Shown in pieces: positions 1 to 64,000 of a stretch of 64,000 nucleotides of DNA (the stretch's first letter is position 1; each line of letters starts with the position of its first letter). Under the pieces are notes generated by a model. It was not told where the DNA came from, ran no database searches, and saw nothing but the letters and a program-made list of their open reading frames with translations. Source of the DNA: Campylobacterales bacterium (lineage in GTDB: Bacteria > Campylobacterota > Campylobacteria > Campylobacterales > QNZT01); contig JALWLO010000025.1 of NCBI GenBank assembly GCA_027084135.1, positions 3,026 through 67,025 of the forward strand. Direction: 5' to 3'. A program made the position numbers and the translations under genes.

Positions 1-828
1 ATAGAGAATAAAATCTACCAAAATAGATACTACTTCAAGCTTTTGGATAAAAGTGCCTCTCTTCCGCATCTAACGATCACCGCAACTAATCAAAATCAAG
101 ATCGCTCTCAAGAGACGATTGAGGCAAAACCGATCAATATCATCGAGTTGAAGAGTGATGAATACTTTTGCAATGTGATCGCTTCCAAGTTTGAGATATT
201 GAGCCACCATGAAAAGCGTTATGATGAGAAGCAAAATATCGTGCTACTTGAGATCAATGCCTCTATGTCAAACCTAGAGGATATGCATCTTGGTTACGCC
301 AATCGAGAGGCGCTCGATAAGTTCGAAGATAGACTTGATAGTCAAAGTATCTACTATGTGGCTATCATACCGAACTATCTCAAAGAGTTCAAGTTCAAAT
401 ACTTCAATCAAACGCAAAATCAATTTGTAAGAGTAAAATTTCCGATCATCATCGCTGACCAATCTATCTCTACTCAAACAAATCTCAATCCTAAAAAGAG
501 TAAATATTATACCTATAAGATAGCGATATTATTTGCTATAGCGTTAGTACTATTTTTGATATTTTTGAGATACCGATCTATCCTTGCACTACTTCTTGCG
601 CTTGGACTCTTGATCTGGACAGTTTATACCAAAGTTTTAACACAAAGTGTGGTGCTTAAAGAGGGAACGAAGATCAGGATACTTCCTGTGGAAAATTCGA
701 CCATATTTTATAAAAATGCTCAAGTGGTCAAGGTTAAAGTACTTCATAAAAAGAGAGGCTATTTGAAGGTAATCTTACCAAACCAAAAGATAGGATGGGT
801 AAAAGAGGATGATATTGCAAAGAATTAA
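1..828 (+). CDS. Hypothetical membrane protein with C-terminal SH3-like tail; probably 5'-partial
   Basis: Frame 1 is open from nt 1, with no stop before the TTG at 43. Two hydrophobic helices (YKIAILFAIALVLFLIFL, ILALLLALGLLIWTVY) are followed by a KIGWVKEDDI-type bacterial SH3-like end. Overlaps the plsC start. Confidence 0.5.
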   Translation: MENKIYQNRYYFKLLDKSASLPHLTITATNQNQDRSQETIEAKPINIIELKSDEYFCNVIASKFEILSHHEKRYDEKQNIVLLEINASMSNLEDMHLGYANREALDKFEDRLDSQSIYYVAIIPNYLKEFKFKYFNQTQNQFVRVKFPIIIADQSISTQTNLNPKKSKYYTYKIAILFAIALVLFLIFLRYRSILALLLALGLLIWTVYTKVLTQSVVLKEGTKIRILPVENSTIFYKNAQVVKVKVLHKKRGYLKVILPNQKIGWVKEDDIAKN

Positions 829-1504
829 AGCTTTATATGTGGTGATAGAGTTTGTTTTAACCGTATCTATCATTATTGTATTGATGTATATATTTAATCG
901 ATACCACCGCCAAATTAGGCGATTTTGGGCGAAGATGCAGTCAAAACTTATCGGTTACAAAATAGTCGTAAAGGGCGAGATTGATCCAAAAGCGCAGATG
1001 CTTATCATGAATCACCAAAGTCTTTTAGATATCGTAGTGCTAGAGGATATCTATCCGGGAGATATCGCGTGGGTAGCGAAAAAAGAGATAGAGAAGATAC
1101 CCTTTTTCGGACATATTTTAAAAGCACCGAAGATGATATCGATTGAGAGGGAAGATAGAAAGTCTCTCATTAAACTTCTAAAAATAGCTAGGAAGAGGAT
1201 TGAAGAGGGGAGAGTGATCGGTATCTTTCCAGAAGGTACCAGAAGTGATGGTAAGCATATCAAAAGATTTAAAAGTGGTGCGAAGGTGATCGCTCAAAAG
1301 TTAGATCTAAGAGTTCAACCTGTAGTTATCGTCAATACGAGAGAGATACTTGACTCACAGCATTTGAAAGCTTCAAGCGGAACGGTTGTCGTTCGATTTT
1401 TAGATGCAGTTGAGCCGATAGCGGATGAAGAGTGGTATCAAGAGATAGAAAAGAGGATGAGAGAGGCTCTATCAGAGGAGCTTGAGGCGTTGAAAGCAAC
1501 CTAG
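809..1504 (+). CDS. plsC: 1-acyl-sn-glycerol-3-phosphate acyltransferase
   Basis: N-terminal TM helix, HX4D motif (NHQSLLD) and FPEGTRS motif typical of the PlsC/LPLAT family. Confidence 0.85.
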   Translation: MILQRIKALYVVIEFVLTVSIIIVLMYIFNRYHRQIRRFWAKMQSKLIGYKIVVKGEIDPKAQMLIMNHQSLLDIVVLEDIYPGDIAWVAKKEIEKIPFFGHILKAPKMISIEREDRKSLIKLLKIARKRIEEGRVIGIFPEGTRSDGKHIKRFKSGAKVIAQKLDLRVQPVVIVNTREILDSQHLKASSGTVVVRFLDAVEPIADEEWYQEIEKRMREALSEELEALKAT

Positions 1505-1570
1505 GTTGCATTCGTTGCTTAGGCTATTTTGATAGAATATCATCAAAAACTATCCTAAAGGAGTCTATAG

Positions 1571-3391
1571 ATGTCAAAATATGAGTTTCAAACGGAAGTG
1601 AGCGATCTTCTAAATTTGATGATACACTCACTCTATTCAAATAGAGAGATATTCTTAAGAGAGCTCATATCAAATGCTTCCGATGCACTCGATAAATTTA
1701 AATATCTAACACTAACAGATGATAAATTTAAATCTACCACATTTGATCCCAAAATAATTATCGAAATTGATAAGGATAAAAAGCTTTTAACCGTCTCAGA
1801 TAATGGTATAGGTATGGATGAAGAGGATCTCATAAAAAATCTCGGAACTATAGCCAAAAGCGGTACCAAATCTTTCCTTGAATCTCTAAAAAAGGAGCAA
1901 AAAGAGGGTACAGAGCTTATCGGTCAATTTGGTGTAGGTTTCTACTCAGCCTTTATGGTGGCTAAAAAGATAGAGGTTATCACAAAAAAGGCGAGTGAGG
2001 AGAAAGCTTATATCTGGAGTAGTACCGGAAAGAGCGACTTTAGCATCAAAGAGGGCGAAAGAGAGTCGCAGGGAACCAGCATCATCCTTCATCTAAAAAA
2101 AGATGCGGAGGAGTTTTTAGAGGAGTGGAGAATACGCTCTATTGTTGAGAAGTACTCAAATCACATCCAATTCCCAATATTCTTGAAAAAGGATGATAAA
2201 GAGGAGCAGATCAATAAAGCTTCAGCTCTGTGGAGACTCAATAAGAGTGAAATCAGCGATGAAGAGTACAAAGAGTTTTATAAAACGATCTCTCACGATA
2301 ATGATGACCCTCTCCTCTATATCCATACGCAAGCCGAAGGAACACTCACCTATACTACACTATTTTACATACCGAAAAATCCGCCGTACGATCTCTATAG
2401 AGTCGATTATCAGTCGGGGCTCAAGCTCTATGTCAAGAGGGTATTTATCACCGACGATGATAAAGAGCTGCTTCCTACCTATCTGAGATTTGTAAGAGGT
2501 ATCGTAGATGTAGAGGATATTCCGCTCAATGTCTCAAGAGAGATACTCCAACAAAATGTTATCCTCTCAAAGGTGAAAAAGGCTTCGGTGAAAAAGATAC
2601 TTAGTGAACTCAAAAAGCTAAAGAAAAAGGATAAAGAGAAGTACTTAGAGTTTTATAAAAACTTCGGAAAGGTACTCAAAGAGGGTATCATGAGCGAGTT
2701 TGACAATCGAGATGCCCTTTTAGATCTGATACTCTTTAAAACGACAAAAAGCGGTGATGATCTCATCGATTTTGAGACCTATAAGTCTAGGATGAAAGAG
2801 GATCAAAAGGAGATCTACTACCTCATAGGAGAAGATGAAAATCTACTCAAAAACTCACCGCTTCTTGAGGATTATAAAGAGAGAGATATTGAGGTAATAC
2901 TCTTTAGCGACGAGGTTGACTCTATCGTCGTTCCTCAAATAGGAAGCTATAAAGAGACTCCTCTTGTCGCTATCAACCATGCAAAGATAGATAGCGATAG
3001 CGAAGAGATCAAAAAGACTGAGGAGGAGTATAAGGAGATCATCCTCAAGATGAAGGAGCAGCTAAAAGATCAAGTCAAGGATGTCAAGGTATCACCGAGG
3101 CTCAAAAGTGCGCCAAGCTGTCTCATCTACGACAAAGATGATCCTGACTTTGCGATGATGGAGATGCTCAAACAGATGGGACAGACAAACTTACCGGAAG
3201 TCAAACCTATCCTTGAGATAAATCCGAACCATCCGATATTTAAGAAGATAAAAGAGAGTCAGGATTTTGTAAAACTGCAAAAGATTACACCGCTTATTTT
3301 GGATCTTGCAAAACTCAATGAGGGTATGAAGATAGAAGATAGTGTGGAGTTTACCAAAACGATCTCTGAGCTTATCGAAGAGAGCCTATGA
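1571..3391 (+). CDS. htpG: Molecular chaperone HtpG (Hsp90)
   Basis: 606 aa. GHKL ATPase motifs ELISNASDALDK, DNGIGM and GQFGVGFYS. ATG preceded by AAAGGAG. Confidence 0.97.
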   Translation: MSKYEFQTEVSDLLNLMIHSLYSNREIFLRELISNASDALDKFKYLTLTDDKFKSTTFDPKIIIEIDKDKKLLTVSDNGIGMDEEDLIKNLGTIAKSGTKSFLESLKKEQKEGTELIGQFGVGFYSAFMVAKKIEVITKKASEEKAYIWSSTGKSDFSIKEGERESQGTSIILHLKKDAEEFLEEWRIRSIVEKYSNHIQFPIFLKKDDKEEQINKASALWRLNKSEISDEEYKEFYKTISHDNDDPLLYIHTQAEGTLTYTTLFYIPKNPPYDLYRVDYQSGLKLYVKRVFITDDDKELLPTYLRFVRGIVDVEDIPLNVSREILQQNVILSKVKKASVKKILSELKKLKKKDKEKYLEFYKNFGKVLKEGIMSEFDNRDALLDLILFKTTKSGDDLIDFETYKSRMKEDQKEIYYLIGEDENLLKNSPLLEDYKERDIEVILFSDEVDSIVVPQIGSYKETPLVAINHAKIDSDSEEIKKTEEEYKEIILKMKEQLKDQVKDVKVSPRLKSAPSCLIYDKDDPDFAMMEMLKQMGQTNLPEVKPILEINPNHPIFKKIKESQDFVKLQKITPLILDLAKLNEGMKIEDSVEFTKTISELIEESL

Positions 3392-3825
3392 GATTAGCTC
3401 TCTTCTCCTTAGTACTAACTGTAATTTTAAATGCACAACTCTATGAGATAAACCGGTTAGAGAGTACGTTATTTTCCAAAAAGAGTTTGGATTTAAAGTC
3501 TGTAACACTCTCTTTAGTACTAGAGGGGGGCGATCTTGTTGTCAATCAACTAAAGATCCAAGATGCGCTAAACATCCTCATCTCCAGCTACTATGTCGAA
3601 GATCTGATGACATCTAAAGGAAAAGAGTCATTTAAAGAGTCACTGATAAAATTTATCAAAGAGAAGTACCATATCCATCTCTCCAACATCTACTTCAAAG
3701 AGCTAAGGCTAACCAATCCTCCCATAGAGATCGATGAACTGATCGAACGACTTAAACGCGAAGGCTGTTGCCAAGGTAAGAGTAAAATAAAAGATCTTTT
3801 TAATCAAACTAAAAATCCTCAATAG
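3388..3825 (+). CDS. FliL-like (flagellar basal-body-associated family) small membrane protein
   Basis: N-terminal TM helix. The core (TSKGKESFKESLIKFIKEKY...NIYFKELRL) matches the pattern I recall for Campylobacter FliL (TQKGKERLKDEIVGKINEIL...NVYFTDFVV). The ATGA overlap with the htpG stop suggests translational coupling. Confidence 0.45.
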   Translation: MRLALFSLVLTVILNAQLYEINRLESTLFSKKSLDLKSVTLSLVLEGGDLVVNQLKIQDALNILISSYYVEDLMTSKGKESFKESLIKFIKEKYHIHLSNIYFKELRLTNPPIEIDELIERLKREGCCQGKSKIKDLFNQTKNPQ

Positions 3826-3881
3826 GCTAAATATTATCTAAATTGGTTATAATTATGACAATTTTTTTAAGGAATTAGGAT

Positions 3882-5579
3882 ATGGAGTTAAACGGTTCAC
3901 AGATGATTTTAGAAGCCCTCAAAGCTGAGGGTGTCAAGGTCGCATTTGGTTATCCGGGCGGCGCTATCATGAATGTATATGATGAGATCTATAAATATAA
4001 CTTCAAACATATTTTAACACGCCATGAACAAGCCGCTGTTCATGCGGCTGATGGGTATGCCAGAGCAACAGGTGAGGTCGGTGTGGCGCTTGTTACCAGC
4101 GGTCCAGGATTTACAAATGCCGTAACAGGTATCGCAACAGCTTTTACGGACTCTATACCGCTTGTTGTGATCTCCGGACAGGTACCGACCTCTCTCATAG
4201 GTACTGATGCTTTTCAAGAGATCGATGCCGTCGGGATCAGCAGACCGTGTACTAAACACAACTATCTCGTAAAGTCTATCGAAGAGTTGCCAAGGGTCTT
4301 GAAAGAGGCGTTCTATATCGCAAGAAGCGGTAGAAGCGGACCGGTGCATATCGATATACCGAAGGATGTAACCGCTGCCGTCGGTGAGTTCAACTATCCG
4401 GATGATATAACCCTAGAGACATACAAACCCACTTACAAAGGTTCCCCTAGGCAGATCAAAAGAGCGATAGAAGCGATCAAGGAGGCGAAAAAACCTATCC
4501 TCTATCTTGGAGGAGGTCTTGTACTTTCAAACTCCGCTAATGAACTGAGAGAGTTTATGGAGCTTACTGAGATACCTGCTGTTGAGACATTGATGGCAAG
4601 AGGTGTCGTAGGTGCGGATAATCCGCTTCTACTTGGCATGGTAGGTATGCACGGTAACTACGCCTCAAATATGGCGATGAGCGAAGCGGATTTGATGATA
4701 GCTTTTGGTCCAAGATTTGACGATAGGGTTACGGGTAGGCTAGATGAATTTGCGAAGCACGCAAAGATCATCCATGTCGACATCGATCCAAGTAGCATAG
4801 GAAAGTTAGTACACACAGATTATCCGATCGTCGGTGATCTCAAAAATGTCCTCAAAGAGATGAATGCGATACTCAAAGAGAAGGGATTTAACAAAGAGAG
4901 ACTCAAAAGCTGGAGAGAGCTTCTCAGAAGATATGATGAAGTGCATCCTCTCTCTTATGAGAAAGATAGCAAAGTGATTAAACCGCAATGGGTGATAGAG
5001 AGAGTAGGGGAGTTGGTCGGTGATAATGCGATTATCTCTACTGATGTGGGTCAGCATCAGATGTGGACCGCTCAATTTTATCCCTTTGATAGACCGAGAC
5101 AGTTTATCACAAGCGGTGGACTCGGCACGATGGGCTTCGGTTTTCCGGCTGCCATCGGCGCTAAAATAGCCAAAAAAGAGAATATCGTGATCAATATCAG
5201 CGGTGACGGTTCGATCTTGATGAATATCCAAGAGTTGATGACTGCGGTAGAGTATGATGTTCCGGTTATCAATATCATACTCAACAACAACTATCTCGGC
5301 ATGGTGAGACAGTGGCAAACATTTTTCTATGAGAAGAGATATGCCGAAACAGACCTCTCTATGCAGCCCAATTTTGTAAAACTAGCTGAGAGTTTCGGAG
5401 GAGTAGGATATAGAGTCGAAAACCAAGAGGAGTTTGATAAGGCGCTAAAAGATGCTATCGAGCAACAAAAGGTTGCTATGATAGATGTCGTCGTCGATAG
5501 ATATGAGAATGTTCTTCCGATGGTTCCAAGCGGCGGAACACTTTATAATATGTTACTTGAGTTTAAGGATAACAAATGA
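3882..5579 (+). CDS. ilvB: Acetolactate synthase (acetohydroxyacid synthase) large subunit
   Basis: 565 aa. ThDP-enzyme motifs (GYPGGAIM, GGLGTMGFGFPAAIGA, GDGSILMNIQEL). Followed by the small subunit with an overlapping stop/start. Confidence 0.93.
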   Translation: MELNGSQMILEALKAEGVKVAFGYPGGAIMNVYDEIYKYNFKHILTRHEQAAVHAADGYARATGEVGVALVTSGPGFTNAVTGIATAFTDSIPLVVISGQVPTSLIGTDAFQEIDAVGISRPCTKHNYLVKSIEELPRVLKEAFYIARSGRSGPVHIDIPKDVTAAVGEFNYPDDITLETYKPTYKGSPRQIKRAIEAIKEAKKPILYLGGGLVLSNSANELREFMELTEIPAVETLMARGVVGADNPLLLGMVGMHGNYASNMAMSEADLMIAFGPRFDDRVTGRLDEFAKHAKIIHVDIDPSSIGKLVHTDYPIVGDLKNVLKEMNAILKEKGFNKERLKSWRELLRRYDEVHPLSYEKDSKVIKPQWVIERVGELVGDNAIISTDVGQHQMWTAQFYPFDRPRQFITSGGLGTMGFGFPAAIGAKIAKKENIVINISGDGSILMNIQELMTAVEYDVPVINIILNNNYLGMVRQWQTFFYEKRYAETDLSMQPNFVKLAESFGGVGYRVENQEEFDKALKDAIEQQKVAMIDVVVDRYENVLPMVPSGGTLYNMLLEFKDNK

Positions 5580-6052
5580 GCAAAGAGGTAAGAAAAGTAC
5601 TATCTGTTATTGTAAAAAATGAGCATGGAGTTCTATCAAGGATCTCAAACCTCTTTACGGCAAGGGGATACAATATCGAGTCACTCACAGTCGCTCCTAT
5701 ACCAAATAGTGATTTTTCAAGATTTACGATCGTTACAAAAGGAAGCGAGAGAGTCTTGGAGCAGATCGTCAAACAGTTGCATAAGTTGATCCCTACCTAT
5801 AAGGTTATCGAAAACCAAAATGTGGTGGAAAAAGAGATGTTGCTTGTAAAGATTCCATTAAATACAAACTTAAGCGGACTCGATGCGATACTCAAAGGGT
5901 ATAACGGCATCGTTGCCAACTCAACCTCAGATAGCTTGATATTGATGGCGGTTGATGATGCTAAAAGGATAGAGAACTTCACCAAAGTGATACAGAAATT
6001 TAACCCTACGGAGATCGTAAGAGGCGGTTCGGTATCGATGGAGATCTCATGA
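5576..6052 (+). CDS. ilvN: Acetolactate synthase small (regulatory, ACT-domain) subunit
   Basis: 158 aa. ACT-domain N-terminus [32 protein letters not shown]. 4-nt overlap with ilvB. Confidence 0.92.
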
Positions 6053-7002
6053 GAGTGGGTAAGCTTGCAGATGAGCTTGGCATAGCATATGAGGGAGATG
6101 ATTTTGAGATTAGCTCGATAAATACGCTATCTGCCGCAAAGCGTGATGAGATCAGCTTCTTTGACAATAAAAAGTATAAGGATGAGTTGAAAGAGACAAA
6201 TGCTGGAGCCGTCTTTATCGCTAAGGCGTTTATTGGTCTTCTGCCAAAGGGAGTCGGAGCCTTAATCAGTGAAGAGCCCTACCTCTCGATGGCAAGGGCT
6301 ACGAAATATTTTGCAAAAGATATCGTTAGAGAAGGAGCAAAGCCGACTATCGATGAGAGTGCCTATATCGCTGATGGTGTTCATATAGGAAAAAATTCAA
6401 AGATCTCAAAAAATGTCACCATCTTAAGTAACGCTGTTATCGGTGATGATGTCCTCATAGGGGAGGGTAGTACGATCTATCCCAATGTCACGATCTATAA
6501 TGATACTATTATAGGTAAAAATGTTACAATTCACGCTGGAGCTGTCATAGGAAGCGACGGTTTCGGATATGCACATGCACAAGAGGGTGAGCATATCAAG
6601 ATCTACCATAATGGTAGGGTGGTCATAGAGGATGATGTAGAGATAGGTGCAAATACAACCGTAGATAGAGCGGTTTTTGGAGAGACGAGGATAAGAGAGG
6701 GAAGCAAGATAGATAACCTCGTACAAATAGGGCATAACTGCGATATCGGTGCGAGAAGTATCATCGTCTCTCAAGTCGGCATTTCAGGCTCAAGCACGCT
6801 TGGTAGAAATGTCGTCATGGGCGGTCAAAGTGCAACCGCCGGTCACCTAACGATAGGAGACGGAGCCACCATAGCGGCAAGAGGAGGTGTCACAAAGAGC
6901 ATCGAGGGAGGTAAAGTTTATAGCGGATTTCCGCTGATGCTCCATAGTGACTGGTTAAAGTTGCAAGCAAAACTATCAAAATTTTTAAAAAAGGGGTCAT
7001 GA
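6049..7002 (+). CDS. lpxD: UDP-3-O-acylglucosamine N-acyltransferase
   Basis: 317 aa. Long left-handed beta-helix hexapeptide repeats, and an N-terminal LpxD-type domain (ISFFDNKKY). Confidence 0.9.
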
Positions 7003-7239
7003 ATGTCAAAAGAGTCAAAAGTGTTGAAAACTTTTAAATTAGCCGGTACGAAAAACGGTACTATCTCAGTTTCACACATCAGTGAGCCGTACGGCGAGGA
7101 TAGTAAACCGGTCGTGAGTATCGGAATATCGTTAAAAGGTGATATCAACGAGCCCGATTGGAAGGCTCATATACCGTATGAGAATATTGACGACCTCATA
7201 GAGGCGCTCAAAGAGGCGAAAAGCCAAAATATGGGCTAA
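7003..7239 (+). CDS. Small hypothetical protein (78 aa)
   Basis: ATG directly abuts the lpxD TGA (tgaATG). No recognisable motif. Retained only because of tight coupling and non-repetitive composition. Confidence 0.4.
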   Translation: MSKESKVLKTFKLAGTKNGTISVSHISEPYGEDSKPVVSIGISLKGDINEPDWKAHIPYENIDDLIEALKEAKSQNMG

Positions 7240-7267
7240 TTGTAGATTAAGCATTTTTAGATACAAT
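7240..7267 (+). promoter_or_regulatory. Candidate sigma70-type promoter of the rpmH-rnpA-yidD-yidC-jag-mnmE operon
   Basis: TTGTAG (7240-7245), 16-nt spacer, TACAAT (7262-7267). AAAGGG Shine-Dalgarno at 7285-7290 ahead of rpmH. Confidence 0.4.
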
Positions 7268-7296
7268 TGCCAACCAAAAATAGTAAAGGGTAAATG

Positions 7297-7431
7297 ATGA
7301 AAAGAACTTATCAACCACACAATACACCGAGAAAGAGAACACATGGCTTTCGCGCAAGAATGAAAACGAAAAACGGAAGAAGAGTGATCAAAGCTAGAAG
7401 AGCGAAGGGTAGAAAGAGATTAGCCGTTTAA
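7297..7431 (+). CDS. rpmH: 50S ribosomal protein L34
   Basis: Translates to [44 protein letters not shown] (44 aa). Absent from the ORF track because it is under 60 aa. Confidence 0.95.
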
Positions 7432-7769
7432 AGAGCTTCAACTCGCTAAAAAGCAACAGCGAGTTTAGAAAAATCTACAATAGTGCAAAGAAGGTCCATA
7501 CAAAGGGCTTTCTACTCTTTTATAAAGATTCACCCAAAAGATTGGTAGGCTGGACAGCCAGTAAAAAAGTGGGCAACTCCGTTACAAGAAATCGATCTAA
7601 AAGAAGATTGAAAGCTCTCTTTGTAGAATTTCACAACAACTTAAAACCAGGTACTTATATATTGGTCATCAAAAAAGAGATCACGACAATACCCTACACG
7701 GCACTTAAAAAAGATCTCAAATATGCCCTAAAAAAGGTGGGTGCGCTCGATGAAAACAGTTATCACTAA
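7419..7769 (+). CDS. rnpA: Ribonuclease P protein component (start codon uncertain, probably ATT at 7419)
   Basis: Conserved [22 protein letters not shown] motif. Homologous N-terminal sequence ([26 protein letters not shown]) lies upstream of the track's TTG at 7542, and the frame opens only after a TAG at 7410-7412. Confidence 0.85.
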
Positions 7770-8109
7770 AGCCATAATAGAACTCATAAACTTTTATCAA
7801 AACTATATCTCAAAATATACCAAAAGTAGTTGCAGATACTATCCGACATGTTCAGAGTATGCAAAGTGGCAATTTGAAGCAAATCATCCCCTCAAGGCAC
7901 TCCTTTTTTCACTCAAAAGAGTCTTGAGCTGCAACCCCTTTTTTGAAGGTGGGTTTGATTATCCTATTGTAAAAAAGAGCTTAAAAAGGAAATATATTTG
8001 CTCCCATAATCAACACCAAAACCTTTTTTTAGTAAAATTCTTTCTTATTCAAAAAGATAAGGATAGATTCTATCTCATAAAAAATCAAACGACTAAGGAT
8101 GAACATTGA
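7741..8109 (+). CDS. yidD: Membrane protein insertion efficiency factor YidD
   Basis: CRYYPTCSEYA signature. The real start may be the ATG at 7750. Carries a basic C-terminal extension. Confidence 0.85.
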   Translation: MRSMKTVITKAIIELINFYQNYISKYTKSSCRYYPTCSEYAKWQFEANHPLKALLFSLKRVLSCNPFFEGGFDYPIVKKSLKRKYICSHNQHQNLFLVKFFLIQKDKDRFYLIKNQTTKDEH

Positions 8110-9710
8110 TAGATAAGATGAGTGAACAGCAACGACTATTTTTAGCAATAGCGATAAGTGCGATCTTTTTTGTAGTTTATAGCTATTTAGTACCGGCACC
8201 TATGACAAATGAAACAGATCTAAATAATAGTACTAAATATACAAACCAAAATATGGCAAACAGTGTCGCTTCATCAGCTGCTCAAACTGTAAATAGTGTG
8301 CATGCAACGACTAATGCACCTGTCACTACGCAGGCAAAAAATCTCACACAAATCGCAGAGGTAAAATCAAATAAATTTGCTCTAAAGATCGATTCTTTAG
8401 GAAGAATCAGCAGTTTCAAGGTCTTAATTGATAGATTTAAAAAGGGGGATGGCGAATATCCGGAACTTATCTCAAGAAAAAGCGCACTTAGACCTTTGGA
8501 GATACGATTTAGCGATGAGGCATTAAACAGAGAGGCTTTTGAGACCCCATACAGAGCAAATAGTGATTTTGTCGAGCTGACTGATAAGAGCAAAAGTATC
8601 AAGTTAGTACAAGAACTAAGCGCAGTAACCGTTACAAAAGATATCACATTTTATCCAAACGGCTCTTACACTATCAAAGTGACACTCTCAAAAGATCTTC
8701 CCTACTTTATCTCTCCGGGATTCAGACCAGATCAAGATGCGACCGCATATGTCTTTAAAGGGGTGCTTATAAAAAAGAGTGACGGCACTATAGAGATGAT
8801 AGAAGATGGCGATGCTCTAGGAACAGAGCGATTTCCTGCAAGTATGATTGTGAGTGCCAGTGATAGATACTACACAACTGCATTTTATAATTTTGATAAA
8901 AATCTTGATGTCTATATCCAAAAGGGCGCAAATGACAATCCTCTAGCATTTGTCAAAGGGGCTCAAAACTTTAGTACTAACGGATATATCGGTGCAAAAG
9001 ATTACGATATTTTGAGCGCTATCGATAAGCGATTGACAGATATCATAGAGTATGGGTTTTTCACCTTTATCGCTAAGCCGATATTTCTATTTTTAAAATA
9101 TGTCTATTCAGTAGTTGGAAACTGGGGTTGGGCGATCGTTATCATAACTATCATCATCCGACTCATTCTCTATCCGCTCACTTTTAAAGGTATGGCGAGT
9201 ATGAATAGGCTCAAAGAGCTCCAACCGAAGATCAAAGAGATACAGCAGAAGTATAAAGGCGATCCTCAAAAGATGAATGCCAAAATGATGGAGTTTTACA
9301 AGAAGCACAATGTCAATCCGATGGGCGGTTGTCTGCCGATGCTGATGCAGATCCCGATATTTTTTGCGATATACCGAGTCCTGTTAAATGCTGTCGAGTT
9401 AAAGCATGCGGCTTGGATACCGGGATGGATAGATGATCTCTCCGTGATGGATCCCTACTATATTTTGCCAATTTTAATGGGTGCGACAATGTTTTGGCAA
9501 CAAAAAATTACACCGACAAACTATACCGATCCAACGCAAGAGAAGATTATGAAGTTTCTTCCTATCATCTTTACCTTTTTCTTTATAACCTTTCCGGCGG
9601 GACTTACACTTTACTGGTTTGTCAACAACCTCTTTTCAGTGGCACAGCAATACTATGTAAACGCTATATTTGCAAAACAAAAGGCGATAAAAGATGGTAA
9701 AAAAAGTTGA
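8106..9710 (+). CDS. yidC: Membrane protein insertase YidC
   Basis: 534 aa. Large periplasmic domain followed by the conserved 60-kDa insertase core (GWAIVIITIIIRLILYPL, CLPMLMQIPIFFAIY, LTLYWFVNNLFS). Alternative ATG at 8118. Confidence 0.93.
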   Translation: MIDKMSEQQRLFLAIAISAIFFVVYSYLVPAPMTNETDLNNSTKYTNQNMANSVASSAAQTVNSVHATTNAPVTTQAKNLTQIAEVKSNKFALKIDSLGRISSFKVLIDRFKKGDGEYPELISRKSALRPLEIRFSDEALNREAFETPYRANSDFVELTDKSKSIKLVQELSAVTVTKDITFYPNGSYTIKVTLSKDLPYFISPGFRPDQDATAYVFKGVLIKKSDGTIEMIEDGDALGTERFPASMIVSASDRYYTTAFYNFDKNLDVYIQKGANDNPLAFVKGAQNFSTNGYIGAKDYDILSAIDKRLTDIIEYGFFTFIAKPIFLFLKYVYSVVGNWGWAIVIITIIIRLILYPLTFKGMASMNRLKELQPKIKEIQQKYKGDPQKMNAKMMEFYKKHNVNPMGGCLPMLMQIPIFFAIYRVLLNAVELKHAAWIPGWIDDLSVMDPYYILPILMGATMFWQQKITPTNYTDPTQEKIMKFLPIIFTFFFITFPAGLTLYWFVNNLFSVAQQYYVNAIFAKQKAIKDGKKS

Positions 9711-10395
9711 AGCGGAAACTTTAGAAGAGGCATATAAAAAGGCCTCTAGGGAGTTTGACTGCTCCGTTGTAGATCTTGAAATAGAGGTGGTGCAAGCCCC
9801 TTCAAGAGGAATCTTAGGGCTTTTTAAAAAGAGTGCCGTTATTTTAGTCAAGAGAAAAGGTGCAAAAGAGGAGAGTACGTCGGCTAAGAGAGAGAAGAGT
9901 TCGATAAAAAAAGAGAGAGTAGAGAGGCGCGCAGTTGATTTGAGTGAAATAGAGAAGGGTGTGAAAGAGCTTCTTGAGAGTAGTTGCTTTGAGATAGCAC
10001 TCAAAGAGATAAAAGCGTTAGATAACGGTGAGATCTATATCAAAATTGACGGTAAAGATGCGGCTCTTTTGATAGGTAAAGAGGGCTACCGATATAAAGC
10101 GCTCTCCTATCTTCTGCATAACTGGATCAAGATAAAGTATGATAGAAATATCTCTCTAGAGATCGGAGAGTTTCTCAAAAACCAAGATATGGTGATTGAG
10201 GAGTATATCCAAAACTTCAAACATAAAATCGAGGAGCAGGGTAGGGGACAGACGAAGCCGCTTGACGGGATACTCGTAAAACTGGCACTAGAGAAGTTAA
10301 GAGCACTCTATCCCGATAAATATGTTGCTATCAAAACCTTAAGAGACGGCAGGAAAGTAGTGACAGTGCAAGAGTTTAGGAGAAGTGAACCATAG
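9694..10395 (+). CDS. jag: Jag/KhpB-type RNA-binding protein (Jag_N + KH + R3H-like)
   Basis: Jag_N-like N-terminus (AETLEEAYKKASREFDCSVVDLEIEVV), KH-like GKDAALLIGKEGYRYKALSYLL. Conserved position between yidC and mnmE. Confidence 0.75.
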   Translation: MVKKVEAETLEEAYKKASREFDCSVVDLEIEVVQAPSRGILGLFKKSAVILVKRKGAKEESTSAKREKSSIKKERVERRAVDLSEIEKGVKELLESSCFEIALKEIKALDNGEIYIKIDGKDAALLIGKEGYRYKALSYLLHNWIKIKYDRNISLEIGEFLKNQDMVIEEYIQNFKHKIEEQGRGQTKPLDGILVKLALEKLRALYPDKYVAIKTLRDGRKVVTVQEFRRSEP

Positions 10396-11723
10396 ATACC
10401 ATCGCCGCTATCTCTACACCCCACGGAGTAGGGGGGATCTCTATCGTACGAGTCAGCGGAGATAAGGCGTTGGAGATAGCGCTGAAGGTGACAAAAAGAG
10501 AATCTCTCAAACCCAGATACGCTACTCTTTCAAAAATCTACGCAAACGGTGAACTTATCGATGAGGGGATAGTCATCTACTTCAAAGCACCCAATAGCTT
10601 TACCGGTGAAGATATCGTCGAGTTTCAGTGTCATGGTGGCGTAACGGTGAGTTCACTAGTACTAAAGGCACTGATAAATGAGGGTGCAAGAGCCGCTAGA
10701 GCAGGGGAGTTTAGTAAACGAGCGGTACTAAGCGGTAAAATGGATGCCTCCAAAGCGCTCGCTGTTGCGAAGATGATCGAGACAAAGAGTGAAGATGGGG
10801 TAAAGCTTATTGCAAAACACTTAAGAGGCGATCTCGGTGAATTTGTCAATCAATTAAGAGAAGAACTGGTCACGACGCTGGCATATGTGGAAGTCAATAT
10901 CGACTATGCGGAAGAGGATCTGCCATCAAACTTGATAGAACAGATCAAAAAGAGACTTAGTACTAATAGTCAAAAGATAGCAAATATCTTAAGGGTGAGT
11001 AAAAATAGGGAAGGGTTGATAGAGGGTTTTAGGATATCCATCATCGGTAAACCGAATGTCGGAAAGAGTTCACTACTCAATACCCTCCTCTCCTATGAGA
11101 GGGCAATCATCTCCGATATCGCCGGTACTACAAGAGATACGATCGAGGAGGAGATCAAGATCGGTAGCCATTTGGTGAGATTTGTCGATACGGCGGGCAT
11201 AAGAGACTCTAGTGATAAAATAGAAGCGATCGGTATCGAGAGAAGTAAAAAAGCCGTAGAAGAGAGCGATATCGTCATCGCTCTTTTTGATAACAGCAGG
11301 GTATTTGACAAAGATGATGAAGAGATCCTCCATCTCATTCAAAAATATAAAAGTAGTAAAAGGGTAATTGTCGCTATCAATAAGTGTGATCTAGAGCCAA
11401 AATTCAATAGAGAAGTAATCAGTGAGAAGTTTATAGAGATATCAAGAGAGGATATCTCACCACTTATTGATAGAGTTGAGGAGATTTTAGATAGCAGTGT
11501 CGAAGCGGATGAGTTGGTGCTCATCTCAAATTGGCAAGTTGATTTGGCTAGCAGAGCAAAAGAGGCGATCGATAGAGCTAGTAATCTATTAGATAGCGGA
11601 GAGCTTGAGCTATTTGCTTTCGAGATCAATGAAGCGATAGATGCCATCTCTCAAATCTCAAAACCCTTTGATAGAGATGAGATACTAGATAGCATGTTTG
11701 GTGAGTTTTGTTTAGGTAAGTAG
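10392..11723 (+). CDS. mnmE: tRNA modification GTPase MnmE (start codon uncertain, probably ATA at 10392)
   Basis: N-terminal DTIAAISTPHGVGGISIVRVSG, G-domain GKPNVGKSSLLN and DTAGIR, C-terminal CLGK. The conserved N-terminus lies upstream of the track's TTG at 10470, and the frame opens after a TGA at 10386-10388. Confidence 0.92.
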   Translation: MDTIAAISTPHGVGGISIVRVSGDKALEIALKVTKRESLKPRYATLSKIYANGELIDEGIVIYFKAPNSFTGEDIVEFQCHGGVTVSSLVLKALINEGARAARAGEFSKRAVLSGKMDASKALAVAKMIETKSEDGVKLIAKHLRGDLGEFVNQLREELVTTLAYVEVNIDYAEEDLPSNLIEQIKKRLSTNSQKIANILRVSKNREGLIEGFRISIIGKPNVGKSSLLNTLLSYERAIISDIAGTTRDTIEEEIKIGSHLVRFVDTAGIRDSSDKIEAIGIERSKKAVEESDIVIALFDNSRVFDKDDEEILHLIQKYKSSKRVIVAINKCDLEPKFNREVISEKFIEISREDISPLIDRVEEILDSSVEADELVLISNWQVDLASRAKEAIDRASNLLDSGELELFAFEINEAIDAISQISKPFDRDEILDSMFGEFCLGK

Positions 11724-11843
11724 CGTTTTAGTACTAAACGGGATTTATGTGGGTTGAGCGTAGCTATTTTTGCAAGAGAGTAAAAAATCAATATTGGTTA
11801 ACATAATATATATTATCTTGAAAATAGTCCTGTTTCTATATAT

Positions 11844-11861
11844 AAGCCCCTCTCGGGACTT
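11844..11861 (-). terminator. Weak stem-loop just after the kbp stop
   Basis: On the minus strand AAGUCCC-GAGA-GGGGCUU (7 bp including one U.G) followed by UAUAUAUAG. The U-tract is weak, so termination efficiency is uncertain. Confidence 0.4.
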
Positions 11862-11872
11862 ATAACTCAAAC

Positions 11873-12316
11873 TTACGCTACAAAATTGGGTATTCTAATC
11901 ATCTGTCCCGGATAGATAAGGTCTGGGTCTTTGATAACCTCTCTGTTTGCCTCAAAGATCTCTTTATATCTAGAGCCATCTTTATAGTATATCTCCGCGA
12001 TTCTCCAGAGAGTATCACCTTTTTGAACCTCATAGAAGATATCGTCAAGTGTCTGCGGCTCCTCCACCTCTAACTCATCGGCATTGACTTTAGAGATACC
12101 CTCTACATTTCCGGCGATCAATGCAGCCTTTGCTTTATCGGCGGCAGTTTTCGCCTTTCCTTTTAGGATAACCGTATCTCCCTCGACAACCACATCCAAG
12201 TTCTCGATCGGCATCGTTTCGTTATGCTCTTCGATCTCACTCTTGATAGCCTCATTGTCATCACCCTTGCCGAGCAGTTTCTTACCCGCCTCTTTGACAA
12301 AATCAAAAAAACCCAT
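11873..12316 (-). CDS. kbp: BON + LysM domain protein (K+-binding protein Kbp/YgaU-like)
   Basis: N-terminus MGFFDFVKEAGKKLLG resembles E. coli YgaU/Kbp. C-terminal LysM (YEVQKGDTLWRIAEIYYKDGSRYKEIFEAN...IYPGQMIRIP). Confidence 0.75.
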   Translation of the reverse strand: MGFFDFVKEAGKKLLGKGDDNEAIKSEIEEHNETMPIENLDVVVEGDTVILKGKAKTAADKAKAALIAGNVEGISKVNADELEVEEPQTLDDIFYEVQKGDTLWRIAEIYYKDGSRYKEIFEANREVIKDPDLIYPGQMIRIPNFVA

Positions 12317-12359
12317 TTTTCCTCCTTTTTGTTGTGTTCAACGATATTGTATAACAAAT

Positions 12360-12890
12360 TTATTTACTTTTTGGTCTAAATACCTCTATCACATCCTCAT
12401 TTACCTCCATATAACTGCCGCCTATGAGATCGATACAGTACGGTATAGCTGGGAAAACCGCATCCAAACACTCTCTTATAGATTTCGGCTTGCCCGGAAG
12501 ATTTACGATGAGTGAGCGATTTCTTATCCCCGCACTCTGTCTAGAGAGTATAGCTGTCGGGACATATTGTAAACTCACACTCCTCATAAGCTCTCCAAAT
12601 CCCGGTAGCATCTTTTGGCAAACATTTTCAGTAGCTTCAGGGGTAACATCCCTCGGAGCCGGTCCCGTTCCACCGGTCGTAATGATCAAGTCACACCCAA
12701 GCTCCTCAAGTTCTATAAGCGTCTTTTCGATAAGCTCCTGCTCATCGGCGATACATCGATACTCTATGATAAGCTCATTTTTGAGATACTCCCTTAGAGT
12801 CTCTTCTATCGCTTTTCCTGAGATATCCTCATATATACCTTTACTTGCTCTATCCGAAGCTGTTACAACGCCAACCTTTACGGTATCCAT
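12360..12890 (-). CDS. mog: Molybdopterin adenylyltransferase MogA
   Basis: 176 aa. MoaB/Mog fold motifs VVTASDRAS, DLIITTGGTGPAPRDVTPEAT, PGKPKS. Confidence 0.87.
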   Translation of the reverse strand: MDTVKVGVVTASDRASKGIYEDISGKAIEETLREYLKNELIIEYRCIADEQELIEKTLIELEELGCDLIITTGGTGPAPRDVTPEATENVCQKMLPGFGELMRSVSLQYVPTAILSRQSAGIRNRSLIVNLPGKPKSIRECLDAVFPAIPYCIDLIGGSYMEVNEDVIEVFRPKSK

Positions 12891-13393
12891 AGTGTATGAC
12901 CTCCCCTCTTTTGTCTAACTATCGTTGCAAACTCCTCAAAGAAGTTTACCACTTCATCTGTATCGACTATTATATCATCATCCGCCACATAAACCTCTAT
13001 CAAAACTCCCCGATCTCTTAACCTTTCCAAATCCTTCCCCTTATATCGATAGTTTAGTAGCATCTCCAACGCTTCATAACTACCGCCGCTAGAGTATCTG
13101 TTTAAATCCCTATCGGAGGGATAGGAGATGTTTTTTAAAAAGTTTTCGATATATCGATCTTTATCCCTTTTGAAGTGCAAAAGTTGCAATCGCCTAAACT
13201 TCTCATCTTTATGTTGAAAAAATGCGGGAGAGAGGAGTTGCAGTCTATCCACCCTACTCTCACACTTTAGTGCAAACTCTACAGCCTCAATAGCCCCTTT
13301 GCTAAAACCGGCCACACAAAACGCACTCCTATCCAAGAAAGTATCAAAGAGACCCTCTTCACCCTTGAGTGCAAAACCACTAAAGAAGTTCAT
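12878..13393 (-). CDS. Small alpha/beta-hydrolase, possibly a BioV/BioG-type pimeloyl-ACP methyl ester esterase
   Basis: 171 aa with GxSxG-like GFSKG and a C-terminal GGH. It sits next to an FtsH paralog and an MtaB-like gene, an arrangement I recall from H. pylori HP0285-HP0287 (HP0287 = BioV). The function is inferred from synteny only. Confidence 0.4.
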   Translation of the reverse strand: MNFFSGFALKGEEGLFDTFLDRSAFCVAGFSKGAIEAVEFALKCESRVDRLQLLSPAFFQHKDEKFRRLQLLHFKRDKDRYIENFLKNISYPSDRDLNRYSSGGSYEALEMLLNYRYKGKDLERLRDRGVLIEVYVADDDIIVDTDEVVNFFEEFATIVRQKRGGHTLWIP

Positions 13394-15062
13394 CGCAAAC
13401 CTCTTTTATCTCCTCTTTGCTTGCAATTTCACGCACTATCAATATCTCCGAGATTCTGTTGAGAGCCTGCTTCGATCGCTCGAGAAACTCTCTTACATCT
13501 TCCATCGCATGTTCAAGTAGCGATTGGCTATCTATCGTTGAGCCAAAAAGATCGTCGCCCATACCATACTCATCAACCATCTTAAGCGCCAAGCTCTTTG
13601 CCTCTTTGATATCACCCTTTGCTATCGAGAAGAGATCATCATAGTTGAGCTTTGTGGCAACCATACCGCTTAGATAGACCTTCAATCGGTTTAGCATATC
13701 ACTCTTTGACGCTATCTCCTCTTTCGCGTCGTTTAGCCGCATCTCCAGAAGCCCTACCCTATCAAAATCGACTCCATACCAATAGGCACTAAGCGCCTTT
13801 GCCCCATGATAAAGCGCCAAGATCTCCTTTTCACTCTTTGAGTAACTTTTTTTTAACCTTTTTCCAAAAAGCACCTTATCCTTCACCGCTAAAAAATCTT
13901 CAAGCTCTATCCTCTTTTTGCCGATTTTGAGTGCATGTATCGCCGCCTCATTGACGAGTGTCGCAAGTGCCGCTCCGGAAAATCCAACAGTAATCTCCGC
14001 AAGTTTCCTGCTATCGACTTGGTGAGGTTTCTCTTTGAGATGAACATCCAAGATCTTGGCTCTCTGCTCAATATTTGGAAGTACTATATAGACCCTTCTA
14101 TCAAATCTACCCGCTCTCAAAAGTGCACTATCTAGAGACTCTATTTTATTGGTCGCGGCTATCACGACCACATTTGAACTATCCTCAAAGCCGTCCATCT
14201 CCGTTAAGAGTTGATTTAGCGTCGCCTCTCTCTCATCGTTTTGACCGTAGCCTCCCCTACTCTTACCCACAGCGTCTATCTCATCGATAAAGATGATTGA
14301 GGGTGCATTTCTTTTAGCACTTTGAAAGAGCTCACTCACCCTCTTTGCACCCATACCGACATAGATATGAACAAACGATGCCGCACTCTGATAAAAAAAG
14401 GGAACTCCCGCCTCTCCGGCGACCGCTTTGGCAATAAGCGTTTTACCCACACCCGGAGGTCCCACCAAAAGCACCCCTTTAGGGAGTTTGATACCAAAAT
14501 CGAGATACTTTTTGGGCTCCTTCAAAAAGTCGACGATCTCTTTTAACTCATCCTCTACACTCTCAATACCGGCAACATCATCAAAGGTCACTTCGCTCTT
14601 AACGGGAAGGACTCTCTTTTGAAATTCACCCTCATATGCGTAGGAGTGCTCCAGATCTCTCTTTGGATCTCTCTCTTTAGTACTAAGACTGTTTTTGGTC
14701 TCAAGATATCTTTGGAGAAGCTGAGAAGTGATGATAAAGGTGAGGAGAAAAAGGAGTATGGCAAAGAGATATATCAAATAGTTGTCGTAATCATCCGCCA
14801 CCTTTACCGGTGCAACTTCGAGTAACTGTTTAAAATCGACACCGTCGATAATCATAGAGTAGTGGTGGTGATCCTTTGTCTCAAGTATCACCTCTTGCCC
14901 AACAACCTTTGCACTATCAATCATGCGCTTTTCAAGAAGTTCATTGTATCTATCGTAGCCTACCGGAGTAATGGAGCTTTTTGTGTAGTAGAGATAGGAG
15001 ATGAGCAGTAAAAGTAAAAAGAGTATGAGGCTCAAAAAACTTTTCGTACTAAATTTTTGCAA
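13380..15062 (-). CDS. FtsH-family AAA+ ATPase lacking the HEXXH zinc-protease motif
   Basis: N-terminal TM helices, Walker A GPPGVGKT, Walker B IIFIDEIDA, SRH ATNKIESLDSALLRAGRFDRRV. At the position of the FtsH HEAGHA motif the sequence reads LYHGAKAL. Confidence 0.85.
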   Translation of the reverse strand: MQKFSTKSFLSLILFLLLLLISYLYYTKSSITPVGYDRYNELLEKRMIDSAKVVGQEVILETKDHHHYSMIIDGVDFKQLLEVAPVKVADDYDNYLIYLFAILLFLLTFIITSQLLQRYLETKNSLSTKERDPKRDLEHSYAYEGEFQKRVLPVKSEVTFDDVAGIESVEDELKEIVDFLKEPKKYLDFGIKLPKGVLLVGPPGVGKTLIAKAVAGEAGVPFFYQSAASFVHIYVGMGAKRVSELFQSAKRNAPSIIFIDEIDAVGKSRGGYGQNDEREATLNQLLTEMDGFEDSSNVVVIAATNKIESLDSALLRAGRFDRRVYIVLPNIEQRAKILDVHLKEKPHQVDSRKLAEITVGFSGAALATLVNEAAIHALKIGKKRIELEDFLAVKDKVLFGKRLKKSYSKSEKEILALYHGAKALSAYWYGVDFDRVGLLEMRLNDAKEEIASKSDMLNRLKVYLSGMVATKLNYDDLFSIAKGDIKEAKSLALKMVDEYGMGDDLFGSTIDSQSLLEHAMEDVREFLERSKQALNRISEILIVREIASKEEIKEVCDELL

Positions 15063-16299
15063 AATTGCCCTCCATCGTCACATCAAACTTCTCTATAACA
15101 ACCCACTCCTTTTGGAGATCTAAATCGCTTCGGATAAAGACCTTGTTGAAAAATTGATCATAACCGACTTGATAATCCCCCTTCCTCTCCTCAACGAGTA
15201 CCGTTAGCGGCTCTTTGATCTCTTTTCTAAATTTAAAATTTTGTTTCTCTACATGCTCCTGCAATATCTTCAATCGCGCTTTTGCCTTATCCCCACTAAC
15301 CTCCTCTTTCAAGGTTGCCGCATGGGTACCCTCTCTCTTGCTGAAAGTAAATGCATGGATATGTGTGATGGGAAAGCGTTTGAAATTTTCAAGTCCATCC
15401 TCCCATCTCTCTTTACTCTCACCCGGGTGACCGGTTATAAAATCAGTACCAAGGGCAAAGTCTTTAGAAGCGATCTCTTCAAAGAGAGCCAGATCTCGCT
15501 CAAGATCATTGCGTCGTCGCATGATTTTGAGCATCTCTTTGTTGGTATGTTGAAGGGCGATGTGTAGATGCTTCTCAAGCCAATGCTCTCCAAGTAGCTC
15601 CTTAAACTCATCATCGATCTGCACCGGTTCAAGTGAACCGAGCCGGATTCGTTTTACTCCCTTTATCTGTGAAATTTTTTTCAAAAGCTTCGCTATGGAA
15701 GTTTCTTTATCCTTACCGTAACTTCCGATATTTGTACCCGTTAGTACAAACTCACCGTAGCCGTTAGACGCCAGCTTTTGGACCTGCTCTAATATGCGCC
15801 TCTCATCTTGACTTCTTGCCCTGCCTCTAACCGATGGGATGATGCAGTAGGAGCAGTTGAAGTCACACCCCTCCTGTATCTTGATAAAAGCCTTGGTTCT
15901 CGAGGCGAAATCAGTCACGATCTCCTCATCGATACTTTCTAGATCACCGATCTCGGCAAAGTGCTCCTCTCTTTTTAAAAGCGAGTTGATCTCACCCTTT
16001 TTAGAGTGTCCGAAAAACCCAAATATCTTTCCACTCTCTAAAAGCTCTTCACCTTTGCTGATCGCTCCGCAACCGGCTAGTATGACTCTCTTTCCCGCTC
16101 TGTTTTGTGCGTTGATATAGCTTCTAGTACTAGAGTCTGCACCGTTGGTTACAGTACAGGAGTTGACCACAACGATATCCGCTTCATGCTCACTTTCAAC
16201 GATCTCAAAATCTTTGAGTTTTTGCATCATGATGTTAGAGTCGTAGATATTGGTTCTGCAACCGAAAGTTTTAAGATAGACTCTCTTTTTCACCCTCAT
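15049..16299 (-). CDS. mtaB: Radical-SAM methylthiotransferase, MtaB/MiaB-like
   Basis: UPF0004 N-domain (YLKTFGCRTNIYDS), radical-SAM CDFNCSYC, C-terminal TRAM-like region. The MtaB versus MiaB/RimO choice is tentative. Confidence 0.75.
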   Translation of the reverse strand: MRVKKRVYLKTFGCRTNIYDSNIMMQKLKDFEIVESEHEADIVVVNSCTVTNGADSSTRSYINAQNRAGKRVILAGCGAISKGEELLESGKIFGFFGHSKKGEINSLLKREEHFAEIGDLESIDEEIVTDFASRTKAFIKIQEGCDFNCSYCIIPSVRGRARSQDERRILEQVQKLASNGYGEFVLTGTNIGSYGKDKETSIAKLLKKISQIKGVKRIRLGSLEPVQIDDEFKELLGEHWLEKHLHIALQHTNKEMLKIMRRRNDLERDLALFEEIASKDFALGTDFITGHPGESKERWEDGLENFKRFPITHIHAFTFSKREGTHAATLKEEVSGDKAKARLKILQEHVEKQNFKFRKEIKEPLTVLVEERKGDYQVGYDQFFNKVFIRSDLDLQKEWVVIEKFDVTMEGNFAKI

Positions 16300-17989
16300 C
16301 CCTTAGATCTTTTGGAAGCTCCCTATCCCTCTTGATATTGACGACATGAGTCTCGTAGGCGATCTTGATATCATCCTCTTTGCTCAACTCATCGATAATT
16401 TGTGCGGAGATATTGCTTCTGAGCGTCAAAGCCGCATAGGAGTTTGTCATATACCAGCAACTAATGGTGATACCGTACTTTTCAATGAAGGTATAGATCC
16501 TTGGTTCAACATTGATATTTTTGAGAGAGTATTGGTTTCTGAGTAGATTGAGCTGCTTTCTTGAGATATCGGTATACCCTTTTGAGTACTTCTTAACAAT
16601 ACTTTTAATAATATGAACTGCCTTCTTATGGTTGGAGTCAAATGTTATCGTAACATCGATACCGTCCCAAACCGTTTTGATTTTTCCATGGGTATAGTTT
16701 GCTAAAAGCTCCGTAAAGACATAGTTATTTGGAACAAATACGATCCTTCCGGATCTTCTATTTTCAACATAGGTTGTGAGGGTTACATCCTCTAAGATCG
16801 TCATCCTCAAAAAGGAGATATCGACGATATCTCCGACATAGGATTTCCCCCCTTTATAGACCTTTATCCTATCTCCGACATGAAAACTTCCGCCAAAGAC
16901 AATCACAAACCAACCAAGAAGCGACATAAAGAGATCTTTCATCGCGATCGCGATACCGGCGGAAGCAAATCCTAAAATCGTCACAAAGTAGGTAGCATTT
17001 TCTAAAAATGAGAAGAGTAAAACAAGCGAAATCAGCGCTAAGTTTGTAAAGTTGATTACTTTATGTGCCATATAGTAGCGTTGGTTATCGCTGATTGTCT
17101 TTTTGGCGAAAAACTTAAAGAGAAACGAGAGCAGAAGGATAAAGATGATCATCAAAAAGATATTGAAGAGCTTTTTGAACTGCTCTTTGATATCGTTTGT
17201 CACTTTATGGATCGTCTCTTGAACCTTTTTGTTATAAACCTTATTTGTAGAGTTTGCGATATCATAAGAGGCGATGATCTCATCTAATTCTCTTCTTATC
17301 TCTTGACGCAAATCCTTTCTATAGTTATCGCCCAATATTTTGCTAAGGGAGGTCAGTATCTTATCCTTCTCCTCAAGTGTATTGATAAGAGAGAGTAGAG
17401 ATTTGATCTCTTTAGTGTACTCATCACTCTCTTTTTTGAGCTTTTTGATATAGGTAAAGGCTTTAAAGATACTAAAGGGAGAGTCAACTTTCGGTGCCGG
17501 TTTGATATCTTGCGGCTTTGTAAGATACTCAAACGGCGGTTTGCTGAAATCCTCCAGCAGAGCTATCTGATTTTGAAGCGATTTCTCTTGAATCTTGAGA
17601 TCGGGCAACTCATTTTCATGATGAAAAATTTTCGCTTTTGAGATCTTCTCCTCCACCTCTTTGAGCGTCTTTTTGAGTTGCAGATAGGTTTGATGGTTGT
17701 TGTATCTGGTGTACATGATATCGTTGCTTAGTCGCTTATCTATCTCTTCAAGCCTTTTACTTAGAAGCGCAACCTCTTTTCTCTTTTTCTCTATCTCCTC
17801 TTTGCTTACCTTTGGATGCGTTTTGTTTATTAAACTCTTTTTTGAACTGTTTGTTTCAGCCTCATCTTTGACAACTGTGACATGGCTGAGTGCTTTGCTA
17901 GAGTTGTGTTCGACATCTGCAGATAGGTAGCTAGTACTAAAGAGTAAAATAAAAAGCATAATTAAACTTTTCACCCTACCTCTCCACAA
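16271..17989 (-). CDS. Mechanosensitive ion channel (MscS family) with long N-terminal coiled-coil periplasmic domain
   Basis: Signal-like N-terminus, about 260 aa of K/E-rich coiled coil, TM helices, then an MscS beta-domain (GDRIKVYKGGKSYVGDIVDISFLRMTILED). Confidence 0.85.
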   Translation of the reverse strand: MWRGRVKSLIMLFILLFSTSYLSADVEHNSSKALSHVTVVKDEAETNSSKKSLINKTHPKVSKEEIEKKRKEVALLSKRLEEIDKRLSNDIMYTRYNNHQTYLQLKKTLKEVEEKISKAKIFHHENELPDLKIQEKSLQNQIALLEDFSKPPFEYLTKPQDIKPAPKVDSPFSIFKAFTYIKKLKKESDEYTKEIKSLLSLINTLEEKDKILTSLSKILGDNYRKDLRQEIRRELDEIIASYDIANSTNKVYNKKVQETIHKVTNDIKEQFKKLFNIFLMIIFILLLSFLFKFFAKKTISDNQRYYMAHKVINFTNLALISLVLLFSFLENATYFVTILGFASAGIAIAMKDLFMSLLGWFVIVFGGSFHVGDRIKVYKGGKSYVGDIVDISFLRMTILEDVTLTTYVENRRSGRIVFVPNNYVFTELLANYTHGKIKTVWDGIDVTITFDSNHKKAVHIIKSIVKKYSKGYTDISRKQLNLLRNQYSLKNINVEPRIYTFIEKYGITISCWYMTNSYAALTLRSNISAQIIDELSKEDDIKIAYETHVVNIKRDRELPKDLRDEGEKESLS

Positions 17990-19038
17990 CTAAATTTATC
18001 AAGCACCTTTAGTACTAACGCTTTATCAACACTATCTACTACCTTGTACTCTCCGATACCTTGAGGCAGTATGAATTTGATTTGATCCATCTTACTCTTC
18101 TTATCTAGGAAAAAGTGATCATAGAAGCTTAAAATATCAAAATCTTCATAACTTGTAGGTAGATCATAGCGCTTTAGAAGCCTCTCTATCCGCTTTGACT
18201 CCTCTTCACTTAAGAGTCCAAGTTGCATTGCTAGGTGATTTGCCATATTGATACCTATAGCTACAGCCTCCCCGTGAAGATACTTCGCATATCTTGTCAT
18301 ATTTTCTATAACATGGGCAAAGGTGTGACCATAATTTAATACAGCCCTAACCCCCTGCTCTTTTTCATCTTTTGCTACCACATCAGCTTTGATCTCAACC
18401 GCTCTTTTTATCGCGTATCTTAGATCCTCTTTTTGATGAAGATCGGCACTCTCCAGCCACTTAAAAAAACTTCTATCGAATGTCACGGCCATCTTCACGA
18501 TCTCCGCTACCCCCGCACCAAACTCTCTGGGAGGAAGCGTATCTAAAAAAGCGGTCTCTATATATACGGCTTGGGGTTGATAAAAGGCACCTATGAGATT
18601 TTTGCCGAAGTGGTTGTTGATACCTGTTTTGCCTCCCACACTGGCATCGACTTGGCTAAGGAGAGTGGTGGGTATCTGGATAAAATCGATACCCCTTTGA
18701 TAGATAGAGGCGGCAAAACCGCTCATATCCCCTATCACACCTCCGCCAAAGGCAATGATCTTGGAGCTTCTATCAAATCGATGGTTAAAGAGAGACTCCA
18801 AAATCAGATCAATACTCTCTTGATTTTTATACGCTTCGCCATCCGGAACGGTGATGATATATAGCTCTTTAGCGTTTATCGTTCGAAGCAGGGTCGAGAG
18901 ATGAAGTCCGGCAACTTTTGGATTGGTAATGATCGCTACTTTTGTATCAAATTCAAGTTTTTCCAACTCATCGATATAGATTGTGTAGTTGTTAGCTTCA
19001 CTCTTGATAAAATCTATAGAGACCTGCATGATACCCAT
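17971..19038 (-). CDS. aroB: 3-dehydroquinate synthase
   Basis: 355 aa. GGGVIGDMSGFAAS nucleotide-binding motif and the metal ligand region NYGHTFAH. Confidence 0.93.
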   Translation of the reverse strand: MGIMQVSIDFIKSEANNYTIYIDELEKLEFDTKVAIITNPKVAGLHLSTLLRTINAKELYIITVPDGEAYKNQESIDLILESLFNHRFDRSSKIIAFGGGVIGDMSGFAASIYQRGIDFIQIPTTLLSQVDASVGGKTGINNHFGKNLIGAFYQPQAVYIETAFLDTLPPREFGAGVAEIVKMAVTFDRSFFKWLESADLHQKEDLRYAIKRAVEIKADVVAKDEKEQGVRAVLNYGHTFAHVIENMTRYAKYLHGEAVAIGINMANHLAMQLGLLSEEESKRIERLLKRYDLPTSYEDFDILSFYDHFFLDKKSKMDQIKFILPQGIGEYKVVDSVDKALVLKVLDKFSCGEVG

Positions 19039-19091
19039 CCTACTAAAGCGCTTTTACTTGTTATAAAACTCTATTATACTTAAAATTTTTA

Positions 19092-20510
19092 TTATTCTTC
19101 TGAAGGGATAAAGATTTGGTAATTTTTCTCAAGCTCAAAATAGAGACTATTTAACTTATTGCTAAATATCGCAAATATCTTTTTCTGTATAATCTTATGA
19201 TCAAACGGAATGAATTGTAAAAAATCATCCCGATCTTTGAGAACCCTAATGGGGTTTGATTTTGTATTGACAATCTTGATGTTTTGCTCAAAGAGTCTTG
19301 AAAGATTTTGAAAGTGTTCCACTATCTGCTCTCTCTCACTCTCATCACTCTCTTCAAAATTATAGAGGGTGATATTAAGTTTTAATTGTGCGGATATATC
19401 GAAGATGATGGAGCTGATCTTCTCTAAATTGATCGCTTCATCACCCATAACAAGCAACTCTTTGATGTGATAAAACCCTCTGGTACCAAGCTTTAGTATA
19501 GGAATTTTTAGGTTGTATAAAAGCTCTATATAGCGATGAAAAAAGTTGTTGTTTGTGATAAAAAGACCTATACGATATCGATCTACATCTTGCTTTATCA
19601 AGTCATCTTTATCGATATTTTGAAAATCGATCTCCACACACATATTGTGTGAATCATAGCTCTTTATCTTATCAAGTGATTTGGAGTATCTTGGGTTATA
19701 AACTCTAAAGATAAGTTTATTGCTATTGAGATTGGAGTGGAGTAGCATAGAGTCATTTGTCAACTTTTCTATCTCCTCATCTCTCATCAAAGACATATCG
19801 ATAAAGCAGTAGATATTTTCACCAAAAGGTATCGGAAACTGTCCAAACTCACGATTAATACTCTTATAGACACTCTTTAAGACATTTGGATTTCCAACGG
19901 CAAGGATCGAGTCATTTGGTAAGATCATATCGTTTCTCTCAGGGATGATCAGCCTATTATCTCGATAGATAGCAACGACTTTCCACCTCTTTTGCTCGAT
20001 GCTGTACATATATCGGTAGCTAAAAGGACTCCCTGAGGGTATCATAAACTCCGCTATCTCACCTTGACCCAATCCGATATTTGCAGCATATATCGGTATG
20101 TCTGGGATATAGTTCATCAAAAAGTTTGAGACGATATCGTGGACATTTACGATGGTTGTTTTTGAGTCATTGATATCGATAGACCACTTATCATGCAGTA
20201 CGATATGTATCTGCTCATCCACCTTTCTGATATTTTCATAGGTGGCTTTGGTGTCAGTAATATTTGACATGATGATGATGGCTTGTGTAAACTCATGACT
20301 CTTTAAAAGCGATTCCATTTTAACATATGATGTAGGGTCAAACTTATAGGTCAAGATATGTTCACTCAAATCACCCGGTAAACTCTTCTTTTGATAGTAG
20401 ACGACATGAAATCGTCTATTTTTTGATACCAAGTCGGAGATTCTTGAGAGAAAAACTTTCGCACTATCACCACTGGCTACAATTAAGATATTTTTCATTG
20501 ATCTGAACAC
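19092..20510 (-). CDS. TrkA-N/TrkA-C (RCK) domain-containing protein of unknown function
   Basis: 472 aa. Rossmann-like N-terminus (NILIVASGDSAKVF), an RCK_C-like segment (RLIIPERNDMILPNDSILAVGNPNVLKSV), and a second degenerate repeat. Confidence 0.5.
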   Translation of the reverse strand: MFRSMKNILIVASGDSAKVFLSRISDLVSKNRRFHVVYYQKKSLPGDLSEHILTYKFDPTSYVKMESLLKSHEFTQAIIIMSNITDTKATYENIRKVDEQIHIVLHDKWSIDINDSKTTIVNVHDIVSNFLMNYIPDIPIYAANIGLGQGEIAEFMIPSGSPFSYRYMYSIEQKRWKVVAIYRDNRLIIPERNDMILPNDSILAVGNPNVLKSVYKSINREFGQFPIPFGENIYCFIDMSLMRDEEIEKLTNDSMLLHSNLNSNKLIFRVYNPRYSKSLDKIKSYDSHNMCVEIDFQNIDKDDLIKQDVDRYRIGLFITNNNFFHRYIELLYNLKIPILKLGTRGFYHIKELLVMGDEAINLEKISSIIFDISAQLKLNITLYNFEESDESEREQIVEHFQNLSRLFEQNIKIVNTKSNPIRVLKDRDDFLQFIPFDHKIIQKKIFAIFSNKLNSLYFELEKNYQIFIPSEE

Positions 20511-21682
20511 TTATCAAATGTGATGTAATAGAGAGCCTCTTTGATCAATCCCTCATCTTTATCGCCCAAGAGATGAGCAAGATCGTCACTCGCCTTACAT
20601 GTTGGAGTGATGCCATTTGTGTAGTTGCTATCGCCATTTGCGTTGAAGTTTTTGGTATCGATCGCCGCAACAACGATATCACAATATTGCACCAGATGCA
20701 TACCAAACTGTTTACCGTAACTTTTTGAACCTACGGTGATCACATCTATAAAGGGCTTTAAACCGTCTATCAAGGCTTCACTTGCTGATGCGCTATCTTC
20801 TGTGATGATAAAGAAGACTCTATCAAGATTGAGAGCATTTTTTAGATTTTTGGGAAAGTAGAACGATTCATTATACTTGGAGTACTTTCGGTTGTACTTT
20901 TGTTGTATAAACACTTTTCCCCCTACCCTATCTCCGCCTATAAGTGAGCCCAAATAGGAGGCGATTTTAAGCAATCCTCCCGGATTGTATCTAAGATCGA
21001 CAATTAGCTCATCCACGTCGGCACGCTTTAACTTTGCAAACTCACTATCTATCTCCTCCTTGAGATTCGGTCCCACAAATGAGTAGAGTGTAAAGTAACC
21101 AACCTTTTTCCCATTTTGGTTTGTAAAAATATGGTGGTTGATCACATTTTTGATTTTAAATTTTTGGGGAGTGACATGGATATCGACCACATCCTGTGTA
21201 CCTCTCTTCAAAACCCTAAAGTTCCCCTCCATATTTGTCGGATTGAGTATTACATCTCCCCTTCTCACGCCGGCATAATAGAGCGGAGAGTCTTTGTAGA
21301 TAGCATAGATCATCATCGTACCGTTATCCAATGAGTTGCTCTTTTTGATACCGTAACCTGTGATCTCTCCATCTACAAAAATATCTCCGTAGTAGCTTTG
21401 AGGTATGACAAAGGAGAATCTATCCTCAGGCTTTTTCTTTAAAACATCTAAAAGCTGATAGATCGTCTCATAGCTACTTAGATTGATATCCGGTACACTA
21501 TCCGCCCAATAGTAGGCATCATTAAAGAGCTCATAAACAAAACGCTTTTTCCCTTCAGTGCTACATACGGGTTTGATCTTCTGATAATCAAAATAGAGTT
21601 TACTCTCTTTTGTTCCACTTCCGCCGCAAGCGTTTAGTATAAGAAGTATTATAAAGATAAAAATCATATTCATTCGTTTCAA
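20495..21682 (-). CDS. S41-family (C-terminal processing type) peptidase lipoprotein
   Basis: Lipobox ILNAC-GG. S41 motifs DLRYNPGG and EDSASASE. PDZ-like middle region. Confidence 0.72.
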   Translation of the reverse strand: MKRMNMIFIFIILLILNACGGSGTKESKLYFDYQKIKPVCSTEGKKRFVYELFNDAYYWADSVPDINLSSYETIYQLLDVLKKKPEDRFSFVIPQSYYGDIFVDGEITGYGIKKSNSLDNGTMMIYAIYKDSPLYYAGVRRGDVILNPTNMEGNFRVLKRGTQDVVDIHVTPQKFKIKNVINHHIFTNQNGKKVGYFTLYSFVGPNLKEEIDSEFAKLKRADVDELIVDLRYNPGGLLKIASYLGSLIGGDRVGGKVFIQQKYNRKYSKYNESFYFPKNLKNALNLDRVFFIITEDSASASEALIDGLKPFIDVITVGSKSYGKQFGMHLVQYCDIVVAAIDTKNFNANGDSNYTNGITPTCKASDDLAHLLGDKDEGLIKEALYYITFDKCSDQ

Positions 21683-22296
21683 AATAGACTCCCTTGCTCT
21701 ATCTGCATCTTCTTAGCTTTAGACTTTTTCATTCTACCACTTTTTTGCCTAATTCCCTTTATAGTTTCGAGATAGTTTGCCAACTGATCCATAGCGCTCT
21801 TCTCTTGAAACGATAGAATTCCGAAGATTGAAGATGTGATAAATCTCGCTGTATCATCAACCTTAATTTTCACAATTTCTCCATTTTGAACAGCTTGGTC
21901 CAATATCGACTTATAGTTATCGATGATAGAGTGATATATCTGCAGATATTTACGGCTAAAAGTGGGGTTGATATCTCTACTCTCCACAAGGAGTCTATGA
22001 AAGAGAGCCGCGTCGCTTAGATATCGCTTCTCAAAGATCTGCCTGATACTCTCGATCAACACATCAAAAGGCTTTGACTCCCCTATCTCAAAAAAGCGAG
22101 CTACTCTCTTTTCTAAGATCTCATCGATCATCATTAGTACTAACTGCTCTTTAGAGTCGAAGTAGTGATACATCACTCCCTTTGGAAGTTTTGCTTTTTT
22201 AAGGATTGTCGTTGTTGAGGCCTCAAAGTAGCCGTACTTTTTCACCTCTTTGTAGGTAAAATCGAGCAGCTTCTCTCTATTTGTTCTCTTTGCCAC
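21679..22296 (-). CDS. TetR/AcrR-family transcriptional regulator
   Basis: N-terminal HTH (YFEASTTTILKKAKLPKGVMYHYFDSKEQL). 4-nt overlap with the downstream peptidase gene. Confidence 0.8.
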   Translation of the reverse strand: MAKRTNREKLLDFTYKEVKKYGYFEASTTTILKKAKLPKGVMYHYFDSKEQLVLMMIDEILEKRVARFFEIGESKPFDVLIESIRQIFEKRYLSDAALFHRLLVESRDINPTFSRKYLQIYHSIIDNYKSILDQAVQNGEIVKIKVDDTARFITSSIFGILSFQEKSAMDQLANYLETIKGIRQKSGRMKKSKAKKMQIEQGSLF

Positions 22297-23581
22297 TCTC
22301 TAACCTCACCGTTACAGATCTCTTATGTGCCTCTAAGCCTTCACAGTCAGCTATCTTGGCGGTAGCCGATCCAAGCTCCTCTATCGCTTCCCTACTCATA
22401 GAGATGATAGAGCTCTTTTTGAGAAAAACATCTACACCTAGCGGTGAGTAGAATTTCGCGGTTGATCCGGTCGGCAGTGTATGGTTGGGACCGGCAATAT
22501 AGTCTCCGATCGCTTCAGGGGTATAGCTTCCCATAAAGATGGCACCGGCATGTTTGATTTTGGGCAAGAGATCAAAAGGGTTGCTCACCATCAACTCAAG
22601 GTGCTCAGGTGCAATCTCATTCATAAGTTCGGCAGCCTCATCGATGCTGTCGGCAACGATGATCGCTCCCCTACTCTCTATCGACGCCCTTGCGATCTCC
22701 TCTCTCTCAAGCGTTGGAAGTATCTCAAATATCTTCTCTTTTGTGCGAAGCGCCAACGCTTTGGATGTCGTGATCATCAGTGAACTTGCCATCTCATCAT
22801 GCTCCGCCTGAGAGAGTAGATCATATGCGAGATATTCAGGATTTGCACCCTCATCGGCGATGATACCTATCTCACTAGGACCGGCTATCATATCGATATT
22901 GACATCTCCATAGACGAGCTTTTTCGCCGTAGCGACAAAGATATTTCCGGGACCGGTAACCACATCTACCTTTTTGATACTTTCAGTACCGTATGCTAGA
23001 GCCGCGATAGCGGTAGCCCCTCCCACTCTATACGCCTCTTTGATACCGCATAGATGCATCGCGGCAAGGAGTAGTTCATTGATCTGCCCGTTTGGTGTAG
23101 GGGTCGTTACCACTATCTCGTTGACACCAGCTACAATCGCGGGAATCGCATTCATCAAAAGTGAACTTGGGTATGCCGCTTTGCCACCCGGAATATAGAG
23201 ACCCGCTCTATCGACGGCGGTGACTTTAACTCCCATCACCGCTCCACTCTCTTCAAAATCGAGCCAAGATTTTGGCATCTGCTTTTGGTGATAACGCTCT
23301 ATCCGCTTATAAGCCAAATTGAGCGCATCTCTGAGATCATCATCGATCCTCTCATAGGCATCTCTCATTGCGTCAGTCGATATCTTTAGAGAGTCGGCGT
23401 TAGGCTTCCAACCGTCAAACTTCTCCACATCTCTCAATATAGCCGCATCACCCTCTTTGACGACACTGTTGATGATATCTAGTACTAGAGCCGTCACATC
23501 ACCGATATCGAGCTTTCCTCTCTCAAGAATCTTCTCAAACGCCTCTCTAAAACCTATCTCACCGCTCTCTAATATCTTCAT
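22277..23581 (-). CDS. hisD: Histidinol dehydrogenase
   Basis: 434 aa. GGKAAYPSS, QAEHD and GDYIAGPNHTLPT motifs. Confidence 0.95.
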   Translation of the reverse strand: MKILESGEIGFREAFEKILERGKLDIGDVTALVLDIINSVVKEGDAAILRDVEKFDGWKPNADSLKISTDAMRDAYERIDDDLRDALNLAYKRIERYHQKQMPKSWLDFEESGAVMGVKVTAVDRAGLYIPGGKAAYPSSLLMNAIPAIVAGVNEIVVTTPTPNGQINELLLAAMHLCGIKEAYRVGGATAIAALAYGTESIKKVDVVTGPGNIFVATAKKLVYGDVNIDMIAGPSEIGIIADEGANPEYLAYDLLSQAEHDEMASSLMITTSKALALRTKEKIFEILPTLEREEIARASIESRGAIIVADSIDEAAELMNEIAPEHLELMVSNPFDLLPKIKHAGAIFMGSYTPEAIGDYIAGPNHTLPTGSTAKFYSPLGVDVFLKKSSIISMSREAIEELGSATAKIADCEGLEAHKRSVTVRLESGKENK

Positions 23582-24446
23582 GCCAACCTCTTCTTTGATA
23601 CCTTTTGATCATCGTTTCGTTTCCAAGTAGACCGCCTTGGTGAATATATAAGATAGGCTTCGTAAAGCGCTCTAGATTTTCAAAGATGGCTATCCATCCG
23701 ACGGGATCATAGAGTAAATCAAACTCTATCTTAGTACTAGCCTTTAACTCAAGCCACATCTCATATAACTCTTTGTAAAGTTTACCAAAATGATACTTTC
23801 TCTTTGTATCAATGATCACGGGATAAGATGATTTATCACTCTCTAACTTGGCAAACTGCTTAAAAAGGTAACTCCTATCACCCACACAAGGCGTCGTATA
23901 GACTCTAAAGTCCAAATATTTTTGCAGATAGAGTGCGGTGGTTCCAGTACCGGATGGGAGAAAAACTTCTAGCTCCTCACCTCTATATTGATCTTCGATC
24001 TCCCTTGCCAAAAGTTTAATTCCCTCCTTCGCCTCTTTCACAGCCGCACCCTCATCGATAAATAGCGTATCTTGCGGCAAATCTCTCAAACGCTCCTTTT
24101 CAAAGTGCTCATCTACGATGAGTTTCATACCGTTTTGGAGTGCCGCTTTATAGTTTCCTTGGGGATTGTTTTTTAAGTATGAAGAGAGATGTTTCGTATA
24201 GTAGATAAACTCCCAATTTCTCATCTTCGCTAAAACCGAAAGCGAATACATTGCGTTTGATTGAGATGAACCGTGGGAGATGACCCTTTTGACCGAGGGA
24301 AAATCTCCTTTTAAAAAGTGGTAGAGTTTTCTCGCTTTGTTACCGCTAAAGTCTCTATTGAGCAGGTCATCCCGCTTTATCAAAAAGGGGACGCCTCTAA
24401 AAGTTACCTGATCGACTCTTGAGTGAAATATCTCAAGATCAATCAA
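23559..24446 (-). CDS. PLP-dependent enzyme of the ACC deaminase / D-cysteine desulfhydrase family
   Basis: 295 aa. FLIKRDDLLNRDFSGNKARKL (PLP-lysine context) and a fold-type II pattern. Confidence 0.72.
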   Translation of the reverse strand: MIDLEIFHSRVDQVTFRGVPFLIKRDDLLNRDFSGNKARKLYHFLKGDFPSVKRVISHGSSQSNAMYSLSVLAKMRNWEFIYYTKHLSSYLKNNPQGNYKAALQNGMKLIVDEHFEKERLRDLPQDTLFIDEGAAVKEAKEGIKLLAREIEDQYRGEELEVFLPSGTGTTALYLQKYLDFRVYTTPCVGDRSYLFKQFAKLESDKSSYPVIIDTKRKYHFGKLYKELYEMWLELKASTKIEFDLLYDPVGWIAIFENLERFTKPILYIHQGGLLGNETMIKRYQRRGWHEDIRER

Positions 24447-24447
24447 C

Positions 24448-25533
24448 TTAGTTTCTATCTAGGCAGTTTAGATCACTAAAGGCGATCTTTAGTCTCTCAA
24501 CCATCGACTTTTCACCCTCTCTTAGCCACTTTCTGGGGTCATAGTAGCTTTTGTTCGGCTTATCTTCACCTTCAGGGTTACCTATCTGCCCTTGTAGATA
24601 GTCGTGGTACTTTTTCTCATACTCTCTCACGCCGTTCCAAAATGCCCACTGCGTATCGGTATCGATATTCATCTTAACCACACCGTAGCTAACCGCCTCT
24701 CTGATCTCATCCAGACTACTTCCGCTTCCGCCGTGAAATACAAAGCTGACAGGCTTATCACCGGTAGAGTGTTTCTCTTGAATATATTTTTGAGAGTTGT
24801 CAAGTATCTTCGGTTGAAGGGTTACATTTCCGGGCTTATAGACTCCATGCACATTTCCAAACGATGCGGCGATCGTAAACTTATCGCTAATCGCACTGAG
24901 CCTCTCATACGCTTCACAAACCTCTTCAGGCTGCGTATAGAGTAGTGAGTTATCCACTCCCGTATTATCGACTCCATCCTCTTCACCGCCGGTGATACCG
25001 AGCTCTATCTCAAGCGTCATCCCAATCTTACTCATCTTTTTGAGATAGGTTTCACAGATCGATAGATTCTCTTCTAAACTCTCTTCGGATAGGTCCAGCA
25101 TGTGTGAGCTAAATAGCGGTTTGCCCGTCTGCTCAAACGCTCTTTCACTCGCCTCAAGCAGACCGTCAATCCAAGGAAGAAGCTTCTTAGCCGCATGATC
25201 CGTATGGAGTACTACGGGCACCCCGTAGAGCTTTGCCATCTCATGAACATGTCTAGCACCGCTGATTGCACCGGCAATCGCCGCCTTTTGCCCATCGTTA
25301 TCCAACCCTTTTCCAGCGTAAAATGCCGCTCCTCCGTTGGAGAATTGGATAATTACCGGAGAGTTTACGACTTTAGCCGCTTCCAATACGCTATTGATAG
25401 AGTTCGTACCCACTACATTTACTGCCGGGATCGCAAAGCCCTCCTCTTTTGCAAGGTTGAATAGCTTTGTAACATCATCACCGCTCAAAACACCCGGTAC
25501 AACGATATCAAGTACCTTTTTAGACATATACAA
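24448..25533 (-). CDS. fba: Class II fructose-1,6-bisphosphate aldolase
   Basis: About 358 aa. IIQFSNGGA, LHTDH, FGNVHGVYKPGNV and FVFHGGSGS motifs. The start may be the third codon (MSKKV). Confidence 0.93.
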   Translation of the reverse strand: MYMSKKVLDIVVPGVLSGDDVTKLFNLAKEEGFAIPAVNVVGTNSINSVLEAAKVVNSPVIIQFSNGGAAFYAGKGLDNDGQKAAIAGAISGARHVHEMAKLYGVPVVLHTDHAAKKLLPWIDGLLEASERAFEQTGKPLFSSHMLDLSEESLEENLSICETYLKKMSKIGMTLEIELGITGGEEDGVDNTGVDNSLLYTQPEEVCEAYERLSAISDKFTIAASFGNVHGVYKPGNVTLQPKILDNSQKYIQEKHSTGDKPVSFVFHGGSGSSLDEIREAVSYGVVKMNIDTDTQWAFWNGVREYEKKYHDYLQGQIGNPEGEDKPNKSYYDPRKWLREGEKSMVERLKIAFSDLNCLDRN

Positions 25534-25545
25534 ATCCTTTATAAA

Positions 25546-26367
25546 CTATTTATATTTTATATCGGCTTTTGCTTTTAGTGCTTTAGCAAGCTCTTTCATA
25601 TGTTTTTGAAATTTTTGTATTTTTAGATTTTGCTCTATCGATTTTTTTGCCTGCTCAAACGGTGTACTCGAAGCCGCTTTTTTATCCTCTACATAGATCA
25701 CATGATATCCAAATTGAGTCTTTACAGGCGTTTTAGTAAATTCACCCTTTTTGAGTTTAAAAGCCGCATCTGAAAAAGGTTTTACCATTTTTGATCTATC
25801 AAACCATCCAAGTTCACCGCCGTTTGGTCCGCTAGGTCCCACAGACTTTTTCGCCGCCAATTTTTCAAACTTGCTCTTGAGATCTTTAGCACTTACCTTT
25901 TTGAGTTCATTGATGATCTCTTTTGCCTCTTTTTCACTCTTGACCAAGATATGTTTTGCTTTGACCATCTCCGGGCGAGAGAACATCTTCTTATTTTTCT
26001 CATAAAACTCTTTCATCTCTTTCTCAGTCACCTTTTGTGCTTCAAACTGCTTCTTCATCCAGATCTCAAGAGCTAAATCCTTCTTCATCTTTTCAAGTGT
26101 AGATTTGTAGAGCGGATCATTTTGTATCCCCTCTTTGATCGCATTTTGGCTCAAAAGTCTCTTCTCAACAGCCTGCTCGATAATTCTTTTTTGCTGCTCT
26201 TTCGGCAAGGTATCATATTTTAAACCTGGTGCTACTGCCAAAATGGCATTTACATCGCTATCAGTAATAGCTTCACCATTTACGGTTGCATAATCTTTTG
26301 CAATCGATTGTGTCGCGGCAAGCGACAAAGCTACAGATACACTTAATACTATATTTTGCAATTTCAT
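25546..26367 (-). CDS. Periplasmic parvulin-type peptidyl-prolyl isomerase/chaperone (PEB4 / HP0175-like)
   Basis: 273 aa. Signal peptide, SurA-N-like region, parvulin core (AKHILV...GGELGWF...[11 protein letters not shown]). The position upstream of fba matches what I recall for C. jejuni peb4-fba. Confidence 0.85.
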
Positions 26368-26424
26368 TCCATTCCTTTTGTTAAAATTTTCTTTTTACTA
26401 TAACATTAGATGATTAATATTTAG

Positions 26425-28410
26425 TTATGAAGGGAGGGATATTTTAAATTTTGCGCCATATTTACCGTTTGTTACCTCTATTTTCCCTCCGCAACTCTCC
26501 TCAATGATAAATTTCGACATATACAATCCCACTCCCATGGAGTTCTCATCCGCTTTGGTAGAGAAATAAGGATCAAAGATCTTCGGTAAAATATTTTCAT
26601 CTATACCGCCCGCACTATCCTCAAGATCTATGATATTATGCTTGCCCTCCTGATACTCAACGATAGAGATCTCCCTCTCTTTTATCTTCCTCTGTTTGAA
26701 AACATTGACACTATTTCGAATGAGATTTAAAAGTACTTGAACAACCTCATTGGGATAGGTTGATATTTTGTTGGTAGAATTATACTTTTTGATAACATCT
26801 ACCTCCTCTTTGGTAAGAAGCGGTGAGGAGATAAAAAGCGCCTTTTTGATCATATCTTTGACCAAAACCCTCTCTCTCTTTTTGGTAGGTTTAAAGAAGT
26901 TTGTAAAGTCATCAATCGTTTCCGAAAGGTGGTTGACATACTCTTGGATATTTTTCAACGAAGTGTTCATCTGCTCCTCATCGATCGTTCCAAGCTCCAA
27001 TTTCAACTCCATTCCGGTTGCCGTAGCGGAGATAGCTGAGAGTGGTTGGCGCCACTGGTGGGCGATCAAACCTAGCATCTCCCCAAGTTGCGCTAGTCTG
27101 GAGTTATGTATCATGATCGACTCTTTTTTTCTGATCTCTCTGATACTCTCATTAATTTTGAACTCTAGCTTTTTATTGAAACTCTCCAACTCTTTTGAGG
27201 AGACTTGAGCGATATTGCAGAGTGTCTGGATAGTTTCGAAGTAGAGATTCTCCTCTTGTTTATAAGAGGGTTTACTCTCTATTTTTGGCAATGCTTTATC
27301 TTCGCTAAGCGTTAAGATTACGATTGATTGATTTAAAAATGTCGCGTAGCTTTGCGAAGCAAAAAATTGCCCAAAGCCGTAAACACCAAACGCAGGAGCG
27401 ATCCGGGATAGTGTTAAAATCTCCTCTTGAGAGATCTCACCCAAAAACCTTCTTCTTGCACTCGATGCAAATGCAAGCATCATCTCTACGGGTGATTTTG
27501 ATAATGTCTCAAAAGCCTCTCTTAGTTCCTCTTTGATCCTCTTTAAGTTCGCAAACGATATCTCTACCCTATCTCCGTTTTTGAGATTTGATGAAAGTAG
27601 AAGTGAACCGTCACTTGCGATATCCCATATCGTCGTTGTTACCATCTTACCGCTAGTACTAAACTTGATAAAAGGAAACTCAAGTGATTTTGAGACAATC
27701 TCCTCTCTATTTGGCTCAATTCCCAGGTACTCAGCATATATCTCCTTTGCATCCCTGCCGTCAAGACTCTTTAATCTGTTTCCTTTCGCTTCGGTTACCA
27801 CAAACTTTTTAGAGATAGCTTCCCATCCGTGAAGCATATATGATTTGGCAATCAACACTTTTGACTCTATCGACAGCGCTACCAGAGCGTTATCAAAAAG
27901 ATTTTCATTATATATCACAAATCCGTTTTGCACTTTTTTTGAGTCCCCACCCACAATACCAGCTATCGGAAGCGAGTTATCCGCATTTTTGATCGATTTT
28001 ACCAAACTATTTCCGTCAATCGAACCGATAGTACTAAAAAGTAAAATCGCTTTGGTATCACTATTTACTAATGTTTGATGGATATTTTTACCTATCTCAT
28101 GAAAGTTGCTCTCTTTTTCATAGGGTATAAACTTTGAAGAGAAGGTACTTTTTTCAAATTGGATGATAGATAGGATGATATTTCCTGTGATAATTTTCGA
28201 GTTTATGATCTCTCCGTCGCTCGAGGTACCGACGATCGTAGCATTTTTGAAGATTGATCTAAGCTTTGGTAAAAGCTCTTTGACACTTTTTTGCTTTGAG
28301 TATGGGGCATAGATGACAAGAAGAGTATTTCTGTTTGGATCGATACCGTTTTTAGAGATAAACTCTTTAAACTTCTCAATACTTCTATATCGTAACTGAT
28401 AACTCTTCAT
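26425..28410 (-). CDS. Cytoplasmic sensor histidine kinase with N-terminal FIST_N/FIST_C sensor domains
   Basis: 661 aa with no TM helix. About 380 aa is FIST-like, then a coiled coil, H-box LIAHQWRQPLSAIS, and an HATPase_c with DSAGGI and a G2-like MGVGLYMS. Confidence 0.8.
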   Translation of the reverse strand: MKSYQLRYRSIEKFKEFISKNGIDPNRNTLLVIYAPYSKQKSVKELLPKLRSIFKNATIVGTSSDGEIINSKIITGNIILSIIQFEKSTFSSKFIPYEKESNFHEIGKNIHQTLVNSDTKAILLFSTIGSIDGNSLVKSIKNADNSLPIAGIVGGDSKKVQNGFVIYNENLFDNALVALSIESKVLIAKSYMLHGWEAISKKFVVTEAKGNRLKSLDGRDAKEIYAEYLGIEPNREEIVSKSLEFPFIKFSTSGKMVTTTIWDIASDGSLLLSSNLKNGDRVEISFANLKRIKEELREAFETLSKSPVEMMLAFASSARRRFLGEISQEEILTLSRIAPAFGVYGFGQFFASQSYATFLNQSIVILTLSEDKALPKIESKPSYKQEENLYFETIQTLCNIAQVSSKELESFNKKLEFKINESIREIRKKESIMIHNSRLAQLGEMLGLIAHQWRQPLSAISATATGMELKLELGTIDEEQMNTSLKNIQEYVNHLSETIDDFTNFFKPTKKRERVLVKDMIKKALFISSPLLTKEEVDVIKKYNSTNKISTYPNEVVQVLLNLIRNSVNVFKQRKIKEREISIVEYQEGKHNIIDLEDSAGGIDENILPKIFDPYFSTKADENSMGVGLYMSKFIIEESCGGKIEVTNGKYGAKFKISLPS

Positions 28411-28537
28411 CTTTTCTATATTATCCCAAAGTTAAAAATCTTGTACCAATTTAGGATTATATAGAAATTATTATAATAAAAAAATAAAAAATAGTTTCCC
28501 AAAATTGTGAAACTCTCTTTTCATCCAAGTTTTGGAT

Positions 28538-30022
28538 TTAAGCGTTAATGGTGATGAGATATACCAAGCGATTACTCTGCTTATCATAGACCGGTTTTAA
28601 CGACGCACCTATCTCTTTTGCCCTCTCATAGAGTTTGAAGCTAAGATCATCCTCAAAATCATCTCCAACCAACTCACTCGCGATCTCAATATAGATTTTA
28701 CGATCTTTTTGATAGATATAAAACTCAAGCTCATTCCTCTTTATATCAAAACTGTTAGAGTTCAGCAGATCTGAAACAACTGCTTCAATTGTCTGCTTAT
28801 CGATACTCGTCACTATCTCTTGACCGCCGATCTCTTCACCCAATCTTCTTCCGTTGATCTTGATCTGTGCATAATGATAATTTTTTTGCAGATAGGCGCT
28901 CAGTAATTGGATAAGATCATTTTTGTCACTCTTGAACTCCATACTCTTGACAATCTCTGCATCTTCGCACAAGATAGAGAGCTTTGTACTAAGCTTATAG
29001 AGTAGATCTTTTACACTGCTACAGTTTGCGAAGTTTTGATCCGTCAAGATATCTCTAAGCTTTAAAAACTCCTCTTTAAAGGAGCTAAGGTTATCCTCTT
29101 TGAGTGTCAAAGTCGACTCTTTTTTCGCTTTATTTGGGATCAAGTCGAGTATATTGATAAACTTTATCGCTATATATCTTTTTCCCATGATAACGATAGG
29201 CTTACTTAAGAGATGAAAGCTGTAACTCTTAAATCCTATCTCAACCTTTAGAGAGTAATTAAACTCAATGTTGGAGGATAGAAGCTCTGCCCACTTGGAT
29301 CTCTCATAATGATTGAGATAGTTGATTGTCTCCACTTTGGGTATAAATCGCTTGATAGCTCTTTGACTCTTTAGCAATTTATTTACAAGTGAGACTCTTC
29401 CAAATAGCTTTTCAAATGCAAGATTTGCCTCCGTCAACTCACCACTGTAGGGATCAAATATCGCAGTTATGGTCTCATCATGTAAAAAGAGTTTTTGATA
29501 GATAGATACACTTTCGATCGCTTCATCGATCAATTTTTTACTTCTATTAAAAAAGTGTGACGCGTGAAAAAGGGTATTACTACTCTTCATTAGAGCATCG
29601 ATTCTATGTAAAAATATCTCTTTCACAAGCGGTTTTCTTACATACTCTATCCCGTCACCGATAAATATGTTTGCATCAAATTTAAGATCACTATCGAGTA
29701 GTACTAGCTTTGGTATCTCTTTGGATATTTGACTCTGCTGCAACTTCTTTAAAATCTCGAGCGATTTTTGGCTATTTTGCGCCAAATCTAAAATGATCAA
29801 ATCAACCTTCAGATAGCTCAAGAGCTTAAAGAGCGTCAATAGCTCATCAACATCATAGAGCGCCCATCCACTCTCTTTTTTCAAATAGCTATTAATGAGA
29901 TAGTTGTCTAACTCATTTGTACTAAATAGTACCGCTCTCTTATCTGTGATCGTTTTGCTACTACTTAGGTGATTATCACCCTCTTTGAATATATCCTTCT
30001 CCAGCAAATAATCTCTCCCCAT
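28538..30022 (-). CDS. Receiver-like (degenerate REC) + PAS-like + degenerate ATPase-like protein, no DNA-binding output
   Basis: 494 aa. REC-like segment keeps VDLIILDL and YVRKPL but replaces the N-terminal acidic pair (LFSTNELD). The middle is PAS-like (ITAIFDPYSGELTEANLAFEKLFG). The C-terminus lacks G1/G2 boxes. Confidence 0.45.
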   Translation of the reverse strand: MGRDYLLEKDIFKEGDNHLSSSKTITDKRAVLFSTNELDNYLINSYLKKESGWALYDVDELLTLFKLLSYLKVDLIILDLAQNSQKSLEILKKLQQSQISKEIPKLVLLDSDLKFDANIFIGDGIEYVRKPLVKEIFLHRIDALMKSSNTLFHASHFFNRSKKLIDEAIESVSIYQKLFLHDETITAIFDPYSGELTEANLAFEKLFGRVSLVNKLLKSQRAIKRFIPKVETINYLNHYERSKWAELLSSNIEFNYSLKVEIGFKSYSFHLLSKPIVIMGKRYIAIKFINILDLIPNKAKKESTLTLKEDNLSSFKEEFLKLRDILTDQNFANCSSVKDLLYKLSTKLSILCEDAEIVKSMEFKSDKNDLIQLLSAYLQKNYHYAQIKINGRRLGEEIGGQEIVTSIDKQTIEAVVSDLLNSNSFDIKRNELEFYIYQKDRKIYIEIASELVGDDFEDDLSFKLYERAKEIGASLKPVYDKQSNRLVYLITINA

Positions 30023-30113
30023 ATATTGATTTGTTGAAGTATCGGCAAAGAGAGTACTTTATTGAATAGTAGGGAGAGTTTTGGAGTCTAAAGCAAACCG
30101 TTTTTACTTTTTG

Positions 30114-31091
30114 TTACGCTCTACCAAATAGTTTTTTTGTGATCGTTGCAGTGATATTTTTCAAAAAGCCTTCACCGCTCTTTTTATATTTGATCGGTCT
30201 ACAGGCTTTGATCGTACTAAGCCCTACCCTAGCTACCAAGATACCATTTGCCACACCTTGTGCTGAGTGTGCGGAGAGTTTCGACAAAAAGGAGTTTCCC
30301 AGTAGGTCGTGTGAATGATTTGCTAAGATATCGGTCACACTCGCAAAAGCTAAGATACCAAATACCCTCTTATAGAGCGCCAACCTGCCGGCAAAGTGAG
30401 GCTTATAACCATAAACTTTTGCAATTTCCGTTATCATCATATGACTTCTTGATATGATCAAAAGCGCATCGATAAAGGCAACCGGACTAATCGCGGTCGA
30501 TAGAGCTGTTTGGGTGGAGTATTTGGATATCTTCTCTCTCGCCAAATTATCCAACTTATCTAACACCCTCTCTTCAAATCTTTTTGCTATCTCACCCTCC
30601 AAAAGTGTATCGATCTCTTCATGATATCTTTTCGCGGCGTTTGCAATCTCTTCATCCGGATGTTTGAGATACTCTCCAGAGAGCTTCTTAAAAAAGCTTT
30701 TTGTTTTGGCAGATGGATTTTTAATCAACTCTTGGGCCTCTTTTTGAAGATTGTCGATCTCTTTGATCTTTTTGAAATCCCTATACTCACCGTAAAAGAT
30801 GTACCCTAAAAGAGCTATAAATAGTAGTACTAAGATAAGATAGAGCGAACCTATAATCGGCGAAGTGGCAAACATGGCGGAGATATTGGTGATAAAACTA
30901 TAGAGCATCGAAACTAAGATAATCGAGAAAAATAGTCCAAAGAGAAGGATCGATTTTTTGATACCGCTCTTGATGGAGTGCTTTTTCTCTTCAACCATCT
31001 TAGTGATACTTTTTACCATAAAATTGCTCGCCTCTTGCGTATCTTTCTCATCTAATTGAGTCTCATCTATCCTCATAGGAGTTTTTTTCAT
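30114..31091 (-). CDS. ycjF: YcjF-family membrane protein
   Basis: 325 aa. Two central TM helices and a C-terminal domain typical of YcjF. 4-nt overlap with ycjX. Confidence 0.72.
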   Translation of the reverse strand: MKKTPMRIDETQLDEKDTQEASNFMVKSITKMVEEKKHSIKSGIKKSILLFGLFFSIILVSMLYSFITNISAMFATSPIIGSLYLILVLLFIALLGYIFYGEYRDFKKIKEIDNLQKEAQELIKNPSAKTKSFFKKLSGEYLKHPDEEIANAAKRYHEEIDTLLEGEIAKRFEERVLDKLDNLAREKISKYSTQTALSTAISPVAFIDALLIISRSHMMITEIAKVYGYKPHFAGRLALYKRVFGILAFASVTDILANHSHDLLGNSFLSKLSAHSAQGVANGILVARVGLSTIKACRPIKYKKSGEGFLKNITATITKKLFGRA

Positions 31092-32464
31092 AAATGTTTC
31101 CTTAATATCGAATATATTAACCTATCCATCCTGATATGATCAACCGCTTTTGTGCTATCATTTGGAAAGGGAATAGGTCGAAAGTTTGGAAATTTAAAGC
31201 TATGCTCTTTCCATATCTCCTCGCTATCTATCTCCCTCGGTAAAATACCCGGAAAGTGTATAGAGGGCTTATCTTCACCTTCAACCACTCCCTTGATACA
31301 CTCCAACACTTTTCCCTCATGTTTTACCTTAAGATATTCAGTTGATTTGACTGCGGAAAATATCGTCACCTCCGTATCCGCATGCATGATATCTAGCTCT
31401 CTTTTGATGTGGTGTATCATCCTTTCTAACAGATCTTTATAGCTATTATATTGAGACGGTGGTATGAAGTCAGCCTTCGTTGCGGCAAATATCACATGAT
31501 CTATCTTTAAACCGAAGAGTTTTGTTAAAAAGTTATTATTGCCGTACTCGAAACTCTTTAATATATGTTTGAACGCAAGTCTCATATCTTCAAAACTATC
31601 TCTACCATACTGAAGAGTTTTGATTAGATCTACCAGAACGATTTGTGAGTCAAACTCTCTAAAGTGCTCTAAATAGAGTCTTTTGACCACTTCGCTCTTG
31701 TATAGCTCAAACCTCTTTTTAAATCTAGCGTAAATCGAGTTTTCATCAACGCTTTTAACAGATGGCTTAGGAGATGGCTTAGGAAGCGGGGCAAAATAGA
31801 GCATAGGATCTCCCGCCATATCTCCGGGCTCTAAAAACCTTCCGGGTTGGGTAAATGAGAAGTGATTGTAGTGCAAGAGCTTAAGATATTCGCAATAGCT
31901 ATCATGAATCATCTCATCGATGGCTTTGTCACTTTTAGCATAGAGATCATTCTCTTCCAATATCCTTAAAAAGCCTTGACTATACTCTTTCCTTCTTCCA
32001 CTTTGGGCTAACTTTAGGATCATATCCGACCACGCTTCAAAAGAGAGGTTTAGCATCGTAAGATCAAGCAGCCACTCTCCGGGATAATCTATCAACTCAA
32101 GTTCGATGATTTCATTATCAAAAAATGCATACTCACTTTTGATTTCTAGTTGTAGTGTTGTTTTGCTAACTGACTTTGTAGGTTTTGGCCAAACCGGCGC
32201 ATCTTTTTGAAAATCTTTCAATTTAGAGTAGTAATCAAATCGACTATAGATGCCATCCGGAGGAAGGAGTCTTGCGACAAAATCTCTCCCGATCTTCTCA
32301 TTAAGATAGGGAAGTTTGTCATTTGCCAAGAGCTGATTGATCAGGGATGTAATAAATACAGTTTTTCCACTTCTGCTAAGTCCGGTAATAGCAACTCTAA
32401 TCTTTTTATCCGGTAACGGTATTTTAAACGGCAACTCAATCTCTTTTAGAAAATCAAACAACAC
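31088..32464 (-). CDS. ycjX: YcjX-family P-loop GTPase/ATPase
   Basis: 458 aa. Walker A GLSRSGKT near the N-terminus, ATKAD (NKxD-like), and the conserved ycjX-ycjF pairing. Confidence 0.8.
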   Translation of the reverse strand: MLFDFLKEIELPFKIPLPDKKIRVAITGLSRSGKTVFITSLINQLLANDKLPYLNEKIGRDFVARLLPPDGIYSRFDYYSKLKDFQKDAPVWPKPTKSVSKTTLQLEIKSEYAFFDNEIIELELIDYPGEWLLDLTMLNLSFEAWSDMILKLAQSGRRKEYSQGFLRILEENDLYAKSDKAIDEMIHDSYCEYLKLLHYNHFSFTQPGRFLEPGDMAGDPMLYFAPLPKPSPKPSVKSVDENSIYARFKKRFELYKSEVVKRLYLEHFREFDSQIVLVDLIKTLQYGRDSFEDMRLAFKHILKSFEYGNNNFLTKLFGLKIDHVIFAATKADFIPPSQYNSYKDLLERMIHHIKRELDIMHADTEVTIFSAVKSTEYLKVKHEGKVLECIKGVVEGEDKPSIHFPGILPREIDSEEIWKEHSFKFPNFRPIPFPNDSTKAVDHIRMDRLIYSILRKHL

Positions 32465-32546
32465 TAACCTCTCTTAATGTATCTTCGATATTATATCAAA
32501 AGTGGAAAAAATATTCTAACATATCAAAAACTTTTATAGGAGTATT

Positions 32547-33044
32547 ATGGGAAAGATAGAGCAAAAAGATTTTGATAAGATATTATCGATCATACCTCAA
32601 AACTACCCGTCCATCAATATCTTCCACATTTGTGATAGATATTTTGAGACGGTAGCGTATATAGAGGAGTTTAGCCGTCACAACGGCTATAGTTACGACC
32701 TCTTTTTGATTGACGAGTCAAAAAGAAAATATATCAAAAAGGAGAATTACAAACTTTTAAAACTCTCCCAAAGGCGCTACAATCGTCAATCAAAAAAGTA
32801 TGAGTATGTTTTTGTCGATTTGGATTTAAATCAGATAGAAAAACTGCCGCTATTTTTCAAAAAGATATATGAGTTATCTAAAAACGGTGCTAAACTACTC
32901 ATGATCTGCAAAGATAGAAGTAAACTTGGTGAACTTTATAAAATTTTAGAAGATGAATTTTTTGTAGCGATAAATCCGATTGATGATGTTTTAGAAGATC
33001 TTACGGTTATTACTGCAAGAAAGATGCACGGTTGGGGAGGTTAG
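32547..33044 (+). CDS. Hypothetical protein (165 aa), possibly a degenerate methyltransferase-like fold
   Basis: Strong SD (ATAGGAG) 5 nt upstream of the ATG. The C-terminal YEYVFVDLDL...LSKNGAKLLMI resembles post-motif-II of class I MTases, but there is no GxGxG. The stop TAG lies inside a TTAGTACTAA motif. Confidence 0.45.
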   Translation: MGKIEQKDFDKILSIIPQNYPSINIFHICDRYFETVAYIEEFSRHNGYSYDLFLIDESKRKYIKKENYKLLKLSQRRYNRQSKKYEYVFVDLDLNQIEKLPLFFKKIYELSKNGAKLLMICKDRSKLGELYKILEDEFFVAINPIDDVLEDLTVITARKMHGWGG

Positions 33045-33058
33045 TACTAAGTACTAAA
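33041..33058. repeat. Tandem copy of the iterated palindrome (TTAGTACTAA-GTACTAAA) filling a 9-nt convergent intergenic gap
   Basis: ggTTAGTACTAAGTACTAAAtc. TAG 33042-33044 ends the plus-strand gene. The complement of CTA 33054-33056 is the TAG stop of oorC. Confidence 0.9.
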
Positions 33059-33623
33059 TCTCCACCTTCCCATTTTCTAATGCCTCTTTAGCATACTTTT
33101 TACCAAGCTCCCAAGCCTTGATATTTGCCTCAAGCACTTTTGGCGGAACCTTCTTCTTCATCGCCTCAAAGACCTTCTCTTCATCCATCACATGTGTCAT
33201 TGTCACTGCGATCGCAAGCGCTACAACCGATTGTGTAACCACATTACCAACCTCATACTTGGCAACTCTAATGATAGGTATCTCATAGATCTTCCACTTT
33301 TTTCTATCCTCATCAGTCGGATGGACAAGATCGGGATCTACAACGATGATACCGCCCTCTTTTACACCGTTTTTAAACTGATCATAGCTCACTTGCGCAA
33401 CAGAGAGCATAAACTCGATCTCTCCGTCGATCGCATATGGAAAAAGTATCTCTTTATCATCCAAGAGTATATCCACGACAGTCGGACCACCCCTCACTTG
33501 AGAGGTATAAGTCGCCGCTTTAACTCCGTAACCGCCTTCAGCTATCTTGGCGGCAGCTAAAATCTCTCCCGCCAATAAAACACCCTGACCACCTACACCT
33601 GTAAATCTAATTTGGTTTCTCAT
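33054..33623 (-). CDS. oorC: 2-oxoglutarate:ferredoxin oxidoreductase gamma subunit
   Basis: 189 aa. N-terminal RFTGVGGQGVLLAG motif. Last gene of the oorDABC order. Confidence 0.9.
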   Translation of the reverse strand: MRNQIRFTGVGGQGVLLAGEILAAAKIAEGGYGVKAATYTSQVRGGPTVVDILLDDKEILFPYAIDGEIEFMLSVAQVSYDQFKNGVKEGGIIVVDPDLVHPTDEDRKKWKIYEIPIIRVAKYEVGNVVTQSVVALAIAVTMTHVMDEEKVFEAMKKKVPPKVLEANIKAWELGKKYAKEALENGKVEI

Positions 33624-34465
33624 TCAAAATCCTTTGTGGTGATTTTTGGTGCCTTTCCTTGCGCAGCTTCAATCACTCTATCATAAAGCTCACAATACTC
33701 AGGCTGCTCTTTTTCAAGTAGAATACCAGTAGGGAAAAGATGCTTTCTCTCCTCCTCACTCATCTTGTCATATTTACTCTTACCGACAGTTATTTGATCA
33801 ATCCAGTCAATATTTTGCATCGCTTCACCCATCTTATTTTTTCTACCGAGATTGATGTGGCAGTTACTAAAGATATCGAAGAAGCTAAACCCTTTATGTT
33901 GGAAACCTTTTACAAAAACCTTCTCTATTCTTTTTGGATCACATACGCTCTCTCTTGCGATAAATGTCGCTCCTGAACCCTCAGCAAGTTTACATGCATC
34001 AAAAGTTGGATCAATATTTCCATATTGTGTAGTAACAGCCCACATACCTTGAGGTGTAGTAGGTGAAACTTGTGAATTGGTTAAACCGTAGATAAAGTTG
34101 TTGATTAATATAAAATTAATATCAATATTTCTTCTACAACCATGAATCGTATGGTTACCTCCAATCGCCAAACCATCACCGTCACCGGCAATAACAAAAA
34201 CATGTTTATCAGGATTGGCAAGTTTGATACCGGTCGCATAGGCAACCGTTCTACCGTGTGTGGTATGCACAGTATTACAATTCACATAAGATGAAAACCT
34301 ACCGCTACATCCGATGCCTGAAACAACACAGACATCATCCATATTCCATCCAAGTTTATCAATTGCCCTGATAAACGCCTTTAGAATTATTCCATCTCCA
34401 CAACCCCAACACCAAAGTGTCGGCATCTTATCCGTTCTTAAATATTCATCGTAATTAAAAGCCAT
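33620..34465 (-). CDS. oorB: 2-oxoglutarate:ferredoxin oxidoreductase beta (ThDP-binding) subunit
   Basis: 281 aa. WCWGCGDG cysteine motif, and GDGDGLAIGGNH ThDP/Mg motif. Confidence 0.93.
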   Translation of the reverse strand: MAFNYDEYLRTDKMPTLWCWGCGDGIILKAFIRAIDKLGWNMDDVCVVSGIGCSGRFSSYVNCNTVHTTHGRTVAYATGIKLANPDKHVFVIAGDGDGLAIGGNHTIHGCRRNIDINFILINNFIYGLTNSQVSPTTPQGMWAVTTQYGNIDPTFDACKLAEGSGATFIARESVCDPKRIEKVFVKGFQHKGFSFFDIFSNCHINLGRKNKMGEAMQNIDWIDQITVGKSKYDKMSEEERKHLFPTGILLEKEQPEYCELYDRVIEAAQGKAPKITTKDFE

Positions 34466-35607
34466 TAGAACATCTCCTTCACTTTTGCTACCATCTCTAA
34501 CGGTGGAATCGGTCTACCATTTGCAGTCCTTAAGGTTGCAAAATCTTTTCTCCCCGTCACCCTCTCTATCTCTTCCGTATATTGACCAACTTGATTGAGT
34601 TCTGTAATAAAAATTTTATCAAATCTTTTACCAATCTCTGCTATCTTCTCAGCAGGACTTGGCCACATCATAATAGGTCTAAAGAGACCCGCTTTGATAC
34701 CATCTTCTCTCAGTTTTACAACAGCCTCCTTGGCACCCCTTGAGATTGAACCATAAGCGATGATACATACTTCCGCATCATCTAGCATAAACTCTTCATA
34801 GTCAGCTTCGTCGTCAAGTTTACCGACATCTTGGATTTTACCGACCAATCTCTTTATATTATATGCACATTGATCTTTATCTTCAGTCGGGAAACCGGTA
34901 GGACCATGATGTAAACCTGTTATATGGTATCTATACCCTTTAAACATAGGATTTAAAACAGCCGGCTTATTCATCTCAGCCTCATATGGCTTATAATCTT
35001 TTGGATCACCTGTAAATTCTGCCCTTTTCACAAGTGAGCTTTGAACCTCTTCAAGATCAGGCAATATCGCCTTTCCATGCATATGACCAAGCGTCTCATC
35101 AAGCAGTACAAAGACAGGTGTCATATACTTCTCTGCAAGATTAAACGCCCTTACAGTTTGTGTATAACACTCCTCAAGACTTCCCGGACAAAGTGTAATA
35201 GAGGCATAATCGCCGTGAGTTGGATATTTGGCTTGCCCGATATCAGCCTGTGAAACCCTTGTAGGAAGACCGGTTGAAGGACCACCTCTCATCACATTTG
35301 CGATCACCAAAGGTATCTCCGCCATAAAACCTAATCCGATCTGCTCAGCCTTAAGAGATATACCCGGTCCACTTGAAGCCGTCATCGACTTTTTACCGCT
35401 CATACTCGCTCCAAGAGCAGCAGAGATACCGCCTATCTCATCCTCCATCTGAATAAACTTATACCCTTTTTTAGGAAGTAGCACACTCATATCATGAGCT
35501 ATTTCACTAGAAGGTGTGATAGGATAACCACCAAAAAATTCACACTCAGCATCATACGCCGCTAACGCACACAATGAGTTTCCACTTGATATTAATTCTC
35601 TTGACAT
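34465..35607 (-). CDS. oorA: 2-oxoglutarate:ferredoxin oxidoreductase alpha subunit
   Basis: 380 aa. GYPITPSSEI and the typical KorA/OorA core. Confidence 0.93.
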   Translation of the reverse strand: MSRELISSGNSLCALAAYDAECEFFGGYPITPSSEIAHDMSVLLPKKGYKFIQMEDEIGGISAALGASMSGKKSMTASSGPGISLKAEQIGLGFMAEIPLVIANVMRGGPSTGLPTRVSQADIGQAKYPTHGDYASITLCPGSLEECYTQTVRAFNLAEKYMTPVFVLLDETLGHMHGKAILPDLEEVQSSLVKRAEFTGDPKDYKPYEAEMNKPAVLNPMFKGYRYHITGLHHGPTGFPTEDKDQCAYNIKRLVGKIQDVGKLDDEADYEEFMLDDAEVCIIAYGSISRGAKEAVVKLREDGIKAGLFRPIMMWPSPAEKIAEIGKRFDKIFITELNQVGQYTEEIERVTGRKDFATLRTANGRPIPPLEMVAKVKEMF

Positions 35608-35616
35608 TCTCTCTCC

Positions 35617-35934
35617 TTACGCACTTAGTGCCATATAGTGATTTTCTCTGATTTGCTCAGCTCTCTTTTTAGCCTCATCAGTCAGTTTTGCAAACTTATA
35701 CTCTTTTCTATCTGCAACGAATATCGCAAAATCAGGACAGTGTAGTTCACAATCATTACAACCGATACAAAAATCGGGTGTTTGCACACTGATCGTTGCA
35801 CCAAGTATCGTTTGATCTGACGGAACCATCGCTAAAACTCCAGCCGGACACATCGCAACACATATATCGCACGCCTTACATCTACTTATATCAACCCAAA
35901 CCGGTGTATTTTCCGGTGCTTTCATTAAACCCAT
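35617..35934 (-). CDS. oorD: 2-oxoglutarate:ferredoxin oxidoreductase delta subunit (2x[4Fe-4S] ferredoxin)
   Basis: 105 aa. Two CxxCxxCxxxCP clusters (CKACDICVAMCP, CIGCNDCELHCP). Confidence 0.9.
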   Translation of the reverse strand: MGLMKAPENTPVWVDISRCKACDICVAMCPAGVLAMVPSDQTILGATISVQTPDFCIGCNDCELHCPDFAIFVADRKEYKFAKLTDEAKKRAEQIRENHYMALSA

Positions 35935-35944
35935 ATACTCTCCT

Positions 35945-36820
35945 TTACTTTTGATTTAAAACTTCAGCTACAGCTTTGCCGATCTCAGCTGGACTTACAA
36001 CCACTTTCACGCCCGCAGCTTCAAGCGCATCCATCTTCTCTTTTGCAGTTCCACTACTTCCGCTCACAATCGCTCCGGCATGACCCATCCGTTTTCCTTT
36101 TGGAGCGGTTTGACCGGCTATAAAGGCTACAACAGGTTTTGTAATATTCTCTTTGATAAATTTCGCAGCTTGAATCTCCAAATCTCCACCGATCTCACCT
36201 ATCATAACGATAGCTTCCGTTTCAGGATCATCTTCAAACATCGGAAGTAGCTGTTTATAGCTAAGACCGATGATAGGATCGCCGCCTATACCTACAGCTG
36301 TAGTGATACCGTAACCCTCTTTTACGATCTGGTTTGCACCCTCATAGGTGAGTGTTCCAGATTTACTAATGAGTCCAACATTCCCTTTTTTAAATATCAT
36401 GCCAGGCATAATACCTATCTTACACTCTTCGGCAGTGATAATACCGGGACAATTTGGACCGATTGTTTTCATACCGTTTTTAACCGCATACGCTTTTGCC
36501 ATCATCATATCTTTTACAGGTGCCCCCTCAGTTATGATAACGGCAAGCTCTATTCCGGCATCGGCTGCCTCCATAACCGCATCGGCAACAAAAGCAGGCG
36601 GTACAAACACCATACTTACTGTGGCTCCCGTCTTGGCTTTTGCCTCTTTGACTGTATTAAATACAGGTTTGCCTAGATGCTCTTGACCACCCTTGCCCGG
36701 AGTAACGCCCCCAACGATTTGGGTACCATACTCCATACACTGCTGTGAGTGAAAAGTCCCTTCACTTCCGGTAAACCCCTGTACGATAACTTTTGTATCT
36801 TTATTGACTAAAATACTCAT
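35945..36820 (-). CDS. sucD: Succinyl-CoA synthetase alpha subunit
   Basis: 291 aa. [20 protein letters not shown] and MGHAGAI (phosphohistidine) motifs. Confidence 0.96.
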
Positions 36821-37995
36821 ACTAACTCTCCTTTTGCCGCAGCTACAGCTTTTTTTGCTCCGTCAGCCAAATCCGTAGCTGTTATGATGTTCTTGATATT
36901 TGCATTTTTCAGTATCTCTGCCGCTTCTTTGGCATTTGTTCCATCGAGACGAACGATCACTGGAACATTTACATCTACCTTTTTAGTCGCCTCTAAAATA
37001 CCGTTTGCAATCCTGTCACACCTTACAATTCCGCCAAAGATATTTACAAAGATCGCTTTTACTTTAGGATTTTTCAAAATAATCTCAAAGCCCTTCGCAA
37101 CCGTCTCAGCTGAAGCAGTTCCACCGACATCAAGGAAGTTTGCCGGTGTACCGCCCATATAGTTGATAGCATCCATCGTACCCATCGCAAGCCCGGCACC
37201 GTTTACCATACAGCCTATCTCTCCGTCAAGCGCGACATAACTCAGACCATATTTACTCGCCTCTCTCTCATCCGGATCCTCTTCACTGATATCTCTCATC
37301 GCCTCGATCTCCGGATGTCTAAAAAGCGCACTATCATCAAATCCCATCTTACCGTCAAGTGCTACAAATTCTCCCTCACCGGTTTTGATCAGAGGATTAA
37401 TCTCTATCAGTTCTGCATCTTTATCCATATAGACTTTATAGAGTTTGGAAGCAAACGAGATCATATTTTTTTGCTCTTTTTTGTCGGTGATGCCCAAGCC
37501 AAAAACCAACTCTCTACCGTGAAAAGGTTGAAAACCGATAGTAGGATCAACAGCCACTTTCACAATTTTTTCAGGGGTCTCTTCCGCAACCTTCTCAATC
37601 TCCATGCCTCCTTCGGTACTAGCCATGATAACCGGCATCTCTTTCGCTCTGTCAAGCACCACGCCAAGATAGAACTCATCTTGGATATCGGCACCATCCT
37701 CAATATAGACTTTTTGAACAAGTTTTCCTTCAGGTCCGGTTTGATGCGTCACAAGAGTCATACCAAGTATCTCATTTGTATACGTCTCAACCTCTTCAAG
37801 AGTTTTGGCAAGCTTTACACCACCGCCTAGTCCTCTACCTCCGGCATGAATCTGAGCCTTTACTACCCAAATCGGACCTCCAAGCTCTTTCGCAGCCTCT
37901 AAAGCCTCTTCTACCGTATTGGCAACCTTCCCTTTAGGTGTCGGTATTCCATACTCTCTAAATATCTCTTTTGCTTGATACTCATGTATATTCAT
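36817..37995 (-). CDS. sucC: Succinyl-CoA synthetase beta subunit
   Basis: 392 aa. [24 protein letters not shown], and an ATP-grasp plus ligase-CoA domain. 4-nt overlap with sucD. Confidence 0.96.
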
Positions 37996-37998
37996 TAA

Positions 37999-38562
37999 CT
38001 AATCCTCCTTAACTTCATACGCTTTTCTACCCTCTTCGTAGAGATCGCATCCATACATATCATTGACAACCGTAACCGGAAAATCTTCAACCTCAAGCTC
38101 TCTCACAGCCTCAGGTCCAAGTTCCGGATAGGCGATCACTTTTGCACTCTTTATCTGCTTACCAAGAAGCGCTCCCGCACCACCGGTCGCACCGAAATAG
38201 ACAGCCTTATGTTTTTTGCAAGCTTCAATCACCTCTTTGCTTCTCTTTCCTTTACCGATCATCCCTTTTTGTCCGGCAGCAATCAATGTCGGTGAATAGC
38301 TATCCATTCTATAACTTGTTGTAGGACCGGCACTTCCGATAGGATCACCCGGCTTCGGCGGAGTAGGACCTACAAAATAGATCACACTCCCTTTTAGATC
38401 AAACGGCAACGCTTCACCCTTCTCTAAGAGCTCAACAAGTCTTTTATGTGCGGCATCTCTAGCGGTATAGATGATGCCACTCAGTTTCACAACATCGCCA
38501 CACTTCAACTTCTCTATATCTTCATCACTCAAAGGAGTTGTTAAATGGTAGGTTTTACTCAT
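37999..38562 (-). CDS. Class I (Fe-S) fumarate hydratase, beta/C-terminal subunit
   Basis: 187 aa. GIIYTARDAAHKRL and GPTTSYRMD motifs. Tartrate dehydratase beta is a formal alternative, but the TCA-gene context favours fumarase. Confidence 0.85.
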   Translation of the reverse strand: MSKTYHLTTPLSDEDIEKLKCGDVVKLSGIIYTARDAAHKRLVELLEKGEALPFDLKGSVIYFVGPTPPKPGDPIGSAGPTTSYRMDSYSPTLIAAGQKGMIGKGKRSKEVIEACKKHKAVYFGATGGAGALLGKQIKSAKVIAYPELGPEAVRELEVEDFPVTVVNDMYGCDLYEEGRKAYEVKED

Positions 38563-38578
38563 ACTTCTCTCTCCTTGA

Positions 38579-39430
38579 CTATATCGTTATGTGCGTATGT
38601 CTTGAACTGTGACACTGTACATTTACCGAAACCGGCAAACTTGCGATGTGACACGGATTTGCCTCTATATGTACCGCTAAAACGGTCTCTGAGCCGCCCA
38701 TACCCATGGATCCTATTCCAAGCTTATTTAACTCATTTTTAATCGTCTCTTCGAGTTTTGCCATCTCAGGATCCTCATTTACACTACCAATCTCTCTAAA
38801 AAGGGCATGTTTGCTTGATATGGCTGCTTTTTCAAATGTACCGCCTATTCCGACTCCAACCGTTAAAGGAGGACAAGGATTTCCTCCCGCATCGCTAATC
38901 ACCTCTTTGACAAATTTTATAACACCCTCTTTGCCCGCTGCAGGCGGCAGAACTCTTGCGCGACTTACATTTTCGCTTCCGCCGCCTTTAGCGGCATATT
39001 CGATCTCAAGTTTATCGCCCGGCACCAAATCAAAGTGGATAATAGCAGGCAAGTTATAGCCGATCTTATCTTTGAGGTTGGCTCTACTAAAGCATTCACA
39101 AGTTGAGGCTCGAAGATACCCCTCCTCATAACCTTTAGCAGTGCCCTCATTGATCGCATCTTTGAGTGAACCGCCGACCACTTTCAAATCCTCTCCAACT
39201 TTGACAAAAAAGACGGCAAGACCGGTATCTTGACACAGAGGTCTATCTTCACTGCTTGCTATTTTAGCATTCTCTAAAAGCTGTTTTAATACCTCTTTAC
39301 TCACAGGAGACTTCTCCTTTTCATAAGCCTCCTTCATCGCCTTTAGAGCATCTTCCGGAAGATTGTAGGCGGTATGGATAATCATCTTTTTGATCGCATC
39401 TACGATATCTTCATACTTTAACTCTCTCAT
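38579..39430 (-). CDS. Class I (Fe-S) fumarate hydratase, alpha/N-terminal subunit
   Basis: 283 aa. CQDTG motif plus additional Cys ligands. Paired with the beta subunit downstream. Confidence 0.85.
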   Translation of the reverse strand: MRELKYEDIVDAIKKMIIHTAYNLPEDALKAMKEAYEKEKSPVSKEVLKQLLENAKIASSEDRPLCQDTGLAVFFVKVGEDLKVVGGSLKDAINEGTAKGYEEGYLRASTCECFSRANLKDKIGYNLPAIIHFDLVPGDKLEIEYAAKGGGSENVSRARVLPPAAGKEGVIKFVKEVISDAGGNPCPPLTVGVGIGGTFEKAAISSKHALFREIGSVNEDPEMAKLEETIKNELNKLGIGSMGMGGSETVLAVHIEANPCHIASLPVSVNVQCHSSRHTHITI

Positions 39431-39433
39431 CTA

Positions 39434-40390
39434 CTATCCTATATCATCAAAGAAGTTGTTTTTATGGAGTGTATCGATTAACGCCTTGACGGAATTGCAA
39501 CTTTTTTCAAAATTTTTAGCCTGCTTCTCATTGAGAGAGACCTCTATGAACTTCTCTACACCGTTTGAGCCGAGTGCTACCGGTATGCCCGAAACCACAT
39601 CCTTATATCCGTACTCACCGTCTAGTAGAACTGCACACGGGAATATCTGCTTGGTATTGTTAAGGATCGCTTCTACCATGATGGCGGTCGATTTTGCCGG
39701 TGCATAGTAGGCTGAACCTGTTTTGAGATAACTTACGATCTCAGCACCTCCGTTTCTTGTCTTTTCCACAATCTCTTCGATCTCCTCATCGCTTAAAAGA
39801 TCTGTTAACGGTACACCTGCAATGGTAGAAAATCTAGGTAACGGAACCATATCATCACCATGACCGCCCATTACAGATGCTCTAATCTGACCAGCACCAT
39901 ATTTGACCTTCTCAAAGATAAAGTGCGCCATCCTTGCGCTATCTAGGATACCTGCCATACCTACAACTCTATTTCTGTCCCAACCGGTCGCTTTGAGTGC
40001 CACATAGACCATCGCATCAAGTGGGTTTGTAACAGGAATCAATATCGCATTTGGAGAGTATTTTTTAATATCTAGTACTACCTCTTTCATAATAGCGGCA
40101 TTGATCATCAATAGATCATCTCTGCTCATTCCTGGCTTTCTTGGACTTCCAGCTGTGATAATGACAATGTCACAATCGGTTAATTCACTCATATCTTCTG
40201 CTACACTTACAACAGTATGTTGTCTTGCGGCGTTTGCGGCCTGACTCATATCTAGAGCCATCCCTTTTGCTCTATCAATTTTATTATCTCTTAATATGAT
40301 CTCATGGCATACTCCTCGCATGGCAAGTGAGTATGCCACAGTAGCTCCCACATTTCCAGCTCCAACTATTCCTACCCTTGTTCCTTTCAT
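39434..40390 (-). CDS. mdh: Malate dehydrogenase (LDH-like family)
   Basis: 318 aa. GAGNVGAT Rossmann motif, [16 protein letters not shown], and [10 protein letters not shown] typical of LDH-like MDHs. Confidence 0.92.
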
Positions 40391-40458
40391 CTCTCTCCTT
40401 TGCTTTTAGTAAAACCTACAATTAACCGATCGAAAAGATCAACTAACTATAGATTTTA

Positions 40459-40476
40459 AGAGTGCCGAAGCACTCT
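40459..40476 (-). other. Perfect 7-bp stem with UUCG tetraloop between icd and mdh
   Basis: On the minus strand AGAGUGC-UUCG-GCACUCU, starting 5 nt after the icd stop. No U-tract follows (UAAAAUCU), so it is more likely an intercistronic stabiliser or processing element than an intrinsic terminator. Confidence 0.45.
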
Positions 40477-40481
40477 ATCTT

Positions 40482-42650
40482 TTAGATAGACTCAATAATA
40501 CTATTTAATGTACTACTTGGTCTCATAGCCTCCTCTGCTTTTGCATCATCGGGTTTAAAATAGCCACCAATATCTGATGGTTTACCCTCTACAGCTAAAA
40601 GCTCCTCTAATATTTTAGCTTCACTCTCTTCAAGCTGCTTAGCCACTTCAGCAAATTTTGGATTGCTCTCGGCAAGCGCTTGTGCCCAATACTTCGCTAA
40701 GTAGAAGTGGCTCGCTTTATTATCCGGTTCACCCGCTTTTCTACCCGGAGCGTTATTGTTGTCAAGATAGGCTTCATTTGCTTTATCAAGCGCTTCACAA
40801 ACAGCTTTTACCTTCTCATCACCGGTTTTATTGTAGATCATTCTTAGAGACTCTGCTAGCGCTAAAAACTCTCCAAGACTATCCCATCTAAGGTGACTCT
40901 CTTTTAAGAATTGTTCAACATGTTTCGGTGCTGATCCACCCGCACCAGTCTCGAACAATCCTCCACCGGCAAGCAGTGGAACGATACTCATCATCTTCGC
41001 ACTGGTTCCAAGCTCTAAAATAGGGAAAAGATCTGTCAAATAGTCTCTTAGTACATTTCCGGTAGCTGAAATGGTATTTAACCCTGCTCTTGTTCTTTCT
41101 AGCGTATATCTCATAGCAAGTTTCGGTGCCATAATGTGGTACTCGATAGGCTCCTTCTCGAGGTGTTCAGGTAGATACTCTACAACTTTTTTGATGATAT
41201 TGGCATCGTGCGCTCTTGCAGAGTCTAACCAAAAAACAACAGGATCACCGGTCAGTTTTGCTCTCTCATGAGCCAATCTCACCCAATCTTTAATCGCGAT
41301 ATCTTTCGCTCTATAGGCTCTCCAGATATCACCCTTCTCTACTTCAAAACTCATCAGAACATTACCGGCGCTATCTTTCACCTCAATTGTTCCATTTTCA
41401 GGTACTCGGAAGGTGTATGGATGGGAGCCGTACTCTTCTGCTTTTTTAGCCATTAATCCCACATTGCTCACATGTCCCATCGTCGTTACATCAAATTGAC
41501 CGTGCTTCTTACAATCTTCCAATATCTCTTCGTACATCAAAGCGTAACTTCTATCGGGTATAACAGCCACACACTCTTGAAGCTCGTCCTCTTTATTCCA
41601 CATTTTACCGCCCTCTCTGATAACCGGCGGCATAGAGGCATCGATAATGATGTCATTGGAGAAGTGAAGATTGGTGATAAGGTTGTCACTATCAACCATC
41701 GCGATATTTGGCTCACCGCTTAGGATTACATTTTTGATCGCCTCCTCTATCTCCTCTCTTTTATCAGAGTTTTCAAGTTTTTTGAGAAGATCGCCGATAC
41801 CGAGATCCGGATTGACTCCAAGCTTCTCAAACTCATCTTTATATTTAGTAAAGAGATCTTTAAAGAACTCTTCAACCGCATAACCAAACATAATCGGATC
41901 GCTCACCTTCATCATCGTCGCTTTGAGATGGATCGACCATAAGAGTCCCTTCTCTTTCGCATCTTGGATCGTTTTTGCTAAAAGCTTTTTAAGAAATGCC
42001 GCCGACATAAAGCTAGCTGACACCACCTCTTTCTCCTCTATGTCATCTATTGTTTTTAAAACCTTCCCATTTAACTCTATCGTATAGTTATCCGCTTTAT
42101 CAGCTATGAGAGATTGTTCATTCTCATAAAAGTCACCCTCTTCCATATATGCAACATAGGCTTGGCAATTTGGATCAAACGGTTTGAGTCTATGAGGATG
42201 TTTTTGCGCAAACTTTTTCACCGCCGCCGCCGCTCTTCTATCGGAGTTACCTTCCCTAAGAACCGGGTTAACCGCACTACCTAGACACTTAGCATATTTT
42301 TCAGCGATCTCTTTCTCCTCGTCGGTCTGAGGATTTTCAGGGAAATCCGGAAGATCAAATCCCTTCTCTTTCAACTCTGCTATACACGCTTTTAATTGCG
42401 GTACGGAAGCAGAAATATTAGGAAGCTTTATAATATTGGCTTCAGGTTTTTTGACAAGTTCACCAAGTTTTGCAAGCTCATCATCCATATAGCCAAATGC
42501 AGCCAGTACACGCCCTGCAAGTGATATATCACTCTGCTCTATATCAACACCCGCCTCTTTCAAGAACTTCTCGACTATAGGATATAGTGAATAAGTTGCA
42601 AGAGCCGGTGCTTCATCAATCTTCGTCCAAATGATTTTCGGTTGAGACAT
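40482..42650 (-). CDS. icd: Monomeric-type NADP-isocitrate dehydrogenase
   Basis: 722 aa. N-terminus KIIWTKIDEAPALATYSLYPIV matches the monomeric IDH family (Azotobacter/Campylobacter type). Confidence 0.93.
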   Translation of the reverse strand: MSQPKIIWTKIDEAPALATYSLYPIVEKFLKEAGVDIEQSDISLAGRVLAAFGYMDDELAKLGELVKKPEANIIKLPNISASVPQLKACIAELKEKGFDLPDFPENPQTDEEKEIAEKYAKCLGSAVNPVLREGNSDRRAAAAVKKFAQKHPHRLKPFDPNCQAYVAYMEEGDFYENEQSLIADKADNYTIELNGKVLKTIDDIEEKEVVSASFMSAAFLKKLLAKTIQDAKEKGLLWSIHLKATMMKVSDPIMFGYAVEEFFKDLFTKYKDEFEKLGVNPDLGIGDLLKKLENSDKREEIEEAIKNVILSGEPNIAMVDSDNLITNLHFSNDIIIDASMPPVIREGGKMWNKEDELQECVAVIPDRSYALMYEEILEDCKKHGQFDVTTMGHVSNVGLMAKKAEEYGSHPYTFRVPENGTIEVKDSAGNVLMSFEVEKGDIWRAYRAKDIAIKDWVRLAHERAKLTGDPVVFWLDSARAHDANIIKKVVEYLPEHLEKEPIEYHIMAPKLAMRYTLERTRAGLNTISATGNVLRDYLTDLFPILELGTSAKMMSIVPLLAGGGLFETGAGGSAPKHVEQFLKESHLRWDSLGEFLALAESLRMIYNKTGDEKVKAVCEALDKANEAYLDNNNAPGRKAGEPDNKASHFYLAKYWAQALAESNPKFAEVAKQLEESEAKILEELLAVEGKPSDIGGYFKPDDAKAEEAMRPSSTLNSIIESI

Positions 42651-42767
42651 CGTTTTTTCCTTTTGTAATGTAGTTTATAAACTTTAGTACTATTAAGATA
42701 TTTAAAAAAGTTATTATATCACCTTCTAGTTTGATTTTTGTTTAGGATGCGTACTCATGCGCCATAT

Positions 42768-42784
42768 TGTTACAAAAAGTAACA
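42768..42784. promoter_or_regulatory. Candidate operator: palindrome TGTTAC-AAAAA-GTAACA upstream of icd
   Basis: Perfect 6-5-6 inverted repeat about 118-134 nt upstream of the icd ATG. A near-identical palindrome lies upstream of acnB (46940-46956). Confidence 0.4.
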
Positions 42785-42809
42785 CCAATATAGCTTTAAT
42801 GTTTCATTT

Positions 42810-43748
42810 TTACTCACTTTTGATATGGTAAAGATGCTTTTTATAGCTTTTAGAAAAAATATGTTTCCCATTTTTACCTTTTACAAAGTATAAATAATCT
42901 ACTTCCGGCATATGAAAAAGCGCATCTATCGCAGCTTCACTTACGATTGATACGGGATAGGGTGGAAGCGCTTTGATTTTGTAAGTGTTGAACGGAGAGT
43001 TATCCTCATTTATCCTCTTTTTGGTCACCTTGATATGTGAATATTTGCCATAATTTAATGTCCCGTCCATCTGAAGCCGCATCCCCTTCTTTAGACGGTT
43101 TTCTATAACCTTAGCGATGATTGGCATCTCACTTTTGTCCGCAGCCTCTTTTTGGATGATCGAAGCTTTCGTAACAATCTTCTCAAACCACTCTTTTTGG
43201 TCAAATTGATTGAGGTATTTTCTCGCTAAACTTTGATGTATTTGGAGAGAATTTGTCACTAAATGTAACATTAACGCTTTCTCATCTATACCTATCGGCA
43301 ATTTATAGGTCTCCGCAAAGAGCACACCCTCCGGATAGGGAGCATATTTTGCATAACTATCCTTGAGTTTGTCAATATCCAACTCAAACTTTTTTGCTAA
43401 TTGAGTAAGTACTATTTCGGTCGTTTCTCCCGGTATGATTGTAAAAGATCTTAAAGCCGCTTTAGCGTGGGTTAATCGGTAAAAAAACTCCCCTCTTTTG
43501 ATTGAACCCTCTTTAAATGCTATCCAACCCGCTTGCGGATAGCCGTATCGTTTAATGATATAGTAGTCAAACCAGTGTAGATCTAAACCGCTTTTTTGAA
43601 AATGCTTTAGTACCGATTTGGTATTACCTTTTGGGATAAAGAGAAGCTTAGGAACAGATATCGAGGAGTTAATATAATTTTGATAGGAAAAGTAGGCGGT
43701 TAGTACTAAACTTACGAGTACTAATCCGCTTATGAGAACTTTTTTCAA
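42810..43748 (-). CDS. mltG: Endolytic murein transglycosylase MltG (YceG-like)
   Basis: 312 aa. N-terminal TM anchor and YceG core (ASIIQKEAAD, NTYKIKALPPYPVS). Confidence 0.85.
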   Translation of the reverse strand: MKKVLISGLVLVSLVLTAYFSYQNYINSSISVPKLLFIPKGNTKSVLKHFQKSGLDLHWFDYYIIKRYGYPQAGWIAFKEGSIKRGEFFYRLTHAKAALRSFTIIPGETTEIVLTQLAKKFELDIDKLKDSYAKYAPYPEGVLFAETYKLPIGIDEKALMLHLVTNSLQIHQSLARKYLNQFDQKEWFEKIVTKASIIQKEAADKSEMPIIAKVIENRLKKGMRLQMDGTLNYGKYSHIKVTKKRINEDNSPFNTYKIKALPPYPVSIVSEAAIDALFHMPEVDYLYFVKGKNGKHIFSKSYKKHLYHIKSE

Positions 43749-43751
43749 TGG

Positions 43752-44180
43752 CTAAAATTGGTGTGCGCAATATTTGCATTTGGTCGCAGCTATCGGTATA
43801 TCAGCCATCGCACATTCAGGACAGGTTTTGGTAGTCGGTGCTTCTTCCTCTTGCTTTTGCAGTTTATTGATCGTTCTCACCAACATAAAGATGACAAAAC
43901 CTAAAATCACAAAACTTATGGCATCATTTGCAAAGAGACCATATTTGATAGCAGGAGCACCCGCCTTCTCAAGCTCAGCCAATGTCGCATACTCTTTTCC
44001 GTCAAGTGCAAAGAAACTGTTTGAGAAGTCAACTCCGCCCATCAAAAGACCGATAGGAGGCATAATCACATTTTCAACAAAGCTCTTTACGATAGAGGCA
44101 AAAGCGGCACCGAATATAAAACCGACAGCCATATCAACGGCATTTCCTTTGATCAAAAACTCTTTAAACTCTTTTAGCAT
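43752..44180 (-). CDS. mscL: Large-conductance mechanosensitive channel MscL with C-terminal CxxC...CxxC tail
   Basis: 142 aa. MLKEFKEFLIKGNAVDMAVGFIFGAAF is canonical MscL. The C-terminus ends CPECAMADIPIAATKCKYCAHQF. Confidence 0.92.
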   Translation of the reverse strand: MLKEFKEFLIKGNAVDMAVGFIFGAAFASIVKSFVENVIMPPIGLLMGGVDFSNSFFALDGKEYATLAELEKAGAPAIKYGLFANDAISFVILGFVIFMLVRTINKLQKQEEEAPTTKTCPECAMADIPIAATKCKYCAHQF

Positions 44181-44207
44181 AAAAACTCCTTAAACAAAAT
44201 TTAGTAA

Positions 44208-44236
44208 ATAATAGCTAAAAAATAAATCGCTGTCAA
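44208..44236 (-). promoter_or_regulatory. Sigma70-type promoter for mscL(-mltG)
   Basis: On the minus strand TTGACA (44236-44231), 17-nt spacer, TATTAT (44213-44208). AAGGAG SD lies ahead of the ATG at 44180. Confidence 0.55.
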
Positions 44237-44275
44237 TCTTGTATAATAAATTTTGAAGGAAGAGTAAGAAGTGTT

Positions 44276-44307
44276 AAAAAACATATATCAGGGAGAGATC
44301 CCTGATA
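44276..44307 (-). terminator. Rho-independent terminator of acnB
   Basis: Directly after the acnB TAG on the minus strand: UAUCAGGGA-UCUC-UCCCUGAUA (perfect 9-bp stem) followed by UAUGUUUUUU. Confidence 0.78.
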
Positions 44308-46878
44308 CTACTCCATGATTTCGGTTAGCTTCTCTTTATCTAATTCGTTGAAGTTTAGATATCTGTAGATATTATCGCTCATATCCGGCTTGATTTTGCT
44401 ATTTACGATCTCAAAGTACTCCTCGGCAGTCGGTATTCTACCTTTGATCGCAACAACTGCGGCAAGCTCAGCCGATCCGAGGTAAACTTTAGAGTCTTTA
44501 CCAAGTCTGTTATCAAAGTTTCTGGTACTAGTACTAAAGACCCATGCACCTTGAGCCACTTGAGCTTGGTTACCCATACACAAACTACATCCCGGAAGCT
44601 CCGTTCTTGCTCCCGCTTGTCCGTAAATTGCGTAATAACCCTCTTCGATAAGGGTCTTCTCATCCATCTTTGTCGGAGGACATACCCATAATCTGGTAGG
44701 TACCTGTCCCTCACCTTTTAAGACCTCTCCAAGCGCTCTAAAGAGACCGATATTTGTCATACAACTTCCTACAAAGACTTCATCGATCTCAGTTCTAAGT
44801 CCGCTCTCATGGATTTCGCTAAGCGTCTTCACATCATCCGGATCGTTCGGACATGCAAGGATCGGCTCTTTGATCTCATTCATATCTATCTCGATTACAG
44901 CCGCATACTCCGCATCTTTATCCGCCTCTAAAAGTGTCGGATTTTTGAGCCACTCTCTCATTTTGTCCGCTCTTCTTTTAAGCGTATTTTTATCCTCATA
45001 ACCTTGAGCTATAAGCTCTTCAATAAGAACGATATTTGATTCGAGATACTCAATGATCGGCTCTTTATTGAGTTTTACGGTACATGCAGCCGCACTTCTC
45101 TCGGCACTTGCGTCGCTTAACTCAAACGCCTGCTCACACTTAAGATCCTCAAGTCCCTCTATCTCAAGTATTCTTCCGGCAAAGATATTCTTTTTACCCT
45201 TTTTCTCGACAGTTAAAAGTCCCTGCTTAATAGCATAGTACGGTATGGCGTTTACAAGGTCTCTAAGTGTAATACCCGGTTGCATCTCACCCTTAAATCT
45301 AACCAAAACAGATTCCGGCATCGTTAGAGGCATCATTCCTGTAACAGCCGCAAATGCCACAAGACCGCTTCCTGCTGGGAATGATATACCGATTGGGAAT
45401 CTTGTGTGAGAGTCTCCACCCGTTCCTACCGTATCAGGCAGACACATTCTATTGAGCCATGAGTGGATAACTCCGTCACCCGGTCTAAGGATAAACCCTT
45501 TTCTGCTCGTCCAGAAGTCCGGAAGTGTGTGTTGTAGCTCAATGTCGGCAGGTTTCGGATATGCCGCAGTGTGGCAAAATGATTGCAATACAAAATCAGC
45601 ACCGAATGTAAGTGCCGCCAACTCTTTGATCTCATCTCTTGTCATAGGTCCGGTTGTATCTTGGCTACCGACTGTGGTACAGATAGGCTCACAATACATT
45701 CCCGGTCTCACACCCTCCATACCACACGCTTTACCGACCATCTTTTGAGCTAGAGTATAACCTTTCGTACTACCTTCAGGTTGCTCAGGGGTTATAAAGA
45801 TGTCCGAGGCTCCAAGTCCAAGCGCCTCTCTCGCTTTTGCGGTTAATCCTTTACCGATAATAAGTGGTATCCTTCCACCCGCTCTCACTTCATCAGGAAG
45901 GGTGTTTGGTTTGAGTTTAAACTCACTAACAACTTTACCCTCCTTCTCGATAACACCTTCAAAAGGTTTAACAACGATCACATCACCCGTCTCAAGCTCA
46001 TCAACCGGTGCTTCGATAGGAAGCGCACCGCTATCTTGAGCCGTATTGAAGAATATCGGTGCGATGATTCCACCGATTACCACACCGCCTGTTCGCTTAT
46101 TCGGGATACCCGGTATATCCTTACCGAAGTGCCACTGGACAGAGTTTATACCGCTCTTTCTACTACTACCGGTTCCTACCACATCACCGACATAAGCCAG
46201 ATCATGCCCCTTCTTCTTCAACTCTTCGATAGTTTCTAGTGCATTTTCCATTCTGGCTCTTAGCATAGATTGTGCATGAAGCGGGATATCGGCTCTCGTA
46301 AAGGCTTCACTGGCAGGACTTAGGTCATCGGTATTTGTCTCACCCGGAACTTTAAATACCGTTAGCGTTATCTCCTTCGGTAGTTCAGGTTTAGAGGTAA
46401 ACCACTCAGCATTTGCCCAAGATTCGATCACCTCTTTTGCAAAACGATTCCCCTCATCCATCAAATCTTTCACATCATTAAAGGCATCATATACCAAGAT
46501 CGTATGCTTTAGCTCATCCGCGGCAGCCTGCGCAACCTCTACATGCTCACTCTTAAGCGCCTCTACAAGCGGTCCTACATTGTATCCGCCGAGCATACTT
46601 CCTAAAATTTTAATCGCATCGACTCTCGTTAAAGCTTTGCAGTGTGCATCACCCGTTACGATAGCGTTTAAAAATGCCGCTTTCACATACGCCGCGTCAT
46701 CAACACCCGCAGGAACTCTATTTTTAAGCAGGTCTAAAAGATACTCCTCTTCAGGAATAGGATCTTGCTTCAGTAGTTCAACCAACTCATTTACCTGTTG
46801 CGCCGTCAACGGAAGCGGTGGAACATTTAGCTTCGCTCTCTCTTCTGTATGTTTTTTATACTCTTCGATTAGACTCAT
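44308..46878 (-). CDS. acnB: Aconitate hydratase B (bifunctional aconitase / 2-methylisocitrate dehydratase)
   Basis: 856 aa. N-terminal HEAT-like domain ([22 protein letters not shown], as in E. coli AcnB), and the Fe-S ligand Cys region. Confidence 0.96.
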
Positions 46879-46939
46879 ATAACTCTCCCTTAAAAAATTT
46901 TTTCTATTTTACACTATCCTATAGCTCAAATAGATAACA

Positions 46940-46956
46940 AGTTACAAATTGTAACA
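46940..46956. promoter_or_regulatory. Candidate operator: palindrome AGTTAC-AAATT-GTAACA upstream of acnB
   Basis: GTTACAA-A-TTGTAAC is a perfect 7-1-7 dyad 62-78 nt upstream of the acnB ATG. It overlaps the likely -35 region (putative -10 TAAAAT about 46907-46912 on the minus strand). An extra half-site TGTTAC is at 46982-46987. Confidence 0.4.
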
Positions 46957-46990
46957 TTCAAAAAGAGAAAGTGTTTCGATTTGTTACACT

Positions 46991-49375
46991 CTAAATCAAA
47001 ATCTCCCTCTGACCCTTTGCATTCGGTGCCGATAAGACTCCAGCCATCTCAAGCTGTTCTATAATGGTAGCAGATCGGTTGTAACCTATCTGCAATCTTC
47101 TTTGAAGATAGCAAATAGAGGTCTTTTTATCTTTTAAAATAACCTCCTTTGCCTCTTCAAAAAGTGGATCAAAATCACCACCACCAGATGGTGATCCTGC
47201 CGAGGCACACCCACTTGAACTCTCACTGTCAACACCCTCACTGAGATAAGAGGGATCATACTCTACCTCTCTTTGCGCCTTTAAAAACTCTACGATATCT
47301 TCTATCTCCTCTTCTGTGATAAAGGGTGCATGAAGCCTGATGATCCCGCTAGTACCCGGAGGTGTAAAGAGCATATCTCCTCTTCCAAGTAGTGATTCGG
47401 CACCTTGGGTATCGAGTATAATTTTCGAATCGATCTTTTGACCCACTTTGAAACTTATACGACTTGGCAGGTTTGCCTTAATGAGTCCGGTTACGACATC
47501 AACTGATGGTCTTTGGGTCGCTACGATGATATGGATTCCGCTTGCCCTTGCCATCTGTGCGAGTCTAGCGATATAAAACTCCACATCCTTTCCGCTTGTC
47601 ATCATCAGATCTGCTAATTCGTCAATGATCACCACTATATATGGGAAGGGTTCTCTCCCCTCTTTGAGCGCTTTTTGGTTGTAGTTTTCGATATTTTTCG
47701 TCTTTGTTTTACTCATCAACTTATATCGCTTCTCCATCTCCAAAACCATATTAGATAGTGCGGTAATCGCCCTTTTAGGCTCAGTGATAACAGGTGTGAG
47801 AAGATGCGGGATATCATTATAGATAGAGAACTCAAGCATCTTTGGATCTATCATCAAAAGTTTAAGGTTATCGGGTGAGTTTCGATAGAGCAGAGAGACA
47901 AGCATCGAGTTCACCCCCACACTTTTACCGCTTCCTGTGGTTCCAGCTATCAAGAGGTGAGGAAGCGCTTTGAGATCTGTCACAAAAGGGTTACCGACGA
48001 TATCCTTACCCAGTGCGATCGTTAACGGCGAACTACTATTTTTAAAGACGGAAGAGTCAAGGATCTCTCTGAGATAGATCGTTTGACTCTCTTTATTGGG
48101 TATCTCGATACCGACCACATCTTTACCCGGTATCGGCGCTTGGATACGGATCGTCTCCGCCTTTAACGCCATAGCAAGATCATCTTGGAGATTTAAGATC
48201 TTAGAGACTTTGATATGGGCATCTGGCTTAAACTCAAATGTCGTAACAACGGGTCCCGAGTAAGTTCTTACCACATCACCGGTGATCTTAAACTGCTTTA
48301 ATTTGTCTATCAAATACTCTATCTTTTGATCTATCTCACTCTCATCAACACTTACTCTCTTTTTAGGCGGCTTTTTGAGGTAGTCGATATGAGGTAGTTT
48401 GAAATTTTTCGGTTTGAGGCTTTTTCCTTTTTTGATCGTATCTTGAAGATATCTGCTGTTCTCTTCAAGCTCTTTGACCAATGGGGTAGCTTTTTTGACA
48501 ACCTTTTCGCTTTTGGTCTCTTCTATAGGCTCTTGAAGAGTCTCATCCTCTCTCTCTTGCCTCACCTCCTCTTTAAATGTTTGAGAAGTTCTCTTTGCTA
48601 TGCCGATATCTTCAAGATTAGTACTAGAGTGAACACTAGTAGAAGTTTTTGTGTGAAAGAGATCATCGATGGATGTGACCGTATTGAGTGATAGATCCTC
48701 TTCATAGCCTGGAGGAGACTCCTCGCTCTTTATCTCTTTCATACTTACTGCACCTATTTGGTTTTGCGTATCACTCTCTCTAACTTTTCGCTCATAGATA
48801 TCCTCATCGATCGCCACCCTACTTCTCTCTTTAGCCTCTTTTAAAAACTCATTTTCAAGCTCTACATATTCACTATCGCTAGGAAAAAGAAATGCAACAA
48901 TACGATCTTTTATCTCTCGTAACTCTCTCCTTATATTGATGGAATTGGATAGCTCTTCAAAGGAGGCGTTTAACATCAGCGTGACCGATAGGATGATAGA
49001 AGAGATGATAAAGAGCCAGACACCTATATTTCCGATATAACTCTGTAGAAAGTGATTGCTAAATCTCCCTATCGCACCTTGATAGGGGGGCGTAAAAACT
49101 TTGGCTTGAAAGAGTAGAAGCGCAAAAACGAAGAGACCGCCAAGCCATGAAAACTTTAAAAGTTCATCGGTGATTTTACTATTTTTATAGATAAGGTATG
49201 CAGGAAAAATAAGCAAAAAGGGGTATAGATAACCGATAAAACCAAATGTATTACGGTTAAAGTGACCAAACGCACTTCCAAGCGCTCCAACCATCGGAGC
49301 ATCCGGAAAGATGGTAGATATCCCTAAGAAAAGAAGTATAAATACCGATATGATAAACTGCAGTTCTCTTAAAAT
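46991..49375 (-). CDS. ftsK: DNA translocase FtsK (start codon uncertain, probably ATT at 49375)
   Basis: Walker A GTTGSGKSVGVN, motor domain, and gamma domain (YLQRRLQIGYNRSATIIEQLE). The first TM helix (LRELQFIISVFILLFLGISTIF) lies upstream of the track's ATG at 49294, in a frame that opens only after a TAA at 49379-49381. Confidence 0.9.
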   Translation of the reverse strand: MLRELQFIISVFILLFLGISTIFPDAPMVGALGSAFGHFNRNTFGFIGYLYPFLLIFPAYLIYKNSKITDELLKFSWLGGLFVFALLLFQAKVFTPPYQGAIGRFSNHFLQSYIGNIGVWLFIISSIILSVTLMLNASFEELSNSINIRRELREIKDRIVAFLFPSDSEYVELENEFLKEAKERSRVAIDEDIYERKVRESDTQNQIGAVSMKEIKSEESPPGYEEDLSLNTVTSIDDLFHTKTSTSVHSSTNLEDIGIAKRTSQTFKEEVRQEREDETLQEPIEETKSEKVVKKATPLVKELEENSRYLQDTIKKGKSLKPKNFKLPHIDYLKKPPKKRVSVDESEIDQKIEYLIDKLKQFKITGDVVRTYSGPVVTTFEFKPDAHIKVSKILNLQDDLAMALKAETIRIQAPIPGKDVVGIEIPNKESQTIYLREILDSSVFKNSSSPLTIALGKDIVGNPFVTDLKALPHLLIAGTTGSGKSVGVNSMLVSLLYRNSPDNLKLLMIDPKMLEFSIYNDIPHLLTPVITEPKRAITALSNMVLEMEKRYKLMSKTKTKNIENYNQKALKEGREPFPYIVVIIDELADLMMTSGKDVEFYIARLAQMARASGIHIIVATQRPSVDVVTGLIKANLPSRISFKVGQKIDSKIILDTQGAESLLGRGDMLFTPPGTSGIIRLHAPFITEEEIEDIVEFLKAQREVEYDPSYLSEGVDSESSSGCASAGSPSGGGDFDPLFEEAKEVILKDKKTSICYLQRRLQIGYNRSATIIEQLEMAGVLSAPNAKGQREILI

Positions 49376-49395
49376 AGCTTAACCTTTTCTTCAAA

Positions 49396-49560
49396 TCTCA
49401 AAATTTGCATAAGCCAGTATATCATCTGCATTGGTCATTGGCAGCATGGATATTGAAGTAAAGCCTCGACGCATACTCCATATGCGCCTACATTTTCCTT
49501 CAACACCCCTACTACCAAGCACTAACACATCTAATAAACTTTCTCATGCAAAATTTGAGA
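49396..49560 (-). ncRNA. Candidate structured RNA / long imperfect hairpin element (165 nt) between flgL and ftsK
   Basis: 15-nt terminal arms (49396-49410 / 49546-49560) pair 14/15. An inner helix (49446-49458 / 49498-49510) and an apical hairpin (49469-49487) are centred exactly on the midpoint. Several G.U pairs exist only on the minus strand. Confidence 0.3.
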
Positions 49561-49603
49561 TAATTTTAAAAATTATAACAAAAAAAGGTTAAGTTAACTA
49601 TTG

Positions 49604-51508
49604 TTATTTTAAATAATTAAGCAAAGTCAATGAATTGACTTTCGCGATCGTACTCATCATCGCTTGATAGGCAAGCGAGACTTGCTGAAATTTGATAGCC
49701 ACTTCAGCGACATCCGCATCTGCAACTTTTGATTTGAACTCCTTCATATTGACCTCAAGTGTCTGTGCTCTATCGTGGATATTTTGGAGGTTATTTGAGA
49801 GAGAACCGACCTTTGAGAGTTGATCACCCAAGTGATTAAATAGATTGTCTATTTTTGAGAGTGCATTTGCAACACCAATATTTTTCGGGTCATTGCCGTT
49901 TTGATCCCCGACTCTCCTGTGCCCGCTCTTTAAAGCTTCGATAATCTCATCCAAATCCTTAAAAAGATTTACGCGATTATCTTCGTTGATGACCGATCGA
50001 TTGCTCATAAATTTCAAACTTCCGCTTTTGGAAAAATCATCGCTATCGATATCATAGAGAGCCAACTTCATCTTCGTACTGTTTTTAGATAGATTATTCG
50101 CCTCTAAAAGACCATCTTCATTCACCCTCACCGAGACGATTCCTTTCGCTTTGGTGATGGCACTATCGATATCCTCTTTCGTGTTCGATGTCGGAGTCTC
50201 CCCTGAGAGTGCCAAAGATATGATTCCCGATAGCTGCCCAAAAGTAAAGGCATCCGCTTTCGTACTTATAGCTTGATTGGTTGTCGGATCAACCGAAGCA
50301 TCCGTAATATCGAAAGTTTGTCCGTCGAGGGTAAATGTTGAATTGTCTGAGAGATCTATCGTAACACTTCTGCTATTTCCGTTAATATCGACTAGATCCA
50401 TCTTAAAGCGCTTCCCGTCAAGTGAAGCGTGTGCACTCTCACTAAGTGTCGTCGAAGCACTTGCGAAACCATCTTTTGAAAAGAGAGGCATATTGCCGAC
50501 TAGTTTGTAACCATCACTTTGAAAATATGCGGAGTCATCTATACCGTTTACTGCAAACTCGGCACTACTTTTGTTAAACGCAAACTTCTGTGTCAATTGT
50601 GATGTTTTGGTCACATTTTCCGTAGAAGCCACCATTTGAAAATCTAAACTACTTCTACCCTTTAGTTGATCCTTTATCACAATCGTTGCATCACTGCTTA
50701 AAGAGACCTCTACCCCTTCACCGAAAGCATCCGATATCTTCCCTATCAAATCTGATACCTTATCGCTTGCATTGAGCGCTATCTTTGTTTTAAAGTTCTC
50801 CCCGTTATGTCTTGTCCCATCTATATAGAAGTAGTTAGTACCGCTCTCTCCGGTGAGATCCTCTATACTATCTTCAAGCGTTATGGCTCTATTTGTACCC
50901 GCATCAGCCAGATTTTGACTGAGAAGTTTGACATTTGTACTGATAGTCTTTTTAACATCATCTCTAAGACCAAAGGCGATATCACTGCCGGGAATACTGT
51001 AAGGCGTTCTATTGGCTCTATCGATTGCGACTTCCAACGCACTCTCTGAAGCTTGGTATTCACCCTTTTCATTAAAGGGTTTTACATTGACCGCACTTCC
51101 CGCAAAGATATATTCACCATTTGCCGTGGAGTTTAAGAGTCTTAAGATGCTATCTTTTTGATTTTCGATATCAATAGCTATAGATTTTAATCCCTCATCA
51201 TTGACAGTCTCATTGCTCGCTTGAAGCACTCTATTTCTGATACTCTTAATCAAATCCAAGGCTGAAGATAGGGCACCATCGCTACTATCGGTTAAAACTT
51301 TTGCCTTTTGTGCCCTATCTTGTATAGATCTATAGGAGTTGATCTCACTATCAAGTCTTAAAGTCTGCTCGTAGATATAACTATTCTCATAGGAGTGTGC
51401 AATCTTCTTGCCTGAAGAGAGTGTTGCCGTAAGAGAGTTAATCTCATTTTTTGCCGACTTTTGGTCACTGATAAAGTTGCTATATATGCTGCTTTGTAAT
51501 ACTCTCAT
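49604..51508 (-). CDS. flgL: Flagellar hook-associated protein 3 (FlgL, flagellin-fold family)
   Basis: 634 aa. Conserved flagellin-type N-terminus (MRVLQSSIYSNF...LSSGKKI) and C-terminus (QVSLAYQAMMSTIAKVNSLTLLNYL), with a long variable middle. Confidence 0.78.
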   Translation of the reverse strand: MRVLQSSIYSNFISDQKSAKNEINSLTATLSSGKKIAHSYENSYIYEQTLRLDSEINSYRSIQDRAQKAKVLTDSSDGALSSALDLIKSIRNRVLQASNETVNDEGLKSIAIDIENQKDSILRLLNSTANGEYIFAGSAVNVKPFNEKGEYQASESALEVAIDRANRTPYSIPGSDIAFGLRDDVKKTISTNVKLLSQNLADAGTNRAITLEDSIEDLTGESGTNYFYIDGTRHNGENFKTKIALNASDKVSDLIGKISDAFGEGVEVSLSSDATIVIKDQLKGRSSLDFQMVASTENVTKTSQLTQKFAFNKSSAEFAVNGIDDSAYFQSDGYKLVGNMPLFSKDGFASASTTLSESAHASLDGKRFKMDLVDINGNSRSVTIDLSDNSTFTLDGQTFDITDASVDPTTNQAISTKADAFTFGQLSGIISLALSGETPTSNTKEDIDSAITKAKGIVSVRVNEDGLLEANNLSKNSTKMKLALYDIDSDDFSKSGSLKFMSNRSVINEDNRVNLFKDLDEIIEALKSGHRRVGDQNGNDPKNIGVANALSKIDNLFNHLGDQLSKVGSLSNNLQNIHDRAQTLEVNMKEFKSKVADADVAEVAIKFQQVSLAYQAMMSTIAKVNSLTLLNYLK

Positions 51509-51667
51509 CTATCTCTCCTAATTGCTATATCCTACTCTTTAGATCGGTAAAAAGCCCAAAAAATGCACTTTTTTCAAAGAAAATTAGACTAATTGTTTTT
51601 TATTTAAGCAAAAAAGTGTATTATTTTCACTTCTTGAAGAAAAAAATTACAAAGAGAGGAAACAACT

Positions 51668-51946
51668 ATGAAAAAAGCGGAATTTATCGATGCGGTTGCA
51701 AAGAAGACAGGTTTATCAAAAAAAGATACCGCAGCTGCATTAGAGGCTATGCTTGATACAATTACAGAGGTATTGAAGAAAAAAGATAGCATCAGTTTTA
51801 TAGGATTTGGTACCTTTTCAACAACAGAGAGATCTGCAAGAAGTGCAAGAGTTCCAGGAACGGATAAAGTAGTAAAAGTACCTGCTACTACAGCGGTAAA
51901 ATTTAAAGTCGGTAAAAAACTTAAAGACGAAGTTGCCGGAAAATAG
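51668..51946 (+). CDS. hup: Nucleoid-associated DNA-binding protein HU
   Basis: 92 aa. MKKAEFIDAVAKKTGLSKKDT...FIGFGTFSTTERSARSARVPGT is the canonical HU/IHF fold. GAGAGGAAA SD. Confidence 0.93.
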   Translation: MKKAEFIDAVAKKTGLSKKDTAAALEAMLDTITEVLKKKDSISFIGFGTFSTTERSARSARVPGTDKVVKVPATTAVKFKVGKKLKDEVAGK

Positions 51947-51964
51947 TTACTCTTATCTAGATTC

Positions 51965-51989
51965 AAAAAGGGGTCAACTCCCCTTTTTT
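51965..51989 (+). terminator. Rho-independent terminator of hup
   Basis: AAAAAGGGG-TCAACT-CCCCTTTTTT: GC-cored stem plus a T6 tract, 19 nt after the hup stop. Confidence 0.8.
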
Positions 51990-51994
51990 CTTAA

Positions 51995-52081
51995 GCCGGG
52001 GTGGTGAAATTGGTAGACACGTCGGATTCAAAATCCGATGGCAGCAATGCCGTGCCGGTTCGAGTCCGGCCCTCGGTACCA
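51995..52081 (+). tRNA. tRNA-Leu (anticodon CAA), class II with long variable arm, CCA encoded
   Basis: GCCGGGG / D-arm GTG-AAATTGGTAGA-CAC / anticodon stem TCGGA-TTCAAAA-TCCGA / variable arm GGCAGCAATGCC / T-arm GCCGG-TTCGAGT-CCGGC / CCTCGGT-A-CCA. Confidence 0.9.
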
Positions 52082-52099
52082 CTACAATAAGGCTTTCAC

Positions 52100-54760
52100 T
52101 TGAAAACAATTACTGTGATTGATACATTTGGGTTCTTTTTCAGAAACTACTATGCACTTCCACACCTCAAAAGCAAAAAAGGCTTTCCCACTGGACTTTT
52201 GACAGGATTTATCAACTTCATAGGTTCGCTAAACAAGGAGTATAACACCGACTATATTCTATTTGCACTCGACTCCAAAGAGAAAAACCTAAGAAAAGAG
52301 ATCGACCCTAACTATAAAGCCAATAGACCTGAACCGCCTGAAGAGTTGAAAGAGCAACTTCCCGTCGCTGTTGAGTGGATCAAGAAGATGGGCTTTAAAG
52401 AGTTAAGTATCGACGGATATGAGGCCGATGATATCATCGCCTCTATCGTAAAACTTGCCAAGAAGAGAGGTATCCGAGTCAATATCGTCTCTCACGACAA
52501 GGATCTCTATCAACTCATAGATGATAAAAAGAGTGTCATATTTGATCCGATGAAGAAGAGATTTATCGATGAGGAGGGATGCAAAGAGAAGTTTGGAGTT
52601 GAGCCTAAGCAGATCGTTGACTATTTAGCGCTAGTGGGTGATAGCTCAGATAATATCCCAGGGGTCAAAGGGATAGGTCCAAAGGGTGCGGTCAAGCTTC
52701 TCAAAGCATTCGGTACACTTGAAAATATCTATAACAATCTTGATAAGATTGACAACCCAAGAACAAAGAAGCTACTTATTGAGGGTAAAGAGCGGGCATT
52801 TTTGAGTAAAAAGCTGGCTACTTTGCATGATGACCTCCTCGATGATGAGGATTTTGAGAAGTTTAAGTTTCCATCCAATAATCCCATTTTACAAATTGCC
52901 GATGAGTTGATCGATCTTGATATGAACGCTATCTTAAGAAGGGCGGGTGCAAGCTATGAGAAAAACAGGATAAGCTGCGAGGCAAATAGCAGCTTCACAC
53001 CTAATCTTATCGATAATGAAGATGAGCTATTTAAAATCATTGAAAGCATAGAAAGCGGTAGGGTTGTAGCCTTTGATACCGAAACCACCTCCCTCAATCC
53101 TCTAAGAGCGAAGATTGTCGGCTTCTCTTTCAGTTTTGACGAGAGTAGCGCTTACTATGTGCCGATAGCCCATAGTTATCTTGGGGTTGGGGATCAGATT
53201 AGTTTAAAAAGCGCCCAAGATGCGATAGAGAGACTCTTTAACGATTTTAAAATCGTAGGGCAAAATCTAAAATATGATCTCTTGGTACTAAAGAGAAATT
53301 TTGGACTCTACAGACCGCCGATAGTTGCCGATACGATGATCATCTCTTGGTTACTTGACTCATCCCTTAGTAGCGGACTTGACAATATGGCAAAGAGATA
53401 CTTCAACTATGATATGGTGAAATTCAAGGATGTCGTCAAAAAAGGGGAAAACTTTGCTACTGTTGAACTAAGTGAAGCGTGTAGATATGCAAGCGAAGAT
53501 GCATGGATGACACTCAAACTCTACAACTTTCTAAAAGATAAGCTCGACGCCACACTCGCAAAAGAGGCAAAAGAGGTGGAGTATCCCTTTATCTACACAC
53601 TGATGGATATGGAGGAGTGCGGGATCAAGATAGATACCGACTTCTTCTCCAAGCTCTTAGCCAAAGCAAACGATAAATTGGCAAATCTTACCACTAAAAT
53701 CTATGAGCTAGCCGGCACAGAGTTCAATATCAACTCGACCCAACAACTAGGCTCCATACTCTTTGAGAAGTTGAACCTTCCCAAAGGGAAAAAGACAAAA
53801 ACGGGCTACTCTACAAATGAGAGCGTTCTCAACTCTCTAAAAGAGGCACACCCTATCATCCCGCTACTCCTTGAGTATCGAGAGGTTTACAAACTCAAAT
53901 CCACCTATATCGAGCCGCTCATGAAACTGGCATTTGAGGAGGATGATTTTAGAGTGCATACCTCATTTTTACAAACCGGAACAACTACCGGCAGACTGAG
54001 CTCGAAAAATCCAAACCTCCAAAATATTCCGGTTCGAACAGAGCTTGGGCGGGAGATAAGAGAGGGTTTTGTGGCTGAAGAGGGTAAAAAACTCATCTCT
54101 ATCGACTACTCTCAAATAGAGTTGAGGCTTCTTGCTCACTTTTCACAAGATAGCTCTTTATTAAAGGCGTTTAGAGAGGATAAAGATATACATTTAGAAA
54201 CCGCTATAAAGCTTTTCGGTGAAGCGGAGGCGAAAGAGAAGAGAAATATCGCAAAGAGTATCAACTTCGGACTCCTATACGGTATGGGTTCAAGAAAACT
54301 GGCTCAAACGCTGGGGATCTCAACCAAACTTGCAAAAGAGTATATTCAAAACTACTTTTCCTCATTTCCGACTGTAAAAAACTATCTCGAAGAGATCAAA
54401 GAGCGTGCAAAACGGGATAATGAGATACGAACCCTACTTGGCAGAAGGCGGGTCTTTGACTATACAAGAGCGAGTGCATTTGAGAAGGCTTCATTTGAGA
54501 GAGAGAGCGTCAACACCCTCTTTCAAGGATCAGCCGCTGATATCATCAAACTTGCGATGAATAAGATCGATGCATCACTACTGGATGAAAACGCAAAGAT
54601 GCTCTTGCAGATACACGATGAGTTGATATTTGAAGTGGTTGAAGATAAGGCTGAGGAGTTTGCCAATCAAGCGAAAGATTTGATGGAGCATATCTATAAA
54701 CTAAATGTTCCTCTAAAGTGCTCTGTTTCGATCGGTAACAATTGGGGTGAATTAAAGTAA
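52100..54760 (+). CDS. polA: DNA polymerase I
   Basis: 886 aa, TTG start with AAGG SD. 5'-nuclease domain, 3'-5' exo-like domain (AFDTETTSL), and polymerase motifs DYSQIELR and QIHDELIFE. Confidence 0.97.
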   Translation: MKTITVIDTFGFFFRNYYALPHLKSKKGFPTGLLTGFINFIGSLNKEYNTDYILFALDSKEKNLRKEIDPNYKANRPEPPEELKEQLPVAVEWIKKMGFKELSIDGYEADDIIASIVKLAKKRGIRVNIVSHDKDLYQLIDDKKSVIFDPMKKRFIDEEGCKEKFGVEPKQIVDYLALVGDSSDNIPGVKGIGPKGAVKLLKAFGTLENIYNNLDKIDNPRTKKLLIEGKERAFLSKKLATLHDDLLDDEDFEKFKFPSNNPILQIADELIDLDMNAILRRAGASYEKNRISCEANSSFTPNLIDNEDELFKIIESIESGRVVAFDTETTSLNPLRAKIVGFSFSFDESSAYYVPIAHSYLGVGDQISLKSAQDAIERLFNDFKIVGQNLKYDLLVLKRNFGLYRPPIVADTMIISWLLDSSLSSGLDNMAKRYFNYDMVKFKDVVKKGENFATVELSEACRYASEDAWMTLKLYNFLKDKLDATLAKEAKEVEYPFIYTLMDMEECGIKIDTDFFSKLLAKANDKLANLTTKIYELAGTEFNINSTQQLGSILFEKLNLPKGKKTKTGYSTNESVLNSLKEAHPIIPLLLEYREVYKLKSTYIEPLMKLAFEEDDFRVHTSFLQTGTTTGRLSSKNPNLQNIPVRTELGREIREGFVAEEGKKLISIDYSQIELRLLAHFSQDSSLLKAFREDKDIHLETAIKLFGEAEAKEKRNIAKSINFGLLYGMGSRKLAQTLGISTKLAKEYIQNYFSSFPTVKNYLEEIKERAKRDNEIRTLLGRRRVFDYTRASAFEKASFERESVNTLFQGSAADIIKLAMNKIDASLLDENAKMLLQIHDELIFEVVEDKAEEFANQAKDLMEHIYKLNVPLKCSVSIGNNWGELK

Positions 54761-54777
54761 GAGAGGTAATTATTTCA

Positions 54778-54826
54778 TTAAAGTGTTAAGTAACACTTGA
54801 CACTTTAAGACAAAATCTGCTATACT
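54778..54826 (+). promoter_or_regulatory. Promoter with nested dyad operators upstream of the MerR-family gene
   Basis: TTGACA (54797-54802), 18-nt spacer, TATACT (54821-54826). Dyad 1 is AAGTGTTA-AG-TAACACTT (54781-54798). Dyad 2 is TTAAAGTGT (54778-54786) / ACACTTTAA (54800-54808). Confidence 0.5.
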
Positions 54827-54853
54827 TCTGATATCAAAACAGAAGGATACCCC

Positions 54854-55414
54854 ATGTCTCTTAAAATGTCAGAAGTTGTCAAAATGACAAATGTGAGTAA
54901 ATCAACGATCCTCTACTATGTCAAAGAGGGTTTGCTTCCTGAGCCAGATAAACCTAAAACAAATCTGCATCTCTATGATGAGAGTGTAATCCCTAGAATA
55001 GAGTTTATCAAGTTCCTCCAACACAATCTTCACTACTCTATAAGTGAGATTAAGCAGATACTCGAGGATCATAGTCTCGACTTTCACTCCGGAAGTAGTG
55101 AGATCATAAACTATCTCACCGCATTAAATAGCTCCCATATGAGTAGTAGCGTCAGCGAGATAAAGGTAAGAGCCAAAGCACTTGGACTTGATATGAAACT
55201 CTTTGAGGAGTATGAGAGAGAGGCAAAAAAGATTGCACAAATCGAATATGAATACTTTGCTAAACTCCTAGATGAGAGTAAAAACAATAGCGATAACAAA
55301 CTCCATAAACTGATATTTGAGATTTTACTCTCAGTCAAACCCTACATCTATAACCAAGCGACTATCAATGAGCACAAAAGAAGAGTCAAAGTGAATAAAA
55401 AGGATGAGAGATGA
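54854..55414 (+). CDS. MerR-family transcriptional regulator
   Basis: 186 aa. N-terminal winged HTH (MSEVVKMTNVSKSTILYYVKEGLLPEP) followed by a coiled-coil/effector region. 4-nt overlap with the downstream fusion gene. Confidence 0.85.
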   Translation: MSLKMSEVVKMTNVSKSTILYYVKEGLLPEPDKPKTNLHLYDESVIPRIEFIKFLQHNLHYSISEIKQILEDHSLDFHSGSSEIINYLTALNSSHMSSSVSEIKVRAKALGLDMKLFEEYEREAKKIAQIEYEYFAKLLDESKNNSDNKLHKLIFEILLSVKPYIYNQATINEHKRRVKVNKKDER

Positions 55415-58400
55415 TAAGTTTAAAAAGATATCGTGACATTTTCCCCTATATTGTTGTTGTATTTTTAAATGCAATCGTTGATCTGGGGGATAAAATACTT
55501 CTTCAAAATACTATCTTTAAGGTGTATGAGGGTTCGACACAGATAGTACTAACGGCATTTGTGAATATGCTTATCATTCTACCGGGGATTCTCTTTTTTA
55601 CCCCTTCCGGTGTGATTAGCGATAGATACCCCAAAACAAAGGTGCTCTTTGAGTCCTCTAAAGTAGCTTTAGTACTAACGATATTGACTTCACTTAGCTA
55701 CTTCTTCGGACTCTTTAAGGTAGCGCTTTTCTTAACATTTCTGCTTGCCACGCAAAGCGCCTTCTTCTTTCCGGCAAAGTATGCACTGATAAAAGAGCTT
55801 TTTGGAAAAGATAGATTGCCCGAAGGAAACGGTATCGTTCAAGCCGTAACGATCATAGCCATACTACTTAGTTCTCTGCTCTTTTCCATACTCTTTGAAA
55901 AGGCGGTTACCGGAAGTGAGCGGAGTGCTTCAGAGATACTCACGCATATCGCGCCCATCACCCTGCTGTTGATCATAGCCGCCCTACTTCAAACCTATAT
56001 GGCTAAAAAGGTACCGGTTGTGGATGAGGGGGATAGGCGTTTAGAGATCAGTACCCAAAAACTCTTTAGTAAAGCCTATATCAAGAAAAATCTATCAATC
56101 GCATTCTCAAACCATGTTATTGCAGAATCGATCATCGGATTAGCACTATTTTACGGAATCGCTCAAGTCGTACTAGCGATATTTGGCGTCTATCTCAAAG
56201 ATGTTGCCAATGAGCATAACACCGTTGTAGCGCAGGGGATTATGGCGCTCTCAGGTGTCGGTATAGCGATAGGTGCCTTGCTGACGGCAAAATTTTCAAA
56301 AAACTATATCGAAACCGGGCTGATTCCGGTGGGAACATTGGGGATCGTCATCTCTCTCATCGGTATCACACACTCTCACAGCAGTTTCTATTTGGGTGTG
56401 TGGTTTTTACTCTTTGGTCTTTTTGGCGGATTTATCCTGGTAGTGCTCAATGCCATCATCCAATATCGAGCCAAAGAGCATGAGCTTGGAAGAGTGATGG
56501 CAACCAGCAATTTAGTACAAAATATCTCCATGACACTCTTTTTGCTACTAACCATTCTCGTCGCTTTTAAGCATATCGATACCGTGACCATCTTCAATAC
56601 GCTCATCGCCATCACAGTCGTATCACTCCTCTATACACTCATCACGCTTCCTCAATTTCTACTTAGATTTCTCTTTAAATTGATTGCACTCTCAAGATAT
56701 AGGCTGATGGTTGACGGCGTTGAGAATTTTCCAAAAGATGGTGCGGCTCTGCTACTTGGAAACCATGTAAGCTGGATCGATTGGATGGTTCTAGCTATCG
56801 CATCCCCTAGAAGAGTAAGCTTTGTGATCGAGAGAAATATCTACAATAGATGGTACCTAAAGCCTTTTTTCAAATTTTTTGGACTTATTCCCATCTCTTC
56901 CAGAGCCTCTAAAGATGCCTTCAAAGGTATCAGAGAGAAGTTAAATGAGGGCAAAATCGTCGCCCTCTTCCCAGAAGGTGCCATCACGAGAAACGGGCAT
57001 CTCGGTAAGTTCCAAAAGGGGTATGAGATTGCTCTAAAAGATATGGATGTTCCGATTATTCCCTTTTGTATCAGAGGATTATGGGGAAGTAGGTTTTCAT
57101 ACGCCAATGCTAAACATAAAGAGAATACCAAATATAGCGATAGAGTGGTCGGTGTCACTTTCGGCAAAGCTAAGCCATCAACGATAAAAGCGGAGGCGCT
57201 CAAGAGAGAGGTGGTAAAACTGCTCAATATCTCATGGGAAAAGTATGCCGATACCCTCAAACCGCTACCCAATAGCTGGATCAAAACGGCAAAAAGAAGA
57301 GGTGAAAAGTTTATGATAGCCGACGCGACCGGTACGAAACTTGGAGCAGGCAAATTTGTAGCTGTAGTAAAAACCTTTTCTGATAAGTTACAACAACTCA
57401 GCAGGAATGAGCAAAATATAGCGCTTATCATGCCGCCCTCTGTCGGAGGAACGATACTCAATATGGCAGTACTAATGCTTGGGAAAACGGTTGTCAATCT
57501 AAACTATACGGCAAATCAAACCGCTCTCCTAAGTGCAATTGAAAAGGCAAATATCAAAAAGATCTACACCTCCAAGCAGTTTATCACAAAACTCAAAGCC
57601 AGAGGTATAGACTTAACACCGATCTTAGAGAGTGTGGATACAATCTATGTAGAAGAGATTAAAAAGGAGATCAAAAAGAGTGATGTGCTCAAAAATTGGG
57701 CACTTTTTAAGTTATTGCCTAGATTTATCATAGAGCGGATCTGGATCAAAAGTGTCGATATTAACGATACAGCGGCAATTTTATTTAGTAGCGGTAGCGA
57801 AGGCACACCTAAGGGGATAGAGCTAACGCATCGAAACTTTATGGCAAATATCAAACAGTTTTGCCATGTACTTAACTTCCAAGATGATGATATAATGATG
57901 GCGACACTGCCGACATTTCATGTCTTTGGTCTCACCGTCTCCACCTTTGCCCCTCTCATCGAGGGAGTACCCTTTGTATGTCAGCCTGATCCTACCGATG
58001 CGGAGGGGGTAGGAAAACTTGTAGCGAAATATCGCGCTACCCTCATATTCGGCACCTCCACATTTTATAGGATCTATACCAAAAATAGAAAACTGATTCC
58101 ACTCATGTTTGAGTCGCTTAGATTTGCGGTAGCGGGCGCTGAAAAGCTATCGGATGATATAAGGGATGAGTTTAAAGCAAAATTTGGACTCGATATCTAT
58201 GAGGCATATGGTGCCACAGAGACAAGTCCCGGCATCAGTGCAAATATACCCGATAAACTTAATACAACTTATTGGAATCTTCAAATAGGTCACAAGAGAG
58301 GAAGTGTCGGTATGCCTTTCCCTGGAACGATCTGTAAAATCGTCGATCCAGATAGTATGGAAGAGTTGGAGATTGGTGAAGATGGGATGATTATTGTCAC

Positions 58401-58866
58401 CGGTCCTCAAGTGATGAAGGGGTATCTAGGTGACATGAAGAGGACAAAAGAGGTGATCGTGGAACTTGACGGACGAAGGTGGTATATTACGGGAGATAAA
58501 GGAAAGCTTGATAGCGACGGCTTCTTGACGATAGTCGATCGTTACTCAAGATTTGCAAAGATTGGGGGAGAGATGGTCTCTCTCGGTGCAGTCGAAGAGG
58601 AGATACGAAAGATCATCCCCAATGATATCGACATCATTGCGGCAAATACACCTGATACTAAGAAAGGAGAGAGAGTCGTACTACTCTTTTGCGGGGAGAT
58701 TGAAGCAGAGGAGTTAAAAGAGGTGATCAAAAACTCCTCACTCAATCCTTTGATGCAACCAAGCTCCTACTATAAAGTGGAGGAGATGCCCAAACTCGGA
58801 AGCGGAAAGAGTGATCTCAAATTAGCGAAAAAGATAGCGATGGAGTTGGAGGGATATAGTGGTTGA
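55411..58866 (+). CDS. aas: Triple-fusion lysophospholipid transporter (LplT-like MFS) / 2-acyl-GPE acyltransferase / acyl-ACP synthetase (Aas)
   Basis: 1151 aa. About 420 aa is a 12-TM MFS domain, then an HX4D acyltransferase (GNHVSWIDW, FPEGAITRNG), then an AMP-binding domain (LFSSGSEGTPKGIELTHRN, YGATETS, TGDKGKLDSDGFLTIVDR). Confidence 0.85.
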   Translation: MISLKRYRDIFPYIVVVFLNAIVDLGDKILLQNTIFKVYEGSTQIVLTAFVNMLIILPGILFFTPSGVISDRYPKTKVLFESSKVALVLTILTSLSYFFGLFKVALFLTFLLATQSAFFFPAKYALIKELFGKDRLPEGNGIVQAVTIIAILLSSLLFSILFEKAVTGSERSASEILTHIAPITLLLIIAALLQTYMAKKVPVVDEGDRRLEISTQKLFSKAYIKKNLSIAFSNHVIAESIIGLALFYGIAQVVLAIFGVYLKDVANEHNTVVAQGIMALSGVGIAIGALLTAKFSKNYIETGLIPVGTLGIVISLIGITHSHSSFYLGVWFLLFGLFGGFILVVLNAIIQYRAKEHELGRVMATSNLVQNISMTLFLLLTILVAFKHIDTVTIFNTLIAITVVSLLYTLITLPQFLLRFLFKLIALSRYRLMVDGVENFPKDGAALLLGNHVSWIDWMVLAIASPRRVSFVIERNIYNRWYLKPFFKFFGLIPISSRASKDAFKGIREKLNEGKIVALFPEGAITRNGHLGKFQKGYEIALKDMDVPIIPFCIRGLWGSRFSYANAKHKENTKYSDRVVGVTFGKAKPSTIKAEALKREVVKLLNISWEKYADTLKPLPNSWIKTAKRRGEKFMIADATGTKLGAGKFVAVVKTFSDKLQQLSRNEQNIALIMPPSVGGTILNMAVLMLGKTVVNLNYTANQTALLSAIEKANIKKIYTSKQFITKLKARGIDLTPILESVDTIYVEEIKKEIKKSDVLKNWALFKLLPRFIIERIWIKSVDINDTAAILFSSGSEGTPKGIELTHRNFMANIKQFCHVLNFQDDDIMMATLPTFHVFGLTVSTFAPLIEGVPFVCQPDPTDAEGVGKLVAKYRATLIFGTSTFYRIYTKNRKLIPLMFESLRFAVAGAEKLSDDIRDEFKAKFGLDIYEAYGATETSPGISANIPDKLNTTYWNLQIGHKRGSVGMPFPGTICKIVDPDSMEELEIGEDGMIIVTGPQVMKGYLGDMKRTKEVIVELDGRRWYITGDKGKLDSDGFLTIVDRYSRFAKIGGEMVSLGAVEEEIRKIIPNDIDIIAANTPDTKKGERVVLLFCGEIEAEELKEVIKNSSLNPLMQPSSYYKVEEMPKLGSGKSDLKLAKKIAMELEGYSG

Positions 58867-59836
58867 TTTTCACGCCCATCTCTTAAGCAGTGACCTTGAA
58901 TTTCACAGAGTATACGACAAAGTGGCGCTCAAACTCTTTGGCAAAAGATTCGGCATCGATACCGAACTAGCCAAAAGATCTCCCTATGAAGCATACAAAA
59001 AAGCGTTAGTACGAAATATCAAAAACTCCAAAAAGCTAAACAAAAGTGTCATATTCGGTGTTGATGGAAAATATGATCAAAATGGTAACTTTATCGAAAG
59101 AGATCAAACCGTCTGCGCCTCCAATGAAGCGGTATGGAAGCTTTATCGGGAAAATCAGGATATTTTCATCCCCTTTTTTAGTATCAACCCTTTGCGAAAA
59201 GATGCACTTGATGAGGTACAAAAATATCACACACTAGGTTTTAAAGGAGCCAAATTTCTACAAAATTATTGGCAAGTAGATACAAATGATCCAAGATTGA
59301 TACCCTATTATGAACTGCTCAAAGCACTCAATCTCCCCCTTATCATACATGTAGGAAGTGAGAGTTCCGTAAGTTCAAACAAAAGATTTGAGTCTTTGGA
59401 TATGATAAAGTTAGCGCTTGAAGTAGGTGTCACGGTCGTGGTAGCTCATATGGCGCTTGATTATGAGAGGGTAAAGTTTTTAAATGCCTTTTCAAGGGAT
59501 CCGAGCAAATTCAATAAAGACTACTACAGACTACTTGAATGGCTCAAAACGATCCCCCATCTCTATGCGGATCTCTCAGCGATATTAACGCCTGTGAGAG
59601 CCAAGGTATTGCCCCATCTATCAAAAGAGAAGGATATCCACCCTAAACTGCTCTTTGCGACAGACTTTCCTGTCCCCTACTCTATCCTCTTTAATAGTTA
59701 TGATCTTCCGATAACAAAGAGGATTGAGTTTTCAAAGATAGTTAACCACTATGATAGATATATAGCGATATTGGAGTACTATTTTGGAAAAGAGAGTGAC
59801 ATTTTCACCAACTACCAAAAACTTTTAGCCTTTTAA
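58859..59836 (+). CDS. Metal-dependent amidohydrolase-fold (TIM-barrel) hydrolase
   Basis: 325 aa, GTG start overlapping the aas stop. N-terminal VDFHAHLL metal-binding motif, with later H and D ligands (IIHVG, VVAHMA, LFATDFP). Confidence 0.65.
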   Translation: MVDFHAHLLSSDLEFHRVYDKVALKLFGKRFGIDTELAKRSPYEAYKKALVRNIKNSKKLNKSVIFGVDGKYDQNGNFIERDQTVCASNEAVWKLYRENQDIFIPFFSINPLRKDALDEVQKYHTLGFKGAKFLQNYWQVDTNDPRLIPYYELLKALNLPLIIHVGSESSVSSNKRFESLDMIKLALEVGVTVVVAHMALDYERVKFLNAFSRDPSKFNKDYYRLLEWLKTIPHLYADLSAILTPVRAKVLPHLSKEKDIHPKLLFATDFPVPYSILFNSYDLPITKRIEFSKIVNHYDRYIAILEYYFGKESDIFTNYQKLLAF

Positions 59837-59837
59837 C

Positions 59838-59918
59838 CCAAGTTTTGTATCAGCCGATGATCAAGACATCTGATAAACCTTTTAATGCAAAATTTGGCTT
59901 TAACCCATATTTTGGGTT
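59838..59918. other. Nested inverted repeats between convergent genes (possible bidirectional terminator; contains a copy of the 34-nt repeat)
   Basis: CCAAGTTTTG (59839-59848) pairs 9/10 with CAAAATTTGG (59888-59897). Inner TATCAG/CTGATA pair. Separate AACCCA-TATTT-TGGGTT hairpin at 59902-59918. Confidence 0.4.
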
Positions 59919-61765
59919 CAAACAAGAGCCGGCAACTTTGCTTCCTGCTTTAACAACTTCTCCTCATCTATCGGTTCGCTAAAATAGTAGCCTTGAAACT
60001 CATCTATCCCTATCTTTTGAGAGACTTCAAAGACCTCTTTAGAGTGCACAAACTCAGCTATCGTTTTAATTCCTAGCGATGATGCCAAGGTTACGATAGA
60101 ACTCACCAGTTTATAGGAGTTAGTATTCTTATCGATCTCCTTGATCAAAGAACCGTCGATCTTAAGATAATCAGGAAAGATATCAAGAATATTTGTAAAG
60201 TTTGAAAAGCCGCTTCCAAAATCATCTATCGCGATTTTGACTCCCATCTCTTTAAATTGATTTAAGACCCTTTTTAAGAGTGCGAAATCCTTCACATCTT
60301 CACTCTCTACAATCTCTAGTACTAATCTATGCGCCATATCATATGTTTTGATCAACTCTTTTAGTGTAGTCATTGTAGTACTATTTTTTATGTCGGAGTA
60401 TTGGAGATTGATAGAGATATCACTCTCAAGGTTTTTCATCGCGGCGAAACTCTTCTCTATCATGATCTTAGTCAGTGAGCTATACTGCTTTGTCTTTATG
60501 GCGATATCTAAAAACTTAAACGGAGATAGCACATTGATCCTGCCCCCTTCATCTCTCTCTTTGATCCTGATTAAAGCTTCATACTTTAGTGTATTGCCCT
60601 CTTTGTCAACAATCGGCTGAAAAAAAGGTACCACTCTATCTTCGTGGATAGCATCTTTGATCCTTTTTCGCCAAGAGAGTATATCAGCCAACTCTTTTTG
60701 GGAATCAAGCCCCTTGTAGTAGGCTTGATAATTTCTTCTCTCTTTTTTTGCATGTTTAAGCGCGATATTTGCCTTCTCTATCGCATGCTCCTTCTCCATA
60801 GAGATCGCTATCGTTGCATCAATTTCAAGATCTATATCTTCCTCATCATGACGGAAGGTAATCTTATAGGAGGTAATTCTCTCCATCAGATTTGTCACAT
60901 CTTCAAATATCTTATCAGGCATCGCAAACTTCTCTTTGCTTCTCAAAAAGAAACCGTCTGTATAGACATGATATGCTTCATAGTTATGCTCTTGGGCAAA
61001 GGCATCTAAAAGGGCGGCAAACTTTTTTAGTACTAAGTTTCCAACCTCTAAACCGTAGAGGTCGTTATAGTCTTGAAATTTATCGATATCGATCAACATA
61101 ATAGAGCTAAAAGATTTCTTGATATCCTCTTGCAGCGCATCCATATTTTTTAGACCGGTCAGTTTGTTGTGGTAGAGTTGATACTCCAACTCATTTGTTC
61201 TTTGCTTTACCATCGAGTCTAAATCAACATTCATCTTATACATACTTTCGATCAATCTATTATAGTAGAGTGACAGCACCAAAAATCCCACTAAAAGTGA
61301 GTATTTAAACTGAGGCATACTCTCCCAATGTTGATTAGTACTTGTTGCAATATAAAAGGCTACTGCTGTTAAAAGAAGTGTCGAGTAGAAATATTTTGGA
61401 CCAAATCGAACACCGTTACCCATCACTATCCACAACAGTAGCGGATATACAACACTACTGGATAAATCATTGAGATAAATAAATGTGGAGATAATAGAGA
61501 TATCGACCAAGTTTGTTACGGTTTGCCTTACCGTAAAATTAAAGTAACCCTTTTTAAGAATAAAAATAGCAAGCAAAGACAAGCCAAAATGTATACCGCC
61601 AAGCAGGATCAAATCCAACTTTACACTACTTTGCAAAGCGTAATCAATCAATAAATAGATAAAAAATAGTGATGATACAACTGCTCTTATATAGGTGTAT
61701 CTATGCTCATTACTTTTAGATACATTTTCCTTAAGCTTTTCTACTGCAAATCTTAACAAATTCAA
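59918..61765 (-). CDS. Membrane-anchored degenerate-GGDEF / EAL domain protein (probable c-di-GMP phosphodiesterase)
   Basis: 615 aa. About 5 N-terminal TM helices. The GGDEF site reads YTDGFF and the GD of the substrate loop is lost. The EAL domain is intact (YEALIRI, DDFGSGFSNF, LKIDGSLI, QGYYFSEP). Confidence 0.85.
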   Translation of the reverse strand: MNLLRFAVEKLKENVSKSNEHRYTYIRAVVSSLFFIYLLIDYALQSSVKLDLILLGGIHFGLSLLAIFILKKGYFNFTVRQTVTNLVDISIISTFIYLNDLSSSVVYPLLLWIVMGNGVRFGPKYFYSTLLLTAVAFYIATSTNQHWESMPQFKYSLLVGFLVLSLYYNRLIESMYKMNVDLDSMVKQRTNELEYQLYHNKLTGLKNMDALQEDIKKSFSSIMLIDIDKFQDYNDLYGLEVGNLVLKKFAALLDAFAQEHNYEAYHVYTDGFFLRSKEKFAMPDKIFEDVTNLMERITSYKITFRHDEEDIDLEIDATIAISMEKEHAIEKANIALKHAKKERRNYQAYYKGLDSQKELADILSWRKRIKDAIHEDRVVPFFQPIVDKEGNTLKYEALIRIKERDEGGRINVLSPFKFLDIAIKTKQYSSLTKIMIEKSFAAMKNLESDISINLQYSDIKNSTTMTTLKELIKTYDMAHRLVLEIVESEDVKDFALLKRVLNQFKEMGVKIAIDDFGSGFSNFTNILDIFPDYLKIDGSLIKEIDKNTNSYKLVSSIVTLASSLGIKTIAEFVHSKEVFEVSQKIGIDEFQGYYFSEPIDEEKLLKQEAKLPALV

Positions 61766-61851
61766 TCCTCACTTGGTACTTTTGTTCTAACTATATCGAC
61801 CAAATGGGGATTTATTTAATAAAAAAGCAACCTTGAGACTCAAATTAGGGG

Positions 61852-62562
61852 CTACTCTATATTGGTAAAAACCTCCAACACATCATCATCCTCTTCGAGT
61901 CTATCGATGAGCTTATCAACCTCCTCCAACTGCTCTTCGGTGAGCGAAATAGATTGATTAGGAACCCACTTCAAAGAGGACTTCTCCACCTCGATACCCC
62001 CCTCTTCCAGCGCTTTGCTTAAGGCTCCAAAACTCTTAAAATCACCGTATATGATGACGCTATCTCCCTCTATATCAACCTCTTCAAGCCCATGGTCGAT
62101 CAACTCCAGTTCAAGCTCTTCCATATCGATATTTTCAGGCTTTTTAAACTCAAATACCGCCTTTCTGGTAAACATAAATTCGAGTGAACCGCTATCTAAG
62201 AATTTTCCACCCCCTTTGTTGAAGTGATTTCTGATATTTGCGACGGTTCTGGTTGGATTGTCCGTCGCCGTCTCTACCATGATCAGCACCCCGTGCGGAC
62301 CCTTCCCCTCATAAGTGATCTCTTGGATGGTATCCGCCTCTTTGGATACGGCTCTTTTGATAGCCGCTTCAATGTTATCTTTTGGCATATTATTGGCTTT
62401 TGCGTTTTGGATGGCTGCTCTGAGCTTTGCATTCATCTCCGGATCTCCGCCACTCTCTTTTGCCGCCATAGTAATCGCTTTAGAGAGCTTTGGGAACAGT
62501 TTTGACATATTCCCCCATCTCTTTAGTTTCGCAGCTTTTCTATACTCAAACGCTCTTCCCAT
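61852..62562 (-). CDS. yebC: YebC/PmpR-family DNA-binding transcriptional regulator
   Basis: 236 aa. MGRAFEYRKAAKLKRWGNMSK and the family-typical three-domain pattern. Confidence 0.93.
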   Translation of the reverse strand: MGRAFEYRKAAKLKRWGNMSKLFPKLSKAITMAAKESGGDPEMNAKLRAAIQNAKANNMPKDNIEAAIKRAVSKEADTIQEITYEGKGPHGVLIMVETATDNPTRTVANIRNHFNKGGGKFLDSGSLEFMFTRKAVFEFKKPENIDMEELELELIDHGLEEVDIEGDSVIIYGDFKSFGALSKALEEGGIEVEKSSLKWVPNQSISLTEEQLEEVDKLIDRLEEDDDVLEVFTNIE

Positions 62563-62701
62563 TCTTCTCTATCCTTTACATCAATATTTATTTAACCATT
62601 ATATCAAATATCACTTTTATCTCTTTTATCACCTCTAAAGCGATTATGTTATAATATCTCGAAAAATTTTATCCCGTGCTTCGGGATTATAAAGGTAGAA
62701 A

Positions 62702-63631
62702 ATGCGAGGCTACAAAGTCTTTTCGGGTACTGCGAACGAGGAGTTTTCAAAATCTGTTGCAAAATATCTCTCTATGCCGCTTTCGGAGGCAAAGATACAG
62801 AGATTTAGCGACGGTGAGATATCTATCCAGATCAGCGAAAGTGTGAGAGGTCGGGATGTCTTTATCATCCAATCAACCTGCGCTCCGGCAAATGCCAACT
62901 TGATGGAGCTACTGATCATGACGGATGCACTAAAGAGAAGTTCCGCAAACTCTATCACCGCTATTATGCCCTACTTCGGCTATGCGAGACAAGATAGAAA
63001 AGCGGCTCCAAGAGTTCCTATCAGTGCGAAGCTTGTAGCGAATCTCCTTGAGACTGCCGGAATAGATAGGGTTGTCACGCTTGATCTACATGCCGGTCAG
63101 ATACAGGGATTTTTCGATATACCCGTGGATAACCTCTACGGTTCCATCGTCTTTAGAGACTATCTCAGAAGAAAAAATCTCAAAAACCCCATCATCGCCT
63201 CTCCCGATATCGGAGGTGTTGCAAGAGCACGAAGCTTTGCGAAAGATATGGAGCTAGATCTTGTAATTGTTGATAAGAGAAGAGAGAAGGCAAATGAGGC
63301 TGAGGTGATGAATATCATCGGAAATGTTGAGGGCAAAGATGTGATACTGATCGACGATATGATAGATACTGCAGGGACCATCGTTAAAGCTGCCGCCGCA
63401 CTGAAAGAGAGAGGTGCGACTTCTGTGATGGCGTTTTGTTCTCATCCCGTCCTTAGCGGTCCTGCACACGAAAGGATACTCAAAGGGGAACTTGATGAAC
63501 TCGTCGTAACCGATACCATACCGCTCAAACAAGAAAATCCAAAAATCACCGTACTCTCCGTCGCTCACCTCTTTAGCGAAGTGATTAGAAGAATCTATCA
63601 TAACGAGAGTGTAAACGGGTTATTCAACTAA
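62702..63631 (+). CDS. prs: Ribose-phosphate pyrophosphokinase
   Basis: 309 aa. [21 protein letters not shown] and the PRPP-binding [14 protein letters not shown] motif. Confidence 0.96.
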
Positions 63632-64000
63632 TGCAAAAAAGAATCAGAAACTTTTCCATCATCGCCCATATAGACCACGGTAAAAGTACACTTGCAGATA
63701 GGCTTATCAGTGAGTGCGGCGCTATCACCGATCGAGAGATGAGCGACCAGGTAATGGATACGATGGATATCGAAAAAGAGAGAGGTATCACCATCAAAGC
63801 GCAAAGTGTGCGACTCAATTATGAAAAGGATGGGGAGATCTATACTCTCAATCTCATCGATACTCCTGGACATGTGGACTTCTCCTACGAAGTGAGCAGA
63901 AGCTTGGCTTCCAGTGAAGGGGCACTACTCGTTGTCGACGCCTCCCAAGGGGTAGAAGCTCAAACGATCGCCAATGTCTATATCGCACTTGACAATGACT
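63631..64000 (+). CDS. lepA: Elongation factor 4 (LepA), 3'-truncated by the window edge
   Basis: ATG overlaps the prs TAA by 1 nt (TAATG). [26 protein letters not shown]...DTPGHVDF is the canonical LepA G-domain. The frame is open to nt 64000. Confidence 0.95.

Follow-up and report, generated by a model that had tools for sequence, protein, structure and literature searches.

A highly iterated octameric palindrome resembling cyanobacterial HIP elements in a lineage of Campylobacterota

The 8-bp palindrome TAGTACTA occurs in 30 exact copies in the 64-kb window (the whole stretch of chromosomal DNA analyzed here), where it is the most frequent of all 8-mers, and the comparisons given below support that it shows the defining properties of a highly iterated palindrome (HIP) of the cyanobacterial type. 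Its description as a real element of the HIP type that spreads by substitution has, in our judgment, a probability of roughly 0.9. This would be a HIP1-like palindrome of different sequence in a phylum unrelated to cyanobacteria; full-text literature searches found no description of TAGTACTA, or of any HIP, in Campylobacterota, in line with the first-pass annotation, which was aware of no equivalent there. The evidence comes from one region of about 64 kb and two species, and a genome-wide spread is extrapolated from it.

All copies listed by the first-pass annotation were recovered exactly, with none missing and none extra (Table 1). The preferred 10-mer TTAGTACTAA accounts for 11 and YTAGTACTAR for 21 of them, and the reported flank bias was recounted with the same result (T or C on the 5′ side in 24/30, A or G on the 3′ side in 26/30). 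The G+C content assumed earlier, about 38%, had to be corrected to 40.7%. In 100 dinucleotide shuffles 0.86 ± 0.92 copies were expected (largest value 4), and the enrichment in the window is 33- to 35-fold. The hexamer AGTACT is present 47 times, 17 of these outside TAGTACTA (about 16 had been estimated), and GTAC outside the word matches or slightly exceeds what is expected (136 versus approximately 113), so that neither is enriched there and the excess is specific to the extended palindrome. Stepwise extension from GTAC via AGTACT and TAGTACTA to TTAGTACTAA raised the frequency 3-, 7-, and 4-fold over background, with no further enrichment beyond, and the window copies show no sequence conservation past ±1 nt of the 8-mer. 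The unit is thus shown to be a word of 8–10 bp and no part of a longer element. Its spacing cannot be told from random (CV 0.95; 49% of random placements are equally dispersed).

Table 1. Copies of TAGTACTA in the window, with TTAGTACTAA named where the copy is extended to the 10-mer.
Word	Position	Location (strand)	Reading	Other assemblies
TAGTACTA	545..552	ORF 43-828 (+), no Pfam match	GCG-TTA-GTA-CTA (A-L-V-L)	
TTAGTACTAA	3410..3417	htpG/acetolactate-synthase large subunit spacer; within 145-aa ORF 3388-3825 (+)		
TAGTACTA	3515..3522	same 145-aa ORF 3388-3825/htpG-ilvB spacer		
TAGTACTA	8228..8235	yidC (8106-9710 +)	AAT-AGT-ACT-AAA (N-S-T-K)	
TTAGTACTAA	8972..8979	yidC (8106-9710 +)	TTT-AGT-ACT-AAC (F-S-T-N)	
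TAGTACTA	10657..10664	mnmE (10470-11723 +)	CTA-GTA-CTA (L-V-L)	
TTAGTACTAA	10958..10965	mnmE (10470-11723 +)	CTT-AGT-ACT-AAT (L-S-T-N)	
TTAGTACTAA	11729..11736	intergenic, 6 nt past mnmE stop codon		
TTAGTACTAA	14678..14685	AAA/M41 (FtsH-like) gene 13380-15062 (-)	L-S-T-K	
TAGTACTA	16125..16132	radical-SAM/UPF0004 gene 15049-16299 (-)	S-S-T-R	
TAGTACTA	17932..17939	MscS-like channel gene 16271-17989 (-)	F-S-T-S	
TTAGTACTAA	18010..18017	aroB (17971-19038 -)	L-V-L	
TTAGTACTAA	22135..22142	TetR-family gene 21679-22296 (-)	L-V-L	present in L038
TAGTACTA	23480..23487	hisD (22277-23581 -)	L-V-L	present in L038
TAGTACTA	23732..23739	ORF 23559-24446 (-), no Pfam match	A-S-T-K	present in L038
TAGTACTA	27654..27661	FIST-domain histidine kinase gene 26425-28410 (-)	F-S-T-S	
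TAGTACTA	28029..28036	FIST-domain histidine kinase gene 26425-28410 (-)	F-S-T-I	
TAGTACTA	29699..29706	ORF 28538-30022 (-), no Pfam match	L-V-L	
TAGTACTA	30825..30832	DUF697 gene 30114-31091 (-)	L-V-L	
TTAGTACTAA	33042..33049	between convergent genes; its TAG terminates ORF 32547-33044 (+)		
TAGTACTA	40073..40080	ORF 39434-40390 (-)	V-V-L	
TAGTACTA	42685..42692	intergenic, icd (monomeric IDH) start/yceG end		L034: motif absent at aligned position
TTAGTACTAA	43701..43708	yceG (42810-43748 -)	L-V-L	L034: motif absent at aligned position
TAGTACTA	44529..44536	acnB (44308-46878 -)	F-S-T-S	kept at orthologous position in L034
TAGTACTA	48619..48626	ftsK (46991-49294 -), linker region	S-S-T-N	L034: motif present at aligned position, indel adjoining
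TAGTACTA	55544..55551	MFS/acyltransferase/AMP-ligase fusion gene 55411-58866 (+)	ATA-GTA-CTA (I-V-L)	kept in L034
TTAGTACTAA	55670..55677	MFS/acyltransferase/AMP-ligase fusion gene 55411-58866 (+)	L-V-L	kept in L034
TAGTACTA	60317..60324	GGDEF-EAL gene 59918-61765 (-)	L-V-L	kept in L034
TAGTACTA	60376..60383	GGDEF-EAL gene 59918-61765 (-)	N-S-T-T	kept in L034
TTAGTACTAA	61028..61035	GGDEF-EAL gene 59918-61765 (-)	L-V-L	L034: motif absent at aligned position

Within coding sequences lie 25 of the 30 copies; the figure of 27 given previously stands only if the 145-aa ORF is real. As had been claimed, just two frames are used (13 sites read xTA-GTA-CTA, 12 read xxT-AGT-ACT-Axx), and the same word is enriched in both of them and in spacers. 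A Pfam scan of 45 ORFs of the window returned housekeeping genes or no match throughout, with no methyltransferase, nuclease, or competence gene among them; a Vsr-like gene was likewise not seen. The suggested preference of the sites for weakly constrained segments found no support, as DNA identity to the sister genome is 0.67 in the site flanks and 0.69 at random positions.

This sister genome, the syntenic metagenome-assembled genome (MAG) L034 with a PolA 80% identical, contains 20 copies in 22 kb, a 22- to 29-fold enrichment that again makes TAGTACTA the commonest 8-mer. Other loci of Campylobacterota, about 36 in all, have practically none: 33 genome loci from relatives, as well as L035, L036, and L199, hold 0–2 copies each. 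The element is therefore lineage-specific, belonging to a small Sulfurospirillum-related clade of Campylobacterota with two MAG species so far. TAGTACTA is not an assembly artefact, since L038, a Logan assembly made independently and 99.98% identical, carries the same three sites and the second species shares six. The orthologous alignments proposed by the first-pass annotation showed that sites are gained by substitution. Between the window and L034, 17 of 23 aligned site columns are free of indels, and codon alignments with outgroups revealed gains through synonymous (GTG>GTA, GTC>GTA) as well as amino acid replacements (F>L, R>L, S>T). At site 55544 the outgroup L001 has GTG and differs by a single synonymous step. 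At site 55670 the outgroups read F-V/I-L, so this site was created partly by a non-synonymous change. These alignments show that TAGTACTA arises in place by point substitution of both kinds, without insertion. Once present, the word is also shown to stay in place much more frequently than others do: six of nine window sites are retained in L034, compared with 10.9% for any 8-mer (P = 1e-4), 4/45 for control palindromes of 25% GC and 9/81 for all other palindromes. The motif is better conserved than its own constituent codons outside it, and the flanks of the sites common to both genomes are only 0.73 identical. Given substitution origin and positional retention together, a sequence-specific force must act on the DNA itself in this lineage.

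It is highly improbable that the excess follows from base composition, from codon usage or codon-pair bias, or from selection on Leu-Val-Leu or Ser-Thr peptides. The constituent codons are indeed frequent, GTA making up 28% of Val codons and AGT 30% of Ser codons, and Markov models of order 5 and 6 predict most of the count (observed/expected 1.9 and 1.2); however, this fit is circular, because 30 of 31 TAGTACT heptamers sit inside TAGTACTA itself. Orders 0 to 3 gave 0.8–1.8 copies per strand (0.9 for order 3) and ratios of 17–36, and shuffling synonymous codons within 46 large ORFs yielded 1.7 ± 1.3 copies (largest value 6) versus 25 observed, so that the order-3 model and the codon shuffle, both among the nulls suggested by the first-pass annotation, bear out the enrichment. 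The dipeptides concerned are at most modestly above expectation (ST 75 versus 61, VL 113 versus 116), whereas 13 of 34 [LIV]VL peptides and 12 of 37 compatible xSTx peptides in the window ORFs are spelled exactly as TAGTACTA (expected 0.4 and 0.9), i.e., about one third of the peptide contexts able to carry the word already do. The enrichment in two frames and in spacers, and the lack of the word in relatives of similar composition, also argue against this explanation, which we regard as refuted by the dinucleotide shuffles, the Markov models, the codon shuffle, and the heptamer count. Equally refuted, and of practically negligible probability, is an origin as remnants or termini of small mobile elements (MITE/REP-like) or as a local tandem or iteron repeat: TTAGTACTAA does form tight local arrays in some viral and metagenomic contigs elsewhere, but the window copies lack extended conservation, show no insertions relative to orthologues, are spaced randomly, and lie in 25–27 of 30 cases inside intact housekeeping ORFs.

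The properties of TAGTACTA closely match those of HIP1 (GCGATCGC; alternative cyanobacterial HIPs are GGGATCCC, TCGATCGA, and CAGGCCTG). Both are octameric palindromes and the most over-represented 8-mers, and the densities of 469 and 898 per Mb (window and L034) and observed/expected ratios of 22–35 fall within the HIP1 ranges of 300–2700 per Mb and 15–300. Like HIP1, TAGTACTA is dispersed over coding and non-coding DNA, spreads by substitution without indels, is often extended symmetrically to a 10-mer, and has a core that is unenriched outside the full word; its one-off variants differ mostly at outer positions (31 versus 14–20 expected; inner positions 13 versus 16–24), and it holds its positions across related genomes and, being lineage-specific, is missing from close relatives. 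The earlier reading as a frame-independent, dispersed, HIP1-like palindrome not due to composition held up in each test: the Markov and codon-aware null models, the lack of a longer repeat unit, the presence in the sister genome, the absence from other relatives, the point-substitution origin, and the positional conservation. Unlike HIP1, the sequence is AT-rich (25% G+C), unrelated, and without GATC or CG, and its host is a small clade of two MAG species in a phylum from which MutL and MutH are reported to be missing. HIP1 furthermore has cognate methyltransferases, long-range periodicity, and an effect on transformation; the match of TAGTACTA described here is one of sequence properties.

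As mechanism we tentatively favor, at somewhat less than even odds, a methylated self-tag combined with transformation drive. TAGTACTA would be the target of a DNA methyltransferase with a GTAC/AGTACT core, its methylated form would mark DNA as self, and DNA carrying it would preferentially be taken up or recombined in natural transformation. Alleles gaining the word would be over-transmitted and alleles losing it under-transmitted, and such a molecular drive, as proposed for uptake signal sequences, could fill the genome to approximately 0.5–0.9 sites per kb. HIP1 holds target sites of orphan methyltransferases and boosts transformation in a way that depends on methylation (PMC4390886; 10.64898/2026.06.24.733823), now the leading functional idea for it (10.64898/2026.06.24.733823), and Campylobacter jejuni takes up only DNA with a CtsM-methylated motif, RAATTY, which marks DNA as self at the first uptake step (PMC8468864). 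Because of these precedents an uptake or self-tag role is a leading candidate, and the contrast with uptake sequences drawn in the first-pass annotation stands in its formal part only. CtsM/RAATTY, also palindromic and from the same phylum, is the most direct precedent for the proposed function. RAATTY differs in being a degenerate 6-mer that AT-rich DNA already contains often, with no reported hyper-enrichment as an 8–10-mer. With the DUS of Neisseria and the USS of Pasteurellaceae, TAGTACTA shares the short word, a density of roughly 0.5–1 per kb, the mostly genic location in tolerant frames and peptides, accumulation by point mutation, and restriction to closely related species; DUS and USS are thought to spread by the transformation-linked drive proposed here for TAGTACTA, but are recognized in one orientation. 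To our knowledge, the established uptake signals, DUS and USS, are all non-palindromic, which counts against the self-tag mechanism. The window, with 45 ORFs scanned, contains no methyltransferase, nuclease, or competence gene, a further point against it.

Two other forces could act on the word. A functionless by-product of repair bias, in which a GTAC/AGTACT methyltransferase and a mismatch-correcting or very-short-patch-like activity restore or create the palindrome, corresponds to Elhai's "ratchet" model for HIP1 (PMC4390886) and is unlikely, though it must be reckoned with. Sites do arise through single substitutions from near-cognate words, the density is near the predicted saturation of about one site per kb, and the one-off variants retaining the inner GTAC core and the unenriched core are the patterns the ratchet was built to explain (PMC4390886). 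Against it, a ratchet based on mismatch repair would have no obvious machinery, because MutL and MutH are generally missing from Epsilonproteobacteria, where MutS2 is typically the only one present, as reported for A. butzleri (PMC2147049); the window shows no Vsr-like or methyltransferase gene; and a very-short-patch signature is missing, since the C>T deamination products TAGTATTA/TAATACTA are neither clearly depleted nor enriched (2 versus 2.7–4.8 expected, counts being tiny). Selection for chromosome architecture, with TAGTACTA as binding site of an abundant nucleoid-associated or chromosome-organizing protein, appears improbable. Such a role was reportedly proposed for HIP1 by Xu et al. 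A perfect 10-bp palindrome would suit a dimeric binder, and the conservation beyond control palindromes and own codons mirrors the selection argument in PMC5861425; positional conservation as such is predicted equally by protein-binding selection and by continuing repair bias. However, the spacing is random in a window too short for the 10–90 kb periodicity reported for HIP1, there is no candidate protein, and it is not obvious how a structural need would account for the lack of the word in immediate relatives.

The same 4-bp core is subject to avoidance in relatives: GTAC occurs 0 times in L035 (30.5 expected) and twice in L199 (17 expected), and is almost completely avoided in the Helicobacter locus L017. 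These counts show a GTAC-specific restriction-modification pressure in the close relatives L035 and L199, which speaks for the proposed mechanism but is opposite in sign to the approximately 35-fold enrichment of the extended GTAC-core palindrome in the window. As a minor observation, a tandem copy of 7 bp comes after site 33042..33049 (AGTACTA-AGTACTA).

The palindrome TAGTACTA occurs 30 times in the window, at exactly the positions listed by the first-pass annotation with none missing and none extra, and recounting of its preferred 10-mer form TTAGTACTAA likewise returned the 11 copies reported there. The degenerate form YTAGTACTAR is present 21 times. In 100 dinucleotide-preserving shuffles of the window (G+C content 40.7%), 0.86 ± 0.92 copies of TAGTACTA were obtained, with a maximum of four. 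The proposed excess also withstands comparison with Markov models of orders 0–3, which predict 0.8–1.8 copies per strand and thus yield observed-to-expected ratios (O/E) of 17–36. By count, TAGTACTA is the top-ranked 8-mer of the window and exceeds every A/T-rich word; in over-representation it is followed by its own overlapping shifts. Markov models of orders 5 and 6 give 16 and 25 copies, respectively; this prediction is circular, since 30 of the 31 TAGTACT heptamers in the window fall within the octamer.

The edges of the motif were determined by stepwise extension, which lies above background by 3.2-fold from GTAC to AGTACT, by 7.3-fold from AGTACT to TAGTACTA and by 4.2-fold from TAGTACTA to TTAGTACTAA. 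At the symmetrised −1 position T is found in 64% of 50 sites; past TTAGTACTAA the window sites show no base preference, and their flanks are unconserved outside ±1 nt. Outside the motif, both GTAC (136 copies versus approximately 113 expected) and AGTACT (17 copies) are unremarkable in number, in line with the earlier statement that the excess is specific to the extended palindrome. Words differing from the motif at a single position were counted 31 times for the outer positions (14–20 expected) and 13 times for the inner ones (16–24 expected); as these counts are low, the retention of the GTAC core in such variants is suggestive only. The same variants were searched for a deamination or very-short-patch signature, with very small counts. 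TATCGATA, considered as a second enriched palindrome on account of its 15 copies, has an order-3 expectation of 10.8 and is therefore compositional.

The window harbors the housekeeping genes htpG, ilvB/N, lpxD, yidC, mnmE, aroB, hisD, fba, sucCD, acnB, ftsK, flgL and polA, genes for 2-oxoacid:ferredoxin oxidoreductase, fumarase and monomeric IDH, and additionally a gene for a GGDEF-EAL protein. A Pfam scan of 45 window ORFs returned housekeeping genes or no Pfam match only, with no methyltransferase, nuclease or competence gene among them, and no mobile-element gene is found in the window. ORFs of at least 150 aa hold 25 of the 30 sites and a 145-aa ORF holds two more, which places 25–27 sites in ORFs and three to five in spacers. 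The third reading frame of TAGTACTA is closed by TAG, and the use of the two open frames described in the first-pass annotation was found again, with 13 sites read as xTA-GTA-CTA ([L/I/V]-V-L) and 12 as xxT-AGT-ACT-Axx (S-T). Within-gene synonymous shuffling, the codon-aware null that had been called for, gave 1.7 ± 1.3 copies (maximum 6) versus 25 observed. Furthermore, [LIV]VL tripeptides are spelled exactly as the motif in 13 of 34 cases (0.4 expected) and compatible xSTx peptides in 12 of 37 cases (0.9 expected), the constituent dipeptides themselves being in at most modest excess over expectation. The codon shuffles and the spelling of these peptides imply that the force acts on the DNA and not on protein sequence or codon usage. 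The assumption that the sites fall mostly into weakly constrained segments found no support, as the conservation of their flanks was no different. No periodic or over-dispersed spacing was found within the short range of the 64-kb window, where the intervals between sites cannot be told from random ones (CV 0.95); overall, the spacing fits random placement notwithstanding the three longest motif-free stretches (see table).

Based on PolA and other proteins, the window is placed in the Campylobacterota, in the vicinity of MAGs from uncultured Sulfurospirillum and Campylobacterales. The closest genome found, the sister MAG L034 (GCA_054011135.1; PolA 80% identical), is fully syntenic with the window over approximately 41–64 kb and contains 20 copies of TAGTACTA in 22.3 kb, where it is the top 8-mer as well. 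The O/E values amount to 33–35 in the window and 22–29 in L034, and the densities to 469 and 898 copies per Mb, respectively. Over the same syntenic genes, G+C contents of 40.7% (window) and 35.4% (L034) are approximately 6 points apart, and the AT-richer sister has twice the motif density of the window. The 33 genome loci of relatives (PolA 36–69% identical; mostly Campylobacterota at 50–69%, with two distant non-Campylobacterota MAGs) hold zero to two copies each, and locus L037 is in the same range. The next relatives are without the motif, namely L035 and L036 (GCA_054040775.1), both with PolA at 72–73%, L001 with PolA at 69%, and L199, which is syntenic (FlgL 54%). The spread is patchy and lineage-specific, the window and L034 being the only motif-rich cases among the loci compared. 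A search with hisD retrieved only a Logan copy of this window region, 5.3 kb in length. The window ORF taken for a flagellin turned out to be single-copy flgL without paralogues, and the search with it gave the syntenic outgroup L199. All of this sequence represents one chromosomal neighbourhood of two uncultured species; a genome-wide spread is extrapolated from it, with 64 kb of unremarkable core genes considered a fair sample.

The window and L034 are 74% identical at the DNA level. In the shared region, six of the nine window sites are found at the same position in L034, and from the L034 side 6 of 20 sites are shared, compared with a baseline of 10.9% for all 8-mers (binomial P = 1e-4 and 0.02, respectively). 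Control palindromes were conserved in 4 of 45 cases for 8-mers of the same G+C content and in 9 of 81 cases for others, and the constituent codons were conserved at 0.6–1.0 within the motif versus 0.28–0.50 outside, numbers being small in all of these comparisons. Location in conserved blocks does not simply account for the shared sites, whose flanks reach an identity of only 0.73. Opposite the non-shared sites, the alignment shows words that are one to three substitutions off (e.g., TCGTACTA, TGGTACTA, TAGTACGA and TAGTGCTC), and no gap is located nearby at 17 of 23 aligned site columns, the rest lying in poorly aligned linkers or spacers. The suggested gain of sites by substitution is supported by codon alignments that include L001, L035 and L036 as outgroups and in which sites are created by synonymous point changes (GTG>GTA, GTC>GTA, TTG>TTA) as well as by replacements (Phe>Leu, Ser>Thr and, in L034, even Arg>Leu). 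Several sites were gained in L034 since its split from the window lineage, implying that the process is ongoing.

Highly iterated palindromes (HIPs), comprising the cyanobacterial type case HIP1 (GCGATCGC) and alternative HIPs, reach 300–2700 copies per Mb at O/E values of 15–300 (PMC4390886; PMC5861425). Further hallmarks of the class are (orphan) DNA methyltransferases of the host that recognize a sequence within the palindrome, quasi-periodic placement with periods of 10–90 kb, and single-position variants that differ mainly at the outer positions. When compared with the defining properties of this class (PMC4390886; PMC5861425; 10.64898/2026.06.24.733823), TAGTACTA is likewise a hyper-abundant palindromic octamer, with its densities and O/E values within the HIP ranges, that extends symmetrically to a 10-mer and is dispersed in coding DNA (all stop-free frames) and non-coding DNA without being part of a longer repeat. 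Also like HIPs, it spreads by substitution without indels, is positionally conserved above control palindromes and is phylogenetically patchy, with close relatives lacking it; on low counts, its core may likewise be of ordinary frequency outside the complete palindrome. This property-by-property match indicates that the HIP1-like reading in the first-pass annotation was correct. HIP1 proper is GCGATCGC or a derivative one or two steps from it that contains GATC/CGATCG. The motif is unrelated to this sequence, lacks a GATC or CGATCG core and therefore constitutes a new HIP rather than HIP1. The motif is genuine and far from random, and it is most appropriately assigned to the HIP class as a new member with a new sequence in a new phylum. 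In line with the earlier remark that no described equivalent in Campylobacterota was known, full-text searches for the motif or for non-cyanobacterial HIPs gave nothing relevant.

Sequences of the DUS/USS type are non-palindromic 9- to 12-mers, one orientation of which is read by the uptake machinery and for which an uptake bias has been demonstrated. Unlike these, TAGTACTA is a perfect palindrome; it might still act as an uptake tag of the CtsM/RAATTY type. REP and MITE elements measure tens of bp or more, have a conserved sequence or hairpin, are mostly intergenic and are present or absent as an insertion. A repeat of this type was rejected, as only 8–10 bp are conserved, 25–27 of the 30 sites lie in ORFs and no insertion signature is seen. 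Polar chromosome words such as Chi and KOPS/AIMS are strand-asymmetric and skewed with replication direction; TAGTACTA is identical on both strands and therefore cannot carry polarity. Compositional, codon or peptide explanations are ruled out by the shuffles, the Markov models of orders 0–3 and the codon null, and a mobile-element origin by the unconserved flanks and the absence of insertions in the alignments.

Near-total avoidance of GTAC was observed in L035, L199 and the Helicobacter locus L017 (see table), from which it follows that GTAC-specific restriction pressure is common beside the motif-rich clade. This pattern implies restriction systems of GTAC (and CATG) specificity in the immediate neighborhood of a clade in which a GTAC-core palindrome is multiplied. 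The 4- to 6-bp core of TAGTACTA is of a specificity classic for restriction-modification systems. The accumulation of TAGTACTA itself would require some agent that reads 8–10 bp of double-stranded DNA symmetrically and biases fixation or retention of the word. We favor, with a probability of roughly 40%, a reading in which a methyltransferase marks TAGTACTA as a self tag and transformation-linked drive spreads the tag so marked. This reading is favored because the core is of the restriction-modification type and neighbours are under GTAC restriction, because HIP1 was experimentally linked to methylation-dependent transformation (10.64898/2026.06.24.733823), and because Campylobacter jejuni, a member of the same phylum, takes up DNA only with a CtsM-methylated palindromic motif (PMC8468864). 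A repair bias, i.e., Elhai's mismatch-repair ratchet accumulating the word by continuing correction, would also protect existing sites, as is seen in the positional conservation, which consequently fails to separate the models. The ratchet needs MutL/MutH-type machinery, however, which is reported to be absent in Epsilonproteobacteria (PMC2147049); this is a further reason for favoring the self tag, and a repair bias appears rather unlikely here. Even less probable is that TAGTACTA is a putative binding site of a nucleoid protein.

A more general and so far doubtful version of the self-tag reading would see in TAGTACTA a methylated transformation tag that evolved independently in a Sulfurospirillum-related clade, and in HIPs a general outcome rather than a cyanobacterial peculiarity. 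A HIP would then arise where a lineage gains a long-specificity, restriction-free methyltransferase together with methylation-dependent uptake, and the GTAC-type restriction-modification systems through which the nearest relatives purge GTAC would have given rise to TAGTACTA. If true, a HIP origin in a phylum without MutL/MutH would mean that the mismatch-repair ratchet is not the general origin of HIPs.

For thirty years it has been a matter of debate what HIP1 does and how it arose, and, to our knowledge, essentially all HIP data stem from a single phylum. The main interest of TAGTACTA is that it provides an independent replicate for this unsolved problem, with an unrelated AT-rich sequence and in Campylobacterota, for which methylated-motif-dependent uptake is already proven and canonical MutL/MutH are reported absent. 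Genes common to HIP-bearing cyanobacteria and the two MAGs but missing from HIP-free sisters, two GTAC-avoiding ones included, would form a short list of candidates for the HIP machinery. Should the clade truly be without MutS1/MutL, the repair-ratchet model would become less general. In practical terms, the motif might serve as a marker for binning and tracking the clade and as a design rule for transforming its members.

Coordinates of individual features in the window and in the loci compared
Sequence	Position	Feature	Observation
Window	3523-8227	Motif-free stretch, 4.7 kb	ilvB/N and lpxD
Window	12360-12918	ORFs 12360-12890 (-, 176 aa) and 12424-12918 (+, 164 aa)	Overlap almost fully; either strand could be the gene
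Window	33042	TAGTACTA site in spacer	TAG of motif is stop codon of ORF 32547-33044
Window	33040-33058	7-bp tandem copy after motif (TTAGTACTA-AGTACTAA)	9-bp gap between convergent genes
Window	33050-40072	Longest motif-free stretch, 7.0 kb	2-oxoacid:ferredoxin oxidoreductase, succinyl-CoA ligase, fumarase
Window	48627-55543	Motif-free stretch, 6.9 kb	flgL and polA
L035 (GCA_054035195.1)	1-22655	GTAC avoidance	0 versus 30.5 expected
L199 (JGI 3300045637)	1-11058	GTAC avoidance	2 versus 17 expected
L017 (Helicobacter sp. 11S02596-1)	1-22715	GTAC avoidance	0 versus 23.6 expected; CATG also 0 versus 103 expected
L094	962-3253	TAGTACTA array	41 copies, spacings multiples of 18 or 27 bp
L120	1310-2926	TAGTACTA array	41 copies, spacings multiples of 18 or 27 bp
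L042	2782-2893	TAGTACTA array	8 copies, spacings 9-27 bp
L061	1586-1697	TAGTACTA array	8 copies, spacings 9-27 bp
L020	4863-5200	TACATGTA cluster	
L020	12642-13101	TACATGTA cluster	
L016	11114-11586	TACATGTA cluster	
L012 (Nitratiruptor sp. MAG)	1-22673	TTGGCCAA	9 copies in 22.7 kb

A scan of IMG/VR for closely spaced TTAGTACTAA pairs revealed no dispersed HIP, the matches being local iteron-like arrays or a TA-rich phage (L048). A metagenome scan gave at least 120 loci, which were tandem arrays or low-GC contigs; none of them has a window-like tetranucleotide signature, and no further clade members were found among these. The TAGTACTA arrays of L094, L120, L042 and L061 are coding or iteron-like tandem repeats in unrelated contigs with no link to the clade. 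In the Campylobacteraceae MAG loci L020, L016 and L004, TACATGTA (mostly as TTACATGTAA) is present in 17, 11 and 7 copies, respectively, at O/E values of 35–70; as it shares the TTA-N4-TAA frame, it was considered as a further HIP of Campylobacterota. Since the majority of its copies cluster in intergenic DNA that did not align and are not dispersed in genes, it was not counted as the same phenomenon and probably represents a repeat of a regulatory or iteron-like kind rather than a HIP. TTGGCCAA, which has a GGCC core, reaches O/E values of 13 at order 1 and 3.8 at order 3 in the Nitratiruptor locus L012, is also present in four copies in L029, and may represent another mildly enriched palindrome.
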